From contig CAVQZZ010000001.1 in assembly GCA_963718825.1 (NCBI GenBank), positions 237,022-301,021 of the forward strand: 64,000 nucleotides of DNA. The letters run 5' to 3'. Both the position numbers and the translations under genes were made by a program. Under the pieces are notes generated by a model, which saw only the letters and a list, made by a program, of their open reading frames with translations, was not told where the DNA came from and searched no databases. Shown here piece after piece: positions 1 to 64,000 of this stretch (positions within the stretch are counted from its first letter, which is position 1; each line of letters opens with the position of its first letter). Source of the DNA: an uncultured Acidobacteriota bacterium (lineage in GTDB: Bacteria > Acidobacteriota > Vicinamibacteria > Vicinamibacterales > CAVVIG01).

Positions 1-432
1 CTCCGAGAGCGCAAGGAAGACCTGCCGCTGCTCATCCAGGCGTTCATCACCGAATTCAATCAGCGCAATCAGAAGAATATCGCCGGGGTCGATCATCAGG
101 CGATGCGTCTGCTCGAACACTACATGTGGCCGGGCAACGTGCGCGAGTTGAGAAACGTGATCGAGCGTGCGACGATTCTGGCGCCTGGGCCCTTCATCGA
201 AACCAAGCACCTACCGCCGGTTCTCAACGACGAGCGCCCCGCGCAGCATCAGCCGCAGGTGGCGCTCGCCCCGGGCACGACGGTGGAGGAAGCGGAGCGG
301 CGGCTGATTCTGATGACGCTCGAGCACACGCGCGACAACAAGACGCGCGCCGCCGAGATTCTCGGCATCAGCCTGAAGACGCTGCACAATAAGTTGAACA
401 AGCTGAGGCTGCGGCCAAAGAAGACGGAATAG
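1..432 (+). CDS. Sigma-54-dependent NtrC/Fis-family transcriptional activator, C-terminal part (5' end outside window)
   Basis: Frame 1 is open from base 1: LRERKEDLPLL...WPGNVRELRNVIERA (end of AAA+ domain) and NKTRAAEILGISLKTLHNKL (Fis-type HTH). Directly followed by a histidine kinase. Confidence 0.93.
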   Translation, partial: LRERKEDLPLLIQAFITEFNQRNQKNIAGVDHQAMRLLEHYMWPGNVRELRNVIERATILAPGPFIETKHLPPVLNDERPAQHQPQVALAPGTTVEEAERRLILMTLEHTRDNKTRAAEILGISLKTLHNKLNKLRLRPKKTE

Positions 433-433
433 A

Positions 434-475
434 CCACTAGCCACCAGCCACGAGCCACCAGCGACTAGCCACCGA
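434..475. repeat. Tandem heptamer array, CCACYAG-type, 6 units
   Basis: CCACTAG CCACCAG CCACGAG CCACCAG CGACTAG CCACCGA fills the intergenic gap. Confidence 0.85.
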
Positions 476-478
476 CTT

Positions 479-2332
479 ATGCGCTTAGGCATCAAAGGCA
501 AGCAGGTCTTCGGCGTGACCTCGATCGTTGGTGCGGTCGTCGTCGTGTTGAGCCTGCTGAACCTGGCGCGCCTGGGACGCGTCTCGCTCGAGGAGAGCGA
601 GGCGCGCGCGGACATGCTCGCGAAAGCCGTGTATCACCGGGCGCGGCAAGTGGTCGTCGAAGGCGTCGACCCGTACGTCGCACTGCGGAGCGATCCCGGT
701 CTGCGGTCCATTCTCGAATCCGCTCTCTATTCAAAGAATGTCACGTTCGCCGCGATCGTCGACACGAACAACATCGTGGTGACGCACGCGGACCGCTCCT
801 TCGAGGGACAGGTTCTCCCATCGGAGCCCGATCTGCCGACACAGCTCGCGCGGCCGGCGCTCGCCGAGCTCGTCGCGCTGTACACCGAACAGGGGCGCAA
901 CATCGAATACCGCCAGCCACTGCTCGTCGGCAACGTGCAGATCGGATCCATTCGGATCGGCGTGTCGACGCTGCTCATCCGGCAGGAGCTCGATGCTTCG
1001 CTCGGGCCCGCGGTCGCCACCGCATTCAGCGCGCTCGCCGTCGCGGTGCTCGTGGCGATGCTCCTGGCGCAGCTGCTGCTGCGTCCGATTCACGTCATCC
1101 GTTCGGGTTTGACGCGCCTCGGCAAAGGCGAATTCGGCGTGCGGCTCGAGCTCGATCAGGACGACGAGTTCGGCGAGCTCGGCACGTTTTTCAACACGAT
1201 GAGCGCGCAGCTGTCGGCGGATCGATCGCAGATGGCGGGACAGGTCGCGAATCTCGAATCGGCCGTCGAACACCTCGAGGACGCGGTGGCGATCGTCAGC
1301 CCGCGCGGCGATCTGCTGTTCGCCAACCCGGCGATGCGGACACTCGTGCCGAGCGCAAGGGTTGGCGTGTCGCTGAACGACGTGATTCCGGCGGACCACG
1401 GGCTCCGGCGCCTCGCCGAACAGACGCTCATGAGCCGTCAGTCGCGCGGCCCCGTGTCGGCCACATTCGAGTCGGGTGATCGTCTGGTGATGACCCACGC
1501 CGTCAATGATCCGAACGGTCAGCTCGTCGGGGTGATGCTGATTGCCCGCAACCTCGAATACTTGAGTGAAGTGCAGTCCACGATCCGGTATTCGCGAAAG
1601 CTCGCCGCGCTCGGACGGCTGTCGGCCGGCGTCGCGCACGAGGTGAAGAATCCGCTGAATGCGATGATGATTCATCTCGAGCTGCTTCGACAGCAGTTCG
1701 CGTCCACGGTGCGCCCGGCGCGGGCCGCGGTCGCGGGCGCAGGCCGCGCGGTCGTCACGGTCGCCGCGGGGCCGGTGACGGTTGAACCGGCACAGGCGCT
1801 GGCGCACCTCGACATCATCTCGAGCGAAATCAAACGGCTCGACGAAGTCGTGCAAGGCTTTCTGAAATTCACGCGGCCCGAGGATCTCAAGCTGCAGCCG
1901 GTTCAGCTCTCCGCGCTCTTCGACGAGATCGTTCCCATCGTCAGGCCGGAAGCGGAACGCTCGGGCGTCGAGCTGATTGTGGACAGCGCCAAGGCGCCCG
2001 ACGTCAACGGCGATCCGGCGATGCTGCGCCAGGCGTTCCTGAACCTCGCGCTCAACGCGTGCCAGGCGATGCCGAATGGCGGAACCCTGCGGATCACCTG
2101 CGAAGGGCTGCGCGGCCGCAAGGTTGCGATCTCGTTCGCCGACACAGGCGTCGGCATTAAGCCGGAGCACCTGCAGCGGATCTTCGATCTGTATTTCACG
2201 ACGAAGGAAAAGGGGAGCGGCATCGGATTGTCGATGGTGTATCGCACCGTGCAGATGCACGACGGCGACATCGAGGTGCAGTCGACGCCTGGGTCGGGAA
2301 CGACGTTCCGCGTGCAGCTGCCGCAAGCCTAG
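479..2332 (+). CDS. Membrane sensor histidine kinase (periplasmic sensor, HAMP, PAS-like, HisKA, HATPase)
   Basis: Two TM segments, HAMP (RPIHVIRSGLTRLGKGEF...DEFGEL), H-box AHEVKNPL, N-box NLALNACQAM, DTGVGI, YFTTK, GSGIGL. Confidence 0.95.
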   Translation: MRLGIKGKQVFGVTSIVGAVVVVLSLLNLARLGRVSLEESEARADMLAKAVYHRARQVVVEGVDPYVALRSDPGLRSILESALYSKNVTFAAIVDTNNIVVTHADRSFEGQVLPSEPDLPTQLARPALAELVALYTEQGRNIEYRQPLLVGNVQIGSIRIGVSTLLIRQELDASLGPAVATAFSALAVAVLVAMLLAQLLLRPIHVIRSGLTRLGKGEFGVRLELDQDDEFGELGTFFNTMSAQLSADRSQMAGQVANLESAVEHLEDAVAIVSPRGDLLFANPAMRTLVPSARVGVSLNDVIPADHGLRRLAEQTLMSRQSRGPVSATFESGDRLVMTHAVNDPNGQLVGVMLIARNLEYLSEVQSTIRYSRKLAALGRLSAGVAHEVKNPLNAMMIHLELLRQQFASTVRPARAAVAGAGRAVVTVAAGPVTVEPAQALAHLDIISSEIKRLDEVVQGFLKFTRPEDLKLQPVQLSALFDEIVPIVRPEAERSGVELIVDSAKAPDVNGDPAMLRQAFLNLALNACQAMPNGGTLRITCEGLRGRKVAISFADTGVGIKPEHLQRIFDLYFTTKEKGSGIGLSMVYRTVQMHDGDIEVQSTPGSGTTFRVQLPQA

Positions 2333-2336
2333 TTCG

Positions 2337-2973
2337 ATGGACGACATGCAACGAGCGGCCGACGAACACACGAGCAGGCGACGCCGCGGGCGTCTGCCGC
2401 GCGCCTGTGCGCGTGCTGGATTCTGGAGTGGCCTGTCGATTTGCGGATTGACTCTCGTCGGGTGCACGCATACGCAGGCGAAGACCGTGCCCGATACGCC
2501 GCTCGAGATGCCCGCGCCGCCGCCGCGCAACGTGGAACCGGTGGACGTGGAAACGCCTCAGCCAGTACCGCTGCCGGAGGAACCGGCGCGGCGCGCGCCG
2601 CCGCGACGTCCGCCGCCGCCTCGACCTGAACCGAAAGCCGACGTCAAACCCGAGCCGCCGAAGCAGGACACGCCGCCCGTCGATCCGCCGAAGCCGGTCG
2701 AGGAGACGCCCAAGCCTCCGACGCTTCAGATGACGCCGGCGGCGAACGAAGCCGAGCTCGAGCGATCCATTCGCGTCCACGCTGGCGCGCGCCAACACCG
2801 ATCTCAAGCGCGTGGATTTCGGCCGGTTGAACACGGACGCGAGAACGCAGTACGACTTCGCCAATCGGTACATCCAGCAGGCGGAGGACGCGCTCAGCAA
2901 AAAAAATCTGGTATTCGCTGAAGCGTTCGCGAAGAAGGCCGCCGACATCGCCGTTCAGCTCGCAGGCAAATAG
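2337..2973 (+). CDS. Proline-rich putative lipoprotein with C-terminal helical domain (one +1 frameshift near 2772)
   Basis: Hydrophobic stretch ending in lipobox-like LVGC, then about 90 aa of Pro-rich linker. After the frameshift the frame reads STLARANTDLKRVDFGRLNTDARTQYDFANRYIQQAEDAL...QLAGK* (TAG 2971-2973). Confidence 0.7.
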
Positions 2974-3071
2974 ACGGGGCCCTTGGTAGCCAGCTACTCA
3001 TTTGCCTGAACCGTACTGCCCACACTGCGCGTTCGAACACACTGATTGCCCGCTTCGGGCGCGAATTCGCG

Positions 3072-3087
3072 TGGCACCACGCTTGCT
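3072..3087 (+). promoter_or_regulatory. Sigma-54 (-24/-12) promoter
   Basis: TGGCAC-CACGC-TTGCT matches the TGGCAC-N5-TTGCW consensus with exact GG-N10-GC spacing; it lies just downstream of an NtrC-type activator operon. Confidence 0.8.
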
Positions 3088-3097
3088 CTTTAGGAGG

Positions 3098-3192
3098 TCA
3101 CCTCGTTCTTCTCGCAACCTGCGGGAGGACAAACGACCTTCTAACACCCTGCCTGTGCACCACGGGAGGCCGCCGAAAGGCAGCCTCCCACC
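3098..3192 (+). ncRNA. Candidate sigma-54-dependent small RNA or structured leader
   Basis: No credible ORF. Hairpin GTTCTTCTCGCA-ACC-TGCGGGAGGAC (3105-3130) and hairpin GGGAGGC-c-GCC-GAAA-GGC-a-GCCTCCC (3164-3189, GNRA loop). No U-tract after the last hairpin. Confidence 0.4.
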
Positions 3193-3201
3193 TGCCTAGT
3201 C

Positions 3202-3249
3202 CAGCCACATCTTGCGAGTGCCCTAAAACAGAGGCACAATATATGGTGT
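3202..3249 (+). promoter_or_regulatory. Tandem NrdR boxes
   Basis: CAGCCACATCTTGCGA (3202-3217) and GCACAATATATGGTGT (3234-3249) match the acaCwAtATaTwGtgt consensus, start 32 bp apart, and lie upstream of a ribonucleotide reductase. Confidence 0.88.
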
Positions 3250-3257
3250 TTACGCGC

Positions 3258-3286
3258 TTGACAAACCGGCGGGCCGGGCTCATATT
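3258..3286 (+). promoter_or_regulatory. Sigma-70-type promoter of nrdJ
   Basis: TTGACA (3258-3263), 17 bp spacer, CATATT (3281-3286), adjacent to the second NrdR box. Confidence 0.7.
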
Positions 3287-3460
3287 TGTCCGCCGAGTCC
3301 AACACAGCGAGCCGCGCCGGAATGCTCCCAGCGTCCTGCGTTTCGCTCGAAGATCCGGGCTCGAAGCGGCCAGTTTTTCCATATAAGTTCGACGCGTCTC
3401 GTGGGCCGGTGAAGGTCATCGATCCGAGGCCGGGCCTCGGAGTAAACGGAGTTGAGTCAA

Positions 3461-6329
<2,869 letters not shown>

Positions 6330-6331
6330 AC

Positions 6332-6390
6332 GTGGTGGCTGGTGGCTAGTGGCTGGTGGCTGGTGGCTGGAGCAACCACTAGCCGCTAAC
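6332..6390. repeat. Heptamer array CTGGTGG x6 followed by 2 inverted units
   Basis: GTGGTGG CTGGTGG CTAGTGG CTGGTGG CTGGTGG CTGGAGC aa CCACTAG CCGCTAA; reverse complement of the 434-475 unit. Confidence 0.85.
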
Positions 6391-6418
6391 CGTGGGTGGG
6401 GTACGTTAGCATCTGGCC

Positions 6419-7846
6419 ATGAACCGACATCTGCTCGGGTCGTTCGTGGCCACCGCCTTCTTGGCGACGACGGCTGTCGTCGCGCAGCAGCCGGCGAGTA
6501 ATCCAAACGCACGGCAGAACTTCGTCAAGATCGACTCGCCAGTCGTCGTCCTCACGCACGTGCGCGTGATCGACGGCACCGGCGGACCAGCCCGCGAGAA
6601 CCAGACGATCGTCGTTCGCGACGGCAGGATCGCCGACGTGAACGACACGCCTCGAGTCACGCTCCCGGCTGGCGCCAACATCATCGACCTGGCGGGTCGC
6701 ACCGTGATCCCGGGTCTCGTGATGATGCACGAGCATCTCTACTACACCGCAGGCGCCGGCGTGTACGGCCAGTACGGCGCCAGCTTCGTGCGGCTGTATC
6801 TCGCCGGCGGCGTCACGACCATGCGGACGGCCGGCAACACCAACGGCATCATGGACATGAACCTCGCGCGCCGGATCGACGCGGGCGACCTGGCGGGTCC
6901 CGCCATCGACGCCACCGGGCCGTACCTGAACGGCCCGAACACGCAGCTGCAGATGCATGCCCTCGCCGACGCGGCTGACGCACGGCGCCAGATCGCGTAC
7001 TGGGCCGATATGGGCGCGACCTCGTTCAAGGCCTACATGCAGATCACGCGCGACGAGCTGAAGGCGTCGATCGACGAGGCGCACAAGCGCGGCCTGAAGC
7101 TCACCGGCCATTTGTGTTCGGTCACGTACGCTGAAGCCGCCGATCTCGGCATCGACAACCTCGAGCACGGCTTCATGGCGTCCACTGATTTCGTCACCGA
7201 CAAGAAGCCGGACGAATGTCCCGGGCAAGCGAAGGGGCAGCAGACGATCGCGGCTCTCGACGAGAACGGCGCCCCGTTCAAGGCGCTCGTCAAGAAGCTC
7301 GTCGACAAACATGTCGCGCTGACGTCGACGATGACCGTGTTCGAGACGTTTACTCCGGGACGTCCAATGCCGCGCGGCCTCGATGTGCTGGTTGCGCCGC
7401 TCCGCGAACAGTTTCAGCGCGCGTACGATCGCGTGCAGCAGAATCAGCCGTCGCTCTACAAGACGCTTTTTCCGAAGGGCATGGCGCTCGAGCGCGCGTT
7501 CGCGAAGGCCGGCGGTCTGCTGACTGCCGGCACGGATCCGACCGGCTCCGGCGGCGTCATCCCGGGGTTCGCCGATCAGCGTGAGATCGAGCTCCTCGTC
7601 GACGGCGGGTTCAGCCCGGTTGAAGCGATCTCGATCGCCACGCTGAACGGCGCGAAATACCTCGGACGCGACGCGAAGATCGGGACCATCGCCACCGGCA
7701 AACAGGCCGACCTCGTCGTCGTGAACGGCGATCCGTCACGGACGGTTGAAGACATCCGTCGCGTCGAAACAGTATTCAAGGCCGGCGTGGGATACGATCC
7801 GGTGAAGCTGGTTCAATCGGTCTCCGGCCAGGTCGGCATTTGGTAG
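6419..7846 (+). CDS. Secreted metal-dependent amidohydrolase family protein
   Basis: Signal peptide, IDLAGRTVIPGLVMMHEH (HxH), SFKAY, TGH, LEHG, AGTD, GKQADLVVV. Confidence 0.9.
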   Translation: MNRHLLGSFVATAFLATTAVVAQQPASNPNARQNFVKIDSPVVVLTHVRVIDGTGGPARENQTIVVRDGRIADVNDTPRVTLPAGANIIDLAGRTVIPGLVMMHEHLYYTAGAGVYGQYGASFVRLYLAGGVTTMRTAGNTNGIMDMNLARRIDAGDLAGPAIDATGPYLNGPNTQLQMHALADAADARRQIAYWADMGATSFKAYMQITRDELKASIDEAHKRGLKLTGHLCSVTYAEAADLGIDNLEHGFMASTDFVTDKKPDECPGQAKGQQTIAALDENGAPFKALVKKLVDKHVALTSTMTVFETFTPGRPMPRGLDVLVAPLREQFQRAYDRVQQNQPSLYKTLFPKGMALERAFAKAGGLLTAGTDPTGSGGVIPGFADQREIELLVDGGFSPVEAISIATLNGAKYLGRDAKIGTIATGKQADLVVVNGDPSRTVEDIRRVETVFKAGVGYDPVKLVQSVSGQVGIW

Positions 7847-7853
7847 AGGGCCC

Positions 7854-8144
7854 ATGAAGTGTTTTGCGCTGATGTATGACGTCGTCGACGGATTTAGCGA
7901 CAAGCGGACGCCCTATCGCGACGCGCATCTGAAGCTGGTGCGCGATGCGAACGGACGCGGCGAGCTCGTCATCGCGGGCGCGATCGGCGATCCGGCGGAC
8001 GGTGCACTCCTGATCTTCCGTTCCGCGGATGCGTCGGTCGCGGAAGCATTTGCGCGCCACGACCCGTATGTCATCAACGGCCTGGTGAGAAACTGGCGCG
8101 TGAAGCCGTGGAATCTGGTGCTCGGCTCCGATCCGACGAAGTAA
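7854..8144 (+). CDS. YciI-like protein
   Basis: RTPYRDAHL, GELVIAGA, GALLIF and FARHDPYVINGLV are typical YCII features. Confidence 0.85.
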   Translation: MKCFALMYDVVDGFSDKRTPYRDAHLKLVRDANGRGELVIAGAIGDPADGALLIFRSADASVAEAFARHDPYVINGLVRNWRVKPWNLVLGSDPTK

Positions 8145-8152
8145 TCGCGCGA

Positions 8153-8452
8153 ATGTGGTCGGCGCGTGCGACCGCCACCGGTGCGTCGCGCTATGTCGAT
8201 TACTTTCGCGCGCAGGTGCTGCCGGAGCTCACGGCGATCGCCGGCTACAAAGGCGCCAGCGTCCTCAGGCGCGAGCGAGGCAGTGACGTCGAGGTCGTCG
8301 TCATCACCCGCTGGGCGTCCATGGACGCCATCCGCGCGTTCGCCGGCGACACTGTCGACACCGCCGTAGTCCACGCCGCCGCCGCAGCTCTTCTTACCGA
8401 CTTCGACAAACACGTCACACACCATACCGTCGTGGTCACGGACGAACGGTAG
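8153..8452 (+). CDS. Antibiotic biosynthesis monooxygenase-like (dimeric alpha/beta barrel) protein; start uncertain
   Basis: (IAR)MW...YVDYF...GYKGASVLRR...VITRWASMDAIRAFAG pattern. Confidence 0.7.
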   Translation: MWSARATATGASRYVDYFRAQVLPELTAIAGYKGASVLRRERGSDVEVVVITRWASMDAIRAFAGDTVDTAVVHAAAAALLTDFDKHVTHHTVVVTDER

Positions 8453-8654
8453 TCGTCAGTCACCAGTCGTCGGTCTTCAGTCACAAGTCATCTGTCTTCA
8501 GTCTTAAGTCATTAGTCGTCAGTCGTCAGTCGTGCGTCATCGATCGTCAGTCACCTCGTCGCAATCAATGCTGTCGTCTTCGAGAGTTCATCGATCACTT
8601 AGACTGATGACTGCCGACTGCCGACTGCCGACTGACGACCGATGACTGAAGACT
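8451..8654. repeat. Large inverted heptamer array (AGTCnnC x about 15, spacer, GnnGACT x8)
   Basis: AGTCGTC AGTCACC AGTCGTC GGTCTTC AGTCACA... (8451-8555), then TTAGACT GATGACT GCCGACT x3 GACGACC GATGACT GAAGACT (8599-8654). Confidence 0.9.
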
Positions 8655-10021
8655 CCCCGTTCCCTCCCGGGCCGAAGCCGTCGCTGCTGAGCACCCTGGT
8701 GTATCGGCCGGGGCGAAATCCGCTGGAGTTTTTTGCGAACATCGCCCGCACCTACGGCGACCTCGCGCATGTCCGGCTCGGCGGCGAGCACGTCTTCGTC
8801 GTCAGCGATCCGCGGGTCATCAAGGACATTCTGATGACCCACAACCAGAACTTCACAAAGAGCCGCGGCCTCGAGCGCACCAAGCGCGTGCTCGGCGAAG
8901 GGCTTCTCACGAGCGAAGGGCGCGGTGCATCTGCGGCAGCGGCGGCTGATGCAGCCGGCGTTCCATCGCGAGCGCGTCGCCAGCTACGCGACGACGATGG
9001 TGGACTATGCCGATCGGCAGCGGCAATCGTGGAGCGACGGTGCGACGCTCGACATGGCGCAGGAGATGAATCGCCTCACGCTGTCGGTCGTCGGCAAGAC
9101 GCTGTTCGACGCCGACGTCGGCCTCGCAGGCGCGCGAGGTGGGCGATGCGCTCACCGGCGTCATGGAATCGTTCTGGACGCTGATGCTGCCGTTTTCGCA
9201 CGTGATCGAGCGGCTGCCGCTGCCGCGGATGCGGCGAAGCCGGCAGTCGCGCGACGCGTCTCGACGCGATCATCTACGGCCTGATCCGCGAGCGCCGCGC
9301 CAGCGGCAGCGACCGGGGCGACCTGCTGTCCATGCTGCTGCTCGCGCAGGACGATGAGGACAAGGGCCGCGGGATGACCGATCGCCAGGTGCGCGACGAG
9401 GCGATGACGATTTTTCTCGCCGGGCACGAGACGACTGCGAACGCGCTGATGTGGACGTGGTACCTGCTCTCGCAGGCGCCGGCGGCGCAGCTGCGGCTGC
9501 ACGAGGAGATTGACCGCGTGCTCGGCGGTCGTCTCGCGACGGTTGCCGACATCGCGTCGCTTCCGTACGTCGAGCGGGTCGTGACCGAATCGATGCGGCT
9601 GTTTCCGCCGGCCTGGATCATCGGGCGCCGCGCGATCGATCCGTATCCGATCGACGGCTACGTCGTGCCCGCACGATCGATTCTGATCATGAGCCAATGG
9701 ATCGTTCACCGCGATGCGCGCTACTACCCCGAGCCGGAGCGGTTCGATCCGGACCGCTGGACGCCGGAGTTCAAGGCGTCCATTCCCCAGTTCGCGTACT
9801 TTCCCTTCGGCGGCGGGCCGCGGCGATGCATCGGCGAGTCGTTCGCGTGGATGGAGCTGATGCTCATCGTCGCCACGCTCGCGCAGCAGTGGCAATTCGA
9901 GCTCGTCCCCGATCATCCCGTCGTGCCGCAGCCGCTCATCACACTGCGCGCCAAACATGGGATGAAGATGATTGCCAGAAGGCGAAGCCAGCAGTCACCA
10001 GTCGTCCGTCGCCAGTCGTAA
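8642..10021 (+). CDS. Cytochrome P450 (three +1 frameshifts near 8920, 9121, 9255)
   Basis: Stitched frames give [28 protein letters not shown]-helix [13 protein letters not shown] (ExxR), PERFDPDRW and heme motif [10 protein letters not shown]. Confidence 0.93.
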
Positions 10022-10022
10022 G
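9986..10022. repeat. Heptamer array AGTCnnC x5 overlapping the P450 3' end
   Basis: AGCCAGC AGTCACC AGTCGTC CGTCGCC AGTCGTA AG; supplies the TAA stop. Confidence 0.75.
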
Positions 10023-10046
10023 CTCGATGAAAACGTGGCTGGCGGC

Positions 10047-12272
10047 TCACCGGACCGTGAGCACGAGCGCCATCGCAGCCCAGGCGGTGCCAGCCGCTGA
10101 GATCCACTGATCCCGACCGCCCGGAAAACCGCTGTCGAATTGAGGCTGGAGCGCGACGGTGCGCGCCTGGACCAGCCACGATCCGTCTTCGTGCTGCGTC
10201 TTGCGGAGAAAGGTGATGCCGCGCTGATACGCCGCATCGGCCACGGCGACGCCTCCGGCCATCTGCAAGGCGACCAGCGCCTGTCCTGTCGCGTAGGCGT
10301 CGCTATCGCGCGTGTTGATTTGCGCCCAGCCGCCATCCGGGCGCTGCGTGACGCGGAGCTCGCGTACCGCCTCTGCGACAGCCGCGCGCGGCGCGCCCGC
10401 CCATGAGAGGCCGAGCAGCCGGAAGGCGCGATCTTCGTTTGTCGCGACGTGCGCGGTCGCGAGCCACGCGGCGGCGGCGCGGACGCGGCCGTCGTACTCG
10501 GCGCGTTGCGCCTTGGGGCCATATCGCATGAGCGCCCGCAGCGACATCGCGGTGACTTCGATGTCGCTCGACTCGATCGGCGGCCGGTGGATTGTGACGC
10601 GCCAATGCCCGTCGGGCAGCTGCAGCATCCGGAGATAGCGAGCCCAGGCGTCGGTCGTTTCCGTCGCCGCGAAGCCATGCGCGTCGAGATCGACCAGGAG
10701 GTAACTGAGGGTATCCGGCCCGCCGGCGATCTCGAGCCCTTGCAGCGCGCGGTCGCGCCGTTCGTCGAGATACGAGACGACGGCGTTGAACTGATGCTCG
10801 GCGATCGCCGGATCGGCGGCGACATGGCGGGTGCGAGCCATTTCCACGAGCATTTGCGGAAGCACGTCGTGATGACACGAGATGCAGCCCGTGCTCTTCA
10901 CGAACTGCACGTCGCTCTTCTGCAGAAGGGCGATGCTTTGCTCGATTGCCGCCCGCACATCGCGCGGCGTACGAGAAGCAACGTCGGCTGAGGCCGGCCG
11001 CGGGCCACTCCCCGTCACGGCCGCGGCGTCACCGGCTGCGGTTGCGGAAACGCCGAGTGCAGCGATCATCGCGGGGTCGTTCCGCCGCTTCGCGAAATCG
11101 AGCGCCGTGTCTCCGAGGTCGGCCTTCGCCGCTTTGTCCGCGCCGCGTTCGACGAGGAGGCGCACTTTGTCGACCGCATCATGCTCTGACGCCGCCGCGA
11201 GCATCAACGGCGTCGCGCCACCGATGAGATCGTGGGCTTCGATGGGCGCGTGCTTCTCCAGGAGATGTTGAACGACGGCCGTGCTGCCGATGTTGGCCGC
11301 GGCATCGAGCGCAATCCCGAGGGCGACCGGCTCGGCTTCTTCTGCGATGACGTCGAGACAGATGGTGCAGCCGGCGGTACTGGCCGCGACCATCGCGCTC
11401 ACGCCGGCCTGCCGTGTGACCGGAGCTCCAGCGTCGATCAGCATCTGCACGAGCTCAACGTTGCCTGTGACGGCCGCAAGCGCAAGCGGCGAATCGCCGC
11501 CGTTGAAGTTCACGCTGGCGCCCGCATCGATCAACCGTTTGACGATGGCGGTCTGCCCGCTCATCGCCGCGACGTGCAGCGCCGTCCGTCCATCTTCCGA
11601 GCGGACGTTCACGTTCGCGTGTTTTGCGAGCAGCAGCTGCGTCTTGGCTGGATCGGTGGCGGCGAGGATGAGCGCGGTCAACCCGGCATCGCTTCGCGCA
11701 TTTGGGTCGGCGCCCTGCTCGAGGAGCGCTGCGAGGTCGCTGGATGTGCCGTACAACGCCGCAAACATCAGCGGCGTGCGTCCGCCATCGCCGGCGAGGT
11801 TGACGATCGCGCGGTCGGCCACGCCGCGCGCGATCGATCCGCGATCGCCGCTGCGAAACGCTTCGCCGAGTTGTGTGACGCGCGCGTCGATCGCGCGCGC
11901 CGCCTTCGGCGTTTCGGGCCAGCTAACGCCTTGGTCAATCCATCGTTTGATGACGTCGATCTGCTCCGGCATCAACGCGCCGGTCGGCGGCATCTGCGGA
12001 CCGTACTCGCTGCCGCTGATGCGCCAGACCAGCCGGCTGCGCGCGCTGTTGCCCGCGACGATCACGACGCCGTCGAGGCTGCCGACCATCGCGTGGCGGC
12101 GCTCATCGAGCCGCAGGCCGGCCTGCGGCTGCGTGCCCGCATGGCAGCCCAGACACTTCTCGCGAAGAATCGGCTTCACATCCCGGTCGTAATCGACCGA
12201 CGGGGTTTGGGCTGACGCGAGCGCGGGGCAGAGCAGGACCGCGATGACAAAACCATGAACAGCTGGACGCAT
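10047..12272 (-). CDS. Secreted fusion: Planctomycete-type cytochrome c + ankyrin repeats + prenyltransferase/squalene-cyclase-repeat domain
   Basis: Signal peptide; VDYDRDVKPILREKCLGCH...GLRLD...QMPP...WIDQG; ankyrins (GRTPLMFAA, GRTALHVAA, GATPLMLAA); second CxxCH (CISCHH); QW-like repeats QLPDGHW, QRPDGGW, QHEDGSW. Confidence 0.85.
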   Translation of the reverse strand: MRPAVHGFVIAVLLCPALASAQTPSVDYDRDVKPILREKCLGCHAGTQPQAGLRLDERRHAMVGSLDGVVIVAGNSARSRLVWRISGSEYGPQMPPTGALMPEQIDVIKRWIDQGVSWPETPKAARAIDARVTQLGEAFRSGDRGSIARGVADRAIVNLAGDGGRTPLMFAALYGTSSDLAALLEQGADPNARSDAGLTALILAATDPAKTQLLLAKHANVNVRSEDGRTALHVAAMSGQTAIVKRLIDAGASVNFNGGDSPLALAAVTGNVELVQMLIDAGAPVTRQAGVSAMVAASTAGCTICLDVIAEEAEPVALGIALDAAANIGSTAVVQHLLEKHAPIEAHDLIGGATPLMLAAASEHDAVDKVRLLVERGADKAAKADLGDTALDFAKRRNDPAMIAALGVSATAAGDAAAVTGSGPRPASADVASRTPRDVRAAIEQSIALLQKSDVQFVKSTGCISCHHDVLPQMLVEMARTRHVAADPAIAEHQFNAVVSYLDERRDRALQGLEIAGGPDTLSYLLVDLDAHGFAATETTDAWARYLRMLQLPDGHWRVTIHRPPIESSDIEVTAMSLRALMRYGPKAQRAEYDGRVRAAAAWLATAHVATNEDRAFRLLGLSWAGAPRAAVAEAVRELRVTQRPDGGWAQINTRDSDAYATGQALVALQMAGGVAVADAAYQRGITFLRKTQHEDGSWLVQARTVALQPQFDSGFPGGRDQWISAAGTAWAAMALVLTVR

Positions 12273-12279
12273 GGCCGAG

Positions 12280-12301
12280 ATTCTAACCGGCGTGATAGCA
12301 T
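12280..12301. promoter_or_regulatory. Back-to-back -10 elements of two probably leaderless divergent genes
   Basis: Minus-strand TAGAAT (12285-12280) is 7 nt before ATG 12272. Plus-strand TGaTAGCAT (12293-12301) is 7 nt before ATG 12309. Neither gene has an SD. Confidence 0.6.
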
Positions 12302-12308
12302 CGCGAAA

Positions 12309-14730
12309 ATGAATTCACGCAGGTTTCTTCCTGCGCTGCTGCTGCTTTTCGTGGGCAGCGGCTGCGCCGCGCTGATTTACGAAATCGTCTGGTTTCAGCT
12401 GCTGGAGCTCGTGATCGGTTCGTCGACCATTTCACTCGGCGTGCTGCTCGGAACGTTTATGGGCGGCATGTGCCTCGGCAGCCTGCTGTTCCCGCGTATC
12501 GTGCCGGCCAAGGAACACCCGCTTCGGGTCTACGCGTTCCTCGAACTGGGCATTGCGCTCGTCGGCCTGCTCGTGTTGTTCGCGATGCCGCTCGTGGGCG
12601 CGGTGTACACCGCGTGGGCCGGTTCGGGGACGGCAGGAATTCTCATCCGCGGCCTGTTCGCCGGCATCTGCCTGATTCCGCCGACGCTGATGATGGGCGC
12701 CACGCTGCCGGCGATCTCCCGGTTTGTCGAGACCGACACCGAGGGTGTGTCCTGGCTCGGCTTTTTCTACGGCGGCAACATCGCCGGCGCCGTTGTCGGC
12801 AGCCTTCTCGCGGGCTTCTATCTCCTGCGCGTTCACGACGTGTCGATCGCCACATTTGCCGCCGTCGGCATCAACGTGGTCGTGGCGGCGCTCGGTCTCG
12901 TGATCGCAAAGGCGTCGCCTTACAACGCGCCCGCCGCATCGGGGCGCATCGCTGTGCCGGCGCTTCCCGGTGCGTGGACCGTCTACGTCACGATCGCGCT
13001 GTCGGGTATGACCGCGCTCGCCGCCGAAGTCGTGTGGACGCGGATATTGTCGCTGCTCTTCGGTGCGACGGTTTACACGTTCTCGCTGATTCTCGCGGTG
13101 ATTCTCGTCGGCCTCGGCATCGGCAGCAGCCTTGGGTCCGCGATGTCCAGAGGGATGGAGCGCCCGCGCGTCGCGCTCGGCTGGTGCCAGCTTCTCCTGT
13201 GCGCCGCAATCGCATGGACCGCGTACATGCTCACGCAGTCGCTGCCGTACTGGCCGATCAACCCGTCCATATCGAGCGATCCGTGGTACACGCTGCAGCT
13301 CGATCTCGTGCGGTGTGTATGGGCGGTGCTGCCCGCGCCGATTCTCTGGGGTGCGAGCTTTCCGCTCGCGCTCGCATCCGTGTCGGCACGCGGCCAGGAT
13401 CCGGCGCGGCTGGTCGGCGGAGTGTATGCGGCGAATACCGTCGGCGCGATCATCGGCGCGCTCGGCGCCAGCCTTGTCCTCGTCGCCTGGATCGGCAGCC
13501 AGCACGCGCAGCAGGTCCTCATCCTGGTCTCGGCGCTCTCCGGCCTCCTGATGCTTGGGTGGGGCGTGCCGGAAACCGAAGGCCGCAGCGCAGCGAAGAT
13601 CGCCAGCACGGTCCTCCTGGCCGCGGCTGCTGTCGTGGCCGGCCTGCTTGCGCGCGGCATCCAGCCGATTCCAGGCATGCTCGTCGCCTACGGCCGTTAT
13701 ATGGCGACGCGGCTGGGACAGGCCGACATCATCTACATGGGCGAGGGGCTCACGGCATCGGTCGCAGTGTCGCGTCTTTCGAACGGCGTGCTCAATTACC
13801 ACAACGCGGGAAAAGTCCAGGCGTCGAGCGAGCCGCAGGATATGCGCCTGCAGCGAATGCTCGGTCACTTGACGACGCTCGTGCCGCCGCATGTGAAGTC
13901 GGTCGTGGTGATTGGTTGTGGCGCAGGAGTGACGGCCGGCGCCGTCTCCATCGATCCCGGTCTGACCTCCGAAACGATCGCCGAAATCGAGCCGCTCGTC
14001 CCTCGCGTCGTCTCCACCTATTTCGCCGCGCACAACTTCGACGTGGTGCGGAATCCGAAGGTGCACGTCAACATCGACGATGCGCGGCATTTCATTTTGA
14101 CGTCGCGGCAGAAGTTCGACGCGGTGACCTCCGATCCGCTCGATCCCTGGGTCAAGGGGGCCGCGATGCTCTACACGCGAGGAGTTCTTCGACGCGGTGA
14201 AGGAGCACCTGAATCCGGGCGGGGTGGTGACTTTGTTCGTGCAGCTCTACGAGAGCAACACCGAAGCGGTGAAGAGCGAGATCGCGACGTTCTTCAAGTC
14301 GTTCCCGAACGGCATCATCTTCGGAAACACGAGCAACGGGCAGGGCTACGATTTGGTGCTCTTCGGCCAGGTCGAGCCGACGCGGATTGACGTCCAGGCG
14401 ATCGAAGCGAAGTTGCGGCGTCCGGAATATGCCCCCGTGGCACAGTCGCTCCGGGAAATCGGGTTCGACTCGGCGTTCGACCTGTTTGCCACGTATGCAG
14501 GCCAGGCGTCGGACCTCGAACCGTGGCTGCGCGATGCCCAGATCAACCACGATCGGAATCTGCGCCTGCAGTACCTCGCCGGCCTGGGGCTGAATCTCTA
14601 CGACGCCGCGCCGATCTATTCCGACATGCTGCAGTACCGGCGTTTTCCGGAGAAGCTCTTCATCGCGCCGGATGCGGTGAAGCAGCAGCTTCGAGACGCG
14701 ATCGACCGCGCTCCGGGGCGGATGCCGTGA
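12309..14730 (+). CDS. Fused multi-TM membrane domain / spermidine synthase-like SAM-binding protein (+1 frameshift near 14180)
   Basis: SGCAALIYEIVW...LGTFMGGMCLGS, about 13 TM helices, VIGCGAGVTAG, AEIEP, DDARHF, DAVTSDP; continues EFFDAVKEHLNPGGVV. Confidence 0.88.
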
Positions 14731-15710
14731 TGGAGCGATCGATCGACGCGTTCCCGATCCTTGGTCTCCATCATGTGACGGCGACCGTCGACGAAGCGCA
14801 ACCGGACCTCGATTTCTGTATCGGCACGCTCGGTCTCCGGTTGGTGAAGAAGACGGTCAACTTCGACAATCACCACGTCTACCATTTCTACTACGGCGAC
14901 GAGCGCGGCACGCCGGGCACTCTCTGGACGACGTTTCCTTATTACGGGAAAGGTGTACGCGTCGGGGTAAAGGGCGCAGGGCAGGTCACTGCGACTTCGT
15001 TGTCGGTCCCCGCCGGCTCGCTGGACTTCTGGGAACAGCGACTGCGCGCACGGGGTGTTGCGGCGTCTCGCGTGCACCGGTTCGACGATGAGGCGATTGC
15101 CTGCTCCGATTCGTCAGGCCTCAATTTCGAGCTCGTGTCGGCGCGAAGCGACTCGCGCTCCGCATGGGTCCACTCGGGTATTGGCGTTGACGCGGCGATT
15201 CGTGGCCTGCACAGCGTCACCATCACGGTGCGGGACACCGAGCCGACGGTCGCGTTGATGCACGATCTACTCGGCTTCGAGATCACGGCCGCCGACGCGG
15301 ATCGCACACGCGTCGCCGTGAACGGCAACGCGCCGGGCAAATGGATTGATATCGTCCGCGCGCCGGATGCCGACGCCGCCGTCAACGGGATTGGCACCGT
15401 TCATCACGTCGCGATGGCGATCGAGCGCGCCGACGACCAGGTCCGGCTGCGAGAGGAACTGCTCGAGCGTGGACTGAAGGTGACTGAAGTGCGCGACCGC
15501 TGCTACTTTCAGTCCATCTACTTCCGCGAACCTGGCGGCGTGCTGTTCGAAGTGGCGACGACGGCTCCGGGGTTCACGGCCGACGAAGACCTCGCGTCGC
15601 TGGGCCTCGGGCTGAAGCTGCCGCCGTGGGAAGAAGAGCACCGGACCGACATCGAGGAACACCTCACGCCGGTTCGCATCCCCGCCGCTGCGTCATTGAC
15701 GTCCCACTGA
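14730..15710 (+). CDS. Ring-cleaving dioxygenase / glyoxalase (MhqA/MhqO-like VOC)
   Basis: GLHHVTA, LGLRLVKKTVNFD, YHFYYGD, GTVHHVA, DRCYFQSIYFREPGGVLFEVAT; TGATG overlap with the upstream gene. Confidence 0.92.
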   Translation: MERSIDAFPILGLHHVTATVDEAQPDLDFCIGTLGLRLVKKTVNFDNHHVYHFYYGDERGTPGTLWTTFPYYGKGVRVGVKGAGQVTATSLSVPAGSLDFWEQRLRARGVAASRVHRFDDEAIACSDSSGLNFELVSARSDSRSAWVHSGIGVDAAIRGLHSVTITVRDTEPTVALMHDLLGFEITAADADRTRVAVNGNAPGKWIDIVRAPDADAAVNGIGTVHHVAMAIERADDQVRLREELLERGLKVTEVRDRCYFQSIYFREPGGVLFEVATTAPGFTADEDLASLGLGLKLPPWEEEHRTDIEEHLTPVRIPAAASLTSH

Positions 15711-16460
15711 CGCCGTCAGATCCCGGCAGAACGGACCGGGGCACACCGGGTAGGCCATTCCACCGTTATCCGCGCAGGCGTCCGCCTGAGTTTGCGCCCA
15801 GCTCCACGTACCGTCTTTGCACCGCGCTGTCGCTGTTGAACCGCTCGCGCTCGTTGGCGGCACGGGCGCGAGCCACCCGTCGGATTCCATATTTCCTGTA
15901 ATCGACACGCCTGCGCGATACGGATCGAATCCGTCCAAGGTGGTGACGACCGACACGGTTCCCGCTGACACTCCCGTGAGCTGGTAGAAGCCGCTCGCGT
16001 CGCTCGTCGCTGTACGCCCCGCATCCGGACCCGTGATGATGCTGACCTGCGCGCCCCCGAGGGTGCGCTGATTTGGCGCTACTTCGCGCACGATGCCGGA
16101 GAGCGTGAAAGCGCCGTGCGTCGGCGCAGTCAACAGCAGTTGCAAGGACCCGGCGACTCCGAGGTACGTGGCGCGGAATTCCACTTGTCCGGTCGCGATC
16201 ACGGTGACCATCCCCGTCGCGGAAATCATGGCGACCGAACGGTTCGACGTTTCCCACTGCGCGCTCGTCGTCACGTCACGCGTCGCGCCGTCGGAGAGAC
16301 GCGCCGTCGCGGTCAGTTGAAACGTGCTCGTCGCGGCCGGAGAACCGCTGACAATCAACGCCGCCGGCGTTCCATTAGGCGAAGGCGAGGTCGCGCTGCT
16401 GCCGCATCCGATTGCGCATGCGAGCGAAAAAGCGGCGATCGCGGTCGTGAAGCTCCTCAT
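15693..16460 (-). CDS. Lipoprotein with Ig-like domain, carboxypeptidase-regulatory-like domain and Cys-rich DUF3761-like tail
   Basis: Lipobox AIGC; DVTTSAQWETSNRSVAMISATG (Big_2-like); LSGIVRE...ATSDASGFYQL; ATARCKDGTWS...C..NGG...VCPGPFC. Confidence 0.75.
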   Translation of the reverse strand: MRSFTTAIAAFSLACAIGCGSSATSPSPNGTPAALIVSGSPAATSTFQLTATARLSDGATRDVTTSAQWETSNRSVAMISATGMVTVIATGQVEFRATYLGVAGSLQLLLTAPTHGAFTLSGIVREVAPNQRTLGGAQVSIITGPDAGRTATSDASGFYQLTGVSAGTVSVVTTLDGFDPYRAGVSITGNMESDGWLAPVPPTSASGSTATARCKDGTWSWAQTQADACADNGGMAYPVCPGPFCRDLTASVGRQ

Positions 16461-16564
16461 CCACCCTCCGCCCTGTTGAGCAGCAAAGAAGTGGCCAAAT
16501 GCACGAGGTCAAAACGGAACACAACGGTTGAGCTGGGGTCCGGACCTCAGGATAGACTTCAGCC

Positions 16565-17884
16565 ATGCGGGTAGATGAGGCGCGTCGACCTGACGTCTTG
16601 TTGATGATCTGCAGTGCGCTGATGCTCGGTCTCGCGGCCGCGCCGCTGCAGCCGACGGAACGCGAGATCGTTCGAAACGTCGACTCGCAGAACACCGCGG
16701 CGGTTGCGCTGCTCGAACGTGTTGTGAACATCAACAGCGGCACACAAAATTTCGCCGGCGTTCGAGAGGTCGGCAAGATCTTCCGCGCCGAACTCGACGC
16801 GCTCGGCTTCACGACGCAGTGGATCGACGGTACGCCGTGGCATCGCGCCGGGCACCTCGTTGCGACACATCCAGGCAGCGGCGCGAAGGTGCTGCTCATC
16901 GGCCATCTCGATACGGTGTTCGAGAAAGACAGTCCCTTTCAGAAATTCCAGCGCGTGGACGCGAGGACGGCCAAAGGGCCGGGCATCATCGACATGAAAG
17001 GCGGCGACGTCATCATCGTGTTCGCGTTGAAAGCGCTCGAGGCGGCCGGCGCCTTGAAAGCCATGGACGTCACCGTCGTCATGACCGGCGACGAAGAAGA
17101 TCCTGGCGAGCTGCAAAGCCGCGCGAGGGCGCCGCTCATCGCGGCGGCCAAGGGACGCGACATCGCGATCGGATTCGAGGATGGTCCAGGCGATCCGGCG
17201 TACGCCGTTACCGCACGGCGCGGCACCGCCGGGTGGGAACTGCGCGTGAAAGGCACGCCTGCGCATTCCTCGCAAATCTTCAGACCGGATATCGGCCCCG
17301 GAGCGATTTACGAGGCGGCGCGGATCCTCAACGGGTTCCGCGAAAAACTGTCCGCCGAGGCACATCTGACTTTCAACCCTGGCATGATTGTCGGCGGCAC
17401 CTCGGCAACCTTCGATGCGCCACAGGCGCGCGGGTCGGCCTTCGGAAAGACCAACGTTGTCGCGGAGCAGACGATCGTGAGCGGCGATTTGCGCACGTTG
17501 TCGAAGGCACAACTCGATCACGCGAAGAAGAGCATGCAGGACATCGTCGCGGCAGGGCTGCCGCACACGCAGGCGACGATCACGTTCGACGAGGGCTACC
17601 CGGCGCTTGCGCCGACCGAGGGAAACGCCAAGCTGCTGGCTGTATACGATCGCGCGAGCCAGGATCTCGGATTCGGTCCGGTGCGAGCCGTCAGTCCCGA
17701 CAAGGCCGGCGCCGCCGATGTCTCGTTCGTCGCGGGCGACATCAAAATGATCATCGATGGGGTCGGGCTGATGGGCCACGACGATCACACGGCGGGCGAG
17801 ACCGCCGATCTCTCGACGCTGCCGTCGCAGACCAAGCGCGCGGCGCTCACGCTCTTACGGCTATCGAGCGGGCTGCCGCGCTGA
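16565..17884 (+). CDS. M20 family metallopeptidase (carboxypeptidase G2-like), secreted
   Basis: LIGHLDTVF, GPGIIDMKGG, GDEE, FED, AHSS, DGVG...HT. TAGACT 6 nt upstream of the ATG supports this start. Confidence 0.92.
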   Translation: MRVDEARRPDVLLMICSALMLGLAAAPLQPTEREIVRNVDSQNTAAVALLERVVNINSGTQNFAGVREVGKIFRAELDALGFTTQWIDGTPWHRAGHLVATHPGSGAKVLLIGHLDTVFEKDSPFQKFQRVDARTAKGPGIIDMKGGDVIIVFALKALEAAGALKAMDVTVVMTGDEEDPGELQSRARAPLIAAAKGRDIAIGFEDGPGDPAYAVTARRGTAGWELRVKGTPAHSSQIFRPDIGPGAIYEAARILNGFREKLSAEAHLTFNPGMIVGGTSATFDAPQARGSAFGKTNVVAEQTIVSGDLRTLSKAQLDHAKKSMQDIVAAGLPHTQATITFDEGYPALAPTEGNAKLLAVYDRASQDLGFGPVRAVSPDKAGAADVSFVAGDIKMIIDGVGLMGHDDHTAGETADLSTLPSQTKRAALTLLRLSSGLPR

Positions 17885-17899
17885 CTGGAGCTGATACCA

Positions 17900-18697
17900 A
17901 TGGAACCGCGAACGATCGTTATTACGGGCGCCAGCAGCGGAATCGGCGCGGCGCTCTCGCTCAACCTCGGTGCGCTCGGCCACCGCCTGATCATCTCCGC
18001 AAGGCGGCGGGACGAACTGGAGACACTGGCACGCCGCGCCGGGCCGTCCGTGATGCCCATCGTGGCTGACGTGACCCGCCGCGGCGACGTCGAACGCTTG
18101 AAGGATCAGGCCATCGCGACATTCGGCCGTGTCGATGTGTGGGTCAACAATGCGGGCCGCGGCATCACGCGTCAGGCGCTCGACCTCACCGACACCGAGT
18201 TCGACGACATGATGGCCGTGAACGTGAAGTCTGCGCTCTACGGAATGCAGGTGATCGCCCCGCATTTCCTCGAGCGGGGAATGGGACACATCGTCAACGT
18301 GTCGTCGTTCCTCAGCCGTGTTCCGATCGCGACCTATCGCTCCGCTTACAACGCGGCGAAGGCGGCCCTGAATGCGCTCACCGCGAACGTGCGGATGGAT
18401 CTCGCCGCGAAGAACAAGAACATCCACGTCACGCTCGTGATGCCGGGCCTCGTTTCAACCGAGTTCGCGAAAAACGCGCTTGGCGGCGTGCCGGCAGCGC
18501 GAACCGGTGCGGTCCCGCCCGCGCAGACGGCGGAGGAGGTCGCAGCCGTCATCGCAGGCGTGATCAGAAATCCGGTCGCCGAGGTGTACACGAACCCGCA
18601 GCAGGCCGGCATCGCCGAGCGTTATTTTGCGGACGTTGCCGCGTTCGAACGGGACGTGAGCAGTCGTCAGTCGCCGGTCGTCAGCCCTCAGTCGTAA
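17900..18697 (+). CDS. Short-chain dehydrogenase/reductase
   Basis: TGASSGIG, NNAG, NVSS, YNAAK. Confidence 0.93.
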   Translation: MEPRTIVITGASSGIGAALSLNLGALGHRLIISARRRDELETLARRAGPSVMPIVADVTRRGDVERLKDQAIATFGRVDVWVNNAGRGITRQALDLTDTEFDDMMAVNVKSALYGMQVIAPHFLERGMGHIVNVSSFLSRVPIATYRSAYNAAKAALNALTANVRMDLAAKNKNIHVTLVMPGLVSTEFAKNALGGVPAARTGAVPPAQTAEEVAAVIAGVIRNPVAEVYTNPQQAGIAERYFADVAAFERDVSSRQSPVVSPQS

Positions 18698-18710
18698 GTC
18701 GTCAGTCTCC
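18662..18710. repeat. Heptamer array AGTCGTC-type x7 spanning the SDR stop codon
   Basis: AGTCGTC AGTCGCC GGTCGTC AGCCCTC AGTCGTA AGTCGTC AGTCTCC. Confidence 0.85.
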
Positions 18711-18740
18711 GCGCCGCGTTATTTGAGATAATCCCCGGCC

Positions 18741-20548
18741 ATGAGCGATCCACAGCCTCTCGCGACGACACGACGGCGGTTCATGGGTTACTTCGGCGGC
18801 GTCGGCCTCTCGTCGACGCTCTTGCCTGGAGTGCTCTGGGCAAAGATGCAGGAGCAGCAGGTCGACCGCATCACGGCGGCGATGCTGAAGGACGCGCTCG
18901 CCGTGGCGGGTCTCGAGTTCAGCGACGAGGAGCTCCAGCAGTTGCTCAATGGCGTCAATCAGAACCTGACGCGCTATGCCGACCTCCGCGCGATTCACAT
19001 CGATCCGAACGTCGCGCCGCCGCTGTATTACAGCCCGCTCGTGCCCGGCACAAAACTCGATCGGATGGACCGACCGTTTCGCCCGAGCGCGCCGCCGGCT
19101 CTCCATCGTCCCGCGAACCTCGAAGACGTCGCGTTCTGGCCGCTCGCCCATCTCGCGCAGCTGCTGAAGACGCGGCAGGTCAGCTCCGTCGAGCTGACGC
19201 GCATGTACCTCGACCGGCTGAATCGATATCAACCCGACCCTCAACTTCGTCGTCACCATGACCGACGAACTCGCGATGCAGCAGGCGCAGCAGGCCGATC
19301 GCGAGATTGCGGCCGGCAAGTACCGCGGGCCCGCTGCACGGTATGCCGTGGGGCTGCAAAGACATCATCGCGGTGCCCGGGTATCCGACGCAGTGGGGTT
19401 CCGGCGCGTTCAGAGGGCAGACGTTCGATGTCGAGGCCACCGTGCCGCAGCTGCTGCGCGAGGCTGGCGCCGTGCTCGTCGCGAAGCTTACGAGCGGCGA
19501 GCTCGCGTCGGGCGATCAGTGGTTCGGTGGACGCACGAATAGCCCGTGGGATCCGAAGGAAGGATCGAGCGGATCGTCTGCCGGTCCCGCGAGCGCGACC
19601 GCCGCCGGGTGCGTGGCGTTCGGCATCGGCACCGAGACGAGCGGATCGATTCTCAGCCCATCGACCATTTGCGGCGTGACCGGTTTGCGGCCGACGTTCG
19701 GCCGCGTCAGCCGCTACGGCGCGATGACGCTGTCGTGGACGCAGGATCGCCTCGGGCCGCTGTGCCGCACGGTCGAGGACTGCGCGATCGTGTTCCACGC
19801 GATCGCCAAAGCCGACGAGCAGGATCGCAGCGTGATCGATCTGCCGTTCAACTGGGACGCCGCGCTCGATATTCGGAAGCTGCGCGTCGGCTATCTCGCG
19901 TCTGCGTTCGAGGACGCCGGCCGGAACAGCGTGTTGAAAGAGAACGACCACCAGGTGCTGAACACGATGAAGTCTCTTGGCGTGGAGCTCGAGCCGTTCG
20001 AACTGCCGACGATGCCGCTCGGTGTGACAGACGGTATCCTCGGCGCCGAGTCGGGCGCATCGTTCGACGAGTTCCTGCGAAGCGGCCGCGACAAGGAGCT
20101 GACGAACAAAGCCCGCGCGAACGGGTTCCGTTCGAGCCGCCTCGTGCCGGCGGTCGAGTACCTGCAGGCACAGCGCATCCGCGCCATGATCATGCAGCAG
20201 TTCGCCGCCGCCGTATCGAAGTTCGATGTGTACATCGCGCCGTATCTCGACATGCGAGCAGCCGCCGCGGCGGCCGGTCGCGGCGACGCGCCCGAGGGCG
20301 GCCGGGGCGGCGGACGTGGACGCGGCAACGGCGCGCCGCCGCCGCCGAACGCCATCCGCGATCATTTTCAGGTGGCGAATCTCTGCGGATATCCGGCTGT
20401 CAGCGTCCCGAATGGCTTCACCGCGGATGGCAAGCCGACGAGCGTGACCTTCATGGGCAGGCTGTACAACGAAGCCGAAGTGCTCGCGGTGGCGCGCGCG
20501 TACCAGGAGCGCGCCGGTTGGCACCTGAAGCATCCGGTGCTGACGTGA
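18741..20548 (+). CDS. Amidase signature family protein with Tat signal (+1 frameshifts near 19230 and 19330)
   Basis: TRRRFM Tat motif; GPLHGMPWGCKD (Lys), GSSGSSAG, GTETSGSILSPS (Ser-cisSer-Lys triad region). Confidence 0.9.
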
Positions 20549-20566
20549 AATCGTCGCTGTACGGTT

Positions 20567-20648
20567 CATCACGAAGGCACGAAGACCCACGAAGATCGCG
20601 AAGAAACGGCGACACACAGTAAGTCGTGCCTTTCGTGTCTTCGTGATG
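20567..20648. repeat. Inverted array of CACGAAG-core units with about 9-bp period
   Basis: CACGAAGG CACGAAGACC CACGAAGAT CGCGAAG ... GTCGTG TTTCGTG CTTCGTG; the outer CATCACGAAG and CTTCGTGATG are perfectly complementary. Confidence 0.75.
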
Positions 20649-20660
20649 CTCGTCACGCCA

Positions 20661-21527
20661 ATGAGCTCATTTCTCGATTCGCTCCCGCGCCCACCGGGTT
20701 CCTGCACCTCGGGCACGTTGTCAACGCGATCTACGTCTGGGGCGTCACCCGCGCGCGCGGGGGGCGGGTCCTGCTGAGGATCGAAGATCACGATCGCCAG
20801 CGCAGCAGGCGCTCGTACGAACACGCGATTCTCGAGGACCTCGGCTGGCTGGGATTCAGCGCGGATGAAGCATTTGTGCGGCAAAGCGACCGCAGCGCGA
20901 TCTATGAAGACGCGCTGAACAGGCTGCGCGACGCGGGTCTTTTGTATGCGTGCGACTGCTCGCGGCGTGCGCTCGAACCGTCGCGGACAGACGCGACCGC
21001 CGCGTTCGCCGAGCGCCGTTACCCTGGAACCTGCGCCGACAAGCAACTGGCCGAGTCGCCAGGGCGTGCCGTTCGCGTGCGTCTCCGCGCCATCGGCCGA
21101 GCGGTTCACGGATCTGCGGCTCGGCCCGCAGGAGCAGCGGCCATCCGAACAGTGTGGAGACTTGCTGGTGAAGGATCGCGACGGCAATTGGTCGTATCAA
21201 TTCGCGGCGGCAGTCGACGATTACGTGCAGGGTGTTTCACTCGTCATTCGCGGCGAGGATCTCCTGGCGTCGACCGGCCGGCAGCTGCAGCTCGCGAGGC
21301 TCATCGGCCGCACGAATCCACCCGCGTTCCTGCATCATCCGCTCGTCATGAAGAGCGCGACACAGAAGTTGAGCAAATCCGACGGCGACACCGGAGTCCG
21401 CGAGCTTCGCGCGCGCGGTTGGACCGCCGCCGATGCGATCGGTCACGCGGCGTGGCTCGGCGGCCTGGTCGCTAACCCGCGATCGATAGAGGCCGGCGAG
21501 GTGTCGACCCTCGTCGCTCGTCTATGA
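20661..21527 (+). CDS. gluQ: Glutamyl-Q tRNA(Asp) synthetase-like protein (frameshifts near 20667 and 21085)
   Basis: ISRFAPAPTGFLHLGH (HIGH), LLRIEDHD, YACDCSR...YPGTC Zn motif, YQFAAAVDD, VIRGEDL, KLSKS (KMSKS); about 290 aa with no anticodon-binding domain. The 5' part is missing from the ORF track. Confidence 0.85.
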
Positions 21528-21534
21528 TGTGCCG

Positions 21535-24177
21535 ATGAGAATGCGCGTCTTTGGCGCTACGGTGGCGCTGTTCGCCGGTCTGTCCGCCGCAGCGCTTCGC
21601 GCCGTTCCGCCGGCCGGCGAGGCTCTCGCGAAAACCGTGGCATCGGCCGACGATGCGTGGGAGCGCGGCGACTACATCACCGCGCTGACCGACTACATCC
21701 ACGTGCTCACGGCGCCAGGCGGCCAGACGTTTTTCGACAACATCGCACTGCAGACCGGCGAGTTGTTCCAAACCCACGAGCTCACCGCCGATGGCCGCTC
21801 TCCGCGGTTCAGCCCCGACGACGCGTTCATCGCGTATGAAACGGGGCTCGAAGTGTCGCGTCGAACCCGTCTCGTGCGCAACGATGCCTCGCAATCCGAA
21901 GTGGCGTATCTCCCAGGCGTGTCCGCCACGTTCTCTCCCACGACGCCCGAAGTGGCGTATTTCAAGATTCCGGACCATCCCGATATCCGCCGCGTCTCGG
22001 AGGCGCTCGACAAGGCCTCGCTCACCGCGCCGAACCGCGCGCAGCTGATACAGGAGCTCACGTGGCTCGTCGCGAAGCACGCCACAATCGTCGTGCGCGA
22101 TCTGAACAACGGACGCGAAATGGAGCTGCCCGCGCCGGAGCTCGTGAAGACCGGCCTCGTGTACAGCGCGGACGGCCGCTCGCTCTTCTTTGTGGGCGCA
22201 GACGAAGCCGATGCCGAACGGCGCACGGACATCTACACGATCAGCGAGCGCGCCCCGCGTCCGTCGCTCGTCGTGGACACGCCCGGTCTGAAGAGCGCGC
22301 CGATCGTCGACGCAAGTGGCGCGACGCTCATTTACGTGGTGCCCGTCCAGAGTCCCCTGCGGCGGCCGCAGGGAGGACAGGCGGGGCAGGCCGGACAGGC
22401 CGGCCAGGACGCGCGGGTCGGGCAGGCGGCCCCGGCTGGGCCGCGTCAGCCGATCGCTTTTGCGATCGTCGACCTCGCGGCGAAGAAGGCGACGACCATT
22501 GAAGGGACGGCGCCGACATTGTCCGGCGACGGCAAGACGATCGCGTATGTCCAGCATGACGATGCAGGTTTCCGCGTGATGCGCGGCCCAACGCGCGGCC
22601 AGCACACCGCCGTCAGGCAGACGGGCGATCGGCTCGACGCGCCGGCGCTGTCGGCCGACGGGTCGCGCGTCGCGTTTCAGGAGATGCTGCGCGACGACTG
22701 GGAGATATTCGTCGCCGACGGCGACGGCCAGAACGATCGTCGTGTCACACGCGACATCGGCACGACGTGCTGCCGCGCTTCGTCGGTCCCGATCGGCTGC
22801 TCGGCGTCATCGGCGAGCCGCGGCACCGGCGATCGTTCCTTTACGACCTCAGACTCGATGGCTCGGACGCGTCTCTTTCACAACAACACGGTGCGGACGA
22901 TCGCGCCCGAATACCAGTGGGCGGTCAGCGCGGATGCGGCAAGATGCTCGTCGGCGCCGAGCGCGACGGCGACACGGTGTCGCCGCGAGCGCGGCGTGTA
23001 CCTCGTCGATCTGCAGCGGAAGGTGACGAACGCGCAGCTGCTCGCGCGTCTTCGCGAAAACCTCAAGAGCGAGGTCGCGCTGAAGGAGTTCGGCTCGCAC
23101 GCGTTTCAGCCGATCGCGGCCGACGTCAAGCTGGTCGTCGAGCGCGTCTCGCCGAATCGCATCTACGCGTACGAGAAGGCGCTGTTCGACTTCGACTCGA
23201 AGCACATCACGAAGCCCGGCAACAGAAGGCCGGCGAGTTCCTGTTCGACACCTACCGTTCGTTCGGCTACGAGCCGGAGTACCAGTGGTTCGAGCCGCGC
23301 GGAGCGCTCGGCGGCAAAACCGCCAATGTCGTCGCGACGCTGCGCGGCACGGTCAATCCCGACCTCGTCTACGTCGTCAGCAGCCACTACGATTCGGTTG
23401 CCGCCGGCCCTGGTGCGGACGACGACACGTCGGGAACGGCGGCGCTGCTCGAGGCGGCGCGCGTGCTGGCGCATCATCCGATGCCGGCGACGATCGTCTT
23501 CGCGTCGTTCACCGGCGAGGAAGCCGGCCTGCTCGGCAGCCGCGAGTTCGTCCGCCGCGCTCAGGAGAGCAAGACGCAGATCGCCGGCGCGCTGAACAAC
23601 GACATGGTCGGCTGGGCGAACGACGCGCGGATGGACAATACGATCCGCTATTCGAACCCGGGCATTCGCGACATCCAGCACGGCGCGGCGATGCTGTTCA
23701 CGCCGACTGATCACGTACGACGCGCTCTACTTCAAGGGCACCGACGCCGCATCCTACTACGACGCGTACGGCGACATCGTCGGCGGCATCGGTTCGTATC
23801 CCGTGCTGAGCAGCCCGCACTACCATCAGCCGAGCGATCTGCTGGAAAACGAGAACCATCAGCTGATCGCCGAGACGAGCAAGACGACCGTCGCGACGCT
23901 GATGCTGCTGGCGTCGAGCCCGTCGCGGATCAAGAATCTGAAGGTTCGGCGTGCGGCGGCGGGGACCGCCGTGACGTGGACGCCAAGTCCCGAGGCCGGC
24001 ATCGTGTCCTACGTCGTGGCCTACGGTCCACCGTCGAACCCTCTGCTGCATCGCGTATCGGTGGCGACGCCCCAGGCAATGATTCCCTCGGTCGATCCGG
24101 GCATGAAGATCGCTGTGAGAGCGGTGAATGCGCGGGGCCTGGCCGGGTGGGACTGGGCGTTCGGAGAGAGGCAGTGA
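21535..24177 (+). CDS. Secreted M28 peptidase with N-terminal TolB-like beta-propeller and C-terminal FN3-like domain (about 6 frameshifts)
   Basis: Signal peptide; PD40-like repeats (SPRFSPDD, PALSADGSRVAF); SSHYDS, GADDDTSG, FTGEEAGLLGS, NNDM, TDAA, PHYHQPSD found across stitched frames. Confidence 0.85.
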
Positions 24178-24235
24178 CGGCAAATGGGGCGGGTCGCGAA
24201 AAGTTGGATGTGAAGCAGGTACGCAGGAGGGTGGA

Positions 24236-26318
<2,083 letters not shown>

Positions 26319-26326
26319 CTGGTGTG

Positions 26327-26563
26327 ATGTATCTGGTTTGGGAGATCGTCATCGGCATTCTTGCCGGCTATCTGGCCGGCAGAATCATGCGTGGCCGCGG
26401 CTACGGCATCCTGATCGATCTGCTGCTCGGCATCGTCGGATCGATTCTCGGCGGGATGATCTTCGGGCTGCTCGGACTGTATTCGAGCGGCGTCATCGGT
26501 CAGCTCGTGATCGCCACAGCGGGAGCTGTTCTGCTGATCTATATCGTTCGGCGCCTTCGATGA
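26327..26563 (+). CDS. GlsB/YeaQ/YmgE (transglycosylase-associated) membrane protein
   Basis: IGILAGYLAGRIM.G.GYG...DLLLGIVGSILGG...ATAGAVLL pattern, 78 aa. Confidence 0.88.
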   Translation: MYLVWEIVIGILAGYLAGRIMRGRGYGILIDLLLGIVGSILGGMIFGLLGLYSSGVIGQLVIATAGAVLLIYIVRRLR

Positions 26564-26675
26564 GACGCGTTCGATAATCGCCTGCTCGCCTTTCCATCCC
26601 TTCTACTCTGGGGTTCCACATCCGCTCGCCCGATGGGATTACGATGGGCGCCGCGATGACTGTGTAGGAGTCGGC

Positions 26676-27422
26676 ATGGACGGCATTCTGATCGTCACGG
26701 GCGGAAGCCGCGGCATTGGCGCGGAGACGGCACGGCTGGGTGCTGCCGCCGGTTACGCCGTGTGCGTGAACTATTACGTGAACCGTAGCGCTGCGGACGC
26801 GGTGGTCGCCGGCATTACTAGCGCCGGCGGCGCCGCGATCGCTGTCGGAGCCGACGTCGGGGTCGAGCAGGACGTCGTCCGGCTGTTCGAAACCGTCGAT
26901 CGCGCATTCGGACCCGTGACGGCGCTCGTCAACAACGCCGGCATCCTGGACAGACAGACACGCGTCGAACATCTCGATGCGGCCCGCCTGTCGCGCGTGC
27001 TCGCGGTGAACGTCACCGGCGCGTTCCTTTGCACGCGCGAAGCCGTTCGCCGCATGTCCACGGCCCGCGGCGGTCGCGGCGGTTCGATCGTGAATGTATC
27101 GTCGCGTGCGGCCGTTCTGGGATCGCCAAACGAGTACGTCGATTACGCGGCGTCGAAGGCGGCGCTCGATGCGTTGACGACCGGTGTCTCGAAGGAAGTC
27201 GCGGCGGAAGGGATTCGTGTGAACTCGATCAGAGCCGGCGTGATCCGGACCGACATCCACGCGAGCGGCGGCGAGGCGGGCCGCGTCGATCGGCTCGCGC
27301 CGACGATCCCGATGCAGCGCGGAGGTGAACCGATCGAGGTCGCCCGCGCGATCCTGTGGCTGCTTTCCGATCAGGCCTCGTATACGACCGGCGCGTTCCT
27401 CGACGTCTCGGGCGGCCGGTAG
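26676..27422 (+). CDS. Short-chain dehydrogenase/reductase (YgfF/glucose 1-dehydrogenase-like)
   Basis: TGGSRGIG, NNAG, GSPNEYVDYAASK, IRTDIHASGG, DVSGGR. Confidence 0.93.
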   Translation: MDGILIVTGGSRGIGAETARLGAAAGYAVCVNYYVNRSAADAVVAGITSAGGAAIAVGADVGVEQDVVRLFETVDRAFGPVTALVNNAGILDRQTRVEHLDAARLSRVLAVNVTGAFLCTREAVRRMSTARGGRGGSIVNVSSRAAVLGSPNEYVDYAASKAALDALTTGVSKEVAAEGIRVNSIRAGVIRTDIHASGGEAGRVDRLAPTIPMQRGGEPIEVARAILWLLSDQASYTTGAFLDVSGGR

Positions 27423-27456
27423 GAGCTCAGTTCTCAGTTCTCAGTTCTCAATTCGG
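27422..27456. repeat. Short heptamer array AGTTCTC x3 plus degenerate flanks
   Basis: GGAGCTC AGTTCTC AGTTCTC AGTTCTC AATTCGG right after the SDR stop. Confidence 0.75.
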
Positions 27457-27466
27457 AACGCAGCCC

Positions 27467-27495
27467 TTGACTCCGACACGCGGGTCCCATATAGT
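27467..27495 (+). promoter_or_regulatory. Sigma-70-type promoter of TonB receptor 1
   Basis: TTGACT (27467-27472), 17 bp, TATAGT (27490-27495). Confidence 0.75.
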
Positions 27496-27497
27496 CC

Positions 27498-27527
27498 GGC
27501 CGATTATTTAGGCTTAAACGATCGGCC
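27498..27527. promoter_or_regulatory. Palindromic operator site A
   Basis: GGCCGAT-TA-TTTA-GGCT-TAAA-CG-ATCGGCC over the predicted transcription start; the same core recurs at 37828, 45749 and 45812. Confidence 0.7.
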
Positions 27528-27555
27528 CCACAATTCCGTTCCCACCGAGGAGAAT

Positions 27556-30435
27556 ATGCGCCGTACGCTGTTCCGAACCGTCTGGATCTCGCTCGTCGCA
27601 CTCCTGCTCGCCGCGCCCGTTCTCGCGGACGTCACGCGGTTCGATCTGTCCGGTCTCATCACAGATGGAACCGGCGCCATCCTCCCTGGCGTGACGGTCA
27701 CGATCAAGAACGTCGACACCGGTTTCAACCGGACGACAGTCACTGACGGCGCCGGCCGCTATTCCTTTACGGCTTTGCCGCCAACGGGCAAGTGGACGTT
27801 GACGGCCGAGCTGTCCGGTTTCGGGCCCCAGCGTCGCGAAGGGCTCGAGTTCCAGGCGAACACGAAGCCCGAGATCAATTTTCAGCTGAACGTCGGCGGC
27901 GTGTCGGAATCGGTCACTGTCCAGGCTGCGGCGCCGCTGGTTCGCACGCGTGAAAGCGAGTTGTCGTCGATCCTCGAAGCCAAGCAAGTGGACGAACTGC
28001 CGACCAACGGGCGCAACTTCCTCTCGCTGCTGCAAACGTCGGGCAGCGTCGTGCCGCTGGGCAACAGTCCGAGCAGCGGTGGCATTTCGGTGAACGGCCA
28101 GGGCACCCGCACGGCCAACTTCCTCGCCGACGGCGTGTCGATTACCGGCCGCGAGATCCGGACGCTGAACGGAGAGTTCGGCGGCGGCAACGGCCTCTCG
28201 CTGGATGTCGTCAAGGAGTTGCAGGTCATCAGCAACGGTTTCAAGGCGGAGGTCGGCCAGACCGGCGCCGGCACGATCAGCGTGGTGACGAAGAGCGGCA
28301 CGAACACGATGGCGGGCAGCGCGTATGCGTTCTGGAAGCCGACCGACCTCGTCGCGGCGAACCTGCTCACCGGCGCATCGACCACGCAGAAGCGGCAGCA
28401 GTTCGGCGGCACCATCGGCGGCCCGATCGTCAAGGACCGCACACATTTCTTCGCGAACTACGAGGACACGCGGATCGACGACGTGTCGGTCGTGACGTCG
28501 GTGCTGGCGCCCGGGACGTTCCCCGCGCCGCAGACGCAGAAGCAGGGATTCTTCAAGATCAATCACCGCTTCACCGATCGGAATGCCCTGGAGGCGCGCT
28601 ACAGCCTCAACCGGAACACGCAGGAAGGACAGAGTGTCGGCGGATTGAGCACCTACGACCGCCGATCGAACACGGAAGCGCAGACCGATGCGTTCATCGT
28701 CTCGCTCGTCAGCAACTTTGGCGCGAACAAGGTCAACGAAGCCCGTTTCCGCTACACATACGACGTCGTGGATTTCTATTCACCGCTCACCGCGTCGACC
28801 GGCGTGGGATCGCGAACGCCCGACTTTTCGAACGCGCCTGTGACGGTCACGTATACCGGTGTCGGCAACCTGGGCACCAATCCCGGGTTCCCGCAGAACC
28901 TCGTCGAGAAGCGCGCGCAGTGGGTCGATCATTTCTCGATCATCAAGGGGCCGCACCAGCTGAAGACCGGCGTCGACGTAATCGGGTCGTGGCGGTTCGT
29001 GACCTTCTTCAGCAACTTTGCCGGCACCTACACGTTCGCGCAGGGCGCGAAGTTTCCGTTCAATGCAAACGACCCGGCCACTTTCCCGATCCAATTCACG
29101 CAGACATTCGGCACGTCGGGGCTCAATTTCAAAGACGCGATGATCGGCCTGTTCGCGCAGGATGATTGGGAAATCCGTCGCGGCCTGACGTTGAACCTCG
29201 GCGTCCGCTGGGACAAGGATTCGCTGTTCCAGGGCGACAACAACAACATCGCGCCCCGCGCCGGTTTCGCCTGGACGGCCGACTCGGACGGCAAGACGGT
29301 GGTGCGCGGCTCCACGGGAATTTTCTACGACACGATCGAGTCGTCCGGGATCAACCGCGAATCGAACTTCGGTCCGGTCGGTCAGACGACGATCGATCTG
29401 CGGCCCGGCGATCCGCTCTTCCCGACGTTCCCGAACCGGCTCAGCGCGTTCCCTTCAGGCGCGAACACCGTGGCGAGAGCGCAGGTCTACGTGCCGGTCT
29501 TCCAGGGCCCTGATTTCCCGTTCAGTATCGGCGACACTCTGAAGCGCGTGCAGCCGTATTTCTTCAACACGAACTTTGGGATTCAGCGCGAGCTGATGCC
29601 AAACGTAGCGGTGTCGGCCGACTATACGCGCGTCTACGGCTACGACATGCTCGTGACGTACGACGTCAACGCGCCGCCGTACTTCGCACTCGGCCCCGGA
29701 CAGACGCGAACGGTCACGACGGCGAACCTGCAGCGCCCGCTTGGCGTGCCCAATACGACCGGAGGGCCGCTCGGCATCGACTTTACAGGGTTCAGAAATC
29801 TCTTTCTGCAGTTCAACGGCGGACACACGCAGTACAACGCCGTGAAATTCGGGATCGTCAAGCGGATGTCGAACCACTACGCACTGCAGGCGAACTACAC
29901 GCTTGGCCACGCGGTGGGTGATGTCGACAACTTCCGTCTTGCGAACTCGTTCGTTCCGGGGGTGTCGAGCATCACCGGTGATCGCAGCTACCAATGGGGG
30001 CCGAGCGATACCGATGTCCGCCATCTCTTCGTCGTCAATGGCACGTATGAAGCGCCGCTCGGGATCCGCGTCGGTGCCATCGTGTTCGCGCGGTCCGGCT
30101 TTCCCTATACGGGGATCGTGGGGATCGACGCCGACGGGGACGGTGTGAACAACAACAGCAGCTTCGGCGATCGGCCCGCGACGCTGACGCGCAACTCGTT
30201 CCGATACCCGTCGCAAGTCAATGTGGATACGAGCCTGGCATACGATCTGAAGCTCGTCGGCTCGCAAGCCCTGGAGCTGCGCTTCGACGTCTTCAACCTG
30301 TTCAACAAGAAGAACATCAGCGGGATCAACAACATCATCGGGCTCGACGCGAGCAAGCCGCCGGCGACCTTCGGCGCCGTCACTGCGGTCGCGCCGCAGC
30401 GTCAGGCACAGATCGCCGTGCGCTACCGGTTCTGA
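27556..30435 (+). CDS. TonB-dependent receptor, Oar-like, with N-terminal carboxypeptidase-regulatory-like domain
   Basis: SD GAGGAG; signal peptide; LPTNGRNFLSL, VVTKSGTN, QFGGTIGGPI, FAQDDW, LNLGVRWD, APRAGFAW; C-terminal YRF. Confidence 0.93.
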   Translation: MRRTLFRTVWISLVALLLAAPVLADVTRFDLSGLITDGTGAILPGVTVTIKNVDTGFNRTTVTDGAGRYSFTALPPTGKWTLTAELSGFGPQRREGLEFQANTKPEINFQLNVGGVSESVTVQAAAPLVRTRESELSSILEAKQVDELPTNGRNFLSLLQTSGSVVPLGNSPSSGGISVNGQGTRTANFLADGVSITGREIRTLNGEFGGGNGLSLDVVKELQVISNGFKAEVGQTGAGTISVVTKSGTNTMAGSAYAFWKPTDLVAANLLTGASTTQKRQQFGGTIGGPIVKDRTHFFANYEDTRIDDVSVVTSVLAPGTFPAPQTQKQGFFKINHRFTDRNALEARYSLNRNTQEGQSVGGLSTYDRRSNTEAQTDAFIVSLVSNFGANKVNEARFRYTYDVVDFYSPLTASTGVGSRTPDFSNAPVTVTYTGVGNLGTNPGFPQNLVEKRAQWVDHFSIIKGPHQLKTGVDVIGSWRFVTFFSNFAGTYTFAQGAKFPFNANDPATFPIQFTQTFGTSGLNFKDAMIGLFAQDDWEIRRGLTLNLGVRWDKDSLFQGDNNNIAPRAGFAWTADSDGKTVVRGSTGIFYDTIESSGINRESNFGPVGQTTIDLRPGDPLFPTFPNRLSAFPSGANTVARAQVYVPVFQGPDFPFSIGDTLKRVQPYFFNTNFGIQRELMPNVAVSADYTRVYGYDMLVTYDVNAPPYFALGPGQTRTVTTANLQRPLGVPNTTGGPLGIDFTGFRNLFLQFNGGHTQYNAVKFGIVKRMSNHYALQANYTLGHAVGDVDNFRLANSFVPGVSSITGDRSYQWGPSDTDVRHLFVVNGTYEAPLGIRVGAIVFARSGFPYTGIVGIDADGDGVNNNSSFGDRPATLTRNSFRYPSQVNVDTSLAYDLKLVGSQALELRFDVFNLFNKKNISGINNIIGLDASKPPATFGAVTAVAPQRQAQIAVRYRF

Positions 30436-32520
30436 AGCCGCTTGATCATCTCGCGCGCGGCGGCGGTTTGCCGCGCGTACTCGGGCGGCGCGATGCGAAC
30501 GAACTCCTCGTAGTCGCGCCGCGCGTCGGCCGCGCGGTTCAGATCGAGTTCCGCCCTCGCCGCTCCGAACACGGCCTCAGCGTATTGAGGCCGTGCCGCC
30601 AGGGCGGCGCGATAGCTGTCGAGGGCGCGCTGCGGATCACCGGCGGCGAGGTAGCCGGTCGCCAGCTCGTAGTGAGCCTCGGGATACGTGGGGTTGCGTT
30701 CGATCGCTTGACGTAAATGACCCGTGGCCGCCGTCTCGTTCCCGCTGCGTCTTTCGATGATCGCGAGGTTGTAATAGGGCTCCGCTCGATCCGGCGCGGC
30801 CGCGATCGCGCGCGTGAACGCCTCGCGTGCGGCCTCGACGTGGTTCTGGCGCGCTTCGAGCAGGCCGAGCCGGTTCCAGGCGTCCGCGTCGTTCGGCGTC
30901 GATTTCACGGCCTGGGACAGCGCGGTGCGCGCCTCGTCGCTCCGCCCCTCGCGTTCCGCAATCGAGGCCAGATTCACGAACACGTCCGGATGCGCAAAAC
31001 CAGCGGCGAGCGCGCGGCGGTACTCTTCACGCGCTTGATCGAGTTGGCCCGCCTGAAAACTGATATCGCCGAGATATTTCATCGCGAGACCGTTCGACTT
31101 GTCGAGCGCGAGCGCGCGCGCGAAGAAGACGCGGGCGGCGATTGGGTCGCGCTTGATCCGATCGATGCCGTCCTCGATCGCGGCCCAGACCTCGACCCGG
31201 TCCTTCGGATCGACCGCGCGGCTCCGCGGCGTCGGCGTGGTCGTGCCGCCCGTGTAACCAAGGCCTCGCAGCCGTTCCGCCGCGTCGCCGCTGGCCGGTG
31301 CCGACAAAGCGGCGGAGCGCGAATCATCGGTCGGCGGGAGCGCCCGCTGCAGCCCGGCCGCGAGCGCGCCCCTGTCGTCCACGCGATTGTGGACCTCCGC
31401 GGCGTCGACCTCGAGATTGTAGAGCTCGGGTCGAGGCGCCTCGATGAACTTCCACGCGTGCGTCCGGACGGCGCGGAGCGGGCTCCAGCCAAGCAGCACG
31501 TTCTGATAGTACGACTCCGCGTAGGCAGCCCGATCCGGGTCGCCCCCGCCGCGGGCGATGAGGGGCAGCACGCTGCGGCCGTCGACCGATTGGAAGGTGC
31601 GTCCCCGCCAATTCGGCGATCGTCGGCGCAATATCCGCGGCTTCGACGGGCGCTTCGACGACGCGCGGGGAGGAGGACGGGACTTTCACCAGGAGCGGCA
31701 CGTGGATCGTGGAGTCGTACAGAAACGTGCCGTGCGTGCGTTCGCCGTGCTCGCCGAGCGATTCGCCATGATCGGCCACGATGAACACGGCGGTGGAATT
31801 GGTGAGCCCGGCTCGCGAAAGCCGGTCGAGGAAGCGGCCAATCGCGGCATCCGTGTAGCGCGATCTCGCCGTCGTATGGCGCCTTCGCATACGCCGTCGC
31901 GAATGGCTCGGGCGGCGTGTACGGAGAGTGCGGATCGAAGAGGTGCAGCCACGCGAACGCGGGCTGCGACGCGTGATCGTTGATCCACGCCGCGGCCGCG
32001 TCGACGACATCATCCGCGCGTCGTTCGACGGCGGTCGATTGTTTCAGGAAATCATCGTCGTATCGATCGAATCCACGCGAGAGGCCGGACGAGGCTCGCA
32101 GCGGGATAGCCGCCGATGAACCCGCCGGTCGCGTAGCCGCGGCCCCGGAGCGCTTCCGCGAGCGTCGGCACGTTGGCGAGCGTGAAACCCGTCGTTGGTG
32201 CGAATCCCGTGGCGTGCCGGGTGGAGGCCCGTGAGGATCGTCGCGTGCGCGGGCAGGGTGAGCGGCACCTGTGTGACCGCAGCGGTGAATCGCGCGGCGC
32301 CTTGCGCAAAGCGATCCAGGTTCGGTGTGAGCCCCGCATGCGAGCCGTACGCGCCGAGTCGATCCAGCCGGAGCGTGTCGATAGTGATGAGCACGATCAG
32401 ACGCGGAGGCGCGAATGCCGGCGGCGCGATCGCGTCACGCCGGCGGCATCCCGCGCCGGTCGCCGCCGTTATCGCCAGCGCGACGACAATTGTGCGATGA
32501 ACCGCCCGCAGTACGGTCAT
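30423..32520 (-). CDS. Sulfatase-like (alkaline phosphatase superfamily) lipoprotein with C-terminal TPR repeats (about 4 frameshifts)
   Basis: Lipobox-like AGC; LITIDTLRLD, TPNLD, PLTLPAHATILTG, LHLFDPH, YDGEI, VADHGESLGEHGE, HG; TPR motifs AWNRLG, PYYNLA, AHYELA. Confidence 0.85.
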
Positions 32521-32612
32521 CGAGCCGGTATACAGTCGCAAGGCACGCGTAATTCGATCAGTTTACCGAAGTGCGCGTGTTCACGCCGTGCTTCCATTGA
32601 ACCGAGGCTGAC

Positions 32613-34806
32613 ATGAGAAATCAACTGCGCTGCCGTTCCGCGTCGTTCGCGGCGTTCGTCCTTCCGCTCTTGCTCCTCCCGTCGAGCGCCGGCGCGCAAT
32701 CTCGCGCGGTGCTGACGCCGGAGGACGTGCTCGCCGTTCAGTCGTTCGCCGGCGGACAGCCGATCGCGGTGTCCTCGACCGGCCGCTGGATCGCGTACGT
32801 CGTGACCGACAAGAACGACGACTGGAACGTGCAGGAGCCGCGGCCGACGGGCCATGTGTTCGTGCAGACGCTCGGCGACAAGCCAGGCGCGCCCCGCGCG
32901 CTGACGACCGGCGCCGCGCACAGCGCCTTTCCCGTGTGGTCGCCGGATGGCACCCGTCTCGCCTTCGTGCGCGAGGAGCAGGGGCGCGGCCGCGAAATCG
33001 TCTGGGATGCCGCTCGCGATCAGGCGACGCCCGTCGGCGACGCGTTCGCGGCGAGGATGTACGTCGAGCCGCAATGGGATCCAACCGGGAAGACGCTGGT
33101 CGTCGCTGCCGCCGAACCCGAAGCCGCTCCAGCGCCTTACCGCGTGCGCTCGGTGAAGAGCACCGACGCCCGCATCCCGGGCGATCAGTTCTTTACCGAC
33201 GAGCGCAAGGCGACGCTCGTGGCCATCGACGTCGCGAGCGGCAAGTCGACGCCGCTGTCGAGCTCGCCCATCACGTTGCGATCGTTCAAGCTCTCGCCGG
33301 ACGGGACGCACCTTTTGTACGTCGCTCCCGATCCCGCGACGCTCGGTGTGATTGGCAAGGAACAGAACGATACGTTCGTGTTGCCGGTGGACGTGAAGCC
33401 GGGTGCGAAAGCCGCCGCCGCTCGCAAGCTGGCGGAGCGCGGGCGCTACTCGTGGTCGCCCGACGGCACCCAGCTGGTTTCTGCGCGGGGTGGGAAGCTG
33501 ACCGTTCAGCCGGTCGACGGAGGAGCCGCCAGGCCGTGGCGCGATTCGTTCACGCTCGGCACCGGGGAGCCGGTCTGGGCGCCGGACGGCGCGCGGTTCG
33601 CGACGTTGGTGGCCGACCCGTCCCTTTCGGATCCGGAGCTCGAGAAGGTCAAGCCGGGCATGTACACGACCGCGCGTCCCTTCAACGACGTGTATCTGGT
33701 CGGCAGCGACGGCTCGTCGAAAAATCTCACGAAGGACTTCGAGGATCAGGTGTCCGATCTCGTCTGGGCGCGGGACGGCAGCGCGTTGTACTTCCGCGCG
33801 ACGAACAACAAGACGTACGACGAAACGCTGTATCGCTACAGCGTGGCGGATCAGAAGCTCGAGGCCGTCGTGCACGGATCGGAAAGCTACGATCGGATTA
33901 TTCCGACGGCCGGCAGCGTGGTCGTGTCCATCGAGGACGCCACGCATCCGACCGATATCTGGGCGATCGGCGCCAGCGGCAAGCGCACGCGCGTGACGGA
34001 TACTCAATCCTCAGCTCGCGACGTTCACGTTCAGCAAGCCCGAATTCTTCTATTACGACAACGCGGACGGCGAACGCCTCGGCGCTCTGCTCTACAAGCC
34101 CGCCGGGCTCGGACCGAACGAGAAGGTCCCCGTCATCACGTGGGTGTACGAGAAGATGACGCCGGCGGTCCATCGCTTCAACGCGCGCGACCAGATGTTC
34201 ATCACGCACGGTTACGCGATGCTGATGCCGAACGTGAAGATCAAGGTGGGGGCACCCGCCGACTCTTACGAGAAGTGCGTCGTGCCAGCGGTGAATGCCG
34301 TCCGCGCGATGGGCTTCACGACCGGCAAGTTCGCCATCTGGGGGCACAGCTTCGGCGCGTATGCGACGTCAAATCTGATCACACGGACGAACATCTTCGC
34401 CGCCGCCGTATCCGGCGCGACCCCGGTCGAACTTGACCGCAATTGGGCGAGCGGTCGCGATCGCGATTCGCGCAATATCGAAACGGGGCAGGCCCGGATC
34501 GGCGGGAGCCCCTTCGAATACCCGGAGCGCTACCGGTCACAGTCCGCGTTTTTCCGATTGAACGAGGTCACTACGCCCGTCCTGATCCTGCACGGCGAGA
34601 AGGACCTGACGATCCTCTATGGTGAAGGCGAGATGTTCTTCTACGCGCTCCGTCAGCTGGGGAAGACGGCGGAGTTCGTCTCGTACGCGAACGGCGATCA
34701 CAGCCTGTCGCGCCACTCGAAGGCTGACGCGATCGACGTGAATCACCGCATCCTGGAGTGGTTCGATCGCTACCTGAAGAACGACCGAACCTCGAAGTCG
34801 CAGTAG
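32613..34806 (+). CDS. S9 family peptidase, secreted (+1 frameshift near 34005)
   Basis: Signal peptide, WSPDG propeller repeats, nucleophile GHSFG, LHGEKD, GDH. Confidence 0.88.
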
Positions 34807-34825
34807 GACAAAGGTCAGCAGCCTG

Positions 34826-37795
34826 CTAGCGCCTCGGCATTTGTGCCTTGAGCGTCCCGTAGCGTTGGAGGGCTGCGTCTATCTCCGAGGACAGCTCCTT
34901 GAAGACCGCGTATTGCTGATCGGTCGGGGCGTAGTCGCCTTGCGATACGTAGTTCTGCAGGGCGGCGATGCGATTGTTCAACTTCAAGTCGAACACCAGC
35001 ATCTGATCGTCGAAGCCTGAAAAGCGGAACTCGACGAGCTGCTTCTGCACGCTCTCGAGGTCGGCCTTCAGGCGATCGATCGCCGAGCGATCGCTTTTCT
35101 CCGGCAGGCTCGCCCGCAGCTTTCGGATGTCGTTGGCCGCATCGTCGGCCGCGGTGAGCTTGTCGCGGATCGCGATCAGCAGCTCGAATTGCTTCTGCAG
35201 ATCGGCCTGGCTGGCGTCGCTTTGCGGATCGGCCACGATGCGCAGCGGCGCGGTCTGCGTTTCGCCGTTTGCCTTGAGTCGGACGCTATATGTGCCGGGC
35301 AGCGCCAACGGTCCGCGCAGGTTGCCGCCCGCCAAGAACGTGCCGCCCTCGATGCCGTGCGCATCGGCGTACCGCATGTCCCAGGCATAACGATGCAGGC
35401 CCGCGGCGCCCGATGGGCCATTGCGGTCGCGGCTCGAGGCGGTTTTCACGACGGTGCCGCTCTCATCGAGGAATTCCAGCGTGACGTCCTGCGCCGCGCT
35501 CAACCGGTACGTGATGATGGCGCCGGCCGGCGGATTCTGACCGATGCCAGTGGCCCCTCGTCCGAATCCGGCGCGCCGTGACCGAATCGCATCGCGCGGC
35601 GGAAACAGGTGCGCGCTCGTCGCGACCGGCTCGGCGCGAAGCGGCGTGAGATCGTCCATCACCCAGAACGCACGACCCTGTGTCGCCGCGATGAGGTCGT
35701 CGTCCTTGACCGTGAGGTCGGTGATCGGGACGATCGGCAGATTGAACTGCAGCGATTCCCACGTCTGGCCGCCGTTGCGCGAGTAGTACACGCCGGTTTC
35801 AGTGCCCGCGTACAGCAAGTCCTTGCGCTTCGGATCTTCGCGGATCGTCCGAGTGAAGCTGCGCTCGGGAATCCCCGAGGTAATGGTCTGCCAGGTCTTG
35901 CCGTAATCGGTTGTCTTGTAGAGATACGGACGAAAATCGTCGAGCTGATATCGCGTGGCGGCGACGTATGCCGTGCCGGCGTCGTGCGGGGATGCCGCGA
36001 TGATGTTGATGCGTGTGTCCGGCTTGACGTCCGGCGGCGTCACGTCCTGCCATTCTTTGCCGTCGTTCCTCGTCACATGCACAACGCCGTCGTCCGAGCC
36101 GGCCCAGAGCAGGCCTTTCTCTCGCGGCGACTCCGCAATCGTGAACACCGTCGAGTAGTACTCCTCGAGGCGTCCGCCGTTCTGCTTCGCCTTGTCGTTG
36201 CGCGTCAGGTCCGGGCTGATGACGTCCCAGCTCTGTCCGTCGTTCGTCGACTTGAACACCACCTGGGCGCCGGCGTACACCGTCTTGCCGTCATGCGGCG
36301 ACACGATGATCGGATAGGTCCACTGGAAGCGATACTTCATCTGCGCGGCCGTGCGGCCGCCGTTGTAGTCTGGCCAGACCGTTACGTTGCGGACCTCGCC
36401 GGTCTTCTCGTCGTATCGCGTCATCAAGCCGAAGTAGCTTCCGCCGTACACGACGGGAGGGTTGGACGAGGTCGGCGCGATGTAACCGCTTTCGCCGCCG
36501 GCCACCTGATGCCAGTCCCGGTCGGTGATGCCTCCGCCGGACGTGCGGCTGGCGATTGAGACCGTCGTGTTGTCCTGCTGCGATCCGTAGATGCGATACG
36601 GAACGCTGTTGTCCGTGATGGCCGTGTAGAACTGCGCCGTCGGCTGATTGTCGAGCGACGTCCATGAACGGCCGCCATTGAAGGTGACCGCCGCGCCGCC
36701 GTCGCTGCCATTCACCATGCGCAGGTGATCGTGCGGGTCGATCCACAGGTCGTGGTAGTCGCCATGCGGCGTCTGCACTTCGCGATAGGTGGTACCGCCG
36801 TCCGTCGATTTGTAAAAGTACTTCGCGCAGAACGTGTAAACGGTGTCGGCTTCCTGCGGGTCCGCGAAGATATGGCCGTAGTAGTACTGCCGCGAGGTCA
36901 TGTTGAAGTCGCCGTTCAGCAGCGTCCACGTCTGACCCGCGTTGTCGGATCGGTACACGCCGCCTTTCTCGTCGGCTTCGACCGTCGCCCACACGCGCTG
37001 CGGGTTGACGGGCGACACGGTGACACCGATTTTGCCCAGGTGCGACGTCGGCAACCCGGAGGTCAGCTTCGTCCAATGCGCACCACCGTCGGTGGACTTG
37101 TACAGGCCGCCGCCCGGTCCTGTGCTGGTGATCTCCCACGACGTGCGACGAACCTGCCACGTCGTGGCGTACAGGATTTCGGGGTTCGACGGGTCCATCT
37201 CGATATCGGCCGCGCCGGTGTTGTTGTCGACGAACAGCACGCGCTGCCACGTCTTGCCGCCGTCCGACGTCTTGAAGACGCCGCGCTCCGAGTTCGGCCC
37301 GTATGGATGACCGACCGCCGCGACGTAGACGATGTCCGGATTGTTCGGATGAATTCTCATCCGTCCGATCTGGCTGCTGTCGGCAAGGCCGACGTGCGTC
37401 CACGTTTTGCCAGCATCGGTCGACTTGTAGACGCCATCGCCGTTCGAAATGTTGGCGCGAAGGCAGGCCTCGCCCATTCCCACGTAGACGATCGCCGGGT
37501 TGGACTGGGAGACCGAGACAGCGCCGACCGACCCCGTGTGGAAAAATCCGTCAGAGACGTTGTGCCAGCTGATGCCGGCGTCTTCTGTTTTCCACACGCC
37601 GCCGCCGGTCGAGCCCATGTAGTAAACCATCGGCTGAGTCGCGATGCCGGCGACTGCCGTCACGCGGCCGCCGCGAAATGGGCCGATATTCCGCCAGCGC
37701 AGCGCCTCGTCCGGGCGGCCTCGGTCCTGGGCGACAATCGGTTGCAAAAGGGCGCCGCAAAACGCGGCGAGGGACAGCCATCGCGCTACTCTCAT
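34826..37795 (-). CDS. VPS10/sortilin-like BNR (Asp-box) repeat protein, often annotated as glycosyl hydrolase
   Basis: WRNIGPFRGGRV, many S.D.G.TW Asp boxes, HGDYHDLWIDP, QDN, C-terminal coiled tail; signal peptide from ATG 37795. Confidence 0.9.
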   Translation of the reverse strand: MRVARWLSLAAFCGALLQPIVAQDRGRPDEALRWRNIGPFRGGRVTAVAGIATQPMVYYMGSTGGGVWKTEDAGISWHNVSDGFFHTGSVGAVSVSQSNPAIVYVGMGEACLRANISNGDGVYKSTDAGKTWTHVGLADSSQIGRMRIHPNNPDIVYVAAVGHPYGPNSERGVFKTSDGGKTWQRVLFVDNNTGAADIEMDPSNPEILYATTWQVRRTSWEITSTGPGGGLYKSTDGGAHWTKLTSGLPTSHLGKIGVTVSPVNPQRVWATVEADEKGGVYRSDNAGQTWTLLNGDFNMTSRQYYYGHIFADPQEADTVYTFCAKYFYKSTDGGTTYREVQTPHGDYHDLWIDPHDHLRMVNGSDGGAAVTFNGGRSWTSLDNQPTAQFYTAITDNSVPYRIYGSQQDNTTVSIASRTSGGGITDRDWHQVAGGESGYIAPTSSNPPVVYGGSYFGLMTRYDEKTGEVRNVTVWPDYNGGRTAAQMKYRFQWTYPIIVSPHDGKTVYAGAQVVFKSTNDGQSWDVISPDLTRNDKAKQNGGRLEEYYSTVFTIAESPREKGLLWAGSDDGVVHVTRNDGKEWQDVTPPDVKPDTRINIIAASPHDAGTAYVAATRYQLDDFRPYLYKTTDYGKTWQTITSGIPERSFTRTIREDPKRKDLLYAGTETGVYYSRNGGQTWESLQFNLPIVPITDLTVKDDDLIAATQGRAFWVMDDLTPLRAEPVATSAHLFPPRDAIRSRRAGFGRGATGIGQNPPAGAIITYRLSAAQDVTLEFLDESGTVVKTASSRDRNGPSGAAGLHRYAWDMRYADAHGIEGGTFLAGGNLRGPLALPGTYSVRLKANGETQTAPLRIVADPQSDASQADLQKQFELLIAIRDKLTAADDAANDIRKLRASLPEKSDRSAIDRLKADLESVQKQLVEFRFSGFDDQMLVFDLKLNNRIAALQNYVSQGDYAPTDQQYAVFKELSSEIDAALQRYGTLKAQMPRR

Positions 37796-37827
37796 AGGCA
37801 GTGAGTATACGACCGAACGCGGTCCTG

Positions 37828-37847
37828 ATCGTTTACACTTAAAGCAC
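37828..37847. promoter_or_regulatory. Palindromic operator site B
   Basis: ATCG-TTTA-CACT-TAAA-GCAC in the 75-bp divergent gap; overlaps a -10-like TACACT. Confidence 0.6.
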
Positions 37848-37870
37848 TTTTCGGGAACCGCGGAGCGACC

Positions 37871-38362
37871 ATGGAACACGAGTTCGCACATCTTGTGGCC
37901 GAGTTCGAGCGCGGAAAGATAACGCGCCGTCAGCTGATTCGCCGCCTCGCGCTCACGGCGGCCGCCGCGACCGCCGCGGGTACGGCCGCAGCTTCAGCGG
38001 CCGAAAGTCCGCTCAAGGCGATTGCGGTCAATCACATCTCTTATCAGGTCGCCGACTATGGGAAGACGCGCGACTTTTACGCGAACCTTCTCGGCATGAA
38101 GCCGTCTGACGACGATGGCCGCACGGTACGGCTGACGTTCGGTTCTGACGAAACCTGTCTCGTGCCACGCACCGCCCGCGCCGGCTCTCCGACACCACGC
38201 ATCGATCACATCGCGTACACCCTCGAACACTGGGACAAGGACGCCGTCAAAGCCGAGCTCGAACGGCGAGGACTCGCGGCACGGCTCGACAACAACAGCT
38301 TCCACGTCGCCGATCCGGACGGATTCGACATCCAGATCGGCGCCCGCTCGGACAAAGCGTGA
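37871..38362 (+). CDS. VOC/glyoxalase family protein with Tat-like signal
   Basis: ITRRQL followed by an Ala-rich helix; VNHISYQVADY...FYANLLG, IDHIAY, DPDGFDIQ; SD GGAG. Confidence 0.85.
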   Translation: MEHEFAHLVAEFERGKITRRQLIRRLALTAAAATAAGTAAASAAESPLKAIAVNHISYQVADYGKTRDFYANLLGMKPSDDDGRTVRLTFGSDETCLVPRTARAGSPTPRIDHIAYTLEHWDKDAVKAELERRGLAARLDNNSFHVADPDGFDIQIGARSDKA

Positions 38363-40836
38363 AGACGTTCGCGATCGCCGGATCCATCGCACTGGTCGGC
38401 TTCGTCGTGTCGCTCTCCGCCGCGCATCCGCAGACGGAAACGCGACCGCGAAGGCAGGCCGTCGCCGCGCACGCGACGATGTCGATCGAGACGCAGAATG
38501 CGTTCGTCGCGCGCAATTGCACCGGATGCCACGACGACGAGGCGAAGACCGGCGGGTTGTCGCTGCAGTCATTCGACGCGGCCACTCCAGAACGCAACGC
38601 GGAAGTGGCGGAGAAAATGATCCGCAAGCTGCGCGCCGGGATGATGCCGCCGCCCTCGGCGCCCGATCGGCCGGATCCGCAGGCGCTGAAGGGACTCGCT
38701 GAAGCGCTGGAGACTCGACTCGACCGCGCGGCGCTCGCGCATCCCGACCCCGGCCCGCGGACGCTGCAGCGGTTGAATCGCGCCGAGTACGGCCGTGCGA
38801 TACATGACTTGCTCGCCGTCGATGTGGACGTGAGCGCGTTCCTGCCTGCCGACACGATCAGCAAAGGCTTCGACAACATCGCGGACGCGCAGGCGTTTTC
38901 GCCGACCCTGGTCGAAGGCTATCTGCGCGCCGCCAGCCGCATTGTCGATCTCGCGCTCGGCGACAAGACGGCCACTGCCACCGAGAGCACCTACAAGCTG
39001 CCGGTCACCGAGTCGCAGATGACGCACGTGGAGGGAGCGCCGTGGGGCACCCGCGGCGGAATCTCGATCGTGCACACGTTTCCGGCCGACGGCGATTACA
39101 CATTCCGGGTCATGTTCGTCGCATCGAGCGGCCTGCTCTACGGCAACATCGTGAAGGGCGAGCAGATCGAGATATCGGTGAACGGCGAACGGGCGGCGCT
39201 GCTGACGATTAACGATCGAATGAGCGAGGCAGACAAGGCCGGCATGAACCTCGTCACGCCGAAGGTTCACGTCAAGGCCGGCCCGCAGCGGATCAGCGCT
39301 GCGTTCATCGAGCGGTGCAACTGCCCGATCGACGACATCGTGGCGCCCATCGATTACACGCTGGCCGACCCGCAAATCGGCGAACACGGATACGGAATCA
39401 CGACGCTGCCGCACCTGCGCGAATTCGGCATCTTAGGTCCAATCTCTGTCTCCGGTGTGTCCGAAACGCCGAGCCGCAGCAAGGTGTTCATCTGCCATCC
39501 GGCGAACGCGAGCGAGGAGCCGGCGTGCGCGAGGCGAATCGTGCGGAAGCTGGCGGCCGAAGCGTTCCGTCAGCCCGCGCCCGCCGTCGACGTCGAGCCG
39601 CTGCTGACGTTCTATCAGCAGGGACGCGACGGAGCGGATTTCGAATCGGGAATCCGCCGCGCGCTGCGGGCCATGCTCGTCAGCCCGCGCTTTCTGTTCC
39701 GCCTCGAGGAGCCGCCGGCGACGGCGAGGGTGGGGCAGAACTATCGCATCGGCGACGTCGCGCTCGCGTCGCGGCTGTCGTTCTTTTTATGGGACGCGGC
39801 GCCGGACGACGAATTGCTGGCGGCCGCGCGGGCGAACGTCCTGCATACACCGACGGTGCTCGAGAAGCAGATCCGCCGCATGCTCAAGGATGCGCGCAGC
39901 GAGCGGCTGTCGACGCGGTTCGCCGCGCAGTGGCTCCGGCTCCAGGACGTCGACAAGGTGCTGCCCGAGCCGATCCTCTTTCCTGCGTTCGATCATCAGC
40001 TGGCGGCCGCCTTCAAGCGTGAGACCGAGCTGCTGTTCGACAGCATCGTCCGCGAGGACCGCGACGTGCTGGACCTGTTCAACGCGGACTACACGTTCGT
40101 CAACGAGCGGCTCGCGCGCCACTACGGCATTCCGAACGTGACCGGCGATCGCTTCCGCCGGGTGACGCTCGGCCCGGCGCTCGAGTACCGTCGCGGACTT
40201 CTCGGGCAGGGCAGCTGGCTGATGGCCACATCGGTCGCCGATCGTACGTCCCCGGTGCAGCGCGGCAAATGGATCATGGAAGTGCTGCTCGGGTCCCCAC
40301 CGCCTCCGCCGCCGCCCGGGGTGAACCAGAACCTCGACGAAACGGCCGGCGCAGCCGTCGGCGGCCACCTGCGATCGACGCGCCAGCGCATGGAAGAGCA
40401 CCGCAAGAGCGCTCAGTGCGCGTCATGCCACCGCATGATCGATCCGCTCGGCCTCGCGCTCGAGAACTTCGACGTCATCGGCGCCTGGCGGATCAAGGAT
40501 GGCGACGGCGTTGTCGATCCGATCGGCGATCTGTATGACGGGACGAAGCTCGACGGTCCGGACGGCCTGCGGCAGGCGCTCACGGCGCGGCCGGACGTCG
40601 TACTGCGCACGTTCACCGAGAACCTGATGTCATACGCGCTCGGCCGTCGCATCGAGTACACCGACGAGCCGACGGTGCGCGCGATCGTCCGCCGCGCGTC
40701 CGAGAACGACCGCCGCTTCTCGTCGTTTGTTCTTGGTATCGCGGAAAGCGTCGCCTTCCAGATGAATCGGTCGGAGGCCACCGGCACGGCGGCCGCACTC
40801 GAGCCGACCGCCTCTTCACACGCGGTCACGAGGTAG
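38359..40836 (+). CDS. Diheme cytochrome c DUF1592-type multidomain protein (DUF1587/1595/1592/1588/1585), copy 1
   Basis: Signal peptide; CTGCH...KLRAGMMPP; RLNRAEY; GFDN; SPRFLFR; LASRLSFFLW; FAAQWL; TSPVQRGKW; CASCH; DPLGLALENFD. Confidence 0.9.
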   Translation: MKTFAIAGSIALVGFVVSLSAAHPQTETRPRRQAVAAHATMSIETQNAFVARNCTGCHDDEAKTGGLSLQSFDAATPERNAEVAEKMIRKLRAGMMPPPSAPDRPDPQALKGLAEALETRLDRAALAHPDPGPRTLQRLNRAEYGRAIHDLLAVDVDVSAFLPADTISKGFDNIADAQAFSPTLVEGYLRAASRIVDLALGDKTATATESTYKLPVTESQMTHVEGAPWGTRGGISIVHTFPADGDYTFRVMFVASSGLLYGNIVKGEQIEISVNGERAALLTINDRMSEADKAGMNLVTPKVHVKAGPQRISAAFIERCNCPIDDIVAPIDYTLADPQIGEHGYGITTLPHLREFGILGPISVSGVSETPSRSKVFICHPANASEEPACARRIVRKLAAEAFRQPAPAVDVEPLLTFYQQGRDGADFESGIRRALRAMLVSPRFLFRLEEPPATARVGQNYRIGDVALASRLSFFLWDAAPDDELLAAARANVLHTPTVLEKQIRRMLKDARSERLSTRFAAQWLRLQDVDKVLPEPILFPAFDHQLAAAFKRETELLFDSIVREDRDVLDLFNADYTFVNERLARHYGIPNVTGDRFRRVTLGPALEYRRGLLGQGSWLMATSVADRTSPVQRGKWIMEVLLGSPPPPPPPGVNQNLDETAGAAVGGHLRSTRQRMEEHRKSAQCASCHRMIDPLGLALENFDVIGAWRIKDGDGVVDPIGDLYDGTKLDGPDGLRQALTARPDVVLRTFTENLMSYALGRRIEYTDEPTVRAIVRRASENDRRFSSFVLGIAESVAFQMNRSEATGTAAALEPTASSHAVTR

Positions 40837-40843
40837 AGCAGAC

Positions 40844-42274
40844 ATGTCGCACATCACGAACAAGCACCTGTCACGCCGCACCGTGCTCAAGGCCATGGGA
40901 ACGACGGTAGCGCTGCCGTTTCTCGATGCCATGCGGCCAGCGCGGGCGATTCACGCGGGCGGTGACGCCGCTGCGGCCGTAGCGCAACCACGCCTGGTGG
41001 CGATCGAAATGGTCCAGGGGTCGGCCGGCAGCACGGCGATCGGCGCGCGCAAGAATCTCTGGTCGCCGGCGACGGTCGGTCGAGGATTTGACCTGTCGCC
41101 GAGCAGCATGCTGCCGCTCGAACCCTACCGCGACTACATCACGATCGTCAGCAACACCGATGCGCGAAATGCGGAGGCGTTGTCCGCGCCCGAGATCGGC
41201 GGCGACCATTTCCGATCGAGCGCCGTATTCCTGACCGGCGCGCACCCGAAACAGACGCAGGGGTCCGATGTCCACGCGGGCATTTCGCTCGACCAGGTCT
41301 ACGCGAAGCGGTTCGGACAGAACACGGCGATTCCATCGCTGCAGCTCTGCATCGACAGCGTCGATCAGGCCGGCGGCTGCGCCTACGGCTACTCGTGCGC
41401 CTACACCGATTCGATCAGCTGGGGCTCTCCGACGCAGCCGCTGCCGATGATTCGCGACCCGCGTGCCGCATTCGATTTGTTGTTCGGCGTGGGCGCCACG
41501 CCGGCGCAGCGCGCGGAGAACCGCAAGATCGATCGCAGCCTGCTCGACTGGGTGACGAACGAGGTGACGACATTGAAGCGTTCGCTGGGACCGGCGGACG
41601 GCGCCCGGCTCGGCGACTATCTGGACCAGGTCCGCGAGGTGGAGCGACGCATTCAGTCGATCGAAGCGCACAATTCGAGCGGCGAGGCGCGCGCCATGCC
41701 CGAAGCTCCGATCGGCGTGCCCGATTCGTTCGAGGAACACGTCAAGCTGATGTTCGATTTGCAGGTGCTCGCCTTCGCCGCGGACGTGACGCGGGTGTTC
41801 TCCTTCAAGATGGCACGCGACGCGTCGAGCCGCGCCTATCCGGAGAGCGGCGTCAAGACCGGGTTCCACCCCGCTTCACACCACCAGGATCGAGAGGACC
41901 GCATCCTCGAATACGCGAAGATCAACCGCTATCACGTCAGCATGATTCCGTACTTTCTCGAGAGGATGAAAAACACGCCTGACGGCGACAGCAACCTGCT
42001 CGAGACCAGCCTGATCATTTATGGCTCGCCGATGGGCAACTCGAACGTGCACAATCACCGGCGCTGCCCGCTCTTCCTCGCCGGCCGCGCGGGCGGACGT
42101 TTGAAGGGCAATCTTCACTTGAAGGCGCCCGATGGTACCCCGATGGCCAACGTCTGGGTCACCGTCCTCCAGAACCTCGGTCTCGACGATCTGTCGCAGT
42201 TCGGCGACAGCACGGGCACATTCGATCTGACCTCGGTGCCAGCCGAAACGGCGCCGGCAGCCGTCGGCGCGTAG
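40844..42274 (+). CDS. DUF1552 (HXXSHH) protein with Tat signal, copy 1
   Basis: LSRRTVLK...LPFLDAM, GGDH, ISLDQ, CAYGYSC, DPRAAF, HPASHH, HNH. Confidence 0.9.
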   Translation: MSHITNKHLSRRTVLKAMGTTVALPFLDAMRPARAIHAGGDAAAAVAQPRLVAIEMVQGSAGSTAIGARKNLWSPATVGRGFDLSPSSMLPLEPYRDYITIVSNTDARNAEALSAPEIGGDHFRSSAVFLTGAHPKQTQGSDVHAGISLDQVYAKRFGQNTAIPSLQLCIDSVDQAGGCAYGYSCAYTDSISWGSPTQPLPMIRDPRAAFDLLFGVGATPAQRAENRKIDRSLLDWVTNEVTTLKRSLGPADGARLGDYLDQVREVERRIQSIEAHNSSGEARAMPEAPIGVPDSFEEHVKLMFDLQVLAFAADVTRVFSFKMARDASSRAYPESGVKTGFHPASHHQDREDRILEYAKINRYHVSMIPYFLERMKNTPDGDSNLLETSLIIYGSPMGNSNVHNHRRCPLFLAGRAGGRLKGNLHLKAPDGTPMANVWVTVLQNLGLDDLSQFGDSTGTFDLTSVPAETAPAAVGA

Positions 42275-42283
42275 GTCGCGATC

Positions 42284-43969
42284 ATGAGGACGGTGAGCCC
42301 GCTGCGACGTCTGAGCCTGTTCGCGACCGCGGTCTGCGCGCTCGCGGCATCGTTCCTGGTTCACGCCGCGCCACTCACGGTCGGCGCGGCAGCGCGGAAC
42401 GGCGACAAGGCCGCGGTGCGCGATCTCCTTCAGCACGGCGCCAACGTCAACGCGGCGTCCGGTGACGGGATGACGGCGCTGCACTGGGTGGCTGAGCGCG
42501 GCGACGCCGACATCGCGGCAATGCTCGTGCGTGCCGGCGCGAACGTCAACGTGACGACGCGCCTCGGCGGATACACGCCACTGCTCCTCGCCGCGAAAGA
42601 TGGCCACGCGCCGGTCGTCGATCTGCTGCTGCAGGCCGGCGCCGATCCGAACGCGCCGACCACGACGGGAACGACGCCGCTGATGTTCGCCGCGGCGTCG
42701 GGAGTGGCGGAGGCGGTCACGGCGTTGCTCGACTACGGCGCCGACGCCGATGCGAGGGAGTCGTCGCGCGGTGAAACGCCGCTCGACTTCGCGGCCGCTG
42801 CCGGACGCGATCAGGCGATACGCGCATTAACGGCGCGCGGCGCCGACGTGGCGTTGACGACGAAGGTCGTCGACCTGGCGGCTTACAGCGCGGAGCCCGA
42901 CGAATCGAGCGGCGGCGTGGCCGCGCAAGCCGGTGGACGCCGCGGCCGAGGAGCCAATCAGAAACCCGGCGTCGAGCGTCGATTCATGCTGAACGAGCTC
43001 GTCGGCAGGCAGGGCGGTTTGACGGCGATGCTGATTGCGGCGCGTCAGGGTCATGATGCATCCGTCGGCGCGCTGCTCGACGCGGGCGCCGACATCAACC
43101 AGCCGAGCGCGGGAGACCGTACGACGCCGCTGCTCATCGCGATCATCAACGGCCGCTTCGACCTCGCGCGTTTCATGCTCGACCACGGCGCGAACGCCAG
43201 AGCCTCGAGCGTGAACGGCGTGACTCCGCTCTACGCGGTCCTGAATTGCCAATGGTCGCCGCGGTCGCTTTATCCCCAGCCGCGTGCGTACGAGCAGCAG
43301 CACACCGGGTACCTCGATCTGATCACCGCGCTGATCGATCGAGGCGCGGACGTGAATGCCCGGCTGAAGCAGAAGGTGTGGTACTCCGGGTACAACACCG
43401 ACTTCTCAGGCGTGGACGAGGAGGGTGCGACGCCGTTCTGGCGCGCGGCTTACGCGAGCGACGTCGACGCGATGAAGCTCCTTGTCGCGCGCGGTGCGGA
43501 TCCGAACCTGCCCACGGTCCGCACGCCGGGGCGCAATCGCGCCAGCGGAGACGAGGTCAAGGAAGTGTCGACCTTGCCGCCGGTGCCGGTGGGCGGACCG
43601 GGCGTGACGGCACTGCAGGCGGCGGCCGGCGTCGGCTACGGTGAAGGATTCGCCGGCAACGAACACCGCTTCGCGCCAGGCGGCATGCTGGCGGCGGTGA
43701 AGTACCTGGTCGAAGAGCTGCACATGGACGTGAACGCGACCGACCACGATGGCAACACGGCGCTGCATCACGCTGCGGCCCGCGGCGACAATGAGATGAT
43801 CCTGTATCTCGTCTCCAAAGGCGCCGATGTCCGCGCGGTCAATCGCGACGGCAAAACGACGGCCGACATGGCCAATGGTCCAGTCCAGCGGGTCTCGCCG
43901 TTCCCCGAGACGATCGCCCTGCTCGAGAAGCTGGGCGCGAAGAACAATCACCGCTGCATTTCGTGCTGA
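42284..43969 (+). CDS. Secreted ankyrin-repeat protein ending in HxCxxC, copy 1
   Basis: Signal peptide, more than 10 ankyrin repeats (GMTALHW, GYTPLLLAA, GTTPLMFAA...), GVGYGEGFAGNEHR insert, C-terminus NNHRCISC*. Confidence 0.9.
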   Translation: MRTVSPLRRLSLFATAVCALAASFLVHAAPLTVGAAARNGDKAAVRDLLQHGANVNAASGDGMTALHWVAERGDADIAAMLVRAGANVNVTTRLGGYTPLLLAAKDGHAPVVDLLLQAGADPNAPTTTGTTPLMFAAASGVAEAVTALLDYGADADARESSRGETPLDFAAAAGRDQAIRALTARGADVALTTKVVDLAAYSAEPDESSGGVAAQAGGRRGRGANQKPGVERRFMLNELVGRQGGLTAMLIAARQGHDASVGALLDAGADINQPSAGDRTTPLLIAIINGRFDLARFMLDHGANARASSVNGVTPLYAVLNCQWSPRSLYPQPRAYEQQHTGYLDLITALIDRGADVNARLKQKVWYSGYNTDFSGVDEEGATPFWRAAYASDVDAMKLLVARGADPNLPTVRTPGRNRASGDEVKEVSTLPPVPVGGPGVTALQAAAGVGYGEGFAGNEHRFAPGGMLAAVKYLVEELHMDVNATDHDGNTALHHAAARGDNEMILYLVSKGADVRAVNRDGKTTADMANGPVQRVSPFPETIALLEKLGAKNNHRCISC

Positions 43970-43993
43970 CGCGCGTCGGCCGTCTCGGCGAAA

Positions 43994-44061
43994 TTAACCG
44001 CGGAGGTCGCAGAAACCGCGGAGTCCAGACTTACTCGGTTGTCCGCGAGCTCCGCGGTTAA
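43994..44061. repeat. Inverted repeat between convergent genes (9-bp periodic; possible bidirectional terminator or REP-like element)
   Basis: TTAACCGCGGAG ... CTCCGCGGTTAA are perfect 12-bp arms; inner units CCGCGGAGG TCGCAGAAA CCGCGGAGT. Confidence 0.7.
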
Positions 44062-45579
44062 GCCGTCGGCGAATCCACGCGCTCAGGGAAAAATATCCGC
44101 ATCGTCGGCACGGACATTTCGATTCGCTTCGACCAGAGCACGATGACCGGAACGATTGCCGCGACCAGGCCCGGAACGACCGGGTGAATGTCGAGCATCC
44201 AGGGTGCGTGCTGCCGCGCCCAGGCTGTGGCGGCGAGGTGAGGAATCGTCCAGATCATTCCGGCGACCGAACCGGCCACCGATGACCACGTGGCCGCCCG
44301 CTTCGATAGATAGGGCGAGTTGAGCCCGAAGAGCATCGGGAAGAAAAACGCCACCCCCACCAGCGCGACGGCGTAGGACACGATATTCAGGATGAGATCG
44401 GGCGTCCGCAATGCCGCGAGAAATGACAGCGTGCCGACGATCACCACCGCCACGCGCGATATACCGAGATAGTACCGCTCCGTCTTCGACCACGCCGCGC
44501 GGCTCGAAATAACACTTGCGCAGGAAGTCGTGCGCGACGGCCGCGCCGCTCATGAGGAGCAGCGAGTCCGACGTCGCGATCGCGGCGCTGACGACGCCGG
44601 TGATCGCCAGCGCGCCGAGCCACGGCGTGCCCGCGAGGTTCGAGACATACGTGACGAGCGCGGGAAAGGCCTGGTCCGGTGCTTTGGCGATCTGGTTCCA
44701 CACCAGCACGCGCGCGGCCGCTCCAAGATAGAGGTTGCCGTAGAGCAGAAAGATCATGAAGAGGGCGTCGGTGATCGGAAGGGAAATGCGGGCGACCCGC
44801 GTGTCCTTCGCGGCGAACACCTTCGTGATCATCGTGACCCGCGTGGCATAGCCGACGACCCAGACCAGCCACCACGACACGAGATAGGTCCACGACCAGG
44901 TCGTGCCGCGCACGCTCGTCCACCCGGGCGCGACGCGATCCGCAGCGATCAGCACGTGGGTCAGCCCGCCGGCCGCGGCCGTGACCGCCGGCATCAGCGC
45001 GATGAGGCCGGTCCACATCAGCACGAACAACAGGATGTCGGTCCACACGACCGCGAGCAGTCCGCCGAGCGTGACGAACAGAATGAAGATGCCTGTCCCG
45101 AGCGCCATGCCGGCGACGAAGGGAATCCCGAGCAATCGCTCGAGCAGGAAGCCCATGACGCGGATCTGCGCGATCATGTACAGGACGCTCGAGATGAAGA
45201 TGATGAGCGCGCTGTAGCCGCGCAGGAAATTGCTCTCGAAGCGCGCGCCCATGTAATCGGGCAGCGTGAACCCGGACATCATCCGCAGCTTCTTCGCGAA
45301 GAAGCGAACGATGATCAGCGACGCGATCGCGAAGCTGATGTACGGCAGGATCGCCACGCCGCCGAAACGCGCGGCGAGTGCGACGCCGCCCTGCACCGAG
45401 CCGCCGTGCAGCACCGACGCCATTTCGGCGACGACCATCAGCCCGATGCCGAACCGGCGCCCCGCAACCCAGAAGTCCTCGGACGTCCGCTGAAATCGAG
45501 CGGCGATGAGTCCGATCGCCACGAGCAGCGCCATGTAAATGGCGAAGACGATCAGCCCGATGCTGCCGAGACCGGTCAC
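44058..45579 (-). CDS. Sodium:solute symporter (SSS, PutP/PanF-like; one frameshift near 44490)
   Basis: EDFWVAGR, TLPDYMGARF, TLGGLLAVVWTD, PDQAFP, SAAIATSDSLL, about 13 TM helices. Confidence 0.9.
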
Positions 45580-45586
45580 AAGGCTC

Positions 45587-45703
45587 TCAGTCGCGCCGCC
45601 GTGTGTACACCTGCCAGCAGTAATAAAACTGGTACAGGACGATCAGGGCCGGGATGACGAGGAGCACGACGAAGCTGGAGAGTGGAAGCCCGAGGATGCG
45701 CAT
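45587..45703 (-). CDS. Small single-TM protein (38 aa) preceding the SSS transporter; not in the ORF track
   Basis: MRILGLPLSSFVVLLVIPALIVLYQFYYCWQVYTRRRD*; stop is 7 nt before the SSS GTG; codons mostly end in G/C. Confidence 0.7.
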   Translation of the reverse strand: MRILGLPLSSFVVLLVIPALIVLYQFYYCWQVYTRRRD

Positions 45704-45735
45704 GTGTGCGGACTAGGTCCGGCGATCTGGCGGCC

Positions 45736-45768
45736 ACTATAGGCCAACTTACTTTAGGTGTAAAGGAC
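45736..45768 (-). promoter_or_regulatory. Sigma-70-type promoter of the small protein/SSS unit, overlapped by operator site C
   Basis: Minus strand TTTACA (45764-45759), 17 bp, TATAGT (45741-45736). Palindrome TTAC-TTTA-GGTG-TAAA-GGAC (45749-45768) covers the -35. Confidence 0.7.
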
Positions 45769-45771
45769 ACG

Positions 45772-45831
45772 TTGACTGCCCCCTGCAACTGTGACAGACT
45801 CCGCGCCGCAAATAGTTGAAGCCTAAACAAT
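45772..45831 (+). promoter_or_regulatory. Promoter of the TonB receptor 2 operon with operator site D
   Basis: TTGACT (45772-45777), 17 bp, extended TGa-CAGACT (45795-45800); ATAG-TTGA-AGCC-TAAA-CAAT (45812-45831) just after the predicted start. Confidence 0.65.
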
Positions 45832-45886
45832 ATAGCGCACGGTTCGCACCACCGGTCATCGGTTAACAGGCTCGTCGGGAGAAGTC

Positions 45887-48745
45887 ATGGTACAGCAGCG
45901 CTGCGCGTTCACACGGCATCTCGGCTCAGTCCTTCGCGCGATCGTCATGGTCCTCGGACTCGGCGCGATCGCAGCACCGGTCGCCGCACAGGTCAGCACG
46001 TTCGATCTCAGCGGCGTGATCAAAGACGCGCAGGGCGGCGTGCTGCCCGGCGTCACGGTCACGATGCGCAACGAGAGCACCGGCCTCACGCGCACCGTGG
46101 TGACCGATACGAACGGCGTGTACTACTTTGCCAACCTCCCGCCACAGGGGACCTGGGAGCTCTCGACCGAGCTCGCGGGGTTCGCGGCCCAGAAAAAGAG
46201 CAAGCTCGAGTTCTATGCGGACAGCAAGCCAATCTTGAATATCACGCTCGCGGTGGCGGCCGTGCAGGAATCCGTCACCGTCGTCACGGAGGCGCCGCTC
46301 GTCGACACGGCGCAGGCCACGCTGGGAATGTCGATCAACAAGGAGTTGATTGCCGAACTCCCGTTGAACGGACGTGATTACCTCGACCTGGCGCTCCTCG
46401 GCTCGGGCGTGAGCGACGTGGGCGCGGACAACGTGGCCGGCAGCAAGAGCCAGACAATCAACGGCGCCTATTCACGGTACACGCAGTACACGATGGACGG
46501 TTTCAGCAACACGCGCGATCAGCACGGTGTGGCGAAAGCCAACGTGCCGATGGAAGCGATGAGCGAATTCAAGGTCCAGACGAACCAGTTTTCCGCCGAG
46601 TACGGCGACACGGTTGGCGGGATCGTGACGGTAGTGACCAAGAGCGGCACGAATACGCTTACCGGGCAGGGCGCGCTGTACGTCCGCCCCGGTAGTTGGG
46701 ATTCGCCGGATCCGCTCACCAACACCAAAGCGCCCTTCAGCCGACAGGATTATTCCGGCGCCGTCGGCGGCCCGATTCTCAAGGACCGCACGCACTACTT
46801 TGTCGCGGCGGATTACCGCAATCAGGAGCAGCAGGGCGTCGTGACGGCGTCGATCGCAAGCGGAAAATTTCAGGGTGCGTTCCCGCTGCCTGAGCGGCGC
46901 GGGCGCGCGTTCGGCAAAGTCGACCATTCGGTGGGTGCGGCGAATCTGTTCACGTTCTCGTTTCTCATCGATCGCGATACGACCCACGCCGGCGTCGGCG
47001 GACTGAACCTCGTCGACAACGAATCGACGAGCATCGACGACAACACCAACTTCACGGGCACGTGGACGCGCGTGATCTCGGAAAGTCGCCTCAATGAATT
47101 CCGCATCGGGTACGCGAACGAATCCGTCCAGACGAGTACCGAGAAGCCGCAGTTCACGCCGACCGGCGTCGCGCTCATCTATCCAGGACAGGCAAACCTC
47201 GGATCGACCAACCGGCTGCAGACATCGCCGGACAAGAGTTTTCAAATCGCCGATACCTTCTCGTGGCACCTTTCGACGCACACGCTGAAGATCGGCAGCA
47301 TGGCGCGCAGCGCGACGCCCGGCGGCGTGCTGCTCACCACGATCGATGGCGCGTATACGTTCGCTGCCGCAGCGCCGTATCCCTACGATCCGAACAACAA
47401 GGCGAGCTTTCCCATTCAGTACGCGCAGGGCTTCTTCGGAAGCGGCTCCACAGAGGTGTCGCTGAACAAGTGGCACGTCGCCGCGTATCTCCAGGACGAC
47501 TGGAAGCTGAAGAGCAACTTCACGTTGAACCTCGGCGTGCGCTACCAGTACGAATCGCTCGTGGCGCAATACGCGAACGTCCGGCCGCGCGTGGGATTCG
47601 CATGGGATGTCACCAACGACGGCAAGACGGTGGTGCGCGGCGGTGCCGGCATCTTCACGGGCACCGTGTTCAGCACCGTCAACGCGTTCGAGGGATTCAA
47701 CGGCCCGAATGGGTTCGCCAACGTCACCTTCGCCCCGGGCGACCCGCTCTTTCCGACCTATCCGAACAATCTGCCTGGACCGCAGCTGCCCGCGGGCGTG
47801 AAACCGCCACCGGCGAACGATTACCTGGACGTACCGACCTACGCGCCGTCGCGGCGCAAGTCGCCCGAGTCCCAGAACTTCACGATCGGGATCGACAAGC
47901 AGATCGGCCAGTCGATGTCGGTCGGCCTCGACTTCACGTTCAATCGCGGCATCAACCTGCTCGAGCCGACGAACGTGAACTCGCCGTCGTACTTCAACTA
48001 CTCGACCGGCCTGACGCGGAGCGCCCAGGCGGGCGACGCGACGCGGCCGTTCGGCGCGATCGGCACGCCGATTCCCGCCGGGGTGGTGTCGTATCTGCCG
48101 AACGGCATGCCGTACGGGAACTACCGCGATCTTTACCTCATTGATTCGGTCGGTTTGTCGCACTACGTCGGAGTGGGACTGACCGTCAACAAGAGGCTGT
48201 CGAACAACCTCAGCTTCCAGGGGCAGTACACATGGAGCCGCGCGATGAACAACGGCGACGGCTTCCGACCAAATTTCCTGCCTCTGAATCCGAACGATCG
48301 CGAGGCCGAGTGGGGCTTGTCCGAGACGAACGTGCCGCACTCCTTCTCGTTGAACGGCGTGTATCGGCTGCCGTACGACGTGCAGGTCTCGGGCATCGCG
48401 CGTGCACATTCCGGTTCTCCGATCAATCCGGTGGCCGGTTCGGATCTCAACGGCGATCGCCTGCTGACCGACCGGCCGTTTGCGAACGGTGTGATCCTCG
48501 GACGCAATTCGTTCCAGGCCCCCGGGTTCTTCGAGGTCGATTTCGGCGTCGGCAAGGTGGTGCGGATCGGCAAGCAGCGGATCGAGGGGCGGATTGAAGC
48601 GTTCAACATCACCGACCGGCTGAATGCCGCGTCGGTCAACTCCACCTACGGTCCGAACGCGAACGCGCCGCTGCCGACATTTCTCGCGATCAACTCGTCG
48701 AATCCCGGGCGTCAGTATCAGCTGTCGGTCGTGTTCAAGTTCTGA
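45887..48745 (+). CDS. TonB-dependent receptor, Oar-like, paralog of 27556-30435
   Basis: Signal peptide; LPLNGRDYLDL, FSAEYG, VVTKSGTN, YLQDDW, RPRVGFAW; C-terminal FKF. Confidence 0.93.
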   Translation: MVQQRCAFTRHLGSVLRAIVMVLGLGAIAAPVAAQVSTFDLSGVIKDAQGGVLPGVTVTMRNESTGLTRTVVTDTNGVYYFANLPPQGTWELSTELAGFAAQKKSKLEFYADSKPILNITLAVAAVQESVTVVTEAPLVDTAQATLGMSINKELIAELPLNGRDYLDLALLGSGVSDVGADNVAGSKSQTINGAYSRYTQYTMDGFSNTRDQHGVAKANVPMEAMSEFKVQTNQFSAEYGDTVGGIVTVVTKSGTNTLTGQGALYVRPGSWDSPDPLTNTKAPFSRQDYSGAVGGPILKDRTHYFVAADYRNQEQQGVVTASIASGKFQGAFPLPERRGRAFGKVDHSVGAANLFTFSFLIDRDTTHAGVGGLNLVDNESTSIDDNTNFTGTWTRVISESRLNEFRIGYANESVQTSTEKPQFTPTGVALIYPGQANLGSTNRLQTSPDKSFQIADTFSWHLSTHTLKIGSMARSATPGGVLLTTIDGAYTFAAAAPYPYDPNNKASFPIQYAQGFFGSGSTEVSLNKWHVAAYLQDDWKLKSNFTLNLGVRYQYESLVAQYANVRPRVGFAWDVTNDGKTVVRGGAGIFTGTVFSTVNAFEGFNGPNGFANVTFAPGDPLFPTYPNNLPGPQLPAGVKPPPANDYLDVPTYAPSRRKSPESQNFTIGIDKQIGQSMSVGLDFTFNRGINLLEPTNVNSPSYFNYSTGLTRSAQAGDATRPFGAIGTPIPAGVVSYLPNGMPYGNYRDLYLIDSVGLSHYVGVGLTVNKRLSNNLSFQGQYTWSRAMNNGDGFRPNFLPLNPNDREAEWGLSETNVPHSFSLNGVYRLPYDVQVSGIARAHSGSPINPVAGSDLNGDRLLTDRPFANGVILGRNSFQAPGFFEVDFGVGKVVRIGKQRIEGRIEAFNITDRLNAASVNSTYGPNANAPLPTFLAINSSNPGRQYQLSVVFKF

Positions 48746-48752
48746 GGATCTG

Positions 48753-50108
48753 GTGCGTGTCAGTCGGCGTCGCTTCGTAACCGGCACGGCGACCGCAGCC
48801 GCGGCGCTGGCGACGCGCCGCCTGCTGGCCGCGCCTCCGCGCCTGACGGTCGCCGCGGCGGGCGACTGCATCATCACTCGCCGCGTCCGTCAGATCGATG
48901 ATCCCGACTTCCTCGCGCTCGCGCGCATCTTCCAGCAGTCCGACGCCGGTTTCGCGAACTGCGAGATGACGTTCCACAACTACGCCGGCTTTCCGTCGCC
49001 GACCGGCGCCTGCGGCGATCTGAACCTGATTGCTGATCCCCGAATCGCCGGCGATCTCGCATGGGCCGGCATCAACCTGATGACCGTCGCCAACAACCAT
49101 GGTGGAGACTACGGCACGGGCGGTCTGCTCGCGACGATTAATCAGTTGCACGAGGTCGGCATTACATCCGCCGGCGGGGGCACGAACCTCGCGCAGGCGC
49201 GCGCGCCTGGATTTCGCTCGACGGCCCACGGGCGGGTCGCGCTCGTGGGCTGCGCGTCGACGATGCGCGCGGGCACCGAAGCGAGCCCTTCTCACGCGGA
49301 AATCCCCGGGCGCCCCGGCGTCAATCCGCTGCGGGTAAAAACGGTGTACGGCGTGCCGAGAGAACGCTTGGCGGCGCTGCGTGACACGCAGGCCGAATTG
49401 AGCGGCGGAAGCGGACGCGGCGGTGGAGCGCCGGCCGGCGACTTGCAATTTTTCGGCACGACGTTCCGTGAGGCGTCGAAACCGGTGGTCACCGTCGAGG
49501 CCGAGCCGTCGGACATCGCGGCGATCACGTCCGAGGTCTCGCGCGCGCGCGCCGAAGCCGACATCGTCATCGTGACCATTCACTCGCACGAAAACGGACG
49601 CACGCGCGCCGAGCCGGCCGCGTTTCTCCCGACGTTTGCCCGCGCATGCGTCGACGCGGGCGCGCACGCCTTTTTCGGCCACGGACCGCATGTCCTGCGC
49701 GGGATCGAGATGTACAAGGGGCGGCCGATCTTCTACAGTCTGGGCAATTTTTATTTTCAGGCGGAAACGATCCAGCAGATCCCCGAAGAGATCTACCGCA
49801 ATTGCCAGATCAACAGCACGGCCCCGTCCGACTTCTTCAAGAAAGTCATGGGCCGGATGTTCGAAGACGATGTGTTCTGGGAAGCGATCGCTCCGCAACT
49901 CGTGTTCGACGACGGTCGCCTCGTCGAGGCAACGCTGTATCCGGTAGACCTCAGGCGCAGCGATCCGCCCACGAGGCGGGGAACGCCGATGCTGGCCCGC
50001 GGCGCGGTGGCCGATCGCATCCTGAAGAGGCAAGCGGAGTTGTCACAGCCGTTCAACACGACGGTGACAGTCGACAACGGCGTCGGCACGATCCGTGTCA
50101 ACGGATGA
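48753..50108 (+). CDS. CapA (PGA_cap) family metallophosphoesterase-fold protein with Tat signal
   Basis: GTG after SD GAGG; SRRRFV; AGDC, NCE, ANNH..DYG, IHSHE, GHGPH, YSLGNF. Confidence 0.88.
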   Translation: MRVSRRRFVTGTATAAAALATRRLLAAPPRLTVAAAGDCIITRRVRQIDDPDFLALARIFQQSDAGFANCEMTFHNYAGFPSPTGACGDLNLIADPRIAGDLAWAGINLMTVANNHGGDYGTGGLLATINQLHEVGITSAGGGTNLAQARAPGFRSTAHGRVALVGCASTMRAGTEASPSHAEIPGRPGVNPLRVKTVYGVPRERLAALRDTQAELSGGSGRGGGAPAGDLQFFGTTFREASKPVVTVEAEPSDIAAITSEVSRARAEADIVIVTIHSHENGRTRAEPAAFLPTFARACVDAGAHAFFGHGPHVLRGIEMYKGRPIFYSLGNFYFQAETIQQIPEEIYRNCQINSTAPSDFFKKVMGRMFEDDVFWEAIAPQLVFDDGRLVEATLYPVDLRRSDPPTRRGTPMLARGAVADRILKRQAELSQPFNTTVTVDNGVGTIRVNG

Positions 50109-50115
50109 ACGGATC

Positions 50116-52536
50116 ATGAAGAACGCCGCTTCCACGATCATCGTTGCACTGACCCTGAGCGCTGGGCTGGGAACGCTCGCGAAAGGGTCGTCGCCTGCCG
50201 CGACGACCAGCACCGATGCACAGAATCGGTTTGTCGCAACAACGTGCGCGACGTGCCATGACGACGAGGCCAAGCCCGGAGGCGTGTCGCTCGAGCATTT
50301 CGACGCCGCGAAGGTCGCGGACAACGTTGAAGTCGCCGAGCGAATGATCAGGAAGCTACGCGCGGGCATGATGCCGCCCGCCTCGGTCACCCCGCGTCCG
50401 GACGCCGACGCGCTCGCGTCGTTTGCGACGGCGCTCGAAACACGCGTCGACCAGGCGGCCCTTGCGCATCCGAACCCTGGACGTCGCCCCTTTCAGCGCC
50501 TCAATCGTGCGGAGTACATGCGCGCGGTCCACGATCTGCTCGGTCTGGACGTCGACGTCACGGCGTTCCTGTCGCCTGATACGGTCAGCAACAGCTTCGA
50601 CAACATCGCGGACGTGCAGAGCTTCTCGCCGACGGTCACGGAAGGCTATTTACGTGCGGCAAGCCGGATTGCGACCATTGCAATCGGCGACCGGACAGCG
50701 CACGCGTCCGAGGTCACCTACAAGATTCCGAGGACGACCGCGCAGTTGAAGCATGTCGACGGCGCGCCGTGGGGAACGCGCGGTGGACTGTCCGTCGTGC
50801 ATACCTTCCCCGCCGATGGCGATTACAGCTTCCGCATCATGCTGCACTCGGTGCCGAGCGGACGTTTGTACGCGAGCACTGCGCGAGGCGAGCAGATCGA
50901 AGTGTCGGTAAACGGCGAGCGCGTGGCGCTGCTGGACATCGATTACCACATGAGCGAAGCCGATCCGAACGGCATGAATCTGGTCACGCCACGTGTGCAC
51001 GTGAATGCCGGGCCGCAGCGGGTGACGGCCGCGTTCCTGCAACGGTTCGACGGCCCCGTCGACGACCTGGTATCGCCGATCGAATACACGCTGGCGGACA
51101 CGCAAATCGGAGAGTTCGGATACGGCGTGACGACCCTGCCGCACATCCGCGACTTTTCGATCACCGGCCCGTATGTCGTGACCGGTGTTTCCGAGACGCC
51201 GAGCCGTCGCCGGATCTTTTCGTGCCGGCCCACCTCTGCGGATGACGAGCGCGCGTGCGCGTCCTCGATTTTCAAGCGCCTCGCGACGCAAGCCTATCGC
51301 CAACCCGCGACGAGCGGCGACGTCGAGCCGCTTTTGAAGTTCTACGATCAGGGACGTAAGGACGCCGGCTTCGAAGCGGGGATCCGGCTCGGGTTGCAGG
51401 CCATTTTGATCAGCCCGCGATTCTTGTTCAGGATCGAAGAAGCGCCTGCGCAGCCGGGGCCCGGCGGCACGTACCGCATCGCGGACGTCGAGCTCGCGTC
51501 GAGGCTGTCGTTCATGCTGTGGGACACGGGTCCGGACGCGGAATTGCTGAACGCGGCCGCTGCCGGCCGTCTCGGCACGACCGCCGGACTCGACACTGAG
51601 GTTCGGCGCATGTTGGCCGACGCGCGGTCCGAGGCGTTGTCGACGCGCTTCGCAGCGCAGTGGCTCCGCCTGCAGGACGTGGACAAGATTCGTCCCGACG
51701 CGCTGCTCTTCACCGCGTACGACGAGAAGCTGGCGCAGTCGTTCAAGCGCGAAACGGAGCTGCTGTTCAACAGCATCGTGCGAGAGGACCGCAACGTCCT
51801 CGATTTGTTGACCGCGGACTACACGTTCGTCAACGAGCGGCTTGCCCGGCACTACGGCATCCCAGGCGTTGTGGGCGACACCTTCCGTCGCGTTCCGCTC
51901 GGTCCCGACCGTGACTATCGCCGCGGGATTCTCGGGCAGGGCAGCATGCTGCTGATGACGTCGGTCGCGGATCGCACCTCTCCGGTTCAGCGCGGCAAAT
52001 ATGTTCTCGAGGTGTTCCTGGGATCGCCGCCCCCACCTCCTCCACCTAATGTGCCGACGCTCGACGATGGGAAGGCCGGTGCGGGCGCGAAGGTGCTCTC
52101 GACGCGCCAGCGGATGGAGGAGCATCGAAGCAACGCAGCCTGCGCGTCGTGCCACCGCGTGATCGACCCGCTCGGCCTCGCGCTCGAAAATTTCGACGTG
52201 ACCGGGCAGTGGCGGATAAAGGACAACGGCGTCCCGGTCGATTCGAACGGCGATCTCTACGACGGGACGAAGATCGCGGGTCCGGACGGTTTGCGCCACG
52301 CGCTCCTCGCACACTCCGAGACCGTGCTCCGCACGTTCACCGAGAACCTGATGGCCTACTCGCTTGGTCGCCGCGTCGAGTACTTCGATCAGCCGACGAT
52401 TCGTGCCACCGTACGGAAAGCCGAAGCGAACGGCAATCGGTTCTCGTCCTTCGTGCTCGGCGTTGTGAACAGCGCGGCGTTCCAGAGGAGCCGGGCCGAA
52501 GCACGGACGACCGATCCCGACGGCTCAGGGAGATAG
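50116..52536 (+). CDS. Diheme cytochrome c DUF1592-type multidomain protein, copy 2
   Basis: Signal peptide; CATCH...KLRAGMMPP; RLNRAEY; FAAQWL; TSPVQRGK; CASCH. Confidence 0.9.
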   Translation: MKNAASTIIVALTLSAGLGTLAKGSSPAATTSTDAQNRFVATTCATCHDDEAKPGGVSLEHFDAAKVADNVEVAERMIRKLRAGMMPPASVTPRPDADALASFATALETRVDQAALAHPNPGRRPFQRLNRAEYMRAVHDLLGLDVDVTAFLSPDTVSNSFDNIADVQSFSPTVTEGYLRAASRIATIAIGDRTAHASEVTYKIPRTTAQLKHVDGAPWGTRGGLSVVHTFPADGDYSFRIMLHSVPSGRLYASTARGEQIEVSVNGERVALLDIDYHMSEADPNGMNLVTPRVHVNAGPQRVTAAFLQRFDGPVDDLVSPIEYTLADTQIGEFGYGVTTLPHIRDFSITGPYVVTGVSETPSRRRIFSCRPTSADDERACASSIFKRLATQAYRQPATSGDVEPLLKFYDQGRKDAGFEAGIRLGLQAILISPRFLFRIEEAPAQPGPGGTYRIADVELASRLSFMLWDTGPDAELLNAAAAGRLGTTAGLDTEVRRMLADARSEALSTRFAAQWLRLQDVDKIRPDALLFTAYDEKLAQSFKRETELLFNSIVREDRNVLDLLTADYTFVNERLARHYGIPGVVGDTFRRVPLGPDRDYRRGILGQGSMLLMTSVADRTSPVQRGKYVLEVFLGSPPPPPPPNVPTLDDGKAGAGAKVLSTRQRMEEHRSNAACASCHRVIDPLGLALENFDVTGQWRIKDNGVPVDSNGDLYDGTKIAGPDGLRHALLAHSETVLRTFTENLMAYSLGRRVEYFDQPTIRATVRKAEANGNRFSSFVLGVVNSAAFQRSRAEARTTDPDGSGR

Positions 52537-52541
52537 CGAAC

Positions 52542-53954
52542 ATGCCTTTTCTGACGAAGAAACACGTGTCGCGTCGCGCGGTGCTGAAGGGAATGGGCGC
52601 AACGGTCGCGTTGCCGCTGCTCGACGCGATGCTGCCGGCGTCCACCGCCTATGCGCGGACCGAAGCCGCAGCGTCGAATGCACCGAGGCTGATCGCGATT
52701 GAGATGGTCCACGGCGCCGCGGGCAGCACGGCGATCGGTGCGCAGAAGAACTTGTGGTCGCCGGCGAAGGTGGGTCGCGAATTCGATCTCACCCCGACGA
52801 GCTTGAGCCCGCTCGAACCATTCCGTGAGTACCTGACGATTGTCAGCAACACGGACGTGCGAGCCGCCGAAGCGTTCGCGGCGCCGGAAATTGGAGGCGA
52901 TCATTTTCGATCGTCGGCCGTGTTCCTCACCCAGTCGCACCCGAAGCAGACGCAAGGATCGGACGTGCAAGCCGGCACATCACTTGATCAGCTTTACGCA
53001 CAGCGGTTCGGGCAGGGGACCGCGGTGCCCTCGATGCAGCTGTGCATCGAGAATGTCGACCAGGCCGGCGGCTGCGCTTACGGGTATTCGTGCGTCTACA
53101 CGGACACGATCAGCTGGGCGGGTCCGAAAGTACCGATGCCGATGGTGCGCGATCCGCGCGCCGTGTTCGATCAACTGTTCGGCGTCGGCGCGACGCCCGA
53201 GGAGCGGGTGGCCAACCGTCAGGCCGATCGCAGTCTCCTCGACTGGGTGACCGGCGAAGTCACCCACTTGAAGAAGCAGGTCGGCGCCGGCGATCGCGCG
53301 CGGCTCACCGATTACCTTGACGGCATCCGCGAGATCGAGCGTCGCATTCAGTTCGTCGAGGCGCGCAACACGAGCGGCGAACCGCGTCAGCTGGCCGAAG
53401 CGCCGGTCGGCGTACCCGATGCGTTCGACGAACACGTGAAGCTCATGTTCGATCTGCAGGTGCTCGCGTTCGCCGCCGACATCACCAGGGTCTTTTCGTT
53501 CAAGCTGTCGCGCGACAGCTCGAGCCGCGCGTTTCCCGAAAGCGGCGTGAACGCCGCATTTCACCCCGCGTCGCACCACAACGAACGTGAAGACCGGATC
53601 ATGGACTTCGCGAAGATCAACCGGTATCACATCAGCATGGTCCCCTACCTGCTCGAGAGGCTCAAGAACACTCCGGACGGCGCCACCCACCTGCTCGACA
53701 ACACGGTGGTGATTTACGGATCGCCGATGGCCGATTCGAACATCCACAACCATCGCCGCTGTCCGCTGTTTCTCGCGGGTCGCGGCGGCGGGATACTCAA
53801 GGGCGACCTGCACCTCAAAGCGCCGGACGGGACGCCGATGGCCAACGCAATGTTGACGTTGATTCACGGGCTGGGGCTGACCGATGTCGATCGCTTCGGC
53901 GACAGCACCGGCACGTTCGATCTCACGGCGGTTGCTCCAGAGCGAACGGTGTAG
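52542..53954 (+). CDS. DUF1552 (HXXSHH) protein with Tat signal, copy 2
   Basis: VSRRAVLKG...LPLLDAM, GGDH, CAYGYSC, HPASHH, HNH. Confidence 0.9.
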   Translation: MPFLTKKHVSRRAVLKGMGATVALPLLDAMLPASTAYARTEAAASNAPRLIAIEMVHGAAGSTAIGAQKNLWSPAKVGREFDLTPTSLSPLEPFREYLTIVSNTDVRAAEAFAAPEIGGDHFRSSAVFLTQSHPKQTQGSDVQAGTSLDQLYAQRFGQGTAVPSMQLCIENVDQAGGCAYGYSCVYTDTISWAGPKVPMPMVRDPRAVFDQLFGVGATPEERVANRQADRSLLDWVTGEVTHLKKQVGAGDRARLTDYLDGIREIERRIQFVEARNTSGEPRQLAEAPVGVPDAFDEHVKLMFDLQVLAFAADITRVFSFKLSRDSSSRAFPESGVNAAFHPASHHNEREDRIMDFAKINRYHISMVPYLLERLKNTPDGATHLLDNTVVIYGSPMADSNIHNHRRCPLFLAGRGGGILKGDLHLKAPDGTPMANAMLTLIHGLGLTDVDRFGDSTGTFDLTAVAPERTV

Positions 53955-53963
53955 CAGGCCGAT

Positions 53964-55679
53964 ATGCGCAGCCTCCGTCGCTGTTGTTTCATCGTGCTGG
54001 CCGGCGTCGCGGCCGTGTGTAGTGTGCTCGTCGCGTCCGAGGCCGCCGAGAGCGTGGCCGAGGCCGCGCGCCGGGGCGACATCCCCGCGGTCAAGCAGCT
54101 CCTCGAGTCCGGTGCGGACGTCAACGTCGCGACGGCCGACGGCATGACGTCGCTGCACTGGGCCGCGCAGAATGGCCGCGTCGATCTGGCGAAGATGCTG
54201 CTCTTTGCCGGCGCGAACGTGCGCGCGACCACGAGGCTCGGCGGGTACACACCGCTGCTGATGGCGGCCAGCAACGGCGACGCGGCCATGATTCGGACGC
54301 TGGTGGACGGCGGTGCCAACCCTGCCGGCGCGAACAGCAACGGCACGACACCGCTGATGCTCGCCGCGGCCTCGGGCCACGCGGATGCGGTCGCCTTGCT
54401 GATCGAGCGCGGCGCCGACGTGAACGCGAAAGAGAATGCCCGGGGCGAGACCGCCTTGATGTTCGCGGCGGCCAACGGCCGCGTGGACGCGCTTCGCGCG
54501 CTCACGACGCACGGCGCGGATGTGAAGGCGACCACGCGCGTGCTCGACGTGTCGGCCTTTTCCAAGGAGATGGCGGATGCGGCGGGACCGCCGGCTCCGC
54601 GGTTGACGTCGACGCCCGCTGCACCGCGTGCCGGCCGCGCGGGACGAGGCGCCAACCAGCGCGGCGGTGTCGATCGGCGCTACCTGTACAACGAGCTCGT
54701 GAGCACCGAGGGCGGCATGACGGCGCTGCTCCTCGCGGCTCGACAGGGCGAACTGGAATCGGTGAAAGCGCTACTCGACAGCGGCGCCGACGTCAACCAG
54801 CCGGGTGCCGGCGATCACACGACGCCCCTCCTCATCGCGGTTATCAACGGCCGATTCGATCTCGCCCAATTTCTGCTCGCGCATGGTGCGGATCCGCGCG
54901 TGGCCGCGGCGAACGGCGTTACGCCGCTCTATGCTGTGATCAACTGCCAGTGGGCGCAGAAGGCGCTGTATCCACAGCCGCGCGCCTTCGAGCAGCAGAC
55001 AACTGGCTACCTCGATTTGATGACCGCGCTGCTCGACAACGGCGCGGATCCCAATGTTCGCGTGAGCAAGAAGGTCTGGTACTCAGGCTACAATTCCGAT
55101 TTCTCGTCGATAGACGAGGAAGGCGCCACCGTCTTCTGGCGCGCGGCATACGCGGCGGATGTGGACGCGATGAAGCTGCTCGTCGCGCGCGGCGCGGATC
55201 CGAACATCCCCACCTCACGCGTGCCGGGTCGCAATCGCAATGGGGGCGGGTTGAGCGACGATGCCGTCGAGGATGTCTCGACGAAGCCGCCGATTCCGGT
55301 CGGCGGGCCGGGCATGGCAGCAATCCACGCCGCATCGGGACCCGGTTACGGGGAGGGCTTTGCCGGCAACGCGCATCGCTATGCGCCGGGTGGGCTGTTG
55401 CCGGCGGTCAAGTACCTCGTCGAAGAGCTGCACGCCGACGTGAACGTCGAGGATCAGGACGGGAATACGCCGCTGCACAACGCGGCGGCGCGCGGCGACA
55501 ACGACATGATTCGGTATCTCGTCTCGAAGGGCGCCGATGTGACGGCCGTGAACCGCGAGGGGAAGACGACCGTGGACATGGCCAACGGCCCCGTGCAGCG
55601 CGTACAGCCGTTTCCCGAGACGATCGCGCTGCTCGAAAAGCTGGGCGCGAAAAACAATCACAAGTGCATTTCGTGCTAG
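53964..55679 (+). CDS. Secreted ankyrin-repeat protein ending in HxCxxC, copy 2
   Basis: Ankyrin repeats, GPGYGEGFAGNAHR, C-terminus NNHKCISC*. Confidence 0.9.
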   Translation: MRSLRRCCFIVLAGVAAVCSVLVASEAAESVAEAARRGDIPAVKQLLESGADVNVATADGMTSLHWAAQNGRVDLAKMLLFAGANVRATTRLGGYTPLLMAASNGDAAMIRTLVDGGANPAGANSNGTTPLMLAAASGHADAVALLIERGADVNAKENARGETALMFAAANGRVDALRALTTHGADVKATTRVLDVSAFSKEMADAAGPPAPRLTSTPAAPRAGRAGRGANQRGGVDRRYLYNELVSTEGGMTALLLAARQGELESVKALLDSGADVNQPGAGDHTTPLLIAVINGRFDLAQFLLAHGADPRVAAANGVTPLYAVINCQWAQKALYPQPRAFEQQTTGYLDLMTALLDNGADPNVRVSKKVWYSGYNSDFSSIDEEGATVFWRAAYAADVDAMKLLVARGADPNIPTSRVPGRNRNGGGLSDDAVEDVSTKPPIPVGGPGMAAIHAASGPGYGEGFAGNAHRYAPGGLLPAVKYLVEELHADVNVEDQDGNTPLHNAAARGDNDMIRYLVSKGADVTAVNREGKTTVDMANGPVQRVQPFPETIALLEKLGAKNNHKCISC

Positions 55680-55689
55680 TACATTTCCA

Positions 55690-56815
55690 ATGACGTTCAA
55701 GTTCTCGTACAAGCTGGCGTTGTGTCTCGGCGCGATCGCGCTCGCGCCGCTCGCCGGTTCCTCGATGCTTTCGGGAGGGACGACGGCCCCCCCGCCAGTG
55801 CAGGATCGAAAGGGCGGCGAGGACATCTCCGGTCCGTACAGAAGCGGTCGCCAACTGGCCGCAACCGCTCGGCCACCCGGGCTACACCTGGGGATCGATG
55901 GGCGGCGTGTTTGCCGAGACACCGGACCGCGTGTTCCTGCTGCAGCGCGGCGAGCTGCCGGTGCCCCCAAAGCCCTTCGAGGGTTATCCGATGGCGTCGC
56001 CCGCGACGAGCGGTCAGCCGAGGCTGCAGAACTGTATTCTGATCGTGAACCGCGAAGGCAAGGTTGTCGACACGTGGACGCAGCACGACCATCTGTTCCA
56101 GGGCGGGCGCGGTCCGCACAAAGTGAAGATCAGCCCGTATGATCCGGAGAAGCACGTCTGGATCATCGACGACTTGCGCGAGCAGGTGTTCGAGTTCACA
56201 CACGACGGCAAGCGGCTCGTGATGACGCTCGGCGAGGCCGGGGTCGCCGGAGACGATCCGAAGCATTTCGCCGGGCCAACCGATATCGCGTGGCTGCCCG
56301 ACGGGACCTTTTTCATCACCGACGGCTACGTCAACACGCGCATCGTCAAGTTCGACGCGACCGGCAAGTTCCTGAAAACGTGGGGCGGCAAAGGCGCCGG
56401 CCGAGGCCAGTTCAACCTGCCGCATTCGATCGACATCGACCGCAACCGCCGGCTCTACGTGGCGGACCGCCAGAATGGGCGCGTGCAGATTTTCGACGAG
56501 CAGGGCACGTTCCTCGATGAGTGGGATAACATCGTGCAGCCGTTTCACCTGATCGTCTCGCCGGATCAGCATGTCTGGGTCTCCGACGGTGTCACGAACA
56601 AGTTCCTGCAGTTCACCACCGCGGGTCGTCTCGTGTCGTCGTGGGGCACGTACGGTTCGATGCCGGGCGCGTTTTTCGGCGTGCATCAGTTCTCGGTCGA
56701 TTCGGAGGGGAATGTGTACGTGGCCGAGGCTTTCGGCGGTCGCGCGCAGAAGTTCGCGCCGCGCAAAGGGGTCGATCCGTCGCTGCTGATGCCCCCGATG
56801 AAGAACATCATGTGA
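55690..56815 (+). CDS. Secreted NHL-repeat beta-propeller (peptidyl-alpha-hydroxyglycine alpha-amidating lyase-like; +1 frameshift near 55840)
   Basis: Signal peptide; ISGPY(E)AVANWPQ; GPHKV, FAGPTDIAW, DGYVNTRIVKF, FNLPHSI, VADRQNGRVQIFD. Confidence 0.85.
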
Positions 56816-56834
56816 GACGCGTGACTAAATCCCA

Positions 56835-57899
56835 ATGAGCGCGCCTGCCACCACAGCCGGCCACGAGCCGGCCACCGACACGACGTCATATCTCGATCCG
56901 CGGATCGATCGCACGTCGATCGCGCCGGAGAGCCCGGTCCCGGCCGAGGATCTCGCCCGCTGGTACCGGGCCATGCGCCTCGCACGCACGTTCGAGGACA
57001 AGCTGGCGGCGCTGTATCGGCAGGGAAAGATCGTCGGGGCCGTGTACCTCGGCACCGGTCAGGAGGCGATTGCCACCGGGGTCGTCAGCCTGCTGCAGAA
57101 GGGTGACTATTTCTCGACGGTGGCGCGCGGGCTGGCCGGCTGGTTTTTACGGGGCGTCGAGCCGCGCGATGTGATGGCGCGCTGGTTCGGCAAAGACATT
57201 CCGCCCTCGCACGGGCGAGAGCTCGGGCTCTTCCTCGCGGACACGGCGGCGTACGGCATCGCGCCGTACCACAACGGCTCGATGGCGTCGTGGATTCCGT
57301 CGGGTGCAGGATTCGCGCTCGCGTTCAAGTACCGGAAGGAGCCGCGGGTCTACGTCGCGCTCACCGGCGACGGCGCGACGAGTCCGGGCGACTTTTACGA
57401 GGGTGTCAATTTCGCGGCCATCCACAAGCTGCCGCTCGTCATCGTGGTCGAGAACAATTGCTACGCGTATTCGACGCCGCAGTCGCTGCAGATGCCGGTG
57501 GCGAACGTCGCGGACCGCGCGCCGGCGTTCAACATCCCGGCGTCGATTGGGTTCGGCAACGACATTTTCGAGGTGCGGCGGCTGGTCGGCGCGGCGATCG
57601 ATCACGCCCGCAGCGGCAAAGGGCCGTATCTGGTGGAGTTCAAGACGTTCCGTCGCCGCGGCCATGGCGAGCACGACGACATGGGCTACGTGCCCAGCGC
57701 GCTCCGCGAATTCTGGGAGCGCCGCGATCCGATCGACATGCTGCGCAGCTATCTGCGCGACGGCGCCGGCTGGACATCGGACGCGATCGACAAGATCGAT
57801 GCCGAGTGCGCCGCCGCGATCGAGCGGGCCGTCGAGGAGGCGCACGCGCTTCCCGATCCGAAACCTGAAACGGTGTCCTGGAGGCTTTTTGCCGACTGA
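56835..57899 (+). CDS. 2-oxoacid dehydrogenase E1 alpha subunit (ThDP-binding)
   Basis: LYRQGKI, GQEA, GDGATS...ENN ThDP motif, R..GHGEHDD..Y, DPI. Confidence 0.93.
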   Translation: MSAPATTAGHEPATDTTSYLDPRIDRTSIAPESPVPAEDLARWYRAMRLARTFEDKLAALYRQGKIVGAVYLGTGQEAIATGVVSLLQKGDYFSTVARGLAGWFLRGVEPRDVMARWFGKDIPPSHGRELGLFLADTAAYGIAPYHNGSMASWIPSGAGFALAFKYRKEPRVYVALTGDGATSPGDFYEGVNFAAIHKLPLVIVVENNCYAYSTPQSLQMPVANVADRAPAFNIPASIGFGNDIFEVRRLVGAAIDHARSGKGPYLVEFKTFRRRGHGEHDDMGYVPSALREFWERRDPIDMLRSYLRDGAGWTSDAIDKIDAECAAAIERAVEEAHALPDPKPETVSWRLFAD

Positions 57900-57944
57900 G
57901 TGCATCGCACGCCGTGACGGCGTGTCCGCGTGGCGGATGTCTGC

Positions 57945-58916
57945 ATGATCGTCACGTATCTCGAGGCGATTTCCCAGGCGATGCGCGAGGAGATGCGGCG
58001 CGATCGCGACGTGATCCTGCTCGGCGAGGACATCGCCGAGTTCGGCGGGGCGTTCAAGATCACGCGCGGGTTTCTCCAGGAGTTCGGCGCCGAACGCGTC
58101 ATCGACACGCCGATTGCCGAGAGCGGCTTTGTGGGCGCCGCCTGCGGAGCCGCCATCGAAGGATTACGGCCGATCGTCGAGTTCCAGTTCGCCGATTTCA
58201 TCGCGTGCGCGTTCGATCAGATCGTCAACTACGCGGCGAAAGCGAACTACCGCTGGGGCACGCCGGTGCCCGTCGTCTTTCGCGGTCCGTCGGGCGGAGG
58301 ATTCCGCGGGGGGCCGTTTCACTCGCAGAATCCCGAAGCCTGGTTCACCCACGTGCCAGGTCTCAAAGTTGTCCAGCCGTCGACCCCTTACGACGCCAAA
58401 GGGCTGTTGAAAGCCGCTGTGCGCGACAACAACCCGGTGATCTACTTCGAGCACAAGCACCTGTATCGCCGCATTCGGGAAGAGATTCCTGAAGACGATT
58501 TCATCGTGCCGATCGGCGTCGCGGATGTGAAGCGCGCCGGGCGCGATCTGACGATCGTCACCTACGGCGCCATGGTGCACGAATCGCTGGCGGCGGCTGC
58601 GCGGCTGTCGAAAGAGGGCGCCGAGTGCGAGGTCATCGACCTTCGTACGCTGGTTCCGCTCGACAAGAAAACGTTCCTCGACAGCGTGCGGAAAACGTCC
58701 CGCGCGCTGGTCGTGTATGAAGCGCACCTGACGGGAGGCTTTGGCGGCGAGGTCGCCGCGATCATCGCGCAGGAGGCGTTCGATGCTCTCGATGCGCCGG
58801 TGACCCGCGTGGCGAGCCTCGACGTCCCGGTGCCATTCGCCGCCGCGCTCGAGGACGCGGTGCTGCCGAACGCCGACAAGATTTATCGGGCCGCGATCGA
58901 CGTGCTCGAGTATTGA
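57945..58916 (+). CDS. 2-oxoacid dehydrogenase E1 beta subunit
   Basis: TYLEAI, GEDI, DTPIAESG, EFQFADF, GPFHSQ, FEHKHLYR, IDLRTLVPLD. Confidence 0.95.
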   Translation: MIVTYLEAISQAMREEMRRDRDVILLGEDIAEFGGAFKITRGFLQEFGAERVIDTPIAESGFVGAACGAAIEGLRPIVEFQFADFIACAFDQIVNYAAKANYRWGTPVPVVFRGPSGGGFRGGPFHSQNPEAWFTHVPGLKVVQPSTPYDAKGLLKAAVRDNNPVIYFEHKHLYRRIREEIPEDDFIVPIGVADVKRAGRDLTIVTYGAMVHESLAAAARLSKEGAECEVIDLRTLVPLDKKTFLDSVRKTSRALVVYEAHLTGGFGGEVAAIIAQEAFDALDAPVTRVASLDVPVPFAAALEDAVLPNADKIYRAAIDVLEY

Positions 58917-58932
58917 GGATCGCTTTCGACGC

Positions 58933-60297
58933 ATGCTAATCGACGTCGTCATGCCCCAGATGGGAGAGTCGCTCGCGGAAGGCACGGTCGTCCGCTGGTT
59001 GAAGAAGGCCGGCGACCGCGTCGAGCTCGACGAGCCGTTGTTCGAGCTGTCGACCGACAAGGTGGACACTGACGTCCCTTCGTCGGCGGCGGGAGTCCTG
59101 ACGTCGATCTTCGTCGCCGAAGGCCAGACCGTCGCGGTCGGCTCGCGCGTCGCCGTGATCGACGATGGCGCAGCGGCAGCGGCGCGTCAGGAGCAACCGG
59201 CGAGTGAGCGGACACCGGCGGCCGCGGCAGAACAGCCTGCTCCCGAGCCGGGCGCCCACTTCAAGAACGCGCACGCTCCGCAGCTGGTGTCGTTTCGCAA
59301 CGAGGCGGCTCGGTCCATTCCGTCGCGAGGCGCGGACCCTCTCCGGAACAACGCCGCCGCCGACAACGCCACGTTCAGTCCCGCAGTGCTCGAGGCTGCT
59401 CGCCACGGCGGCGTCACGCTCGCGACGTTGACGACGATGGTGGGATCCGGCCGGGGCGGACGGGTGACGAAGGGCGACCTTGCGCGGTTTATCGCGTCGG
59501 GCGGGACTGCGGCGCGGACCGATCAGCAGCGCGCGCAAACCAACGCAGACAACGCCCAGTCGTCTTCCGTCCCCGCGGCATACATGTACCGTCCGAACGC
59601 GGACGATCAGGTCGTGCCGATGTCGGCGGCGCGCAGGAAGATCGCCGATCACATGTCGTGGTCCGTGCGGATCAGCCCGCACGCGACCGCGTTCGCCGAT
59701 TGCGACATGACGGCCGCGGTCGAGCATCTTCGGCGCAACCGCGATGCGTTTACGGAGCAGGTCGGCGCGCCGCTGACGTTCACGGCGATAGCTGCCGCGG
59801 CGCTTGCGCGTACGGTGCGTGCCTTTCCGGCCTTCAACGCTTCCGTCGTTGGCGATGCGATCGTCTTGAAACCGCGCGTCAACCTGGGCATTGCGGTCGC
59901 GCTGCCGGACACCGACGAGCTGATCGTCCCGGTCGTGCGGGACGCCGACGGCCTGTCGCTGGCGGGCATCGCGCTGGCGATCGCCGACGTGTCGTCGCGC
60001 GCGCGTGAACGAAAGCTGCGGCCGGAAGATGTACAGGGTGGCACCATCACGCTGACCAATCCGGGCATGTTCGGCGGCATCACCGGCACGCCCATTCTCA
60101 ACCAGCCACAGGTGGCGATCATCGGTCTCGGAGCGATCCAGAAACGCGCGGTCGTGCTCGATGGCGACCGGATCGCGGCACGGTCGATGATGACGATCGG
60201 CTTGACGTTCGACCACCGCGCCGCGGATGGCGTGGCGGCGTTCAAATTTCTCGCGGACCTGAAAGCCAGGCTCGAAGACGGACTCGACGATTTGTAG
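58933..60297 (+). CDS. 2-oxoacid dehydrogenase E2 dihydrolipoamide acyltransferase (single lipoyl domain)
   Basis: MPQMGES, STDKVD lipoyl Lys, GSGRGGRVTKGD, GGTITLTNPG, PILNQPQ, FDHRAADG. Confidence 0.95.
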   Translation: MLIDVVMPQMGESLAEGTVVRWLKKAGDRVELDEPLFELSTDKVDTDVPSSAAGVLTSIFVAEGQTVAVGSRVAVIDDGAAAAARQEQPASERTPAAAAEQPAPEPGAHFKNAHAPQLVSFRNEAARSIPSRGADPLRNNAAADNATFSPAVLEAARHGGVTLATLTTMVGSGRGGRVTKGDLARFIASGGTAARTDQQRAQTNADNAQSSSVPAAYMYRPNADDQVVPMSAARRKIADHMSWSVRISPHATAFADCDMTAAVEHLRRNRDAFTEQVGAPLTFTAIAAAALARTVRAFPAFNASVVGDAIVLKPRVNLGIAVALPDTDELIVPVVRDADGLSLAGIALAIADVSSRARERKLRPEDVQGGTITLTNPGMFGGITGTPILNQPQVAIIGLGAIQKRAVVLDGDRIAARSMMTIGLTFDHRAADGVAAFKFLADLKARLEDGLDDL

Positions 60298-60307
60298 GAG
60301 GAGCGTT

Positions 60308-61181
60308 ATGCGGAAAGGTGGACTCATCGTGGCGGCGCTGCTGGCGACAGCGGCCATTTCCCGCGCGCAGGCGCCTGCTGCGCCGGCGCGCGCGGCCGGC
60401 AGTTCGCTGTCGGCGGTAGCGGCCGACATCGTGTCCGGCAAGCTGGTCGTGTACGACCTGACGCAGTTGCTCAATGCGGCGACGCCGATCATTCAGCTGC
60501 CGCCGCCGTTCGCCAACACGCCAGGTTTCAAGTCTCACGAGATTCTCGAAATACAACGACAAGGGGCCGGCCTGGTCCTGGAACTGGATCGAAGTCGGCG
60601 AGCACGTCGGCACGCACTTCGATGCGCCGTGCCACTGGGTGACCGGCCGGGCCAAGGCCTGCGTCGATCAACTCGAGGCCAAACAGTTCATCGGCCCCGC
60701 GGCGGTGCTCGACGTGACGGCGGAGGTCGCGAAGAATGCTGACTTCGTCGCCACGAAAGATACCGTGCTCGCCTGGGAGAAAAAGCATGGCCGGCTGCCG
60801 AAGGGCTCCTGGGTGATCCTGCGGACCGGTTGGGGCGCCCGTGCGACCGACGCGGCCCGGTTCCTGAACGTCGGCAAGGACGGCGCGCCGCACTATCCAG
60901 GATTCGGGAAAGACTCGGCCGAGTTCCTGACGAAGGAGCGCGACATTCTCGGCGTCGGCGTGGAACAGGTCGGCACCGACGCGGCGGTCGGCGCCAAGTC
61001 GGATCCGCCGTTTCCGAACCACTCGATCATGCACGGCGCCGGCCGATTCGGCCTGACGCAGCTGGCGAACGTCGACAAGCTGCCAGAGAGCGGCGCGCTC
61101 GTGATCGCGACGCCTCTGAAGATCGAGCACGGGTCGGGCAGTCCGGTGCGTGTCATCGCCATCGCGCCGGCGACCCGCTGA
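60308..61181 (+). CDS. Cyclase family metal hydrolase (kynurenine formamidase / isatin hydrolase-like) with signal peptide (+1 frameshift near 60545)
   Basis: VYDLTQ, KYNDKGPAWSWN, GEHVGTHFDAPCHW (HxGTHxD), LRTGW, PG, PLKIEHGSGSPVR. Confidence 0.88.
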
Positions 61182-63424
61182 TGCGGTACGGCGCGCGCGC
61201 TGCCGCGCGAGCGGGCGCGGCCCTCGCCGTCGCAGCCGCGTGCATCACGCACGCCGGCGCCGACACGCGCGTGCCGCCGTCGGCCACGCAGGCTCCCGCC
61301 GCGGCACTTCTCGACAGCAAAGGGGTGGTCCGCGCCGCCGAGCAGCTGGCCAAGAGCGATCGCGTTCACGTCGTGACGATCGGCACCAGCGCGGGCGGAC
61401 GGCCAATCCCGATGATCATCGTCACCGCGCCCGGCGAATCGATCGAGGAGTGGCAGCGCCGGGCCCGCAGGATATCGGGGCCATCGGTTCGCTTCAACAC
61501 GCTCATCCAGCACGACGTTGATGGCGCGAGCGTCGACGAGCTGCTGTCGACCACGCGCCTGCCGCTGCTGTTCGCCGGCGCGTCGTGGGGCCACGAGGCG
61601 TCTCAGGTCGAAGGTCTGATTGCCGCCGCGAATCACTTTGCCACCGACAGGTCGCCGCAGACCGACGCGCTGCTGCACCGCGTGGTCCTGCTGATCGTGC
61701 CGCTGATGAATCCGGATGGCCGCGATCGCGCGATCGCCGAATGGATGCACACGCCGTTGAGCAACGGCGACGCCGCGGTCGCGAACCAGAACGGCTTCAT
61801 GCTGAACCGCGACTTCATCCACCAGACGCAGCCGGAGTCGCGAGCGATTCTGGCCGTCACCAGGGACTGGCGCCCGGTTGTCGGCATCGACCTGCACGAG
61901 GACGTGAACCGGCTGGGCGTTGCGATGCCGGACGTCGCCTTCGTGCCGCCCTACATGCGCGGATTCGACGTCGAAGAAGAACCGGCCATGCGGAAGGCGA
62001 TCGTGCGCGTGGGAGATGCGATTGCGGCGCGCTGGCGCGCGGCTGGGTACACGATTGTTCACGATCCCGACGGCGATCGCCGCTGGGTTCCGATGCCGCC
62101 TCGCGGGTCCGGCGAACTGAACCCGGTCGCCGGATCGAGCGGCCGCCTCGATTTCCTCTGGAACATCCATTCAATAGTCGGCTTGATCACCGAGAGTGCG
62201 CGGACGCCCGGCACCCAGCGCTGGGAAGACAGAGTCGCCCAGAAAAAACTGGCGGTCCTCGCCACTGCTGAAGCGGTCGCCGCCGATGCGAAGTTTTTCG
62301 CCTCGACGATCTACGGCAACAGAGCCGCCGCGGCGCCATCTGACGGGAACGATTTCGTCGCGATCGCGCACGCTCAGCAGCCAGGCGCCGATCGCGCGGA
62401 GCTGGTGCGGCTGCTGCGCGAACACGACGTGCTCGTGTACCGCGCTGCCAATCAACCCTACGACGTCGTGCCGCTCGCGCAACCCGAGGCGCCGTTCATA
62501 CGGCACGCGCTCCTGGCCGAGCGCTCCAAGCTCAACGATCTTCCCGCAGCGCTCGGCGTCCGCGTCCAGCGTTCGTCCGAGTTGCCGCGTTCCACGAAAG
62601 ACGCGCTGTCGACCGCCGCGCTGACCTTGTACGACCGCGCGCCGCAGACATGGCCGAGGCGTCCCGAAGCGGCGAGCACCGATCGTCGGCCACGCGTCGC
62701 GGTGTATTCAGGTCAGGGCATCGACCCCGCAGCCGCCGGCGAACTGACCTTCGTGCTGAAGATGGCCGGGTTATCGGCGATCGAGCTATCCGCCGATGAT
62801 GTGCGACGAGGTTCTTTTCGAAACGCGACCGTCGTGATTGTCGGCGACGGCGCCGCGAAAGAAATCGTCGACGGCTGGGATCTGACCGTGGCGACTCGCC
62901 GCGCGCCGTGGCAGCCTGCCGAAGCGAGCCGCGGCATCGGCAGGGAGGGCGAGAACGCGTTGGCCGCGTACGTGCGCGCCGGCGGGCGGCTCATCACGAT
63001 CGGCCGGAGCGCGGGTATCGCGATTCCGTCGCTCGTGGCGGGCACATTGCTGGCGGTGCGGCCCGGGATCGGCGAGGTCCGTCTCGAGATGACAGCGGTC
63101 GGCCGGCCGCTCTTCGCCGGTGTGCCGCGCGACGGCGACATCGCCCACGCATTCTTGTCGGCGCCTCCAGGAGGCACCGATGGGGGCTACCTGCTCACCG
63201 CGTCAACTCCGGGCCATGTTCTCGCGTGGTATGCGGGAGCCGACGATCGCCCCGACGAACAGTCGTTTGCCGACGTGACGCCGCTGGCGCGATCCTCGAA
63301 TCACGCCGCCATCATCGCCGCCGACGTCGGCGCAGGCCGATTGGTCGCGTTTGGTTTTTCACCCGTGTTCCGCGCTCAGTGGCGCGCGACGTTTCCGCTC
63401 CTCTTCAACGCGATCGCGCAATGA
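61181..63424 (+). CDS. M14-like zinc carboxypeptidase-fold protein with C-terminal glutamine-amidotransferase-like domain
   Basis: IGTSAGGRPI, SWGHE (in place of IHGNE), PLMNPDG, LNRDF, QPE, DLHE; TGATG overlap with the cyclase gene. Confidence 0.78.
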   Translation: MRYGARAAARAGAALAVAAACITHAGADTRVPPSATQAPAAALLDSKGVVRAAEQLAKSDRVHVVTIGTSAGGRPIPMIIVTAPGESIEEWQRRARRISGPSVRFNTLIQHDVDGASVDELLSTTRLPLLFAGASWGHEASQVEGLIAAANHFATDRSPQTDALLHRVVLLIVPLMNPDGRDRAIAEWMHTPLSNGDAAVANQNGFMLNRDFIHQTQPESRAILAVTRDWRPVVGIDLHEDVNRLGVAMPDVAFVPPYMRGFDVEEEPAMRKAIVRVGDAIAARWRAAGYTIVHDPDGDRRWVPMPPRGSGELNPVAGSSGRLDFLWNIHSIVGLITESARTPGTQRWEDRVAQKKLAVLATAEAVAADAKFFASTIYGNRAAAAPSDGNDFVAIAHAQQPGADRAELVRLLREHDVLVYRAANQPYDVVPLAQPEAPFIRHALLAERSKLNDLPAALGVRVQRSSELPRSTKDALSTAALTLYDRAPQTWPRRPEAASTDRRPRVAVYSGQGIDPAAAGELTFVLKMAGLSAIELSADDVRRGSFRNATVVIVGDGAAKEIVDGWDLTVATRRAPWQPAEASRGIGREGENALAAYVRAGGRLITIGRSAGIAIPSLVAGTLLAVRPGIGEVRLEMTAVGRPLFAGVPRDGDIAHAFLSAPPGGTDGGYLLTASTPGHVLAWYAGADDRPDEQSFADVTPLARSSNHAAIIAADVGAGRLVAFGFSPVFRAQWRATFPLLFNAIAQ

Positions 63425-64000
63425 CGAGCGATGCGCGAAAACAGGTCGCGTGGGTCACGGGCGGGAGCCACGGCATCGGACGCGCCGTCGCAGCCGCGCT
63501 GGTTTCGGCGGGAATGGACGTCGTCATCTCGGCGCGCTCGGCCGAGGATATCGCGCGCGCGGCCAGCGATATCGCTGCTGGCGGCCACCAGATTCTTGGC
63601 CTGCGCTGTGATGTATCGGACGAGCGGCAGGTCACGGACGCGTTCCAGGCGGCGGTCGACCGGTTTCAGCGGATCGACGTCCTGATCAACAATGCCGGGT
63701 TTGCCGAGAGCTCGCCGTTCGTCCGCATTGATACGGCGGTGTGGGACAAGACCATCGCCGTGAATCTGACGGGCACCTTTCACTGCATCCGGGCCGTGCT
63801 GCCCGGGATGATCGAACGGCGACACGGCCGCATCATCAACGTCGCATCGTCGGCGGCTCGGATGGGTTTCGCGTATACAGCGGCCTACTGCGCCGCGAAA
63901 CATGGCGTCCTCGGACTCACGCGTTCGCTGGCGGTCGAAGTCGCCGGCAAAGGGATCACGGCTAACGCCGTTTGCCCTGGGTGGGTCGACACGCGCATGA
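63421..64000 (+). CDS. Short-chain dehydrogenase/reductase, runs off the window end (not in the ORF track)
   Basis: ATG 63421 (ATGA overlap): MTSDARKQVAWVTGGSHGIG...NNAG...NVAS...YCAAKHG...NAVCPGWVDT. Confidence 0.92.
   Translation, partial: MTSDARKQVAWVTGGSHGIGRAVAAALVSAGMDVVISARSAEDIARAASDIAAGGHQILGLRCDVSDERQVTDAFQAAVDRFQRIDVLINNAGFAESSPFVRIDTAVWDKTIAVNLTGTFHCIRAVLPGMIERRHGRIINVASSAARMGFAYTAAYCAAKHGVLGLTRSLAVEVAGKGITANAVCPGWVDTRM

Follow-up and report, generated by a model that had tools for sequence, protein, structure and literature searches.

A predicted sigma-54-dependent small RNA gene between a two-component operon and nrdJ in Acidobacteriota

What occupies the space between a two-component operon and the ribonucleotide reductase gene nrdJ in an uncultured soil bacterium of the Acidobacteriota: a small RNA gene in its own right, or a leader belonging to nrdJ? 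Acidobacteria are among the most abundant soil phyla and, to our knowledge, their regulatory RNAs are almost unknown. The whole stretch of DNA studied here, 64,000 nt from genome G000 (GCA_963718825.1, contig CAVQZZ010000001.1, positions 237,022-301,021, forward strand), is referred to as the window. Along its + strand, the gene order is activator, kinase, lipoprotein, sigma-54 box, RNA and nrdJ. The upstream genes are as follows.

1-432, + strand: 3′ end of the sigma-54 activator gene (NtrC-type response regulator; Pfam AAA_lid_14, 1.8e-30, and HTH_8, 7e-13)
479-2332, + strand: sensor histidine kinase (Pfam single-Cache, HAMP, PAS, HisKA and HATPase_c)
2337-2973, + strand: lipoprotein gene (signal peptide and LVGC lipobox, proline-rich linker, conserved C-terminal helical domain)

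The preliminary description had read these genes as a sigma-54 activator, kinase and lipoprotein operon, which the domain matches and the lipobox bear out. The activator gene begins upstream of the window (whole gene at ~L091:4081-5454), and the full protein possesses Response_reg (REC), Sigma54_activat (3.5e-72), AAA lid and HTH_8 domains. Against NCBIfam, its best match was AtoC (478 bits, below the 714 cut-off); the GlrR model scored 347 bits against a cut-off of 763, by which the activator is ruled out as a GlrR/QseF equivalog. The best NCBIfam match of the kinase, AtoS at 271 bits, fell under the 646 cut-off, and kinase orthologues were present in 34 of the 41 genomes searched, G000 included. 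The lipoprotein frame is broken near 2780-2812, with the ORFs 2076-2921 and 2812-2973 lying in different frames; the G000 assembly is error-rich, with broken frames in both the lipoprotein gene and rpoN. The gene is intact in eight relatives, in which the orthologues span 190-213 amino acids and the lipobox cysteine is invariant in the alignment. Pfam searches with four intact orthologues (E up to 1) returned noise-level matches only, eight orthologues found no convincing NCBIfam match, and profile searches found no PDB chain; membership in QseG/YfhG is unsupported by any of these sequence searches.

The lipoprotein stop codon occupies 2971-2973, and the promoter begins 98 bp after the operon.

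2963-3008, no strand assigned: inverted repeat of the preliminary description (arms 2963-2971, CAGGCAAAT, and 3000-3008, ATTTGCCTG)
2985-3001, no strand assigned: candidate activator site, a GGTAG-N4-CTAC dyad with a CTAC(C/A)CAC-type box; centre ~106 bp upstream of the predicted start
3072-3087, + strand: sigma-54 (-24/-12) promoter TGGCAC-N5-TTGCT, exact consensus, with a predicted start near 3098

The consensus promoter described earlier at about 100 bp after the operon is indeed there, with TGGCACCACGCTTGCT read directly at 3072-3087. The 64-kb window contains a single exact TGGCAC-N5-TTGCW, where 0.02 would be expected, and 2 of 100 shuffles contained any match; genome-wide, there are 12 exact consensus matches, versus three for a backwards control pattern. 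The genome encodes rpoN, in three adjacent frame-broken pieces (234.7, 143.6 and 38 bits), and 34 Sigma54_activat pieces (~30 activators), one of them within the adjacent operon. The genome has 35 other relaxed sigma-54-like sites, many of which, judged by eye, lead directly into a Shine-Dalgarno motif and a start codon; of the whole set, only the one at 3072-3087 is followed by a GGGAGG/CCTCCC-type hairpin. The box stands upstream of every RNA copy read, 46/46 of the long form found in the window and 17/17 of a shorter form; in both forms it lies 4-8 nt 5′ of the RNA matches, and in the 46 long forms it reads TGGCA[CT]-N5-TTGC or a one-base variant. Since the box lay outside the covariance model used to find these copies, its conservation was not built in, and the persistence of the promoter at syntenic loci that had been proposed for checking is thereby established in related genomes.

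Upstream of this box, the 9-bp inverted repeat had been put forward as the binding site of the activator. The repeat is present where described; its arms match at 6/9 positions in the genome of a same-genus sister and the repeat is absent elsewhere. Its left arm belongs to the 3′ end of the lipoprotein frame and is coding sequence in other genera, so the repeat is not conserved, and its role as an activator site does not stand. The dyad at about -106 is a better candidate. Of 33 loci, 22 have a [CT]TAC[CAT][CT]A box 77-123 bp upstream of the -24 element and 8 have GTAG-N4-CTAC; across 50 shuffles, no 4-mer dyad occurred in more than three loci. Binding of the activator to GGTAG-N4-CTAC is suggested by this recurrence.

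The RNA predicted to start at this promoter comprises the following elements, with its 5′ end predicted from the promoter and its 3′ end set provisionally at the end of the conserved tail.

3098-3196, + strand: predicted small RNA, ~100 nt
3107-3129, + strand: hairpin 1, 9 bp, loop AACCU (97.6% of cells paired, 63 sequences)
3149-3165, + strand: conserved, mostly unpaired core, a candidate seed complementary to the ftsE leader
3164-3189, + strand: hairpin 2, outer stem GGGAGGC/GCCTCCC, inner stem GCC/GGC, GAAA loop, no U-tract
3190-3196, + strand: C-rich tail directly after hairpin 2

Two hairpins within about 95 nt devoid of an ORF had been noticed before, and both points hold. The segment 3097-3200 folds at -41.8 kcal/mol (z = -4.18), a stability reached by 0/200 shuffles; by eye, the aligned copies share neither a start codon nor a frame, and their length differences are not multiples of three. 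A covariance model, R1, built from the RNA alone with five sequences, scores 103 bits at ~3091-3199. Across 63 sequences, 90.9% of cells are paired in the whole structure, versus 51-60% with partners slid; both-side changes occur in 18/23 pairs and 0/500 shuffles equal the observed score, figures to be read with the bias toward the modelled structure that comes from fitting alignments A2 and A3 to the covariance model. Hairpin 1 exhibits both-side changes in 6/8 modelled pairs (one pair reads UA 20, CG 19, GC 9, UG 8 and GU 6), and its compensatory changes recur in the set of 31 long forms alone. For hairpin 2, 96.4% of cells are paired and both-side changes are found in 4/7 pairs. The covariation that the preliminary description had suggested examining is therefore present, and strong, in hairpin 1, and related genomes keep both hairpins at the syntenic position. 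Infernal searches of 2800-3600 against Rfam, at E up to 10, detected no match, and no family matched the window RNA, three other long forms or 11 short forms, in line with an uncharacterised RNA.

R1 matched 56 of 118 genomes of the same family, 43 of them at E ≤ 2.4e-7; these 43 carry one copy each, except for G064 with two. A sample of 151 genomes across the order yielded eight matches, all in families f1 and f8, and 150 other genomes sampled from the phylum yielded none. Among the genomes searched, the RNA family is confined to two families of Vicinamibacterales. At 31 loci, the kinase lies upstream in 31, the lipoprotein in 30, and nrdJ downstream in 30, one locus ending before nrdJ. The long form always adjoins both the operon and nrdJ, so synteny cannot assign the RNA to either neighbour. 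The operon also stands beside nrdJ in many genomes that lack the RNA and, with ~30 activators in the genome, adjacency is no proof of control. The shorter paralogues, 17 in number and 83-95 nt long, bear sigma-54 boxes in other gene contexts. In at least six of their loci, a convergent outer-membrane receptor gene lies within ~40 nt downstream, and one locus (L089) possesses a terminator-like hairpin just downstream. The frequent position of short paralogues before convergent genes points to a stand-alone RNA family rather than an nrdJ leader.

FtsEX, an ABC complex governing cell-wall hydrolysis at division, emerges as a candidate target. The core is a perfect 17-nt complement to the ftsE leader (G000:C2:180854-180870, outside the window), the longest exact complement of the RNA anywhere in the genome; the FtsE assignment scores 282.6 against a cut-off of 264.85, and FtsX is encoded by the next gene. 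In G000 the site is 25-41 nt upstream of the ftsE start; in most genomes, it reaches the start codon. Because 8 of 200 shuffled RNAs reach a complement of at least 17 nt somewhere in the genome, the match is modestly unusual within G000 alone. Among the 30 best FtsE loci, the site occurs in 16/17 genomes with the long RNA versus 3/13 without; over all leaders read, 25 of 38 RNA-bearing genomes have it. One core mismatch or none is found in 23 of the 25 RNA-bearing genomes with the site, compared with 3/13 of those without it; G007, G125 and G128 keep the canonical core without an ftsE site. Related genomes being non-independent, we also counted by genus group: the core has drifted in 0/13 groups with the site and 3/6 without (Fisher p ~0.02, a rough value). 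In G097, a U-to-C change in the RNA is met by an A-to-G change at the paired position of the site, one compensatory change, and changes in the sites of G121 and G079 leave a G-U pair. At least eight genomes (G022, G065, G066, G087, G105, G110, G123 and G008) retain the site without a detectable RNA; a relaxed search in five of these eight gave a best E of 0.19. In family f8, the query used found no FtsE orthologue. The core has thus drifted mainly where ftsE lost the site. We think it somewhat more likely than not that ftsEX is a true target.

How the RNA gene relates to nrdJ depends on what follows it.

3205-3250, no strand assigned: two palindromes before nrdJ (~3205-3220 and ~3235-3249), NrdR-box-like as matched by eye to the NrdR box consensus
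3258-3286, + strand: sigma-70-type nrdJ promoter TTGACA-17-CATATT (10/12 consensus matches)
3461-6205, + strand: nrdJ, class II, B12-dependent ribonucleotide reductase (Ribonuc_red_lgC 2.5e-140, Ribonuc_red_2_N 1.8e-20)

As the preliminary description remarked, the last hairpin is devoid of a U-tract; direct reading confirms this, and a terminator scan detected no stem with a U-tract after hairpin 2 and none conserved in 31 relatives. The RNA tail ends ~8 nt before the first NrdR-like box in G000 and G112. Without a canonical terminator, so small a gap makes read-through into nrdJ possible, and nrdJ lies downstream on the same strand at 30 of 31 loci. The sigma-54 promoter might then serve mainly as a second, signal-controlled promoter of nrdJ, with the hairpins forming the 5′ leader of a transcript that crosses the NrdR operators. 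Against this, nrdJ has its own promoter region: a scan upstream of the gene found two promoter-like sites versus 0.2 expected, and the operator/promoter block (~3204-3312) is kept at 73-88% identity in 18 of 29 related loci, some of them without the RNA. The spacer between RNA and block ranges from ~8 to >150 nt and contains unrelated repeats, short-form paralogues of the same architecture face convergent genes, and the core is complementary to the leader of another gene, ftsE. We consider this use of the promoter unlikely, and read-through could in any case coexist with release of the small RNA by processing or partial termination. A cis-acting nrdJ leader or riboswitch was rejected, given the intervening sigma-70 promoter and operators and the paralogues facing convergent genes. 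A more elaborate arrangement, which strikes us as doubtful, would tie a division brake to DNA-precursor supply: the envelope-sensing kinase and lipoprotein would induce a small RNA masking the ftsEX ribosome-binding region, and, with the terminator-less RNA gene ending a few bases before the NrdR operators, NrdR occupancy would set whether polymerase stops and releases the RNA or reads on into nrdJ, so that one promoter would couple ribonucleotide reduction and division.

The same evidence bears on what the RNA would do. It might bind or sequester a protein, as GlmY and CrcZ do, with the ftsE complementarity a conserved coincidence. The RNA's two invariant GGGAGG stems and its recurring C-rich motifs would suit such a role, as would the modest single-genome significance of the 17-nt match and the genomes that keep the ftsE site without the RNA; the closest analogues by gene arrangement also include decoy RNAs (GlmY: PMC7073468, PMC6075780). 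The complement is, however, the most conserved unpaired stretch and its site lies beside a start codon. Loss of the site goes along with drift of the core, one change is compensatory, and the analysis points to no protein partner; a decoy is improbable on this evidence. An origin of the hairpins as one copy of a dispersed REP-like repeat, beside which a promoter-like sequence occurs by chance, is contradicted by the single copy that both blastn and the model find in G000: 3060-3200 retrieves only itself from the whole genome by blastn, with a next best match of 21 nt, R1 gives one match per genome, and the promoter is kept in 46/46 copies. This origin can practically be dismissed.

Taken together, a model for the locus emerges. 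The promoter, conservation, structure, single-copy status, synteny and complementarity were computed directly, and the conserved promoter, hairpins and covariation at syntenic loci support the earlier reading of a sigma-54 small RNA output module. That an independent sigma-54-dependent small RNA gene is present is very likely; that the neighbouring activator is its regulator is probable, to a lesser degree. The explanation as a whole, in which 3072 to ~3196 constitutes a stand-alone gene for a ~100-nt sigma-54-dependent small regulatory RNA, we judge likely. From these features we infer transcription, control by the neighbouring two-component system, and pairing in vivo together with its effect. 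The periplasmic Cache kinase, probably aided by the co-transcribed lipoprotein, would phosphorylate the NtrC-type activator, which would bind upstream of the promoter, with the GGTAG-N4-CTAC dyad as the best candidate site, and then open the sigma-54 promoter. The RNA would fold into two hairpins around a C-rich single strand whose conserved core may pair with the ftsEX 5′ leader. Pairing that extends to the start codon, as predicted for most genomes, would cover the ribosome-binding region and reduce FtsEX production; in G000, with the site placed further upstream, the effect could be of either direction.

The predicted circuit is complete and testable, comprising a two-component system with a lipoprotein, a sigma-54 promoter, a covarying RNA and a predicted site in the ftsEX leader. 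If confirmed, the circuit would extend the few small RNAs encoded beside their own sigma-54 activator by one that acts through base pairing, and would provide a case of post-transcriptional ftsEX control. Seed drift in genomes whose target site is gone would offer a natural experiment in the co-evolution of a small RNA and its target. A literature search on Acidobacteria, small RNA and sigma-54 found nothing related, and in one on ftsE and small RNAs the excerpts among the matches listed stated no small RNA control of ftsEX.

Sigma-54-dependent small RNA genes beside an NtrC-type activator gene include CrcZ, after cbrAB in Pseudomonas, and Qrr, with LuxO in Vibrio. CrcZ is ~400 nt and sequesters Hfq/Crc; the Qrr RNAs are Hfq-dependent and have canonical terminators. 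The present RNA, unlike these, is ~100 nt and lacks a canonical terminator, and its sequence is unrelated, with no Rfam match. By its proposed action it resembles DicF, a small RNA that acts on ftsZ, and EcpR1 in being a trans-acting small RNA proposed to base-pair under stress where translation of a division or cell-cycle mRNA begins; the proposed target, ftsEX, differs, as do promoter type and phylum. EcpR1 is described as a small RNA of Sinorhizobium acting on cell-division or cell-cycle genes (PMC4414408). By its arrangement the present RNA recalls GlmY of Enterobacteriaceae, for which the kinase QseE (GlrK), lipoprotein QseG and sigma-54 regulator QseF (GlrR) are encoded beside the small RNA gene, and the regulator activates that gene at a sigma-54 promoter via upstream sites, in a system serving envelope homeostasis (PMC6075780, PMC12691602, PMC8745638). 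Here too, a kinase, lipoprotein and sigma-54 response regulator adjoin a sigma-54-driven small RNA gene. The analogy with glmY-qseEGF drawn in the preliminary description therefore survives as a regulatory logic and fails as membership, given the absence of any Rfam match, GlmY/GlmZ models included, the sub-threshold GlrR score (347 vs 763) and the unmatched lipoprotein. The kinase, unlike QseE, carries PAS and Cache domains, the genes run regulator-kinase-lipoprotein-sRNA instead of glmY-qseE-qseG-qseF, and the RNA has a candidate base-pairing target, whereas GlmY is a protein decoy. Pxr of the myxobacteria, a ~108-nt RNA with several stem-loops, lies just after the sigma-54 response regulator gene nla19 and has a predicted sigma-54 promoter, a fixed syntenic place and paralogues in some genera (PMC5568312); its targets are reported as unknown in one account (PMC11928866). 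Membership in Pxr was rejected, as the Pxr model was among those without a match to the window RNA, the three long forms and the 11 short forms. The two share a similar size, stem-loops, a sigma-54 promoter, fixed synteny downstream of a regulator gene, and paralogues; they differ in phylum and in the kinase and lipoprotein genes that stand here between regulator gene and RNA. Set beside these systems, the RNA is probably a new member of a familiar type of regulatory RNA.

The window holds a real, conserved and previously uncatalogued sigma-54-dependent sRNA gene, whose expression, 3′ end, regulator and pairing we infer, and the gene brings with it a specific and testable target hypothesis, ftsEX. 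The sequence of positions 1–6000, read together with the ORF list, contains all of the elements named in the preliminary description, namely the operon, the promoter, an inverted repeat and two hairpins. The features that bear on the sRNA gene are arranged as follows.

1–432, + strand: 3′ end of the sigma-54 activator gene, AAA-lid and Fis-type HTH (domain matches)
479–2332, + strand: kinase with single-Cache, HAMP, PAS, HisKA and HATPase_c domains (domain matches)
2337–2973, + strand: lipoprotein gene with lipobox, proline-rich linker and helical C-terminal domain (ORF reading)
2985–2997: GTAG-N4-CTAC dyad, candidate activator site, ~106 bp before the predicted start
3072–3087, + strand: sigma-54 promoter TGGCACCACGCTTGCT (exact consensus match)
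3258–3286: sigma-70 promoter of nrdJ itself, TTGACA-17-CATATT (promoter scan)

The full activator gene, taken from the genome, encodes receiver, Sigma54_activat, and lid plus HTH_8 domains, and orthologues of the kinase were found in 34 of 41 genomes searched. The lipoprotein frame is broken near 2780–2812 in the window and unbroken in eight relatives. The assembly is error-rich and 67.66% complete; the rpoN (G000:C1:1735658-1737046) and bamA (L091:5-1812) frames are split as well, and all three breaks are of the kind expected when a long-read assembly is rich in errors, rather than marks of true pseudogenes. The nrdJ frame (3452–6205) stops where an overlapping ORF (5892–6329) starts, with only a partial TSCPD domain match; this overlap at 5890–6330 is possibly another one-base assembly error.

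Positions 3097–3200 fold into two hairpins (3107–3129 and 3164–3189; −41.8 kcal/mol, z = −4.18), and the RNA includes the AACCTTCC stretch and a 3′ tail. That it carries no plausible ORF, as had been claimed, holds: an open frame (3002–3199, 65 aa) was rejected because it spans the promoter and because hairpin-loop indels disrupt any common frame. At four related loci, which represent three genera of the same family and one sister family, the lipoprotein gene is followed by a sigma-54 box and then a similar two-hairpin sequence. A covariance model, R1, trained on five RNAs aligned without their promoters (alignment A1), matched 56 of the 118 family genomes, 43 of them at an E value of 2.4e-7 or better. 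The strong matches occur once per genome, except in G064, which has two full-length copies of this long form (C76:16760-16869 and C58:99751-99860), both with sigma-54 boxes. Beyond the family, R1 matched 8 of 151 genomes in a sample of the order, all from families f1 and f8, and gave no match in 150 further genomes drawn from the rest of the phylum. In the 31 loci tested for synteny, the kinase lies upstream in 31, the lipoprotein gene in 30 and nrdJ downstream in 30, one strand being used throughout. A dispersed-repeat reading was ruled out, as sequence and model searches both found the element to be single-copy in the source genome, G000.

The long forms (n = 31) pair in 92.5% of alignment cells, against 50–57% with slid partners; across 63 sequences (46 long and 17 short forms) the values are 90.9% against 51–60%, the slid-partner controls being the fairer comparison because the alignments were fitted to R1 and hence favour it. 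Both sides have changed in 18 of 23 pairs across the 63 sequences, and the observed score was reached by none of 500 shuffles. Hairpin 1 supplies the bulk of this covariation, with both-side changes in six of its eight pairs; hairpin 2 has an outer stem that is almost invariant in the long form and, in some short forms, changes in register. Infernal searches of Rfam at permissive thresholds, a check proposed in the preliminary description, gave no match to the window's RNA; at 14 related loci the RNA was likewise unmatched, chance miRNA-like matches appearing elsewhere only, and four ftsE loci gave no match. A scan of named genomes for the unpaired core and its stem returned 92 stretches; among the 80 listed, 24 are strong R1 matches (23 from Acidobacteria or Vicinamibacter-type MAGs by title and one from a Chloroflexi MAG), and none of these 24 comes from a cultured isolate. 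The Chloroflexi-titled contig, L252, bears a full-score long-form copy (92 bits) and is possibly a mis-binned acidobacterial contig.

Exact matches to the sigma-54 consensus are expected at 0.02 per window, and 12 occur genome-wide, compared with 3 for a control pattern. A sigma-54 box lies 4–8 nt ahead of the R1 start in all 46 long-form matches whose upstream DNA was read (31, 2 and 13 in three batches), a check that is independent of R1 because the box is absent from the model. The promoter and hairpins that had been noticed in the window are conserved at the syntenic loci. The adjacent activator is the obvious candidate regulator, since the long form was never seen apart from its operon in the 31 loci tested; the operon is also present in genomes lacking the RNA, and the genome encodes ~30 sigma-54 activators. 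The inverted repeat at 2963–2971/3000–3008, suggested earlier as the activator site, is present, but it was dropped in that role for want of conservation, matching at 6 of 9 positions in a sister genome and falling in coding sequence elsewhere. In 22 of 33 loci a conserved CTAC(C/A)CAC-type box stands 77–123 bp upstream of the −24 element; in 8 of the 33 it forms the GTAG-N4-CTAC dyad, while in 50 shuffles no 4-mer dyad recurred in more than 3 loci.

R1 also finds an 83–95 nt short form elsewhere. It too has the sigma-54 box, and its hairpins 1 and 2 are joined by a C-rich linker; at six or more loci an outer-membrane receptor gene in convergent orientation lies within ~40 nt after it. In these paralogues (L076-L090, for example L086:1501-1583, and L081 at 1501, 6379 and 6767), a ACCCACCCC-type linker replaces the ftsE-complementary core. 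Their contexts include DUF1003, TonB-dependent receptors, PagL and hybrid kinases, and G111 carries three copies on one contig. Just after one short form, L089:1597-1667 is a GC-rich palindromic hairpin with flanking A and T runs that could act as a terminator in both directions; no other canonical terminator-like site was observed beside any member of the RNA family.

Sequence comparison argues for the RNA as a stand-alone gene, because nrdJ has its own conserved promoter block and because the short forms occur in other places. The sigma-70 promoter of nrdJ is accompanied by two palindromes resembling NrdR boxes, a block that has been kept in 18 of 29 related loci, RNA-less loci among them. 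Read-through from the sigma-54 promoter into nrdJ may occur, since nothing terminator-like follows hairpin 2 and the first NrdR-like box starts ~8 nt past the RNA tail in G000 and G112; in other genomes this gap holds unrelated repeats and widens to as much as 150 nt or beyond, and the short forms, of the same architecture, face convergent genes in at least six loci. Short tandem repeats, with GGTGAGTTG-like and TGCTGGGTGC-like units, occupy the spacers downstream of the sRNA gene in L049, L056, L058, L068 and L069 and upstream of it in L062 and L063; in L062 the 3′ end of the lipoprotein gene carries a run of GCTGATA heptamers.

Candidate targets were sought by counting stretches of G000 exactly complementary to the 103-nt RNA. 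This count was adopted in place of RNAduplex, which failed to discriminate: of 6,446 crude start regions, for instance, 2,582 versus 3,168 scored −24 kcal/mol or lower with the linker and its reversal, the reversal doing no worse. The longest exact complement, 17 nt, joins the conserved, mostly unpaired core (3149–3165) to the gatB-ftsE spacer, 25–41 nt upstream of where ftsE starts; FtsE passes its curated score cut-off, and FtsX is the next gene. Taken alone, the match stands out only modestly, since 8 of 200 dinucleotide-shuffled RNAs reach at least 17 nt somewhere in the genome; the comparative picture is stronger. Among the best 30 FtsE loci of the family, the site is present in 16 of the 17 genomes that carry the long RNA versus 3 of the 13 that lack it; with 27 more leaders it is present in 25 of 38 RNA-bearing genomes, an addition biased by four leaders preselected by a pattern search showing a site. 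In most site-bearing genomes 1–4 nt separate the end of the site from the GTG start, and pairing there would occlude the ribosome-binding region. Where the RNA is present and the site is absent (13 genomes), ftsE mostly starts at the gatB stop or immediately behind it and is leaderless.

The core itself follows the site, having at most one mismatch, scored by Watson-Crick pairing, in 23 of 25 genomes with a site versus 3 of 13 without. These counts include a contrast inside one genus, g16, between G079 and G084 and eight others. A core U-to-C change stands opposite a site A-to-G change in G097, and the altered sites of G121 and G079 still give a G-U pair. With genus groups as units, lineages not being independent, the Fisher p is ~0.02 (computed by hand). 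Three genomes retain the core without the site. In family f8 (G031, G214) the query used matched no FtsE orthologue at more than 47% identity, and none of the other core-complement sites found there adjoins ftsE. The conserved 18-nt leader site, kept in at least eight genomes without detectable RNA, may have an independent function. In G000 (C2:180827-180920) and in L093-L141 and L157-L164, ftsE is preceded by an extended −10-like promoter of its own, TGnTATAcT, and by a conserved leader that starts CTCC(T/A); one leader type presents its Shine-Dalgarno sequence in a hairpin loop closed by a CCGGGG/CCCCGG stem. An Hfq-like match (G000:C2:339159-339290, model positions 16–59) scores 49 bits against a curated cut-off of 61.7.

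The likeness to GlmY and QseEGF drawn in the preliminary description stands for the circuit logic only; membership of the GlmY/QseEGF, Pxr, CrcZ or Qrr families failed on every sequence test. CrcZ and Qrr are sRNAs encoded beside their sigma-54 activator. Three papers place the GlmY gene beside the QseE/QseG/QseF system with its sigma-54 activator (PMC6075780, PMC12691602, PMC8745638), and a fourth places the Pxr sRNA gene after nla19, a sigma-54 activator gene (PMC5568312). With all these systems the locus described here shares one logic, that of an sRNA gene lying beside a sigma-54 activator gene.

Follow-up and report, generated by a model that had tools for sequence, protein, structure and literature searches.

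A 64,000-nucleotide stretch of an acidobacterial genome (the window) carries a long row of closely spaced genes, which we read as a mosaic locus. A conserved catabolic core, probably leading from isatin to 2-aminobenzoyl-CoA (anthraniloyl-CoA), would be interspersed there with lineage-specific accessory genes. According to this reading, an exported isatin hydrolase would open isatin in the periplasm to isatinate (2-aminophenylglyoxylate, a 2-oxo acid), a divergently encoded SSS symporter would import it, and a 2-oxoacid dehydrogenase (E1ab/E2, with an E3 encoded elsewhere) would convert it into 2-aminobenzoyl-CoA by oxidative decarboxylation. An FAD monooxygenase and an OYE, as a putative split anthraniloyl-CoA monooxygenase/reductase, would then dearomatise 2-aminobenzoyl-CoA, and the ring product would be deaminated and degraded by RidA, SDR, ECH and ACAD, with MarR as the likely regulator of the cluster.

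Layout of the gene row

The source organism belongs to the Acidobacteriota and lives in soil. A first-pass annotation of the window had described twelve plus-strand genes that start at 45887, reach the window end and either overlap or lie no more than 45 nt apart, together with export signals in eight of the twelve products and a divergent symporter. All of this was confirmed by the ORF listing, by Pfam and NCBIfam scans and by reading the N-termini by eye. The symporter gene (44083-45579, minus strand; Pfam SSF, E 9e-32) is separated by 307 nt from the receptor gene that opens the row. The following gaps measure, in order, 7, 7, 5, 9, 10, 19, 30-45, 16 and 10 nt, and the 3′ end shows overlaps of 1 nt (cyclase/M14-like) and 4 nt (M14-like/SDR). 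Export-type N-termini, as judged by eye, were found in the receptor, the MslH-like protein (Tat, SRRRF), the DUF1592, DUF1552 (Tat), ankyrin and NHL proteins, the cyclase and the M14-like protein.

The row goes on beyond the window with RidA (64200-64625), ECH (64625 to ~65429), ACAD (~65450-66604), MarR (66601-67131), OYE (67211-68680) and the FAD monooxygenase (68699-69826); in our locus L001, coordinates equal those of the window minus 60000. Of the genes anticipated past the window end, CoA-processing enzymes and a regulator (MarR) are indeed there, but E3 was not found directly past this point, and two E3 loci lie elsewhere in the genome. A scan for internal promoters and terminators, which might have split the row, gave counts in line with chance (1 promoter-like site where 2.1 would be expected, and 16 terminator-like sites where 14.0 would), with none in the plus-strand intergenic gaps of the row. 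None of the RNA runs searched contained this stretch.

The short gaps before the NHL gene and before the cyclase-family gene hold only when a 1-nt frameshift is bridged in each of the two, at ~55840 and ~60541, respectively. Both frameshifts are probably assembly errors, because metagenome contigs from other runs have one base fewer exactly at these sites (X1 and X3 at 55840, X3 at 60541) and the cyclase gene is intact in a genome of the same genus. Three cluster genes are frameshifted in this assembly, which is generally indel-rich (67.7% complete, five contigs), and frame breaks split the two E3 genes of the genome into 2 and 5 pieces.

Isatin hydrolase homologue, symporter and the downstream block

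The product initially called a cyclase (60308..61181, plus strand, read across the frameshift) is, as judged from its sequence, an exported isatin hydrolase homologue. Phmmer matched it to the isatin hydrolase structures 5nmp, 5nnb, 5nna and 4j0n with E values of 1e-65 to 3e-62, versus 1e-4 or weaker for kynurenine formamidases, and its identity to isatin hydrolases that have been characterised is about 55%. Ten of the eleven metal, catalytic and pocket residues, with roles taken from passages of PMC6117287, are kept in the phmmer alignment (W59, W61, H69, H73, D75, H79, W80, D193, H207 and Q219), with Y204 replaced by F. A signal or lipoprotein peptide occurs in 9 of the 10 orthologues read. 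We propose the symporter as the isatinate importer: its orthologues (56-81% identity) are directly divergent from the E1 alpha gene (E1a) in four loci (L026, L027, L029 and L038), and lie at most 2.5 kb from the hydrolase gene in all six hydrolase loci of family f12.

The genes at the other end of the row resemble known clusters for 2-aminobenzoyl-CoA degradation. The FAD monooxygenase matches the N-terminal half of NCBIfam PRK08255 (472 bits) and is 47-53% identical to fused PF01494+PF00724 proteins, for which JGI uses the name anthraniloyl-CoA monooxygenase; the monooxygenase and the OYE are separate proteins here, whereas they are fused in Ralstonia. The SDR (63421..64203, plus strand, across the window end at 64000; Pfam adh_short, E 9e-64) opens this homologous block and shares 46% identity with the 3-hydroxyacyl-CoA dehydrogenase from a 2-aminobenzoate cluster of Ralstonia. 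This megaplasmid cluster is annotated as encoding, besides that dehydrogenase, a fused hydroxylase/reductase, MarR, ECH, ACAD, a 2-aminobenzoate-CoA ligase, a thioesterase and L-PSP. Seven proteins of the window locus match it at 36-50% identity, and neither its ligase nor its thioesterase has a counterpart within our cluster. Both clusters hence hold SDR, RidA, ECH, ACAD, MarR and monooxygenase/reductase in common, but E1/E2 occupies the usual position of the CoA ligase, so that, compared with the known pathway, the aryl-CoA ligase is swapped in the cluster for a hydrolase, a transporter and a 2-oxoacid dehydrogenase. According to passages of PMC3534580, the enamine product of the monooxygenase/reductase undergoes hydrolytic deamination, and a RidA that deaminates such an enamine would fit an amino substrate.

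Five proteobacterial plasmid loci with an isatin hydrolase homologue were inspected, and in two of them IorAB, a CoA-acylating 2-oxoacid:ferredoxin oxidoreductase, accompanies this homologue as a non-orthologous analogue. The order is IorA-IorB-thioesterase-hydroxylase/oxidoreductase...MarR|hydrolase in Burkholderia sp. SFA1, and hydrolase, IorA and IorB are contiguous in Novosphingobium humi. A displacement pattern is seen in a further genome (G095): it has no E1a orthologue, and next to its monooxygenase-OYE-ACAD-ECH genes an AMP-binding CoA ligase is encoded divergently.

The 2-oxoacid dehydrogenase and its distribution

The complex encoded in the row looks competent from its motifs. E1a (56835..57899, plus strand; Pfam E1_dh, E 3e-62) has an intact ThDP motif (GDG...NN), and is followed on the same strand by E1 beta (E1b; 57930 or 57945..58916; Pfam Transket_pyr and Transketolase_C) and by E2 (58933..60297; lipoyl, E3-binding and catalytic domains), with its lipoyl-lysine (TDKV) and catalytic (DHRAADG, for DHRxxDG) motifs intact. 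We propose E1a as the isatinate-specific subunit, a substrate that, like all those suggested here, we infer, in this case from the neighbouring genes only; what we observe directly are protein families, the order of the genes, their co-occurrence and their co-localisation. A literature search found no E1/E2 enzyme making 2-aminobenzoyl-CoA from isatinate.

An unlikely alternative, though the likeliest of the three weighed here, is that E1ab/E2 is an ordinary dehydrogenase for pyruvate, branched-chain or other amino-acid-derived 2-oxo acids that happens to lie beside an anthranilate-degradation cluster. An unlinked aryl-CoA ligase would then produce 2-aminobenzoyl-CoA from anthranilate, itself derived from the kynurenine route or through another isatinate enzyme. 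Such a gene exists: contig C2 carries, next to a tryptophan 2,3-dioxygenase-like gene, a member of the benzoate-CoA-ligase family with 54% identity to the 2-aminobenzoate-CoA ligase of Ralstonia, and therefore 2-aminobenzoyl-CoA could arise without E1/E2. In the PDB, E1a is matched best by human PDH and by a 2-oxo acid dehydrogenase from Thermus (~140 bits), which agrees with this alternative, as do the surroundings of E1a orthologues. In 9 of 20 E1a loci of the order sample, E1ab/E2 occurs without other core genes for ~7-10 kb on either side, and some of these loci have class I/II aminotransferases, M16/M20 peptidases or a beta-eliminating lyase as neighbours, a setting that would fit a 2-oxo acid derived from an amino acid as the E1 substrate. 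E1a orthologues (62-67% identity) also occur without pathway neighbours in one Castellaniella locus and in another 17 loci, many of them titled Marinacidobacterales. SDR, ECH and ACAD could also serve in isoleucine/valine breakdown or in the route from 2-oxoadipate through glutaryl-CoA to crotonyl-CoA, but the ligase-type 2-aminobenzoate cluster has counterparts of the three, and of RidA and MarR.

The distribution of the complex argues against an ordinary role. E1/E2 is not housekeeping, because E1a orthologues occur in just 20 of the 151 genomes of the order (plus one degraded copy) and in 5 of 118 genomes of the family. The genome already has four further E1a/E1b pairs, with E1a 28-38% identical to its four paralogues and E1b 62% identical to its nearest one, on contig C2. 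Moreover, E1a, at 233 versus 411, misses the cut-offs of the NCBIfam PDH equivalogs, and E2 scores under every equivalog cut-off of NCBIfam. Among the 151 genomes of the order, all 13 with monooxygenase orthologues (at least 64% identity) also have an E1a orthologue (a degraded copy in G027), as do all 11 with exported-hydrolase orthologues (at least 66%), although these genomes are related and the counts overstate independence.

The co-localisation of these genes is recurrent as well. The set that reappears comprises the SSS symporter, E1a/E1b/E2, the exported isatin hydrolase, SDR, RidA, ECH, ACAD, MarR and the split anthraniloyl-CoA monooxygenase/reductase. The hydrolase directly follows E2 in eight genomes (the source genome G000 as well as G001, G120, G086, G032, L069, L074 and L127), and the same-genus genome G001 shows the order receptor-NHL-E1a-E1b-E2-hydrolase-SDR. 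In a second class, made up of records titled Blastocatellia and others grouped with them, OYE and/or monooxygenase orthologues adjoin E1a-E1b in 31 of 37 E1a loci, which also speaks against an ordinary dehydrogenase. Of those loci, 18 have a nearby exported cyclase-family protein and 15 an MFS transporter, as in the annotated L113 (MFS-cyclase-monooxygenase-OYE-E1a). Against our reading, the Blastocatellia-type loci lack an adjacent E2, and their cyclase-family protein is not a close isatin hydrolase: the PDB entry it matches best, 5ibz, is uncharacterised, and isatin hydrolase B reaches just E 1e-6.

Accessory genes of the row

The first-pass annotation saw all twelve or more genes as one pathway, in which a large substrate would enter by a TonB-dependent receptor, be processed in the periplasm by the MslH-like, DUF1592/DUF1552/ankyrin, NHL, hydrolase and M14-like proteins, be imported by the symporter and end as an acyl-CoA. 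Periplasmic hydrolysis, symporter import and acyl-CoA formation fit the core (hydrolase, SSS symporter and E1ab/E2), but their extension to a single twelve-gene pathway is doubtful, even more so than an ordinary dehydrogenase. The single strand, the short gaps or overlaps and the lack of a terminator-like site between genes are in its favour, but seven of the twelve genes are not constant members of the set, as seen in G001 and in loci outside family f1.

All accessory genes lie on the plus strand. The receptor (45887..48745; Pfam OMP_b-brl_4, 299.7 bits) has a CarboxypepD_reg N-domain and a Plug domain scoring 19.4, under the Pfam cut-off of 23.9. Its orthologues (at least 64% identity) are confined to 4 of 118 family-f1 genomes, all cluster-bearing, and lie always inside the E1 cluster in three arrangements, which favours the single pathway. 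However, isatin is small and a TonB-dependent receptor should be unnecessary for it. Clusters of other families have the symporter beside E1a or the hydrolase, without receptor or triplet: receptor and NHL orthologues are absent from E1a loci outside family f1, while the symporter adjoins E1a in four.

The CapA/MslH-like metalloenzyme (48753..50108, Tat-exported; Pfam PGA_cap, E 1.5e-49) reaches 320 bits for NCBIfam epimerase_MslH, whose cut-off is 700, matches PDB 8gq9 over its full length (E 6e-81) and occurs only in the source genome and G120. It is followed by a triplet: a DUF1592/PSCyt3-type dihaem cytochrome c protein (50116..52536; Pfam PSD3, PSD5, PSD4, PSCyt3, PSD2 and PSCyt1) with CxxCH motifs at residues 44 and 676, a Tat-exported DUF1552 protein (52542..53954; Pfam HXXSHH, E 3.7e-83) and an exported ankyrin-repeat protein with a signal peptide (53964..55679; Pfam Ank, E 7e-67). 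An AlphaFold2 model of the DUF1552 protein (pLDDT 88.8) suggests an alkaline-phosphatase/sulfatase superfamily fold (Z 16.6, rmsd 3.9 Å over 274 residues), and no C/S-x-P-x-R motif was found in this protein. The triplet is multi-copy, with ~8 loci in this genome and paralogues of DUF1592 (38359-40836, 67% identical) and ankyrin (42284-43969, 65%) nearby. It lies beside six of the eight hydrolase-after-E2 clusters (upstream, downstream, or between hydrolase and SDR), which favours the single pathway when set against a chance of ~3% per 20-kb stretch, a rough estimate from ~8 loci in 5.7 Mb.

The exported NHL-repeat beta-propeller (55690..56815, across the frameshift; Pfam NHL) scores 115 bits against 350 for NCBIfam ScyF. 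NHL matches number 8 to 49 in most family-f1 genomes searched, and 2-6 in three. Around the best NHL matches, 11 loci outside the genus had no cluster gene nearby save one weak E2-like match, while in G120, fetched around E1a, NHL is beside the cluster. The exported M14-like protein (61181..63424; partial Pfam Peptidase_M14, 46.6 bits) gave no PDB sequence match, and its missing HxxE zinc motif counts against the single pathway. It was seen only in this genome and in X3, a ~90%-identical metagenome contig whose colinearity with the window from the ankyrin end to SDR, M14-like gene included, supports the single pathway; its absence from G001, G120 and G086 does not.

In these genomes, genes of the triplet, NHL and BNR/sortilin types are generic modules present in large numbers, and five of the seven accessory genes (MslH-like, DUF1592, DUF1552, ankyrin and M14-like) are missing from G001, whose core is intact. 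The core is found without the receptor, MslH-like, triplet, NHL and M14-like genes, which are periplasmic and outer-membrane additions specific to the lineage. Around the isatin core that we favour, they may supply an isatin precursor.

Finally, the same architecture could act on a 2-hydroxy or otherwise substituted arylglyoxylate via salicylyl-CoA, or on a lactam other than isatin, a highly improbable variant. NCBI names the PRK08255 monooxygenase family "bifunctional salicylyl-CoA 5-hydroxylase/oxidoreductase", and the substituent could on this account be hydroxyl rather than amino; the Blastocatellia-type clusters have a different cyclase-family hydrolase, and passages of PMC12633357 call the homologous enzyme of the Variovorax auxin pathway a broad amidase. 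Against it stand the closeness of our hydrolase to isatin hydrolases, pocket residues included, the 2-aminobenzoate-CoA ligase annotated in the homologous Ralstonia cluster, and a RidA conserved between SDR and ECH, which points to an amino substituent.

The gene row and its reading frames

Start-codon and N-terminus inspection places twelve genes on the plus strand, in the families named by the first-pass annotation: a TonB-dependent receptor (45887-48745), a CapA/MslH-like protein (48753-50108), the DUF1592-DUF1552-ankyrin triplet (50116-52536, 52542-53954 and 53964-55679), an NHL protein (55690-56815), the E1a, E1b and E2 subunits of a 2-oxoacid dehydrogenase complex (56835-57899, 57930/57945-58916 and 58933-60297), a cyclase-family hydrolase (60308-61181), an M14-like protein (61181-63424) and an SDR (63421-64203). 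The gene models confirm that neighbours overlap or lie no more than 45 nt apart, and eight products have signal-like N-termini, two of them Tat-type, which agrees with the eight exported products predicted earlier. An SSS symporter gene (44083-45579, minus strand) is divergent from the receptor gene across 307 nt.

Among the genes anticipated past the window end, the CoA-processing enzymes and a MarR regulator are present, but there is no E3. The plus strand continues with a RidA/L-PSP gene (64200-64625), which fills what had appeared as a non-coding gap of 421 nt downstream of the SDR gene and so rules that gap out. It is followed by an enoyl-CoA hydratase (ECH; NCBIfam PRK08258, 334.7 bits against a cut-off of 330), an acyl-CoA dehydrogenase (ACAD), the MarR gene (66601-67131), an OYE-family flavin reductase (67211-68680) and an FAD monooxygenase (68699-69826) that corresponds to the N-terminal half of PRK08255 (472 bits). 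The longest gap in this wider row is 79 nt, before the OYE gene. A look for RNA runs that contain window positions 55000-64000 turned up none. Consensus scans for promoters and terminators performed at chance level, which is weak evidence either way, and placed no terminator-like site in the plus-strand intergenic gaps; a comparison of spacers 45580-45886 and 67125-67215 for a shared MarR operator found no common word of 8 nt or longer and no palindrome with arms of at least 6.

Two of the twelve genes are read correctly only after a frame correction of 1 nt. In the NHL gene the signal peptide lies in the frame of 55690 and the body in that of 55898, and in the cyclase-family gene the corresponding frames are those of 60308 and 60474. 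One base is absent at 55840 in contigs from two other metagenome runs (X1 and X3) and another at 60541 in the X3 contig, and the cyclase-family gene reads through intact in a genome of the same genus (G001). The source assembly (G000) is 67.7% complete in only five contigs, and both of its lipoamide dehydrogenase genes are split, into 2 and 5 frame pieces. For all these reasons we take the frameshifts as probable assembly errors, in what looks like an indel-rich long-read assembly, where single-base frameshifts are frequent and gene calls consequently need frame-aware reading. Two candidate genes were discarded in this way: an ECH-ACAD fusion (a 752-residue ORF), which comparison with the gene of a genome from another genus of the family (G120) traces to a third frameshift at about 65310-65317, and ORF 60308-60742 as the entire cyclase gene, which has no Pfam match alone and covers just the N-terminal portion of the frameshifted hydrolase gene. 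Downstream of the monooxygenase lies an ORF of 1251 residues (69823-73578, or 9823-13578 of the fetched locus L001), in which three parts are joined: an amino-acid permease truncated to profile positions 2-303 of 470, a class V aminotransferase of the VC1184 type (540 bits, exceeding the cut-off) and another part that resembles class V aminotransferases. In G120 and G001 these parts are in different frames.

Proposed catabolic core: hydrolase, E1/E2 complex and downstream block

By its sequence, the product of the cyclase gene is an isatin hydrolase homologue, within a subgroup of the cyclase family PF04199. Its phmmer matches to solved isatin hydrolases (5nmp, 5nnb, 5nna and 4j0n) have E values of 1.1e-65 to 2.7e-62, against 1.3e-4 or weaker for the kynurenine formamidases in PDB, and it scores 38 bits with the NCBIfam arylformamidase model (cut-off 223), so that a kynurenine formamidase was rejected. 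Isatin hydrolase yields isatinate, which is a 2-oxo acid. Labrenzia (Roseibium) aggregata and Ralstonia have isatin hydrolases of this family that are about 55% identical to the window hydrolase over 204 residues and share with it the Mn-binding motif HxGTHxDxPxH and the Trp pocket. Key residues have been described for LaIHA as the Mn ligands His69, His73 and Asp75, the catalytic His79, Asp193 and His207, Gln219, and the pocket residues Trp59, Trp61, Trp80 and Tyr204 (PMC6117287); in the phmmer alignment ten of these eleven are identical and Tyr204 is replaced by Phe. A difference from the Labrenzia and Ralstonia enzymes is the signal or lipoprotein peptide predicted for the window hydrolase and for its orthologues from E1a-positive genomes, which a 61%-identical homologue in another sampled genome (G095) does not have. 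The genomic context also differs, since the Roseibium gene lies in a cluster resembling those of iad-type auxin degradation, alongside genes for a Rieske oxygenase, ligase and thiolase, and not beside a 2-oxoacid dehydrogenase. In that plasmid locus (L143, Roseibium aggregatum, the species from which the solved structures come), the row MarR, VanB-type reductase, Rieske alpha and beta subunits, AMP-binding protein, thiolase, SDR, cyclase, SDR agrees with the order iadC-J that has been reported for auxin degradation in Variovorax (PMC12633357).

The subunits encoded just upstream have all the Pfam domains of E1 alpha, E1 beta (transketolase-like) and E2 (lipoyl, E3-binding and catalytic), and intact motifs: the ThDP motif GDG...NN in E1a, and the lipoyl lysine TDKV and the catalytic DHRAADG in E2. 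This domain set and these catalytic motifs are shared with the complexes with a heterotetrameric E1, that is, pyruvate (PDH), branched-chain (BCKDH) and acetoin dehydrogenases. The window complex departs from them in that E1a (233 against a cut-off of 411, and 225 against 394) and E2 (313 against 449) score below the NCBIfam equivalog cut-offs, in its patchy, accessory distribution, in having no E3 in the cluster, and in its predicted substrate, an aromatic 2-oxo acid, which we did not find described for this class. Neither E1a nor E2 has NCBIfam equivalog status for pyruvate, 2-oxoglutarate or acetoin dehydrogenase, and for E1b the one model passed is at subfamily level, PRK09212 (389 against 321). 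The divergent subunit is E1a, 28-38% identical to its paralogues, while E1b is 62% identical to its nearest one. Matches to the E3 model TIGR01350 occur in the source genome solely at 626211-627618 of contig C1 and 2679534-2680949 of contig C2, both beside other E2/E1 genes. Some loci with E1a orthologues adjoin aminotransferases, peptidases or a beta-eliminating lyase, and others stand alone. All substrates of the core pathway are ones that we infer, and for isatinate as the substrate of E1ab/E2 we see an even chance.

The downstream block is very probably of the 2-aminobenzoyl-CoA type. In the aerobic pathway, as described in the literature, a ligase is followed by a monooxygenase/reductase and by beta-oxidation-like enzymes (PMC4539516), and an enamine product undergoes hydrolytic deamination (PMC3534580), a step that RidA would fit. 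The monooxygenase is 47-53% identical, over its full length, to the N-terminal half of PF01494+PF00724 fusions of 700-790 residues, which are named anthraniloyl-CoA monooxygenase by JGI and salicylyl-CoA 5-hydroxylase/oxidoreductase by NCBI; compared with the fused hydroxylase/reductase of Ralstonia, the monooxygenase is 48% and the OYE protein 36% identical. The two adjacent genes are predicted to encode an anthraniloyl-CoA monooxygenase/reductase. The Ralstonia megaplasmid cluster is annotated with the fused enzyme, a 3-hydroxyacyl-CoA dehydrogenase, MarR, ECH, ACAD, a 2-aminobenzoate-CoA ligase, a 4-hydroxybenzoyl-CoA thioesterase and L-PSP, and seven proteins of the window locus match it with 36-50% identity, among them SDR, ECH, ACAD, MarR and RidA (38-50%). 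The window locus shares with the abm type (the Azoarcus evansii abm pathway and the Ralstonia cluster) a monooxygenase and an OYE reductase, here predicted to act on an aroyl-CoA, together with these five partners. In the abm type, however, monooxygenase and reductase are fused, whereas here they are two genes, OYE then monooxygenase; and where that type has a 2-aminobenzoate-CoA ligase together with a 4HBT thioesterase, the window locus has E1a/E1b/E2, the exported isatin hydrolase homologue and the SSS symporter instead. No counterpart of the ligase or of the thioesterase was found in the window cluster, and no AMP-binding gene between 44083 and 73578. In G095, which has no E1a orthologue, a monooxygenase-OYE-ACAD-ECH row goes with a divergent AMP-binding ligase, which fits the replacement of the ligase.

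A likeness of another kind is seen on proteobacterial plasmids, where CoA-acylating oxidoreductases of the indolepyruvate type (2-oxoacid:ferredoxin oxidoreductase, IorAB) occupy the position of E1/E2 in some Proteobacteria. Such an enzyme adjoins an isatin hydrolase homologue in two of the five loci inspected. In Burkholderia sp. SFA1 (L146) it is annotated together with an aroyl-CoA hydroxylase/oxidoreductase and MarR, as in the window locus, and with a thioesterase, and the row goes on with two gentisate-type dioxygenases, a nitrilase and a maleate isomerase; in Novosphingobium humi (L148) it lies 19 nt downstream of the hydrolase gene. These oxidoreductases belong to the ferredoxin-dependent IorAB family and not to the E1/E2 type, the functions on the plasmids are assigned by annotation, and the downstream route in Burkholderia, via the thioesterase and the gentisate-type dioxygenases, is unlike that of the window locus. 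Of the other three loci, the one in Roseibium is an iad-like auxin cluster and the one in Azospirillum a row of hydrolase, acyl-CoA ligase and SDR; nothing was recognised in that of B. cenocepacia.

Conservation of the row and the accessory genes

The first-pass annotation had read the twelve genes as one complete pathway, a view that comparison with relatives does not support, as the set is not conserved as a whole and even the same-genus genome G001 is without five of the twelve. There the order is triplet, symporter, and receptor-NHL-E1a-E1b-E2-hydrolase-SDR-RidA-ECH-ACAD-MarR-OYE-monooxygenase, with neither the MslH-like gene nor the in-cluster DUF1592-DUF1552-ankyrin genes nor the M14-like gene. 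In G120, also without the M14-like gene, the row runs receptor-MslH-like-(monooxygenase on the opposite strand)-DUF1592-DUF1552-ankyrin-NHL-(BNR protein)-E1a through to OYE, and in another sampled genome (G086) the symporter is followed by E1a-E1b-E2-hydrolase-(BNR protein)-receptor-DUF1592-DUF1552-ankyrin-SDR-ECH-ACAD-OYE-monooxygenase. Loci L026, L027, L029 and L038, from four other families, have the symporter immediately next to E1a in divergent orientation and none of the receptor, triplet, NHL, MslH-like and M14-like genes. Outside the host's family, loci with E1a orthologues yielded no orthologue of the receptor, MslH-like, NHL or M14-like genes, and the triplet at two loci only. The X3 contig (about 90% identical) is colinear with 55402-64000, M14-like gene included. 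The best NHL matches at 11 loci fetched outside the genus had no cluster genes nearby except for one weak E2-like match. The row is, with high probability, a mosaic.

Of the 151 genomes sampled from the order, 20 carry an E1a orthologue (63-82% identity) and one more has a degraded copy; in the family, 5 of 118 genomes carry one. At the 20 loci of the order sample, SDR-ECH-ACAD lie within the fetched stretch in ten, OYE and/or monooxygenase in six (extensions included), the symporter adjoins E1a in four, and E1ab/E2 stand alone in nine. One other family (f12) has a second locus, apart from E1ab/E2, with the symporter and a hydrolase-(amidohydrolase)-OYE-monooxygenase-thioesterase-DoxX-SDR row in which no CoA ligase was found. 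In this sample of 151, E1a is also present in each of the 13 genomes that have a monooxygenase orthologue (as the degraded copy in one, G027) and in each of the 11 that have an exported-hydrolase orthologue, counts that are not independent because the genomes are related.

A scan of species genomes yielded 80 E1a loci, which record titles and match patterns divide into three groups. The first comprises 26 'Vicinamibacterales-like' loci. The second comprises 37 of Blastocatellia type, some with other titles, where OYE and/or monooxygenase orthologues adjoin E1a-E1b in 31, E2 is not adjacent, and an exported cyclase-family protein (18 loci) or an MFS transporter (15) is nearby; an annotated example, L113 (4785-12484), reads MFS-cyclase-monooxygenase-OYE-E1a. 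The best PDB match of this cyclase-family protein is the uncharacterised 5ibz, which argues that it is not an isatin hydrolase. The 17 loci of the third group, many titled Marinacidobacterales, have no pathway neighbour. The sole orthologue outside Acidobacteriota among the 80 (62% identity) comes from a cultured strain, Castellaniella caeni NBRC 101664 (L105), where E1a-E1b-E2 are flanked by genes for Liv-type ABC transporters and for two proteins that match no Pfam family; the E1/E2 genes may have been acquired horizontally and, with neither hydrolase nor monooxygenase beside them, are uninformative on the substrate.

The accessory genes follow their own patterns. Among the 118 family genomes, receptor orthologues (at least 64% identity) are confined to the 4 with the hydrolase-type cluster, where they never lie outside it, and the triplet adjoins six of the eight clusters with the hydrolase after E2, in three positions and in genomes of at least three families. 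The restriction of the receptor to the cluster and the recurrence of the triplet beside it favour a functional tie with the core; that G001 is without most accessory genes and other lineages without all of them speaks against it. The triplet is, moreover, a multi-copy module, with about eight loci over contigs C1 and C2 of the source genome and a mutual identity of 44-80%, lowest for the ankyrin protein. A second copy, at 38359-43969, lies just upstream of the symporter and is 65-72% identical to the one in the cluster.

Pairs of a PSCyt3-type cytochrome (DUF1592) with DUF1552 have been described as conserved and of unknown function (PMC5615132). Those of Planctomycetota and Verrucomicrobiota have the same domain architecture and pairing as the window genes, but the window pair is extended to a triplet by an exported ankyrin protein, and in the acidobacterial source genome it has its approximately eight loci; its recurrence next to the isatin-type cluster is a further difference. 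Two CxxCH motifs are present in DUF1592, and DUF1552 (Pfam HXXSHH) has a Tat signal. A model of DUF1552 built with 72 sequences (pLDDT 88.8) confidently predicts a fold of the alkaline-phosphatase/sulfatase superfamily (Foldseek E 2e-4, TM 0.31-0.40; Z 16.6, rmsd 3.9 Å over 274 residues); the C/S-x-P-x-R nucleophile motif of S1 sulfatases is absent from the protein, which places it outside that family. Invariant in the 72 sequences are H121, D149, Q150, D234, D251, H341 and H345. At most, the pair can be called a metal hydrolase-like protein with a cytochrome.

The MslH-like protein is a full-length homologue (E 6e-81) of PDB 8gq9, which we take to be the lasso-peptide C-terminal Trp epimerase MslH, in agreement with the NCBIfam model name. 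A true MslH was rejected, as the protein scores 320 bits against an equivalog cut-off of 700, carries a Tat signal instead of being of the cytoplasmic type, and has no lasso-peptide genes nearby. The M14-like protein (747 residues) matches its Pfam profile in part (positions 11-137 of 286, above the gathering score), has no HxxE zinc motif anywhere, so that it falls outside the M14 zinc carboxypeptidases, and gave no sequence match in PDB. The locus is flanked by a second TonB-dependent receptor, of the CarboxypepD_reg type, and two BNR/sortilin-repeat proteins (27325-30435 and 34826-37891 of the window, and 14490-16892 of L001, whose numbering is the window coordinate minus 60000). Their orthologues lie near the E1 cluster in G120, G086 and two further loci (L069 and L074), with 52-80% identity for the BNR proteins and 60-71% for the receptor, and the conserved neighbourhood thus exceeds the twelve-gene row.

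A candidate route from isatin to 2-aminobenzoyl-CoA

Isatin and isatinate are recurring intermediates in the bacterial degradation of indole and of auxin (indole-3-acetic acid). The relevant passages of a review from 2018 (PMC6221969) and a preprint from 2025 on the iad pathway of Variovorax (PMC12633357) name no enzyme for the step from isatinate onwards, and we found no link of isatinate to a 2-oxoacid dehydrogenase or to IorAB in the isatin and isatinate literature searched. In the simplest reading of the window cluster, hydrolase, symporter and E1ab/E2 stand in the place of the ligase, and a five-step route would follow. Isatin would be hydrolysed outside the cytoplasm, isatinate would be imported, and E1ab/E2 with a shared E3 would convert it into 2-aminobenzoyl-CoA, which the split monooxygenase/reductase would dearomatise, RidA, SDR, ECH and ACAD completing the breakdown.

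Two components of this route are already known, namely the 2-aminobenzoyl-CoA cluster type, for the downstream block, and the isatin hydrolase family, for the hydrolase. In the literature searched we did not find described the union of both with E1ab/E2 and the symporter, the export of the hydrolase, or the predicted step from isatinate to an aroyl-CoA. The odds are evenly balanced on whether E1ab/E2 is a CoA-acylating isatinate dehydrogenase, linking isatinate to the anthranilate pool in indole and auxin breakdown. If so, it would be the first complex of the 2-oxoacid dehydrogenase class with an arylglyoxylate as its dedicated substrate, and might form 2-aminobenzoyl-CoA straight from isatinate, with no ATP spent and NADH gained. 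The locus and its relatives in two acidobacterial classes offer a concrete candidate for a step in the catabolism of indole and auxin that has no assigned enzyme, and would give soil Acidobacteriota, abundant and mostly uncultured, a pathway for indole-derived compounds whose proposed first step is extracytoplasmic.

A wider proposal adds to the isatinate dehydrogenase that the receptor and the triplet, variably helped by the MslH-like, NHL and M14-like proteins, import a larger compound, either indolic or with tryptophan in it, and oxidise it to isatin. Taken jointly, these claims are improbable; if they held, they would provide the first function for the PSCyt3-DUF1552 pairs of Planctomycetota, Verrucomicrobiota and Acidobacteriota. 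The tie of the triplet to a defined catabolic neighbourhood is in itself a first handle on the very large DUF1592-DUF1552 family pair.

The best homologue of 2-aminobenzoate-CoA ligase in the source genome is on contig C2, in a fetched locus (L142, 966000-985999). At positions 7998-10478 of that locus, a tryptophan 2,3-dioxygenase-like gene is convergent with this gene of the benzoate-CoA ligase family, whose product scores 370 bits against a cut-off of 375 and is 54% identical to the annotated ligase. With a ligase homologue beside such a gene, anthranilate derived from tryptophan could enter the pathway without E1/E2, so that the pair may offer tryptophan a second way into the same CoA pathway.
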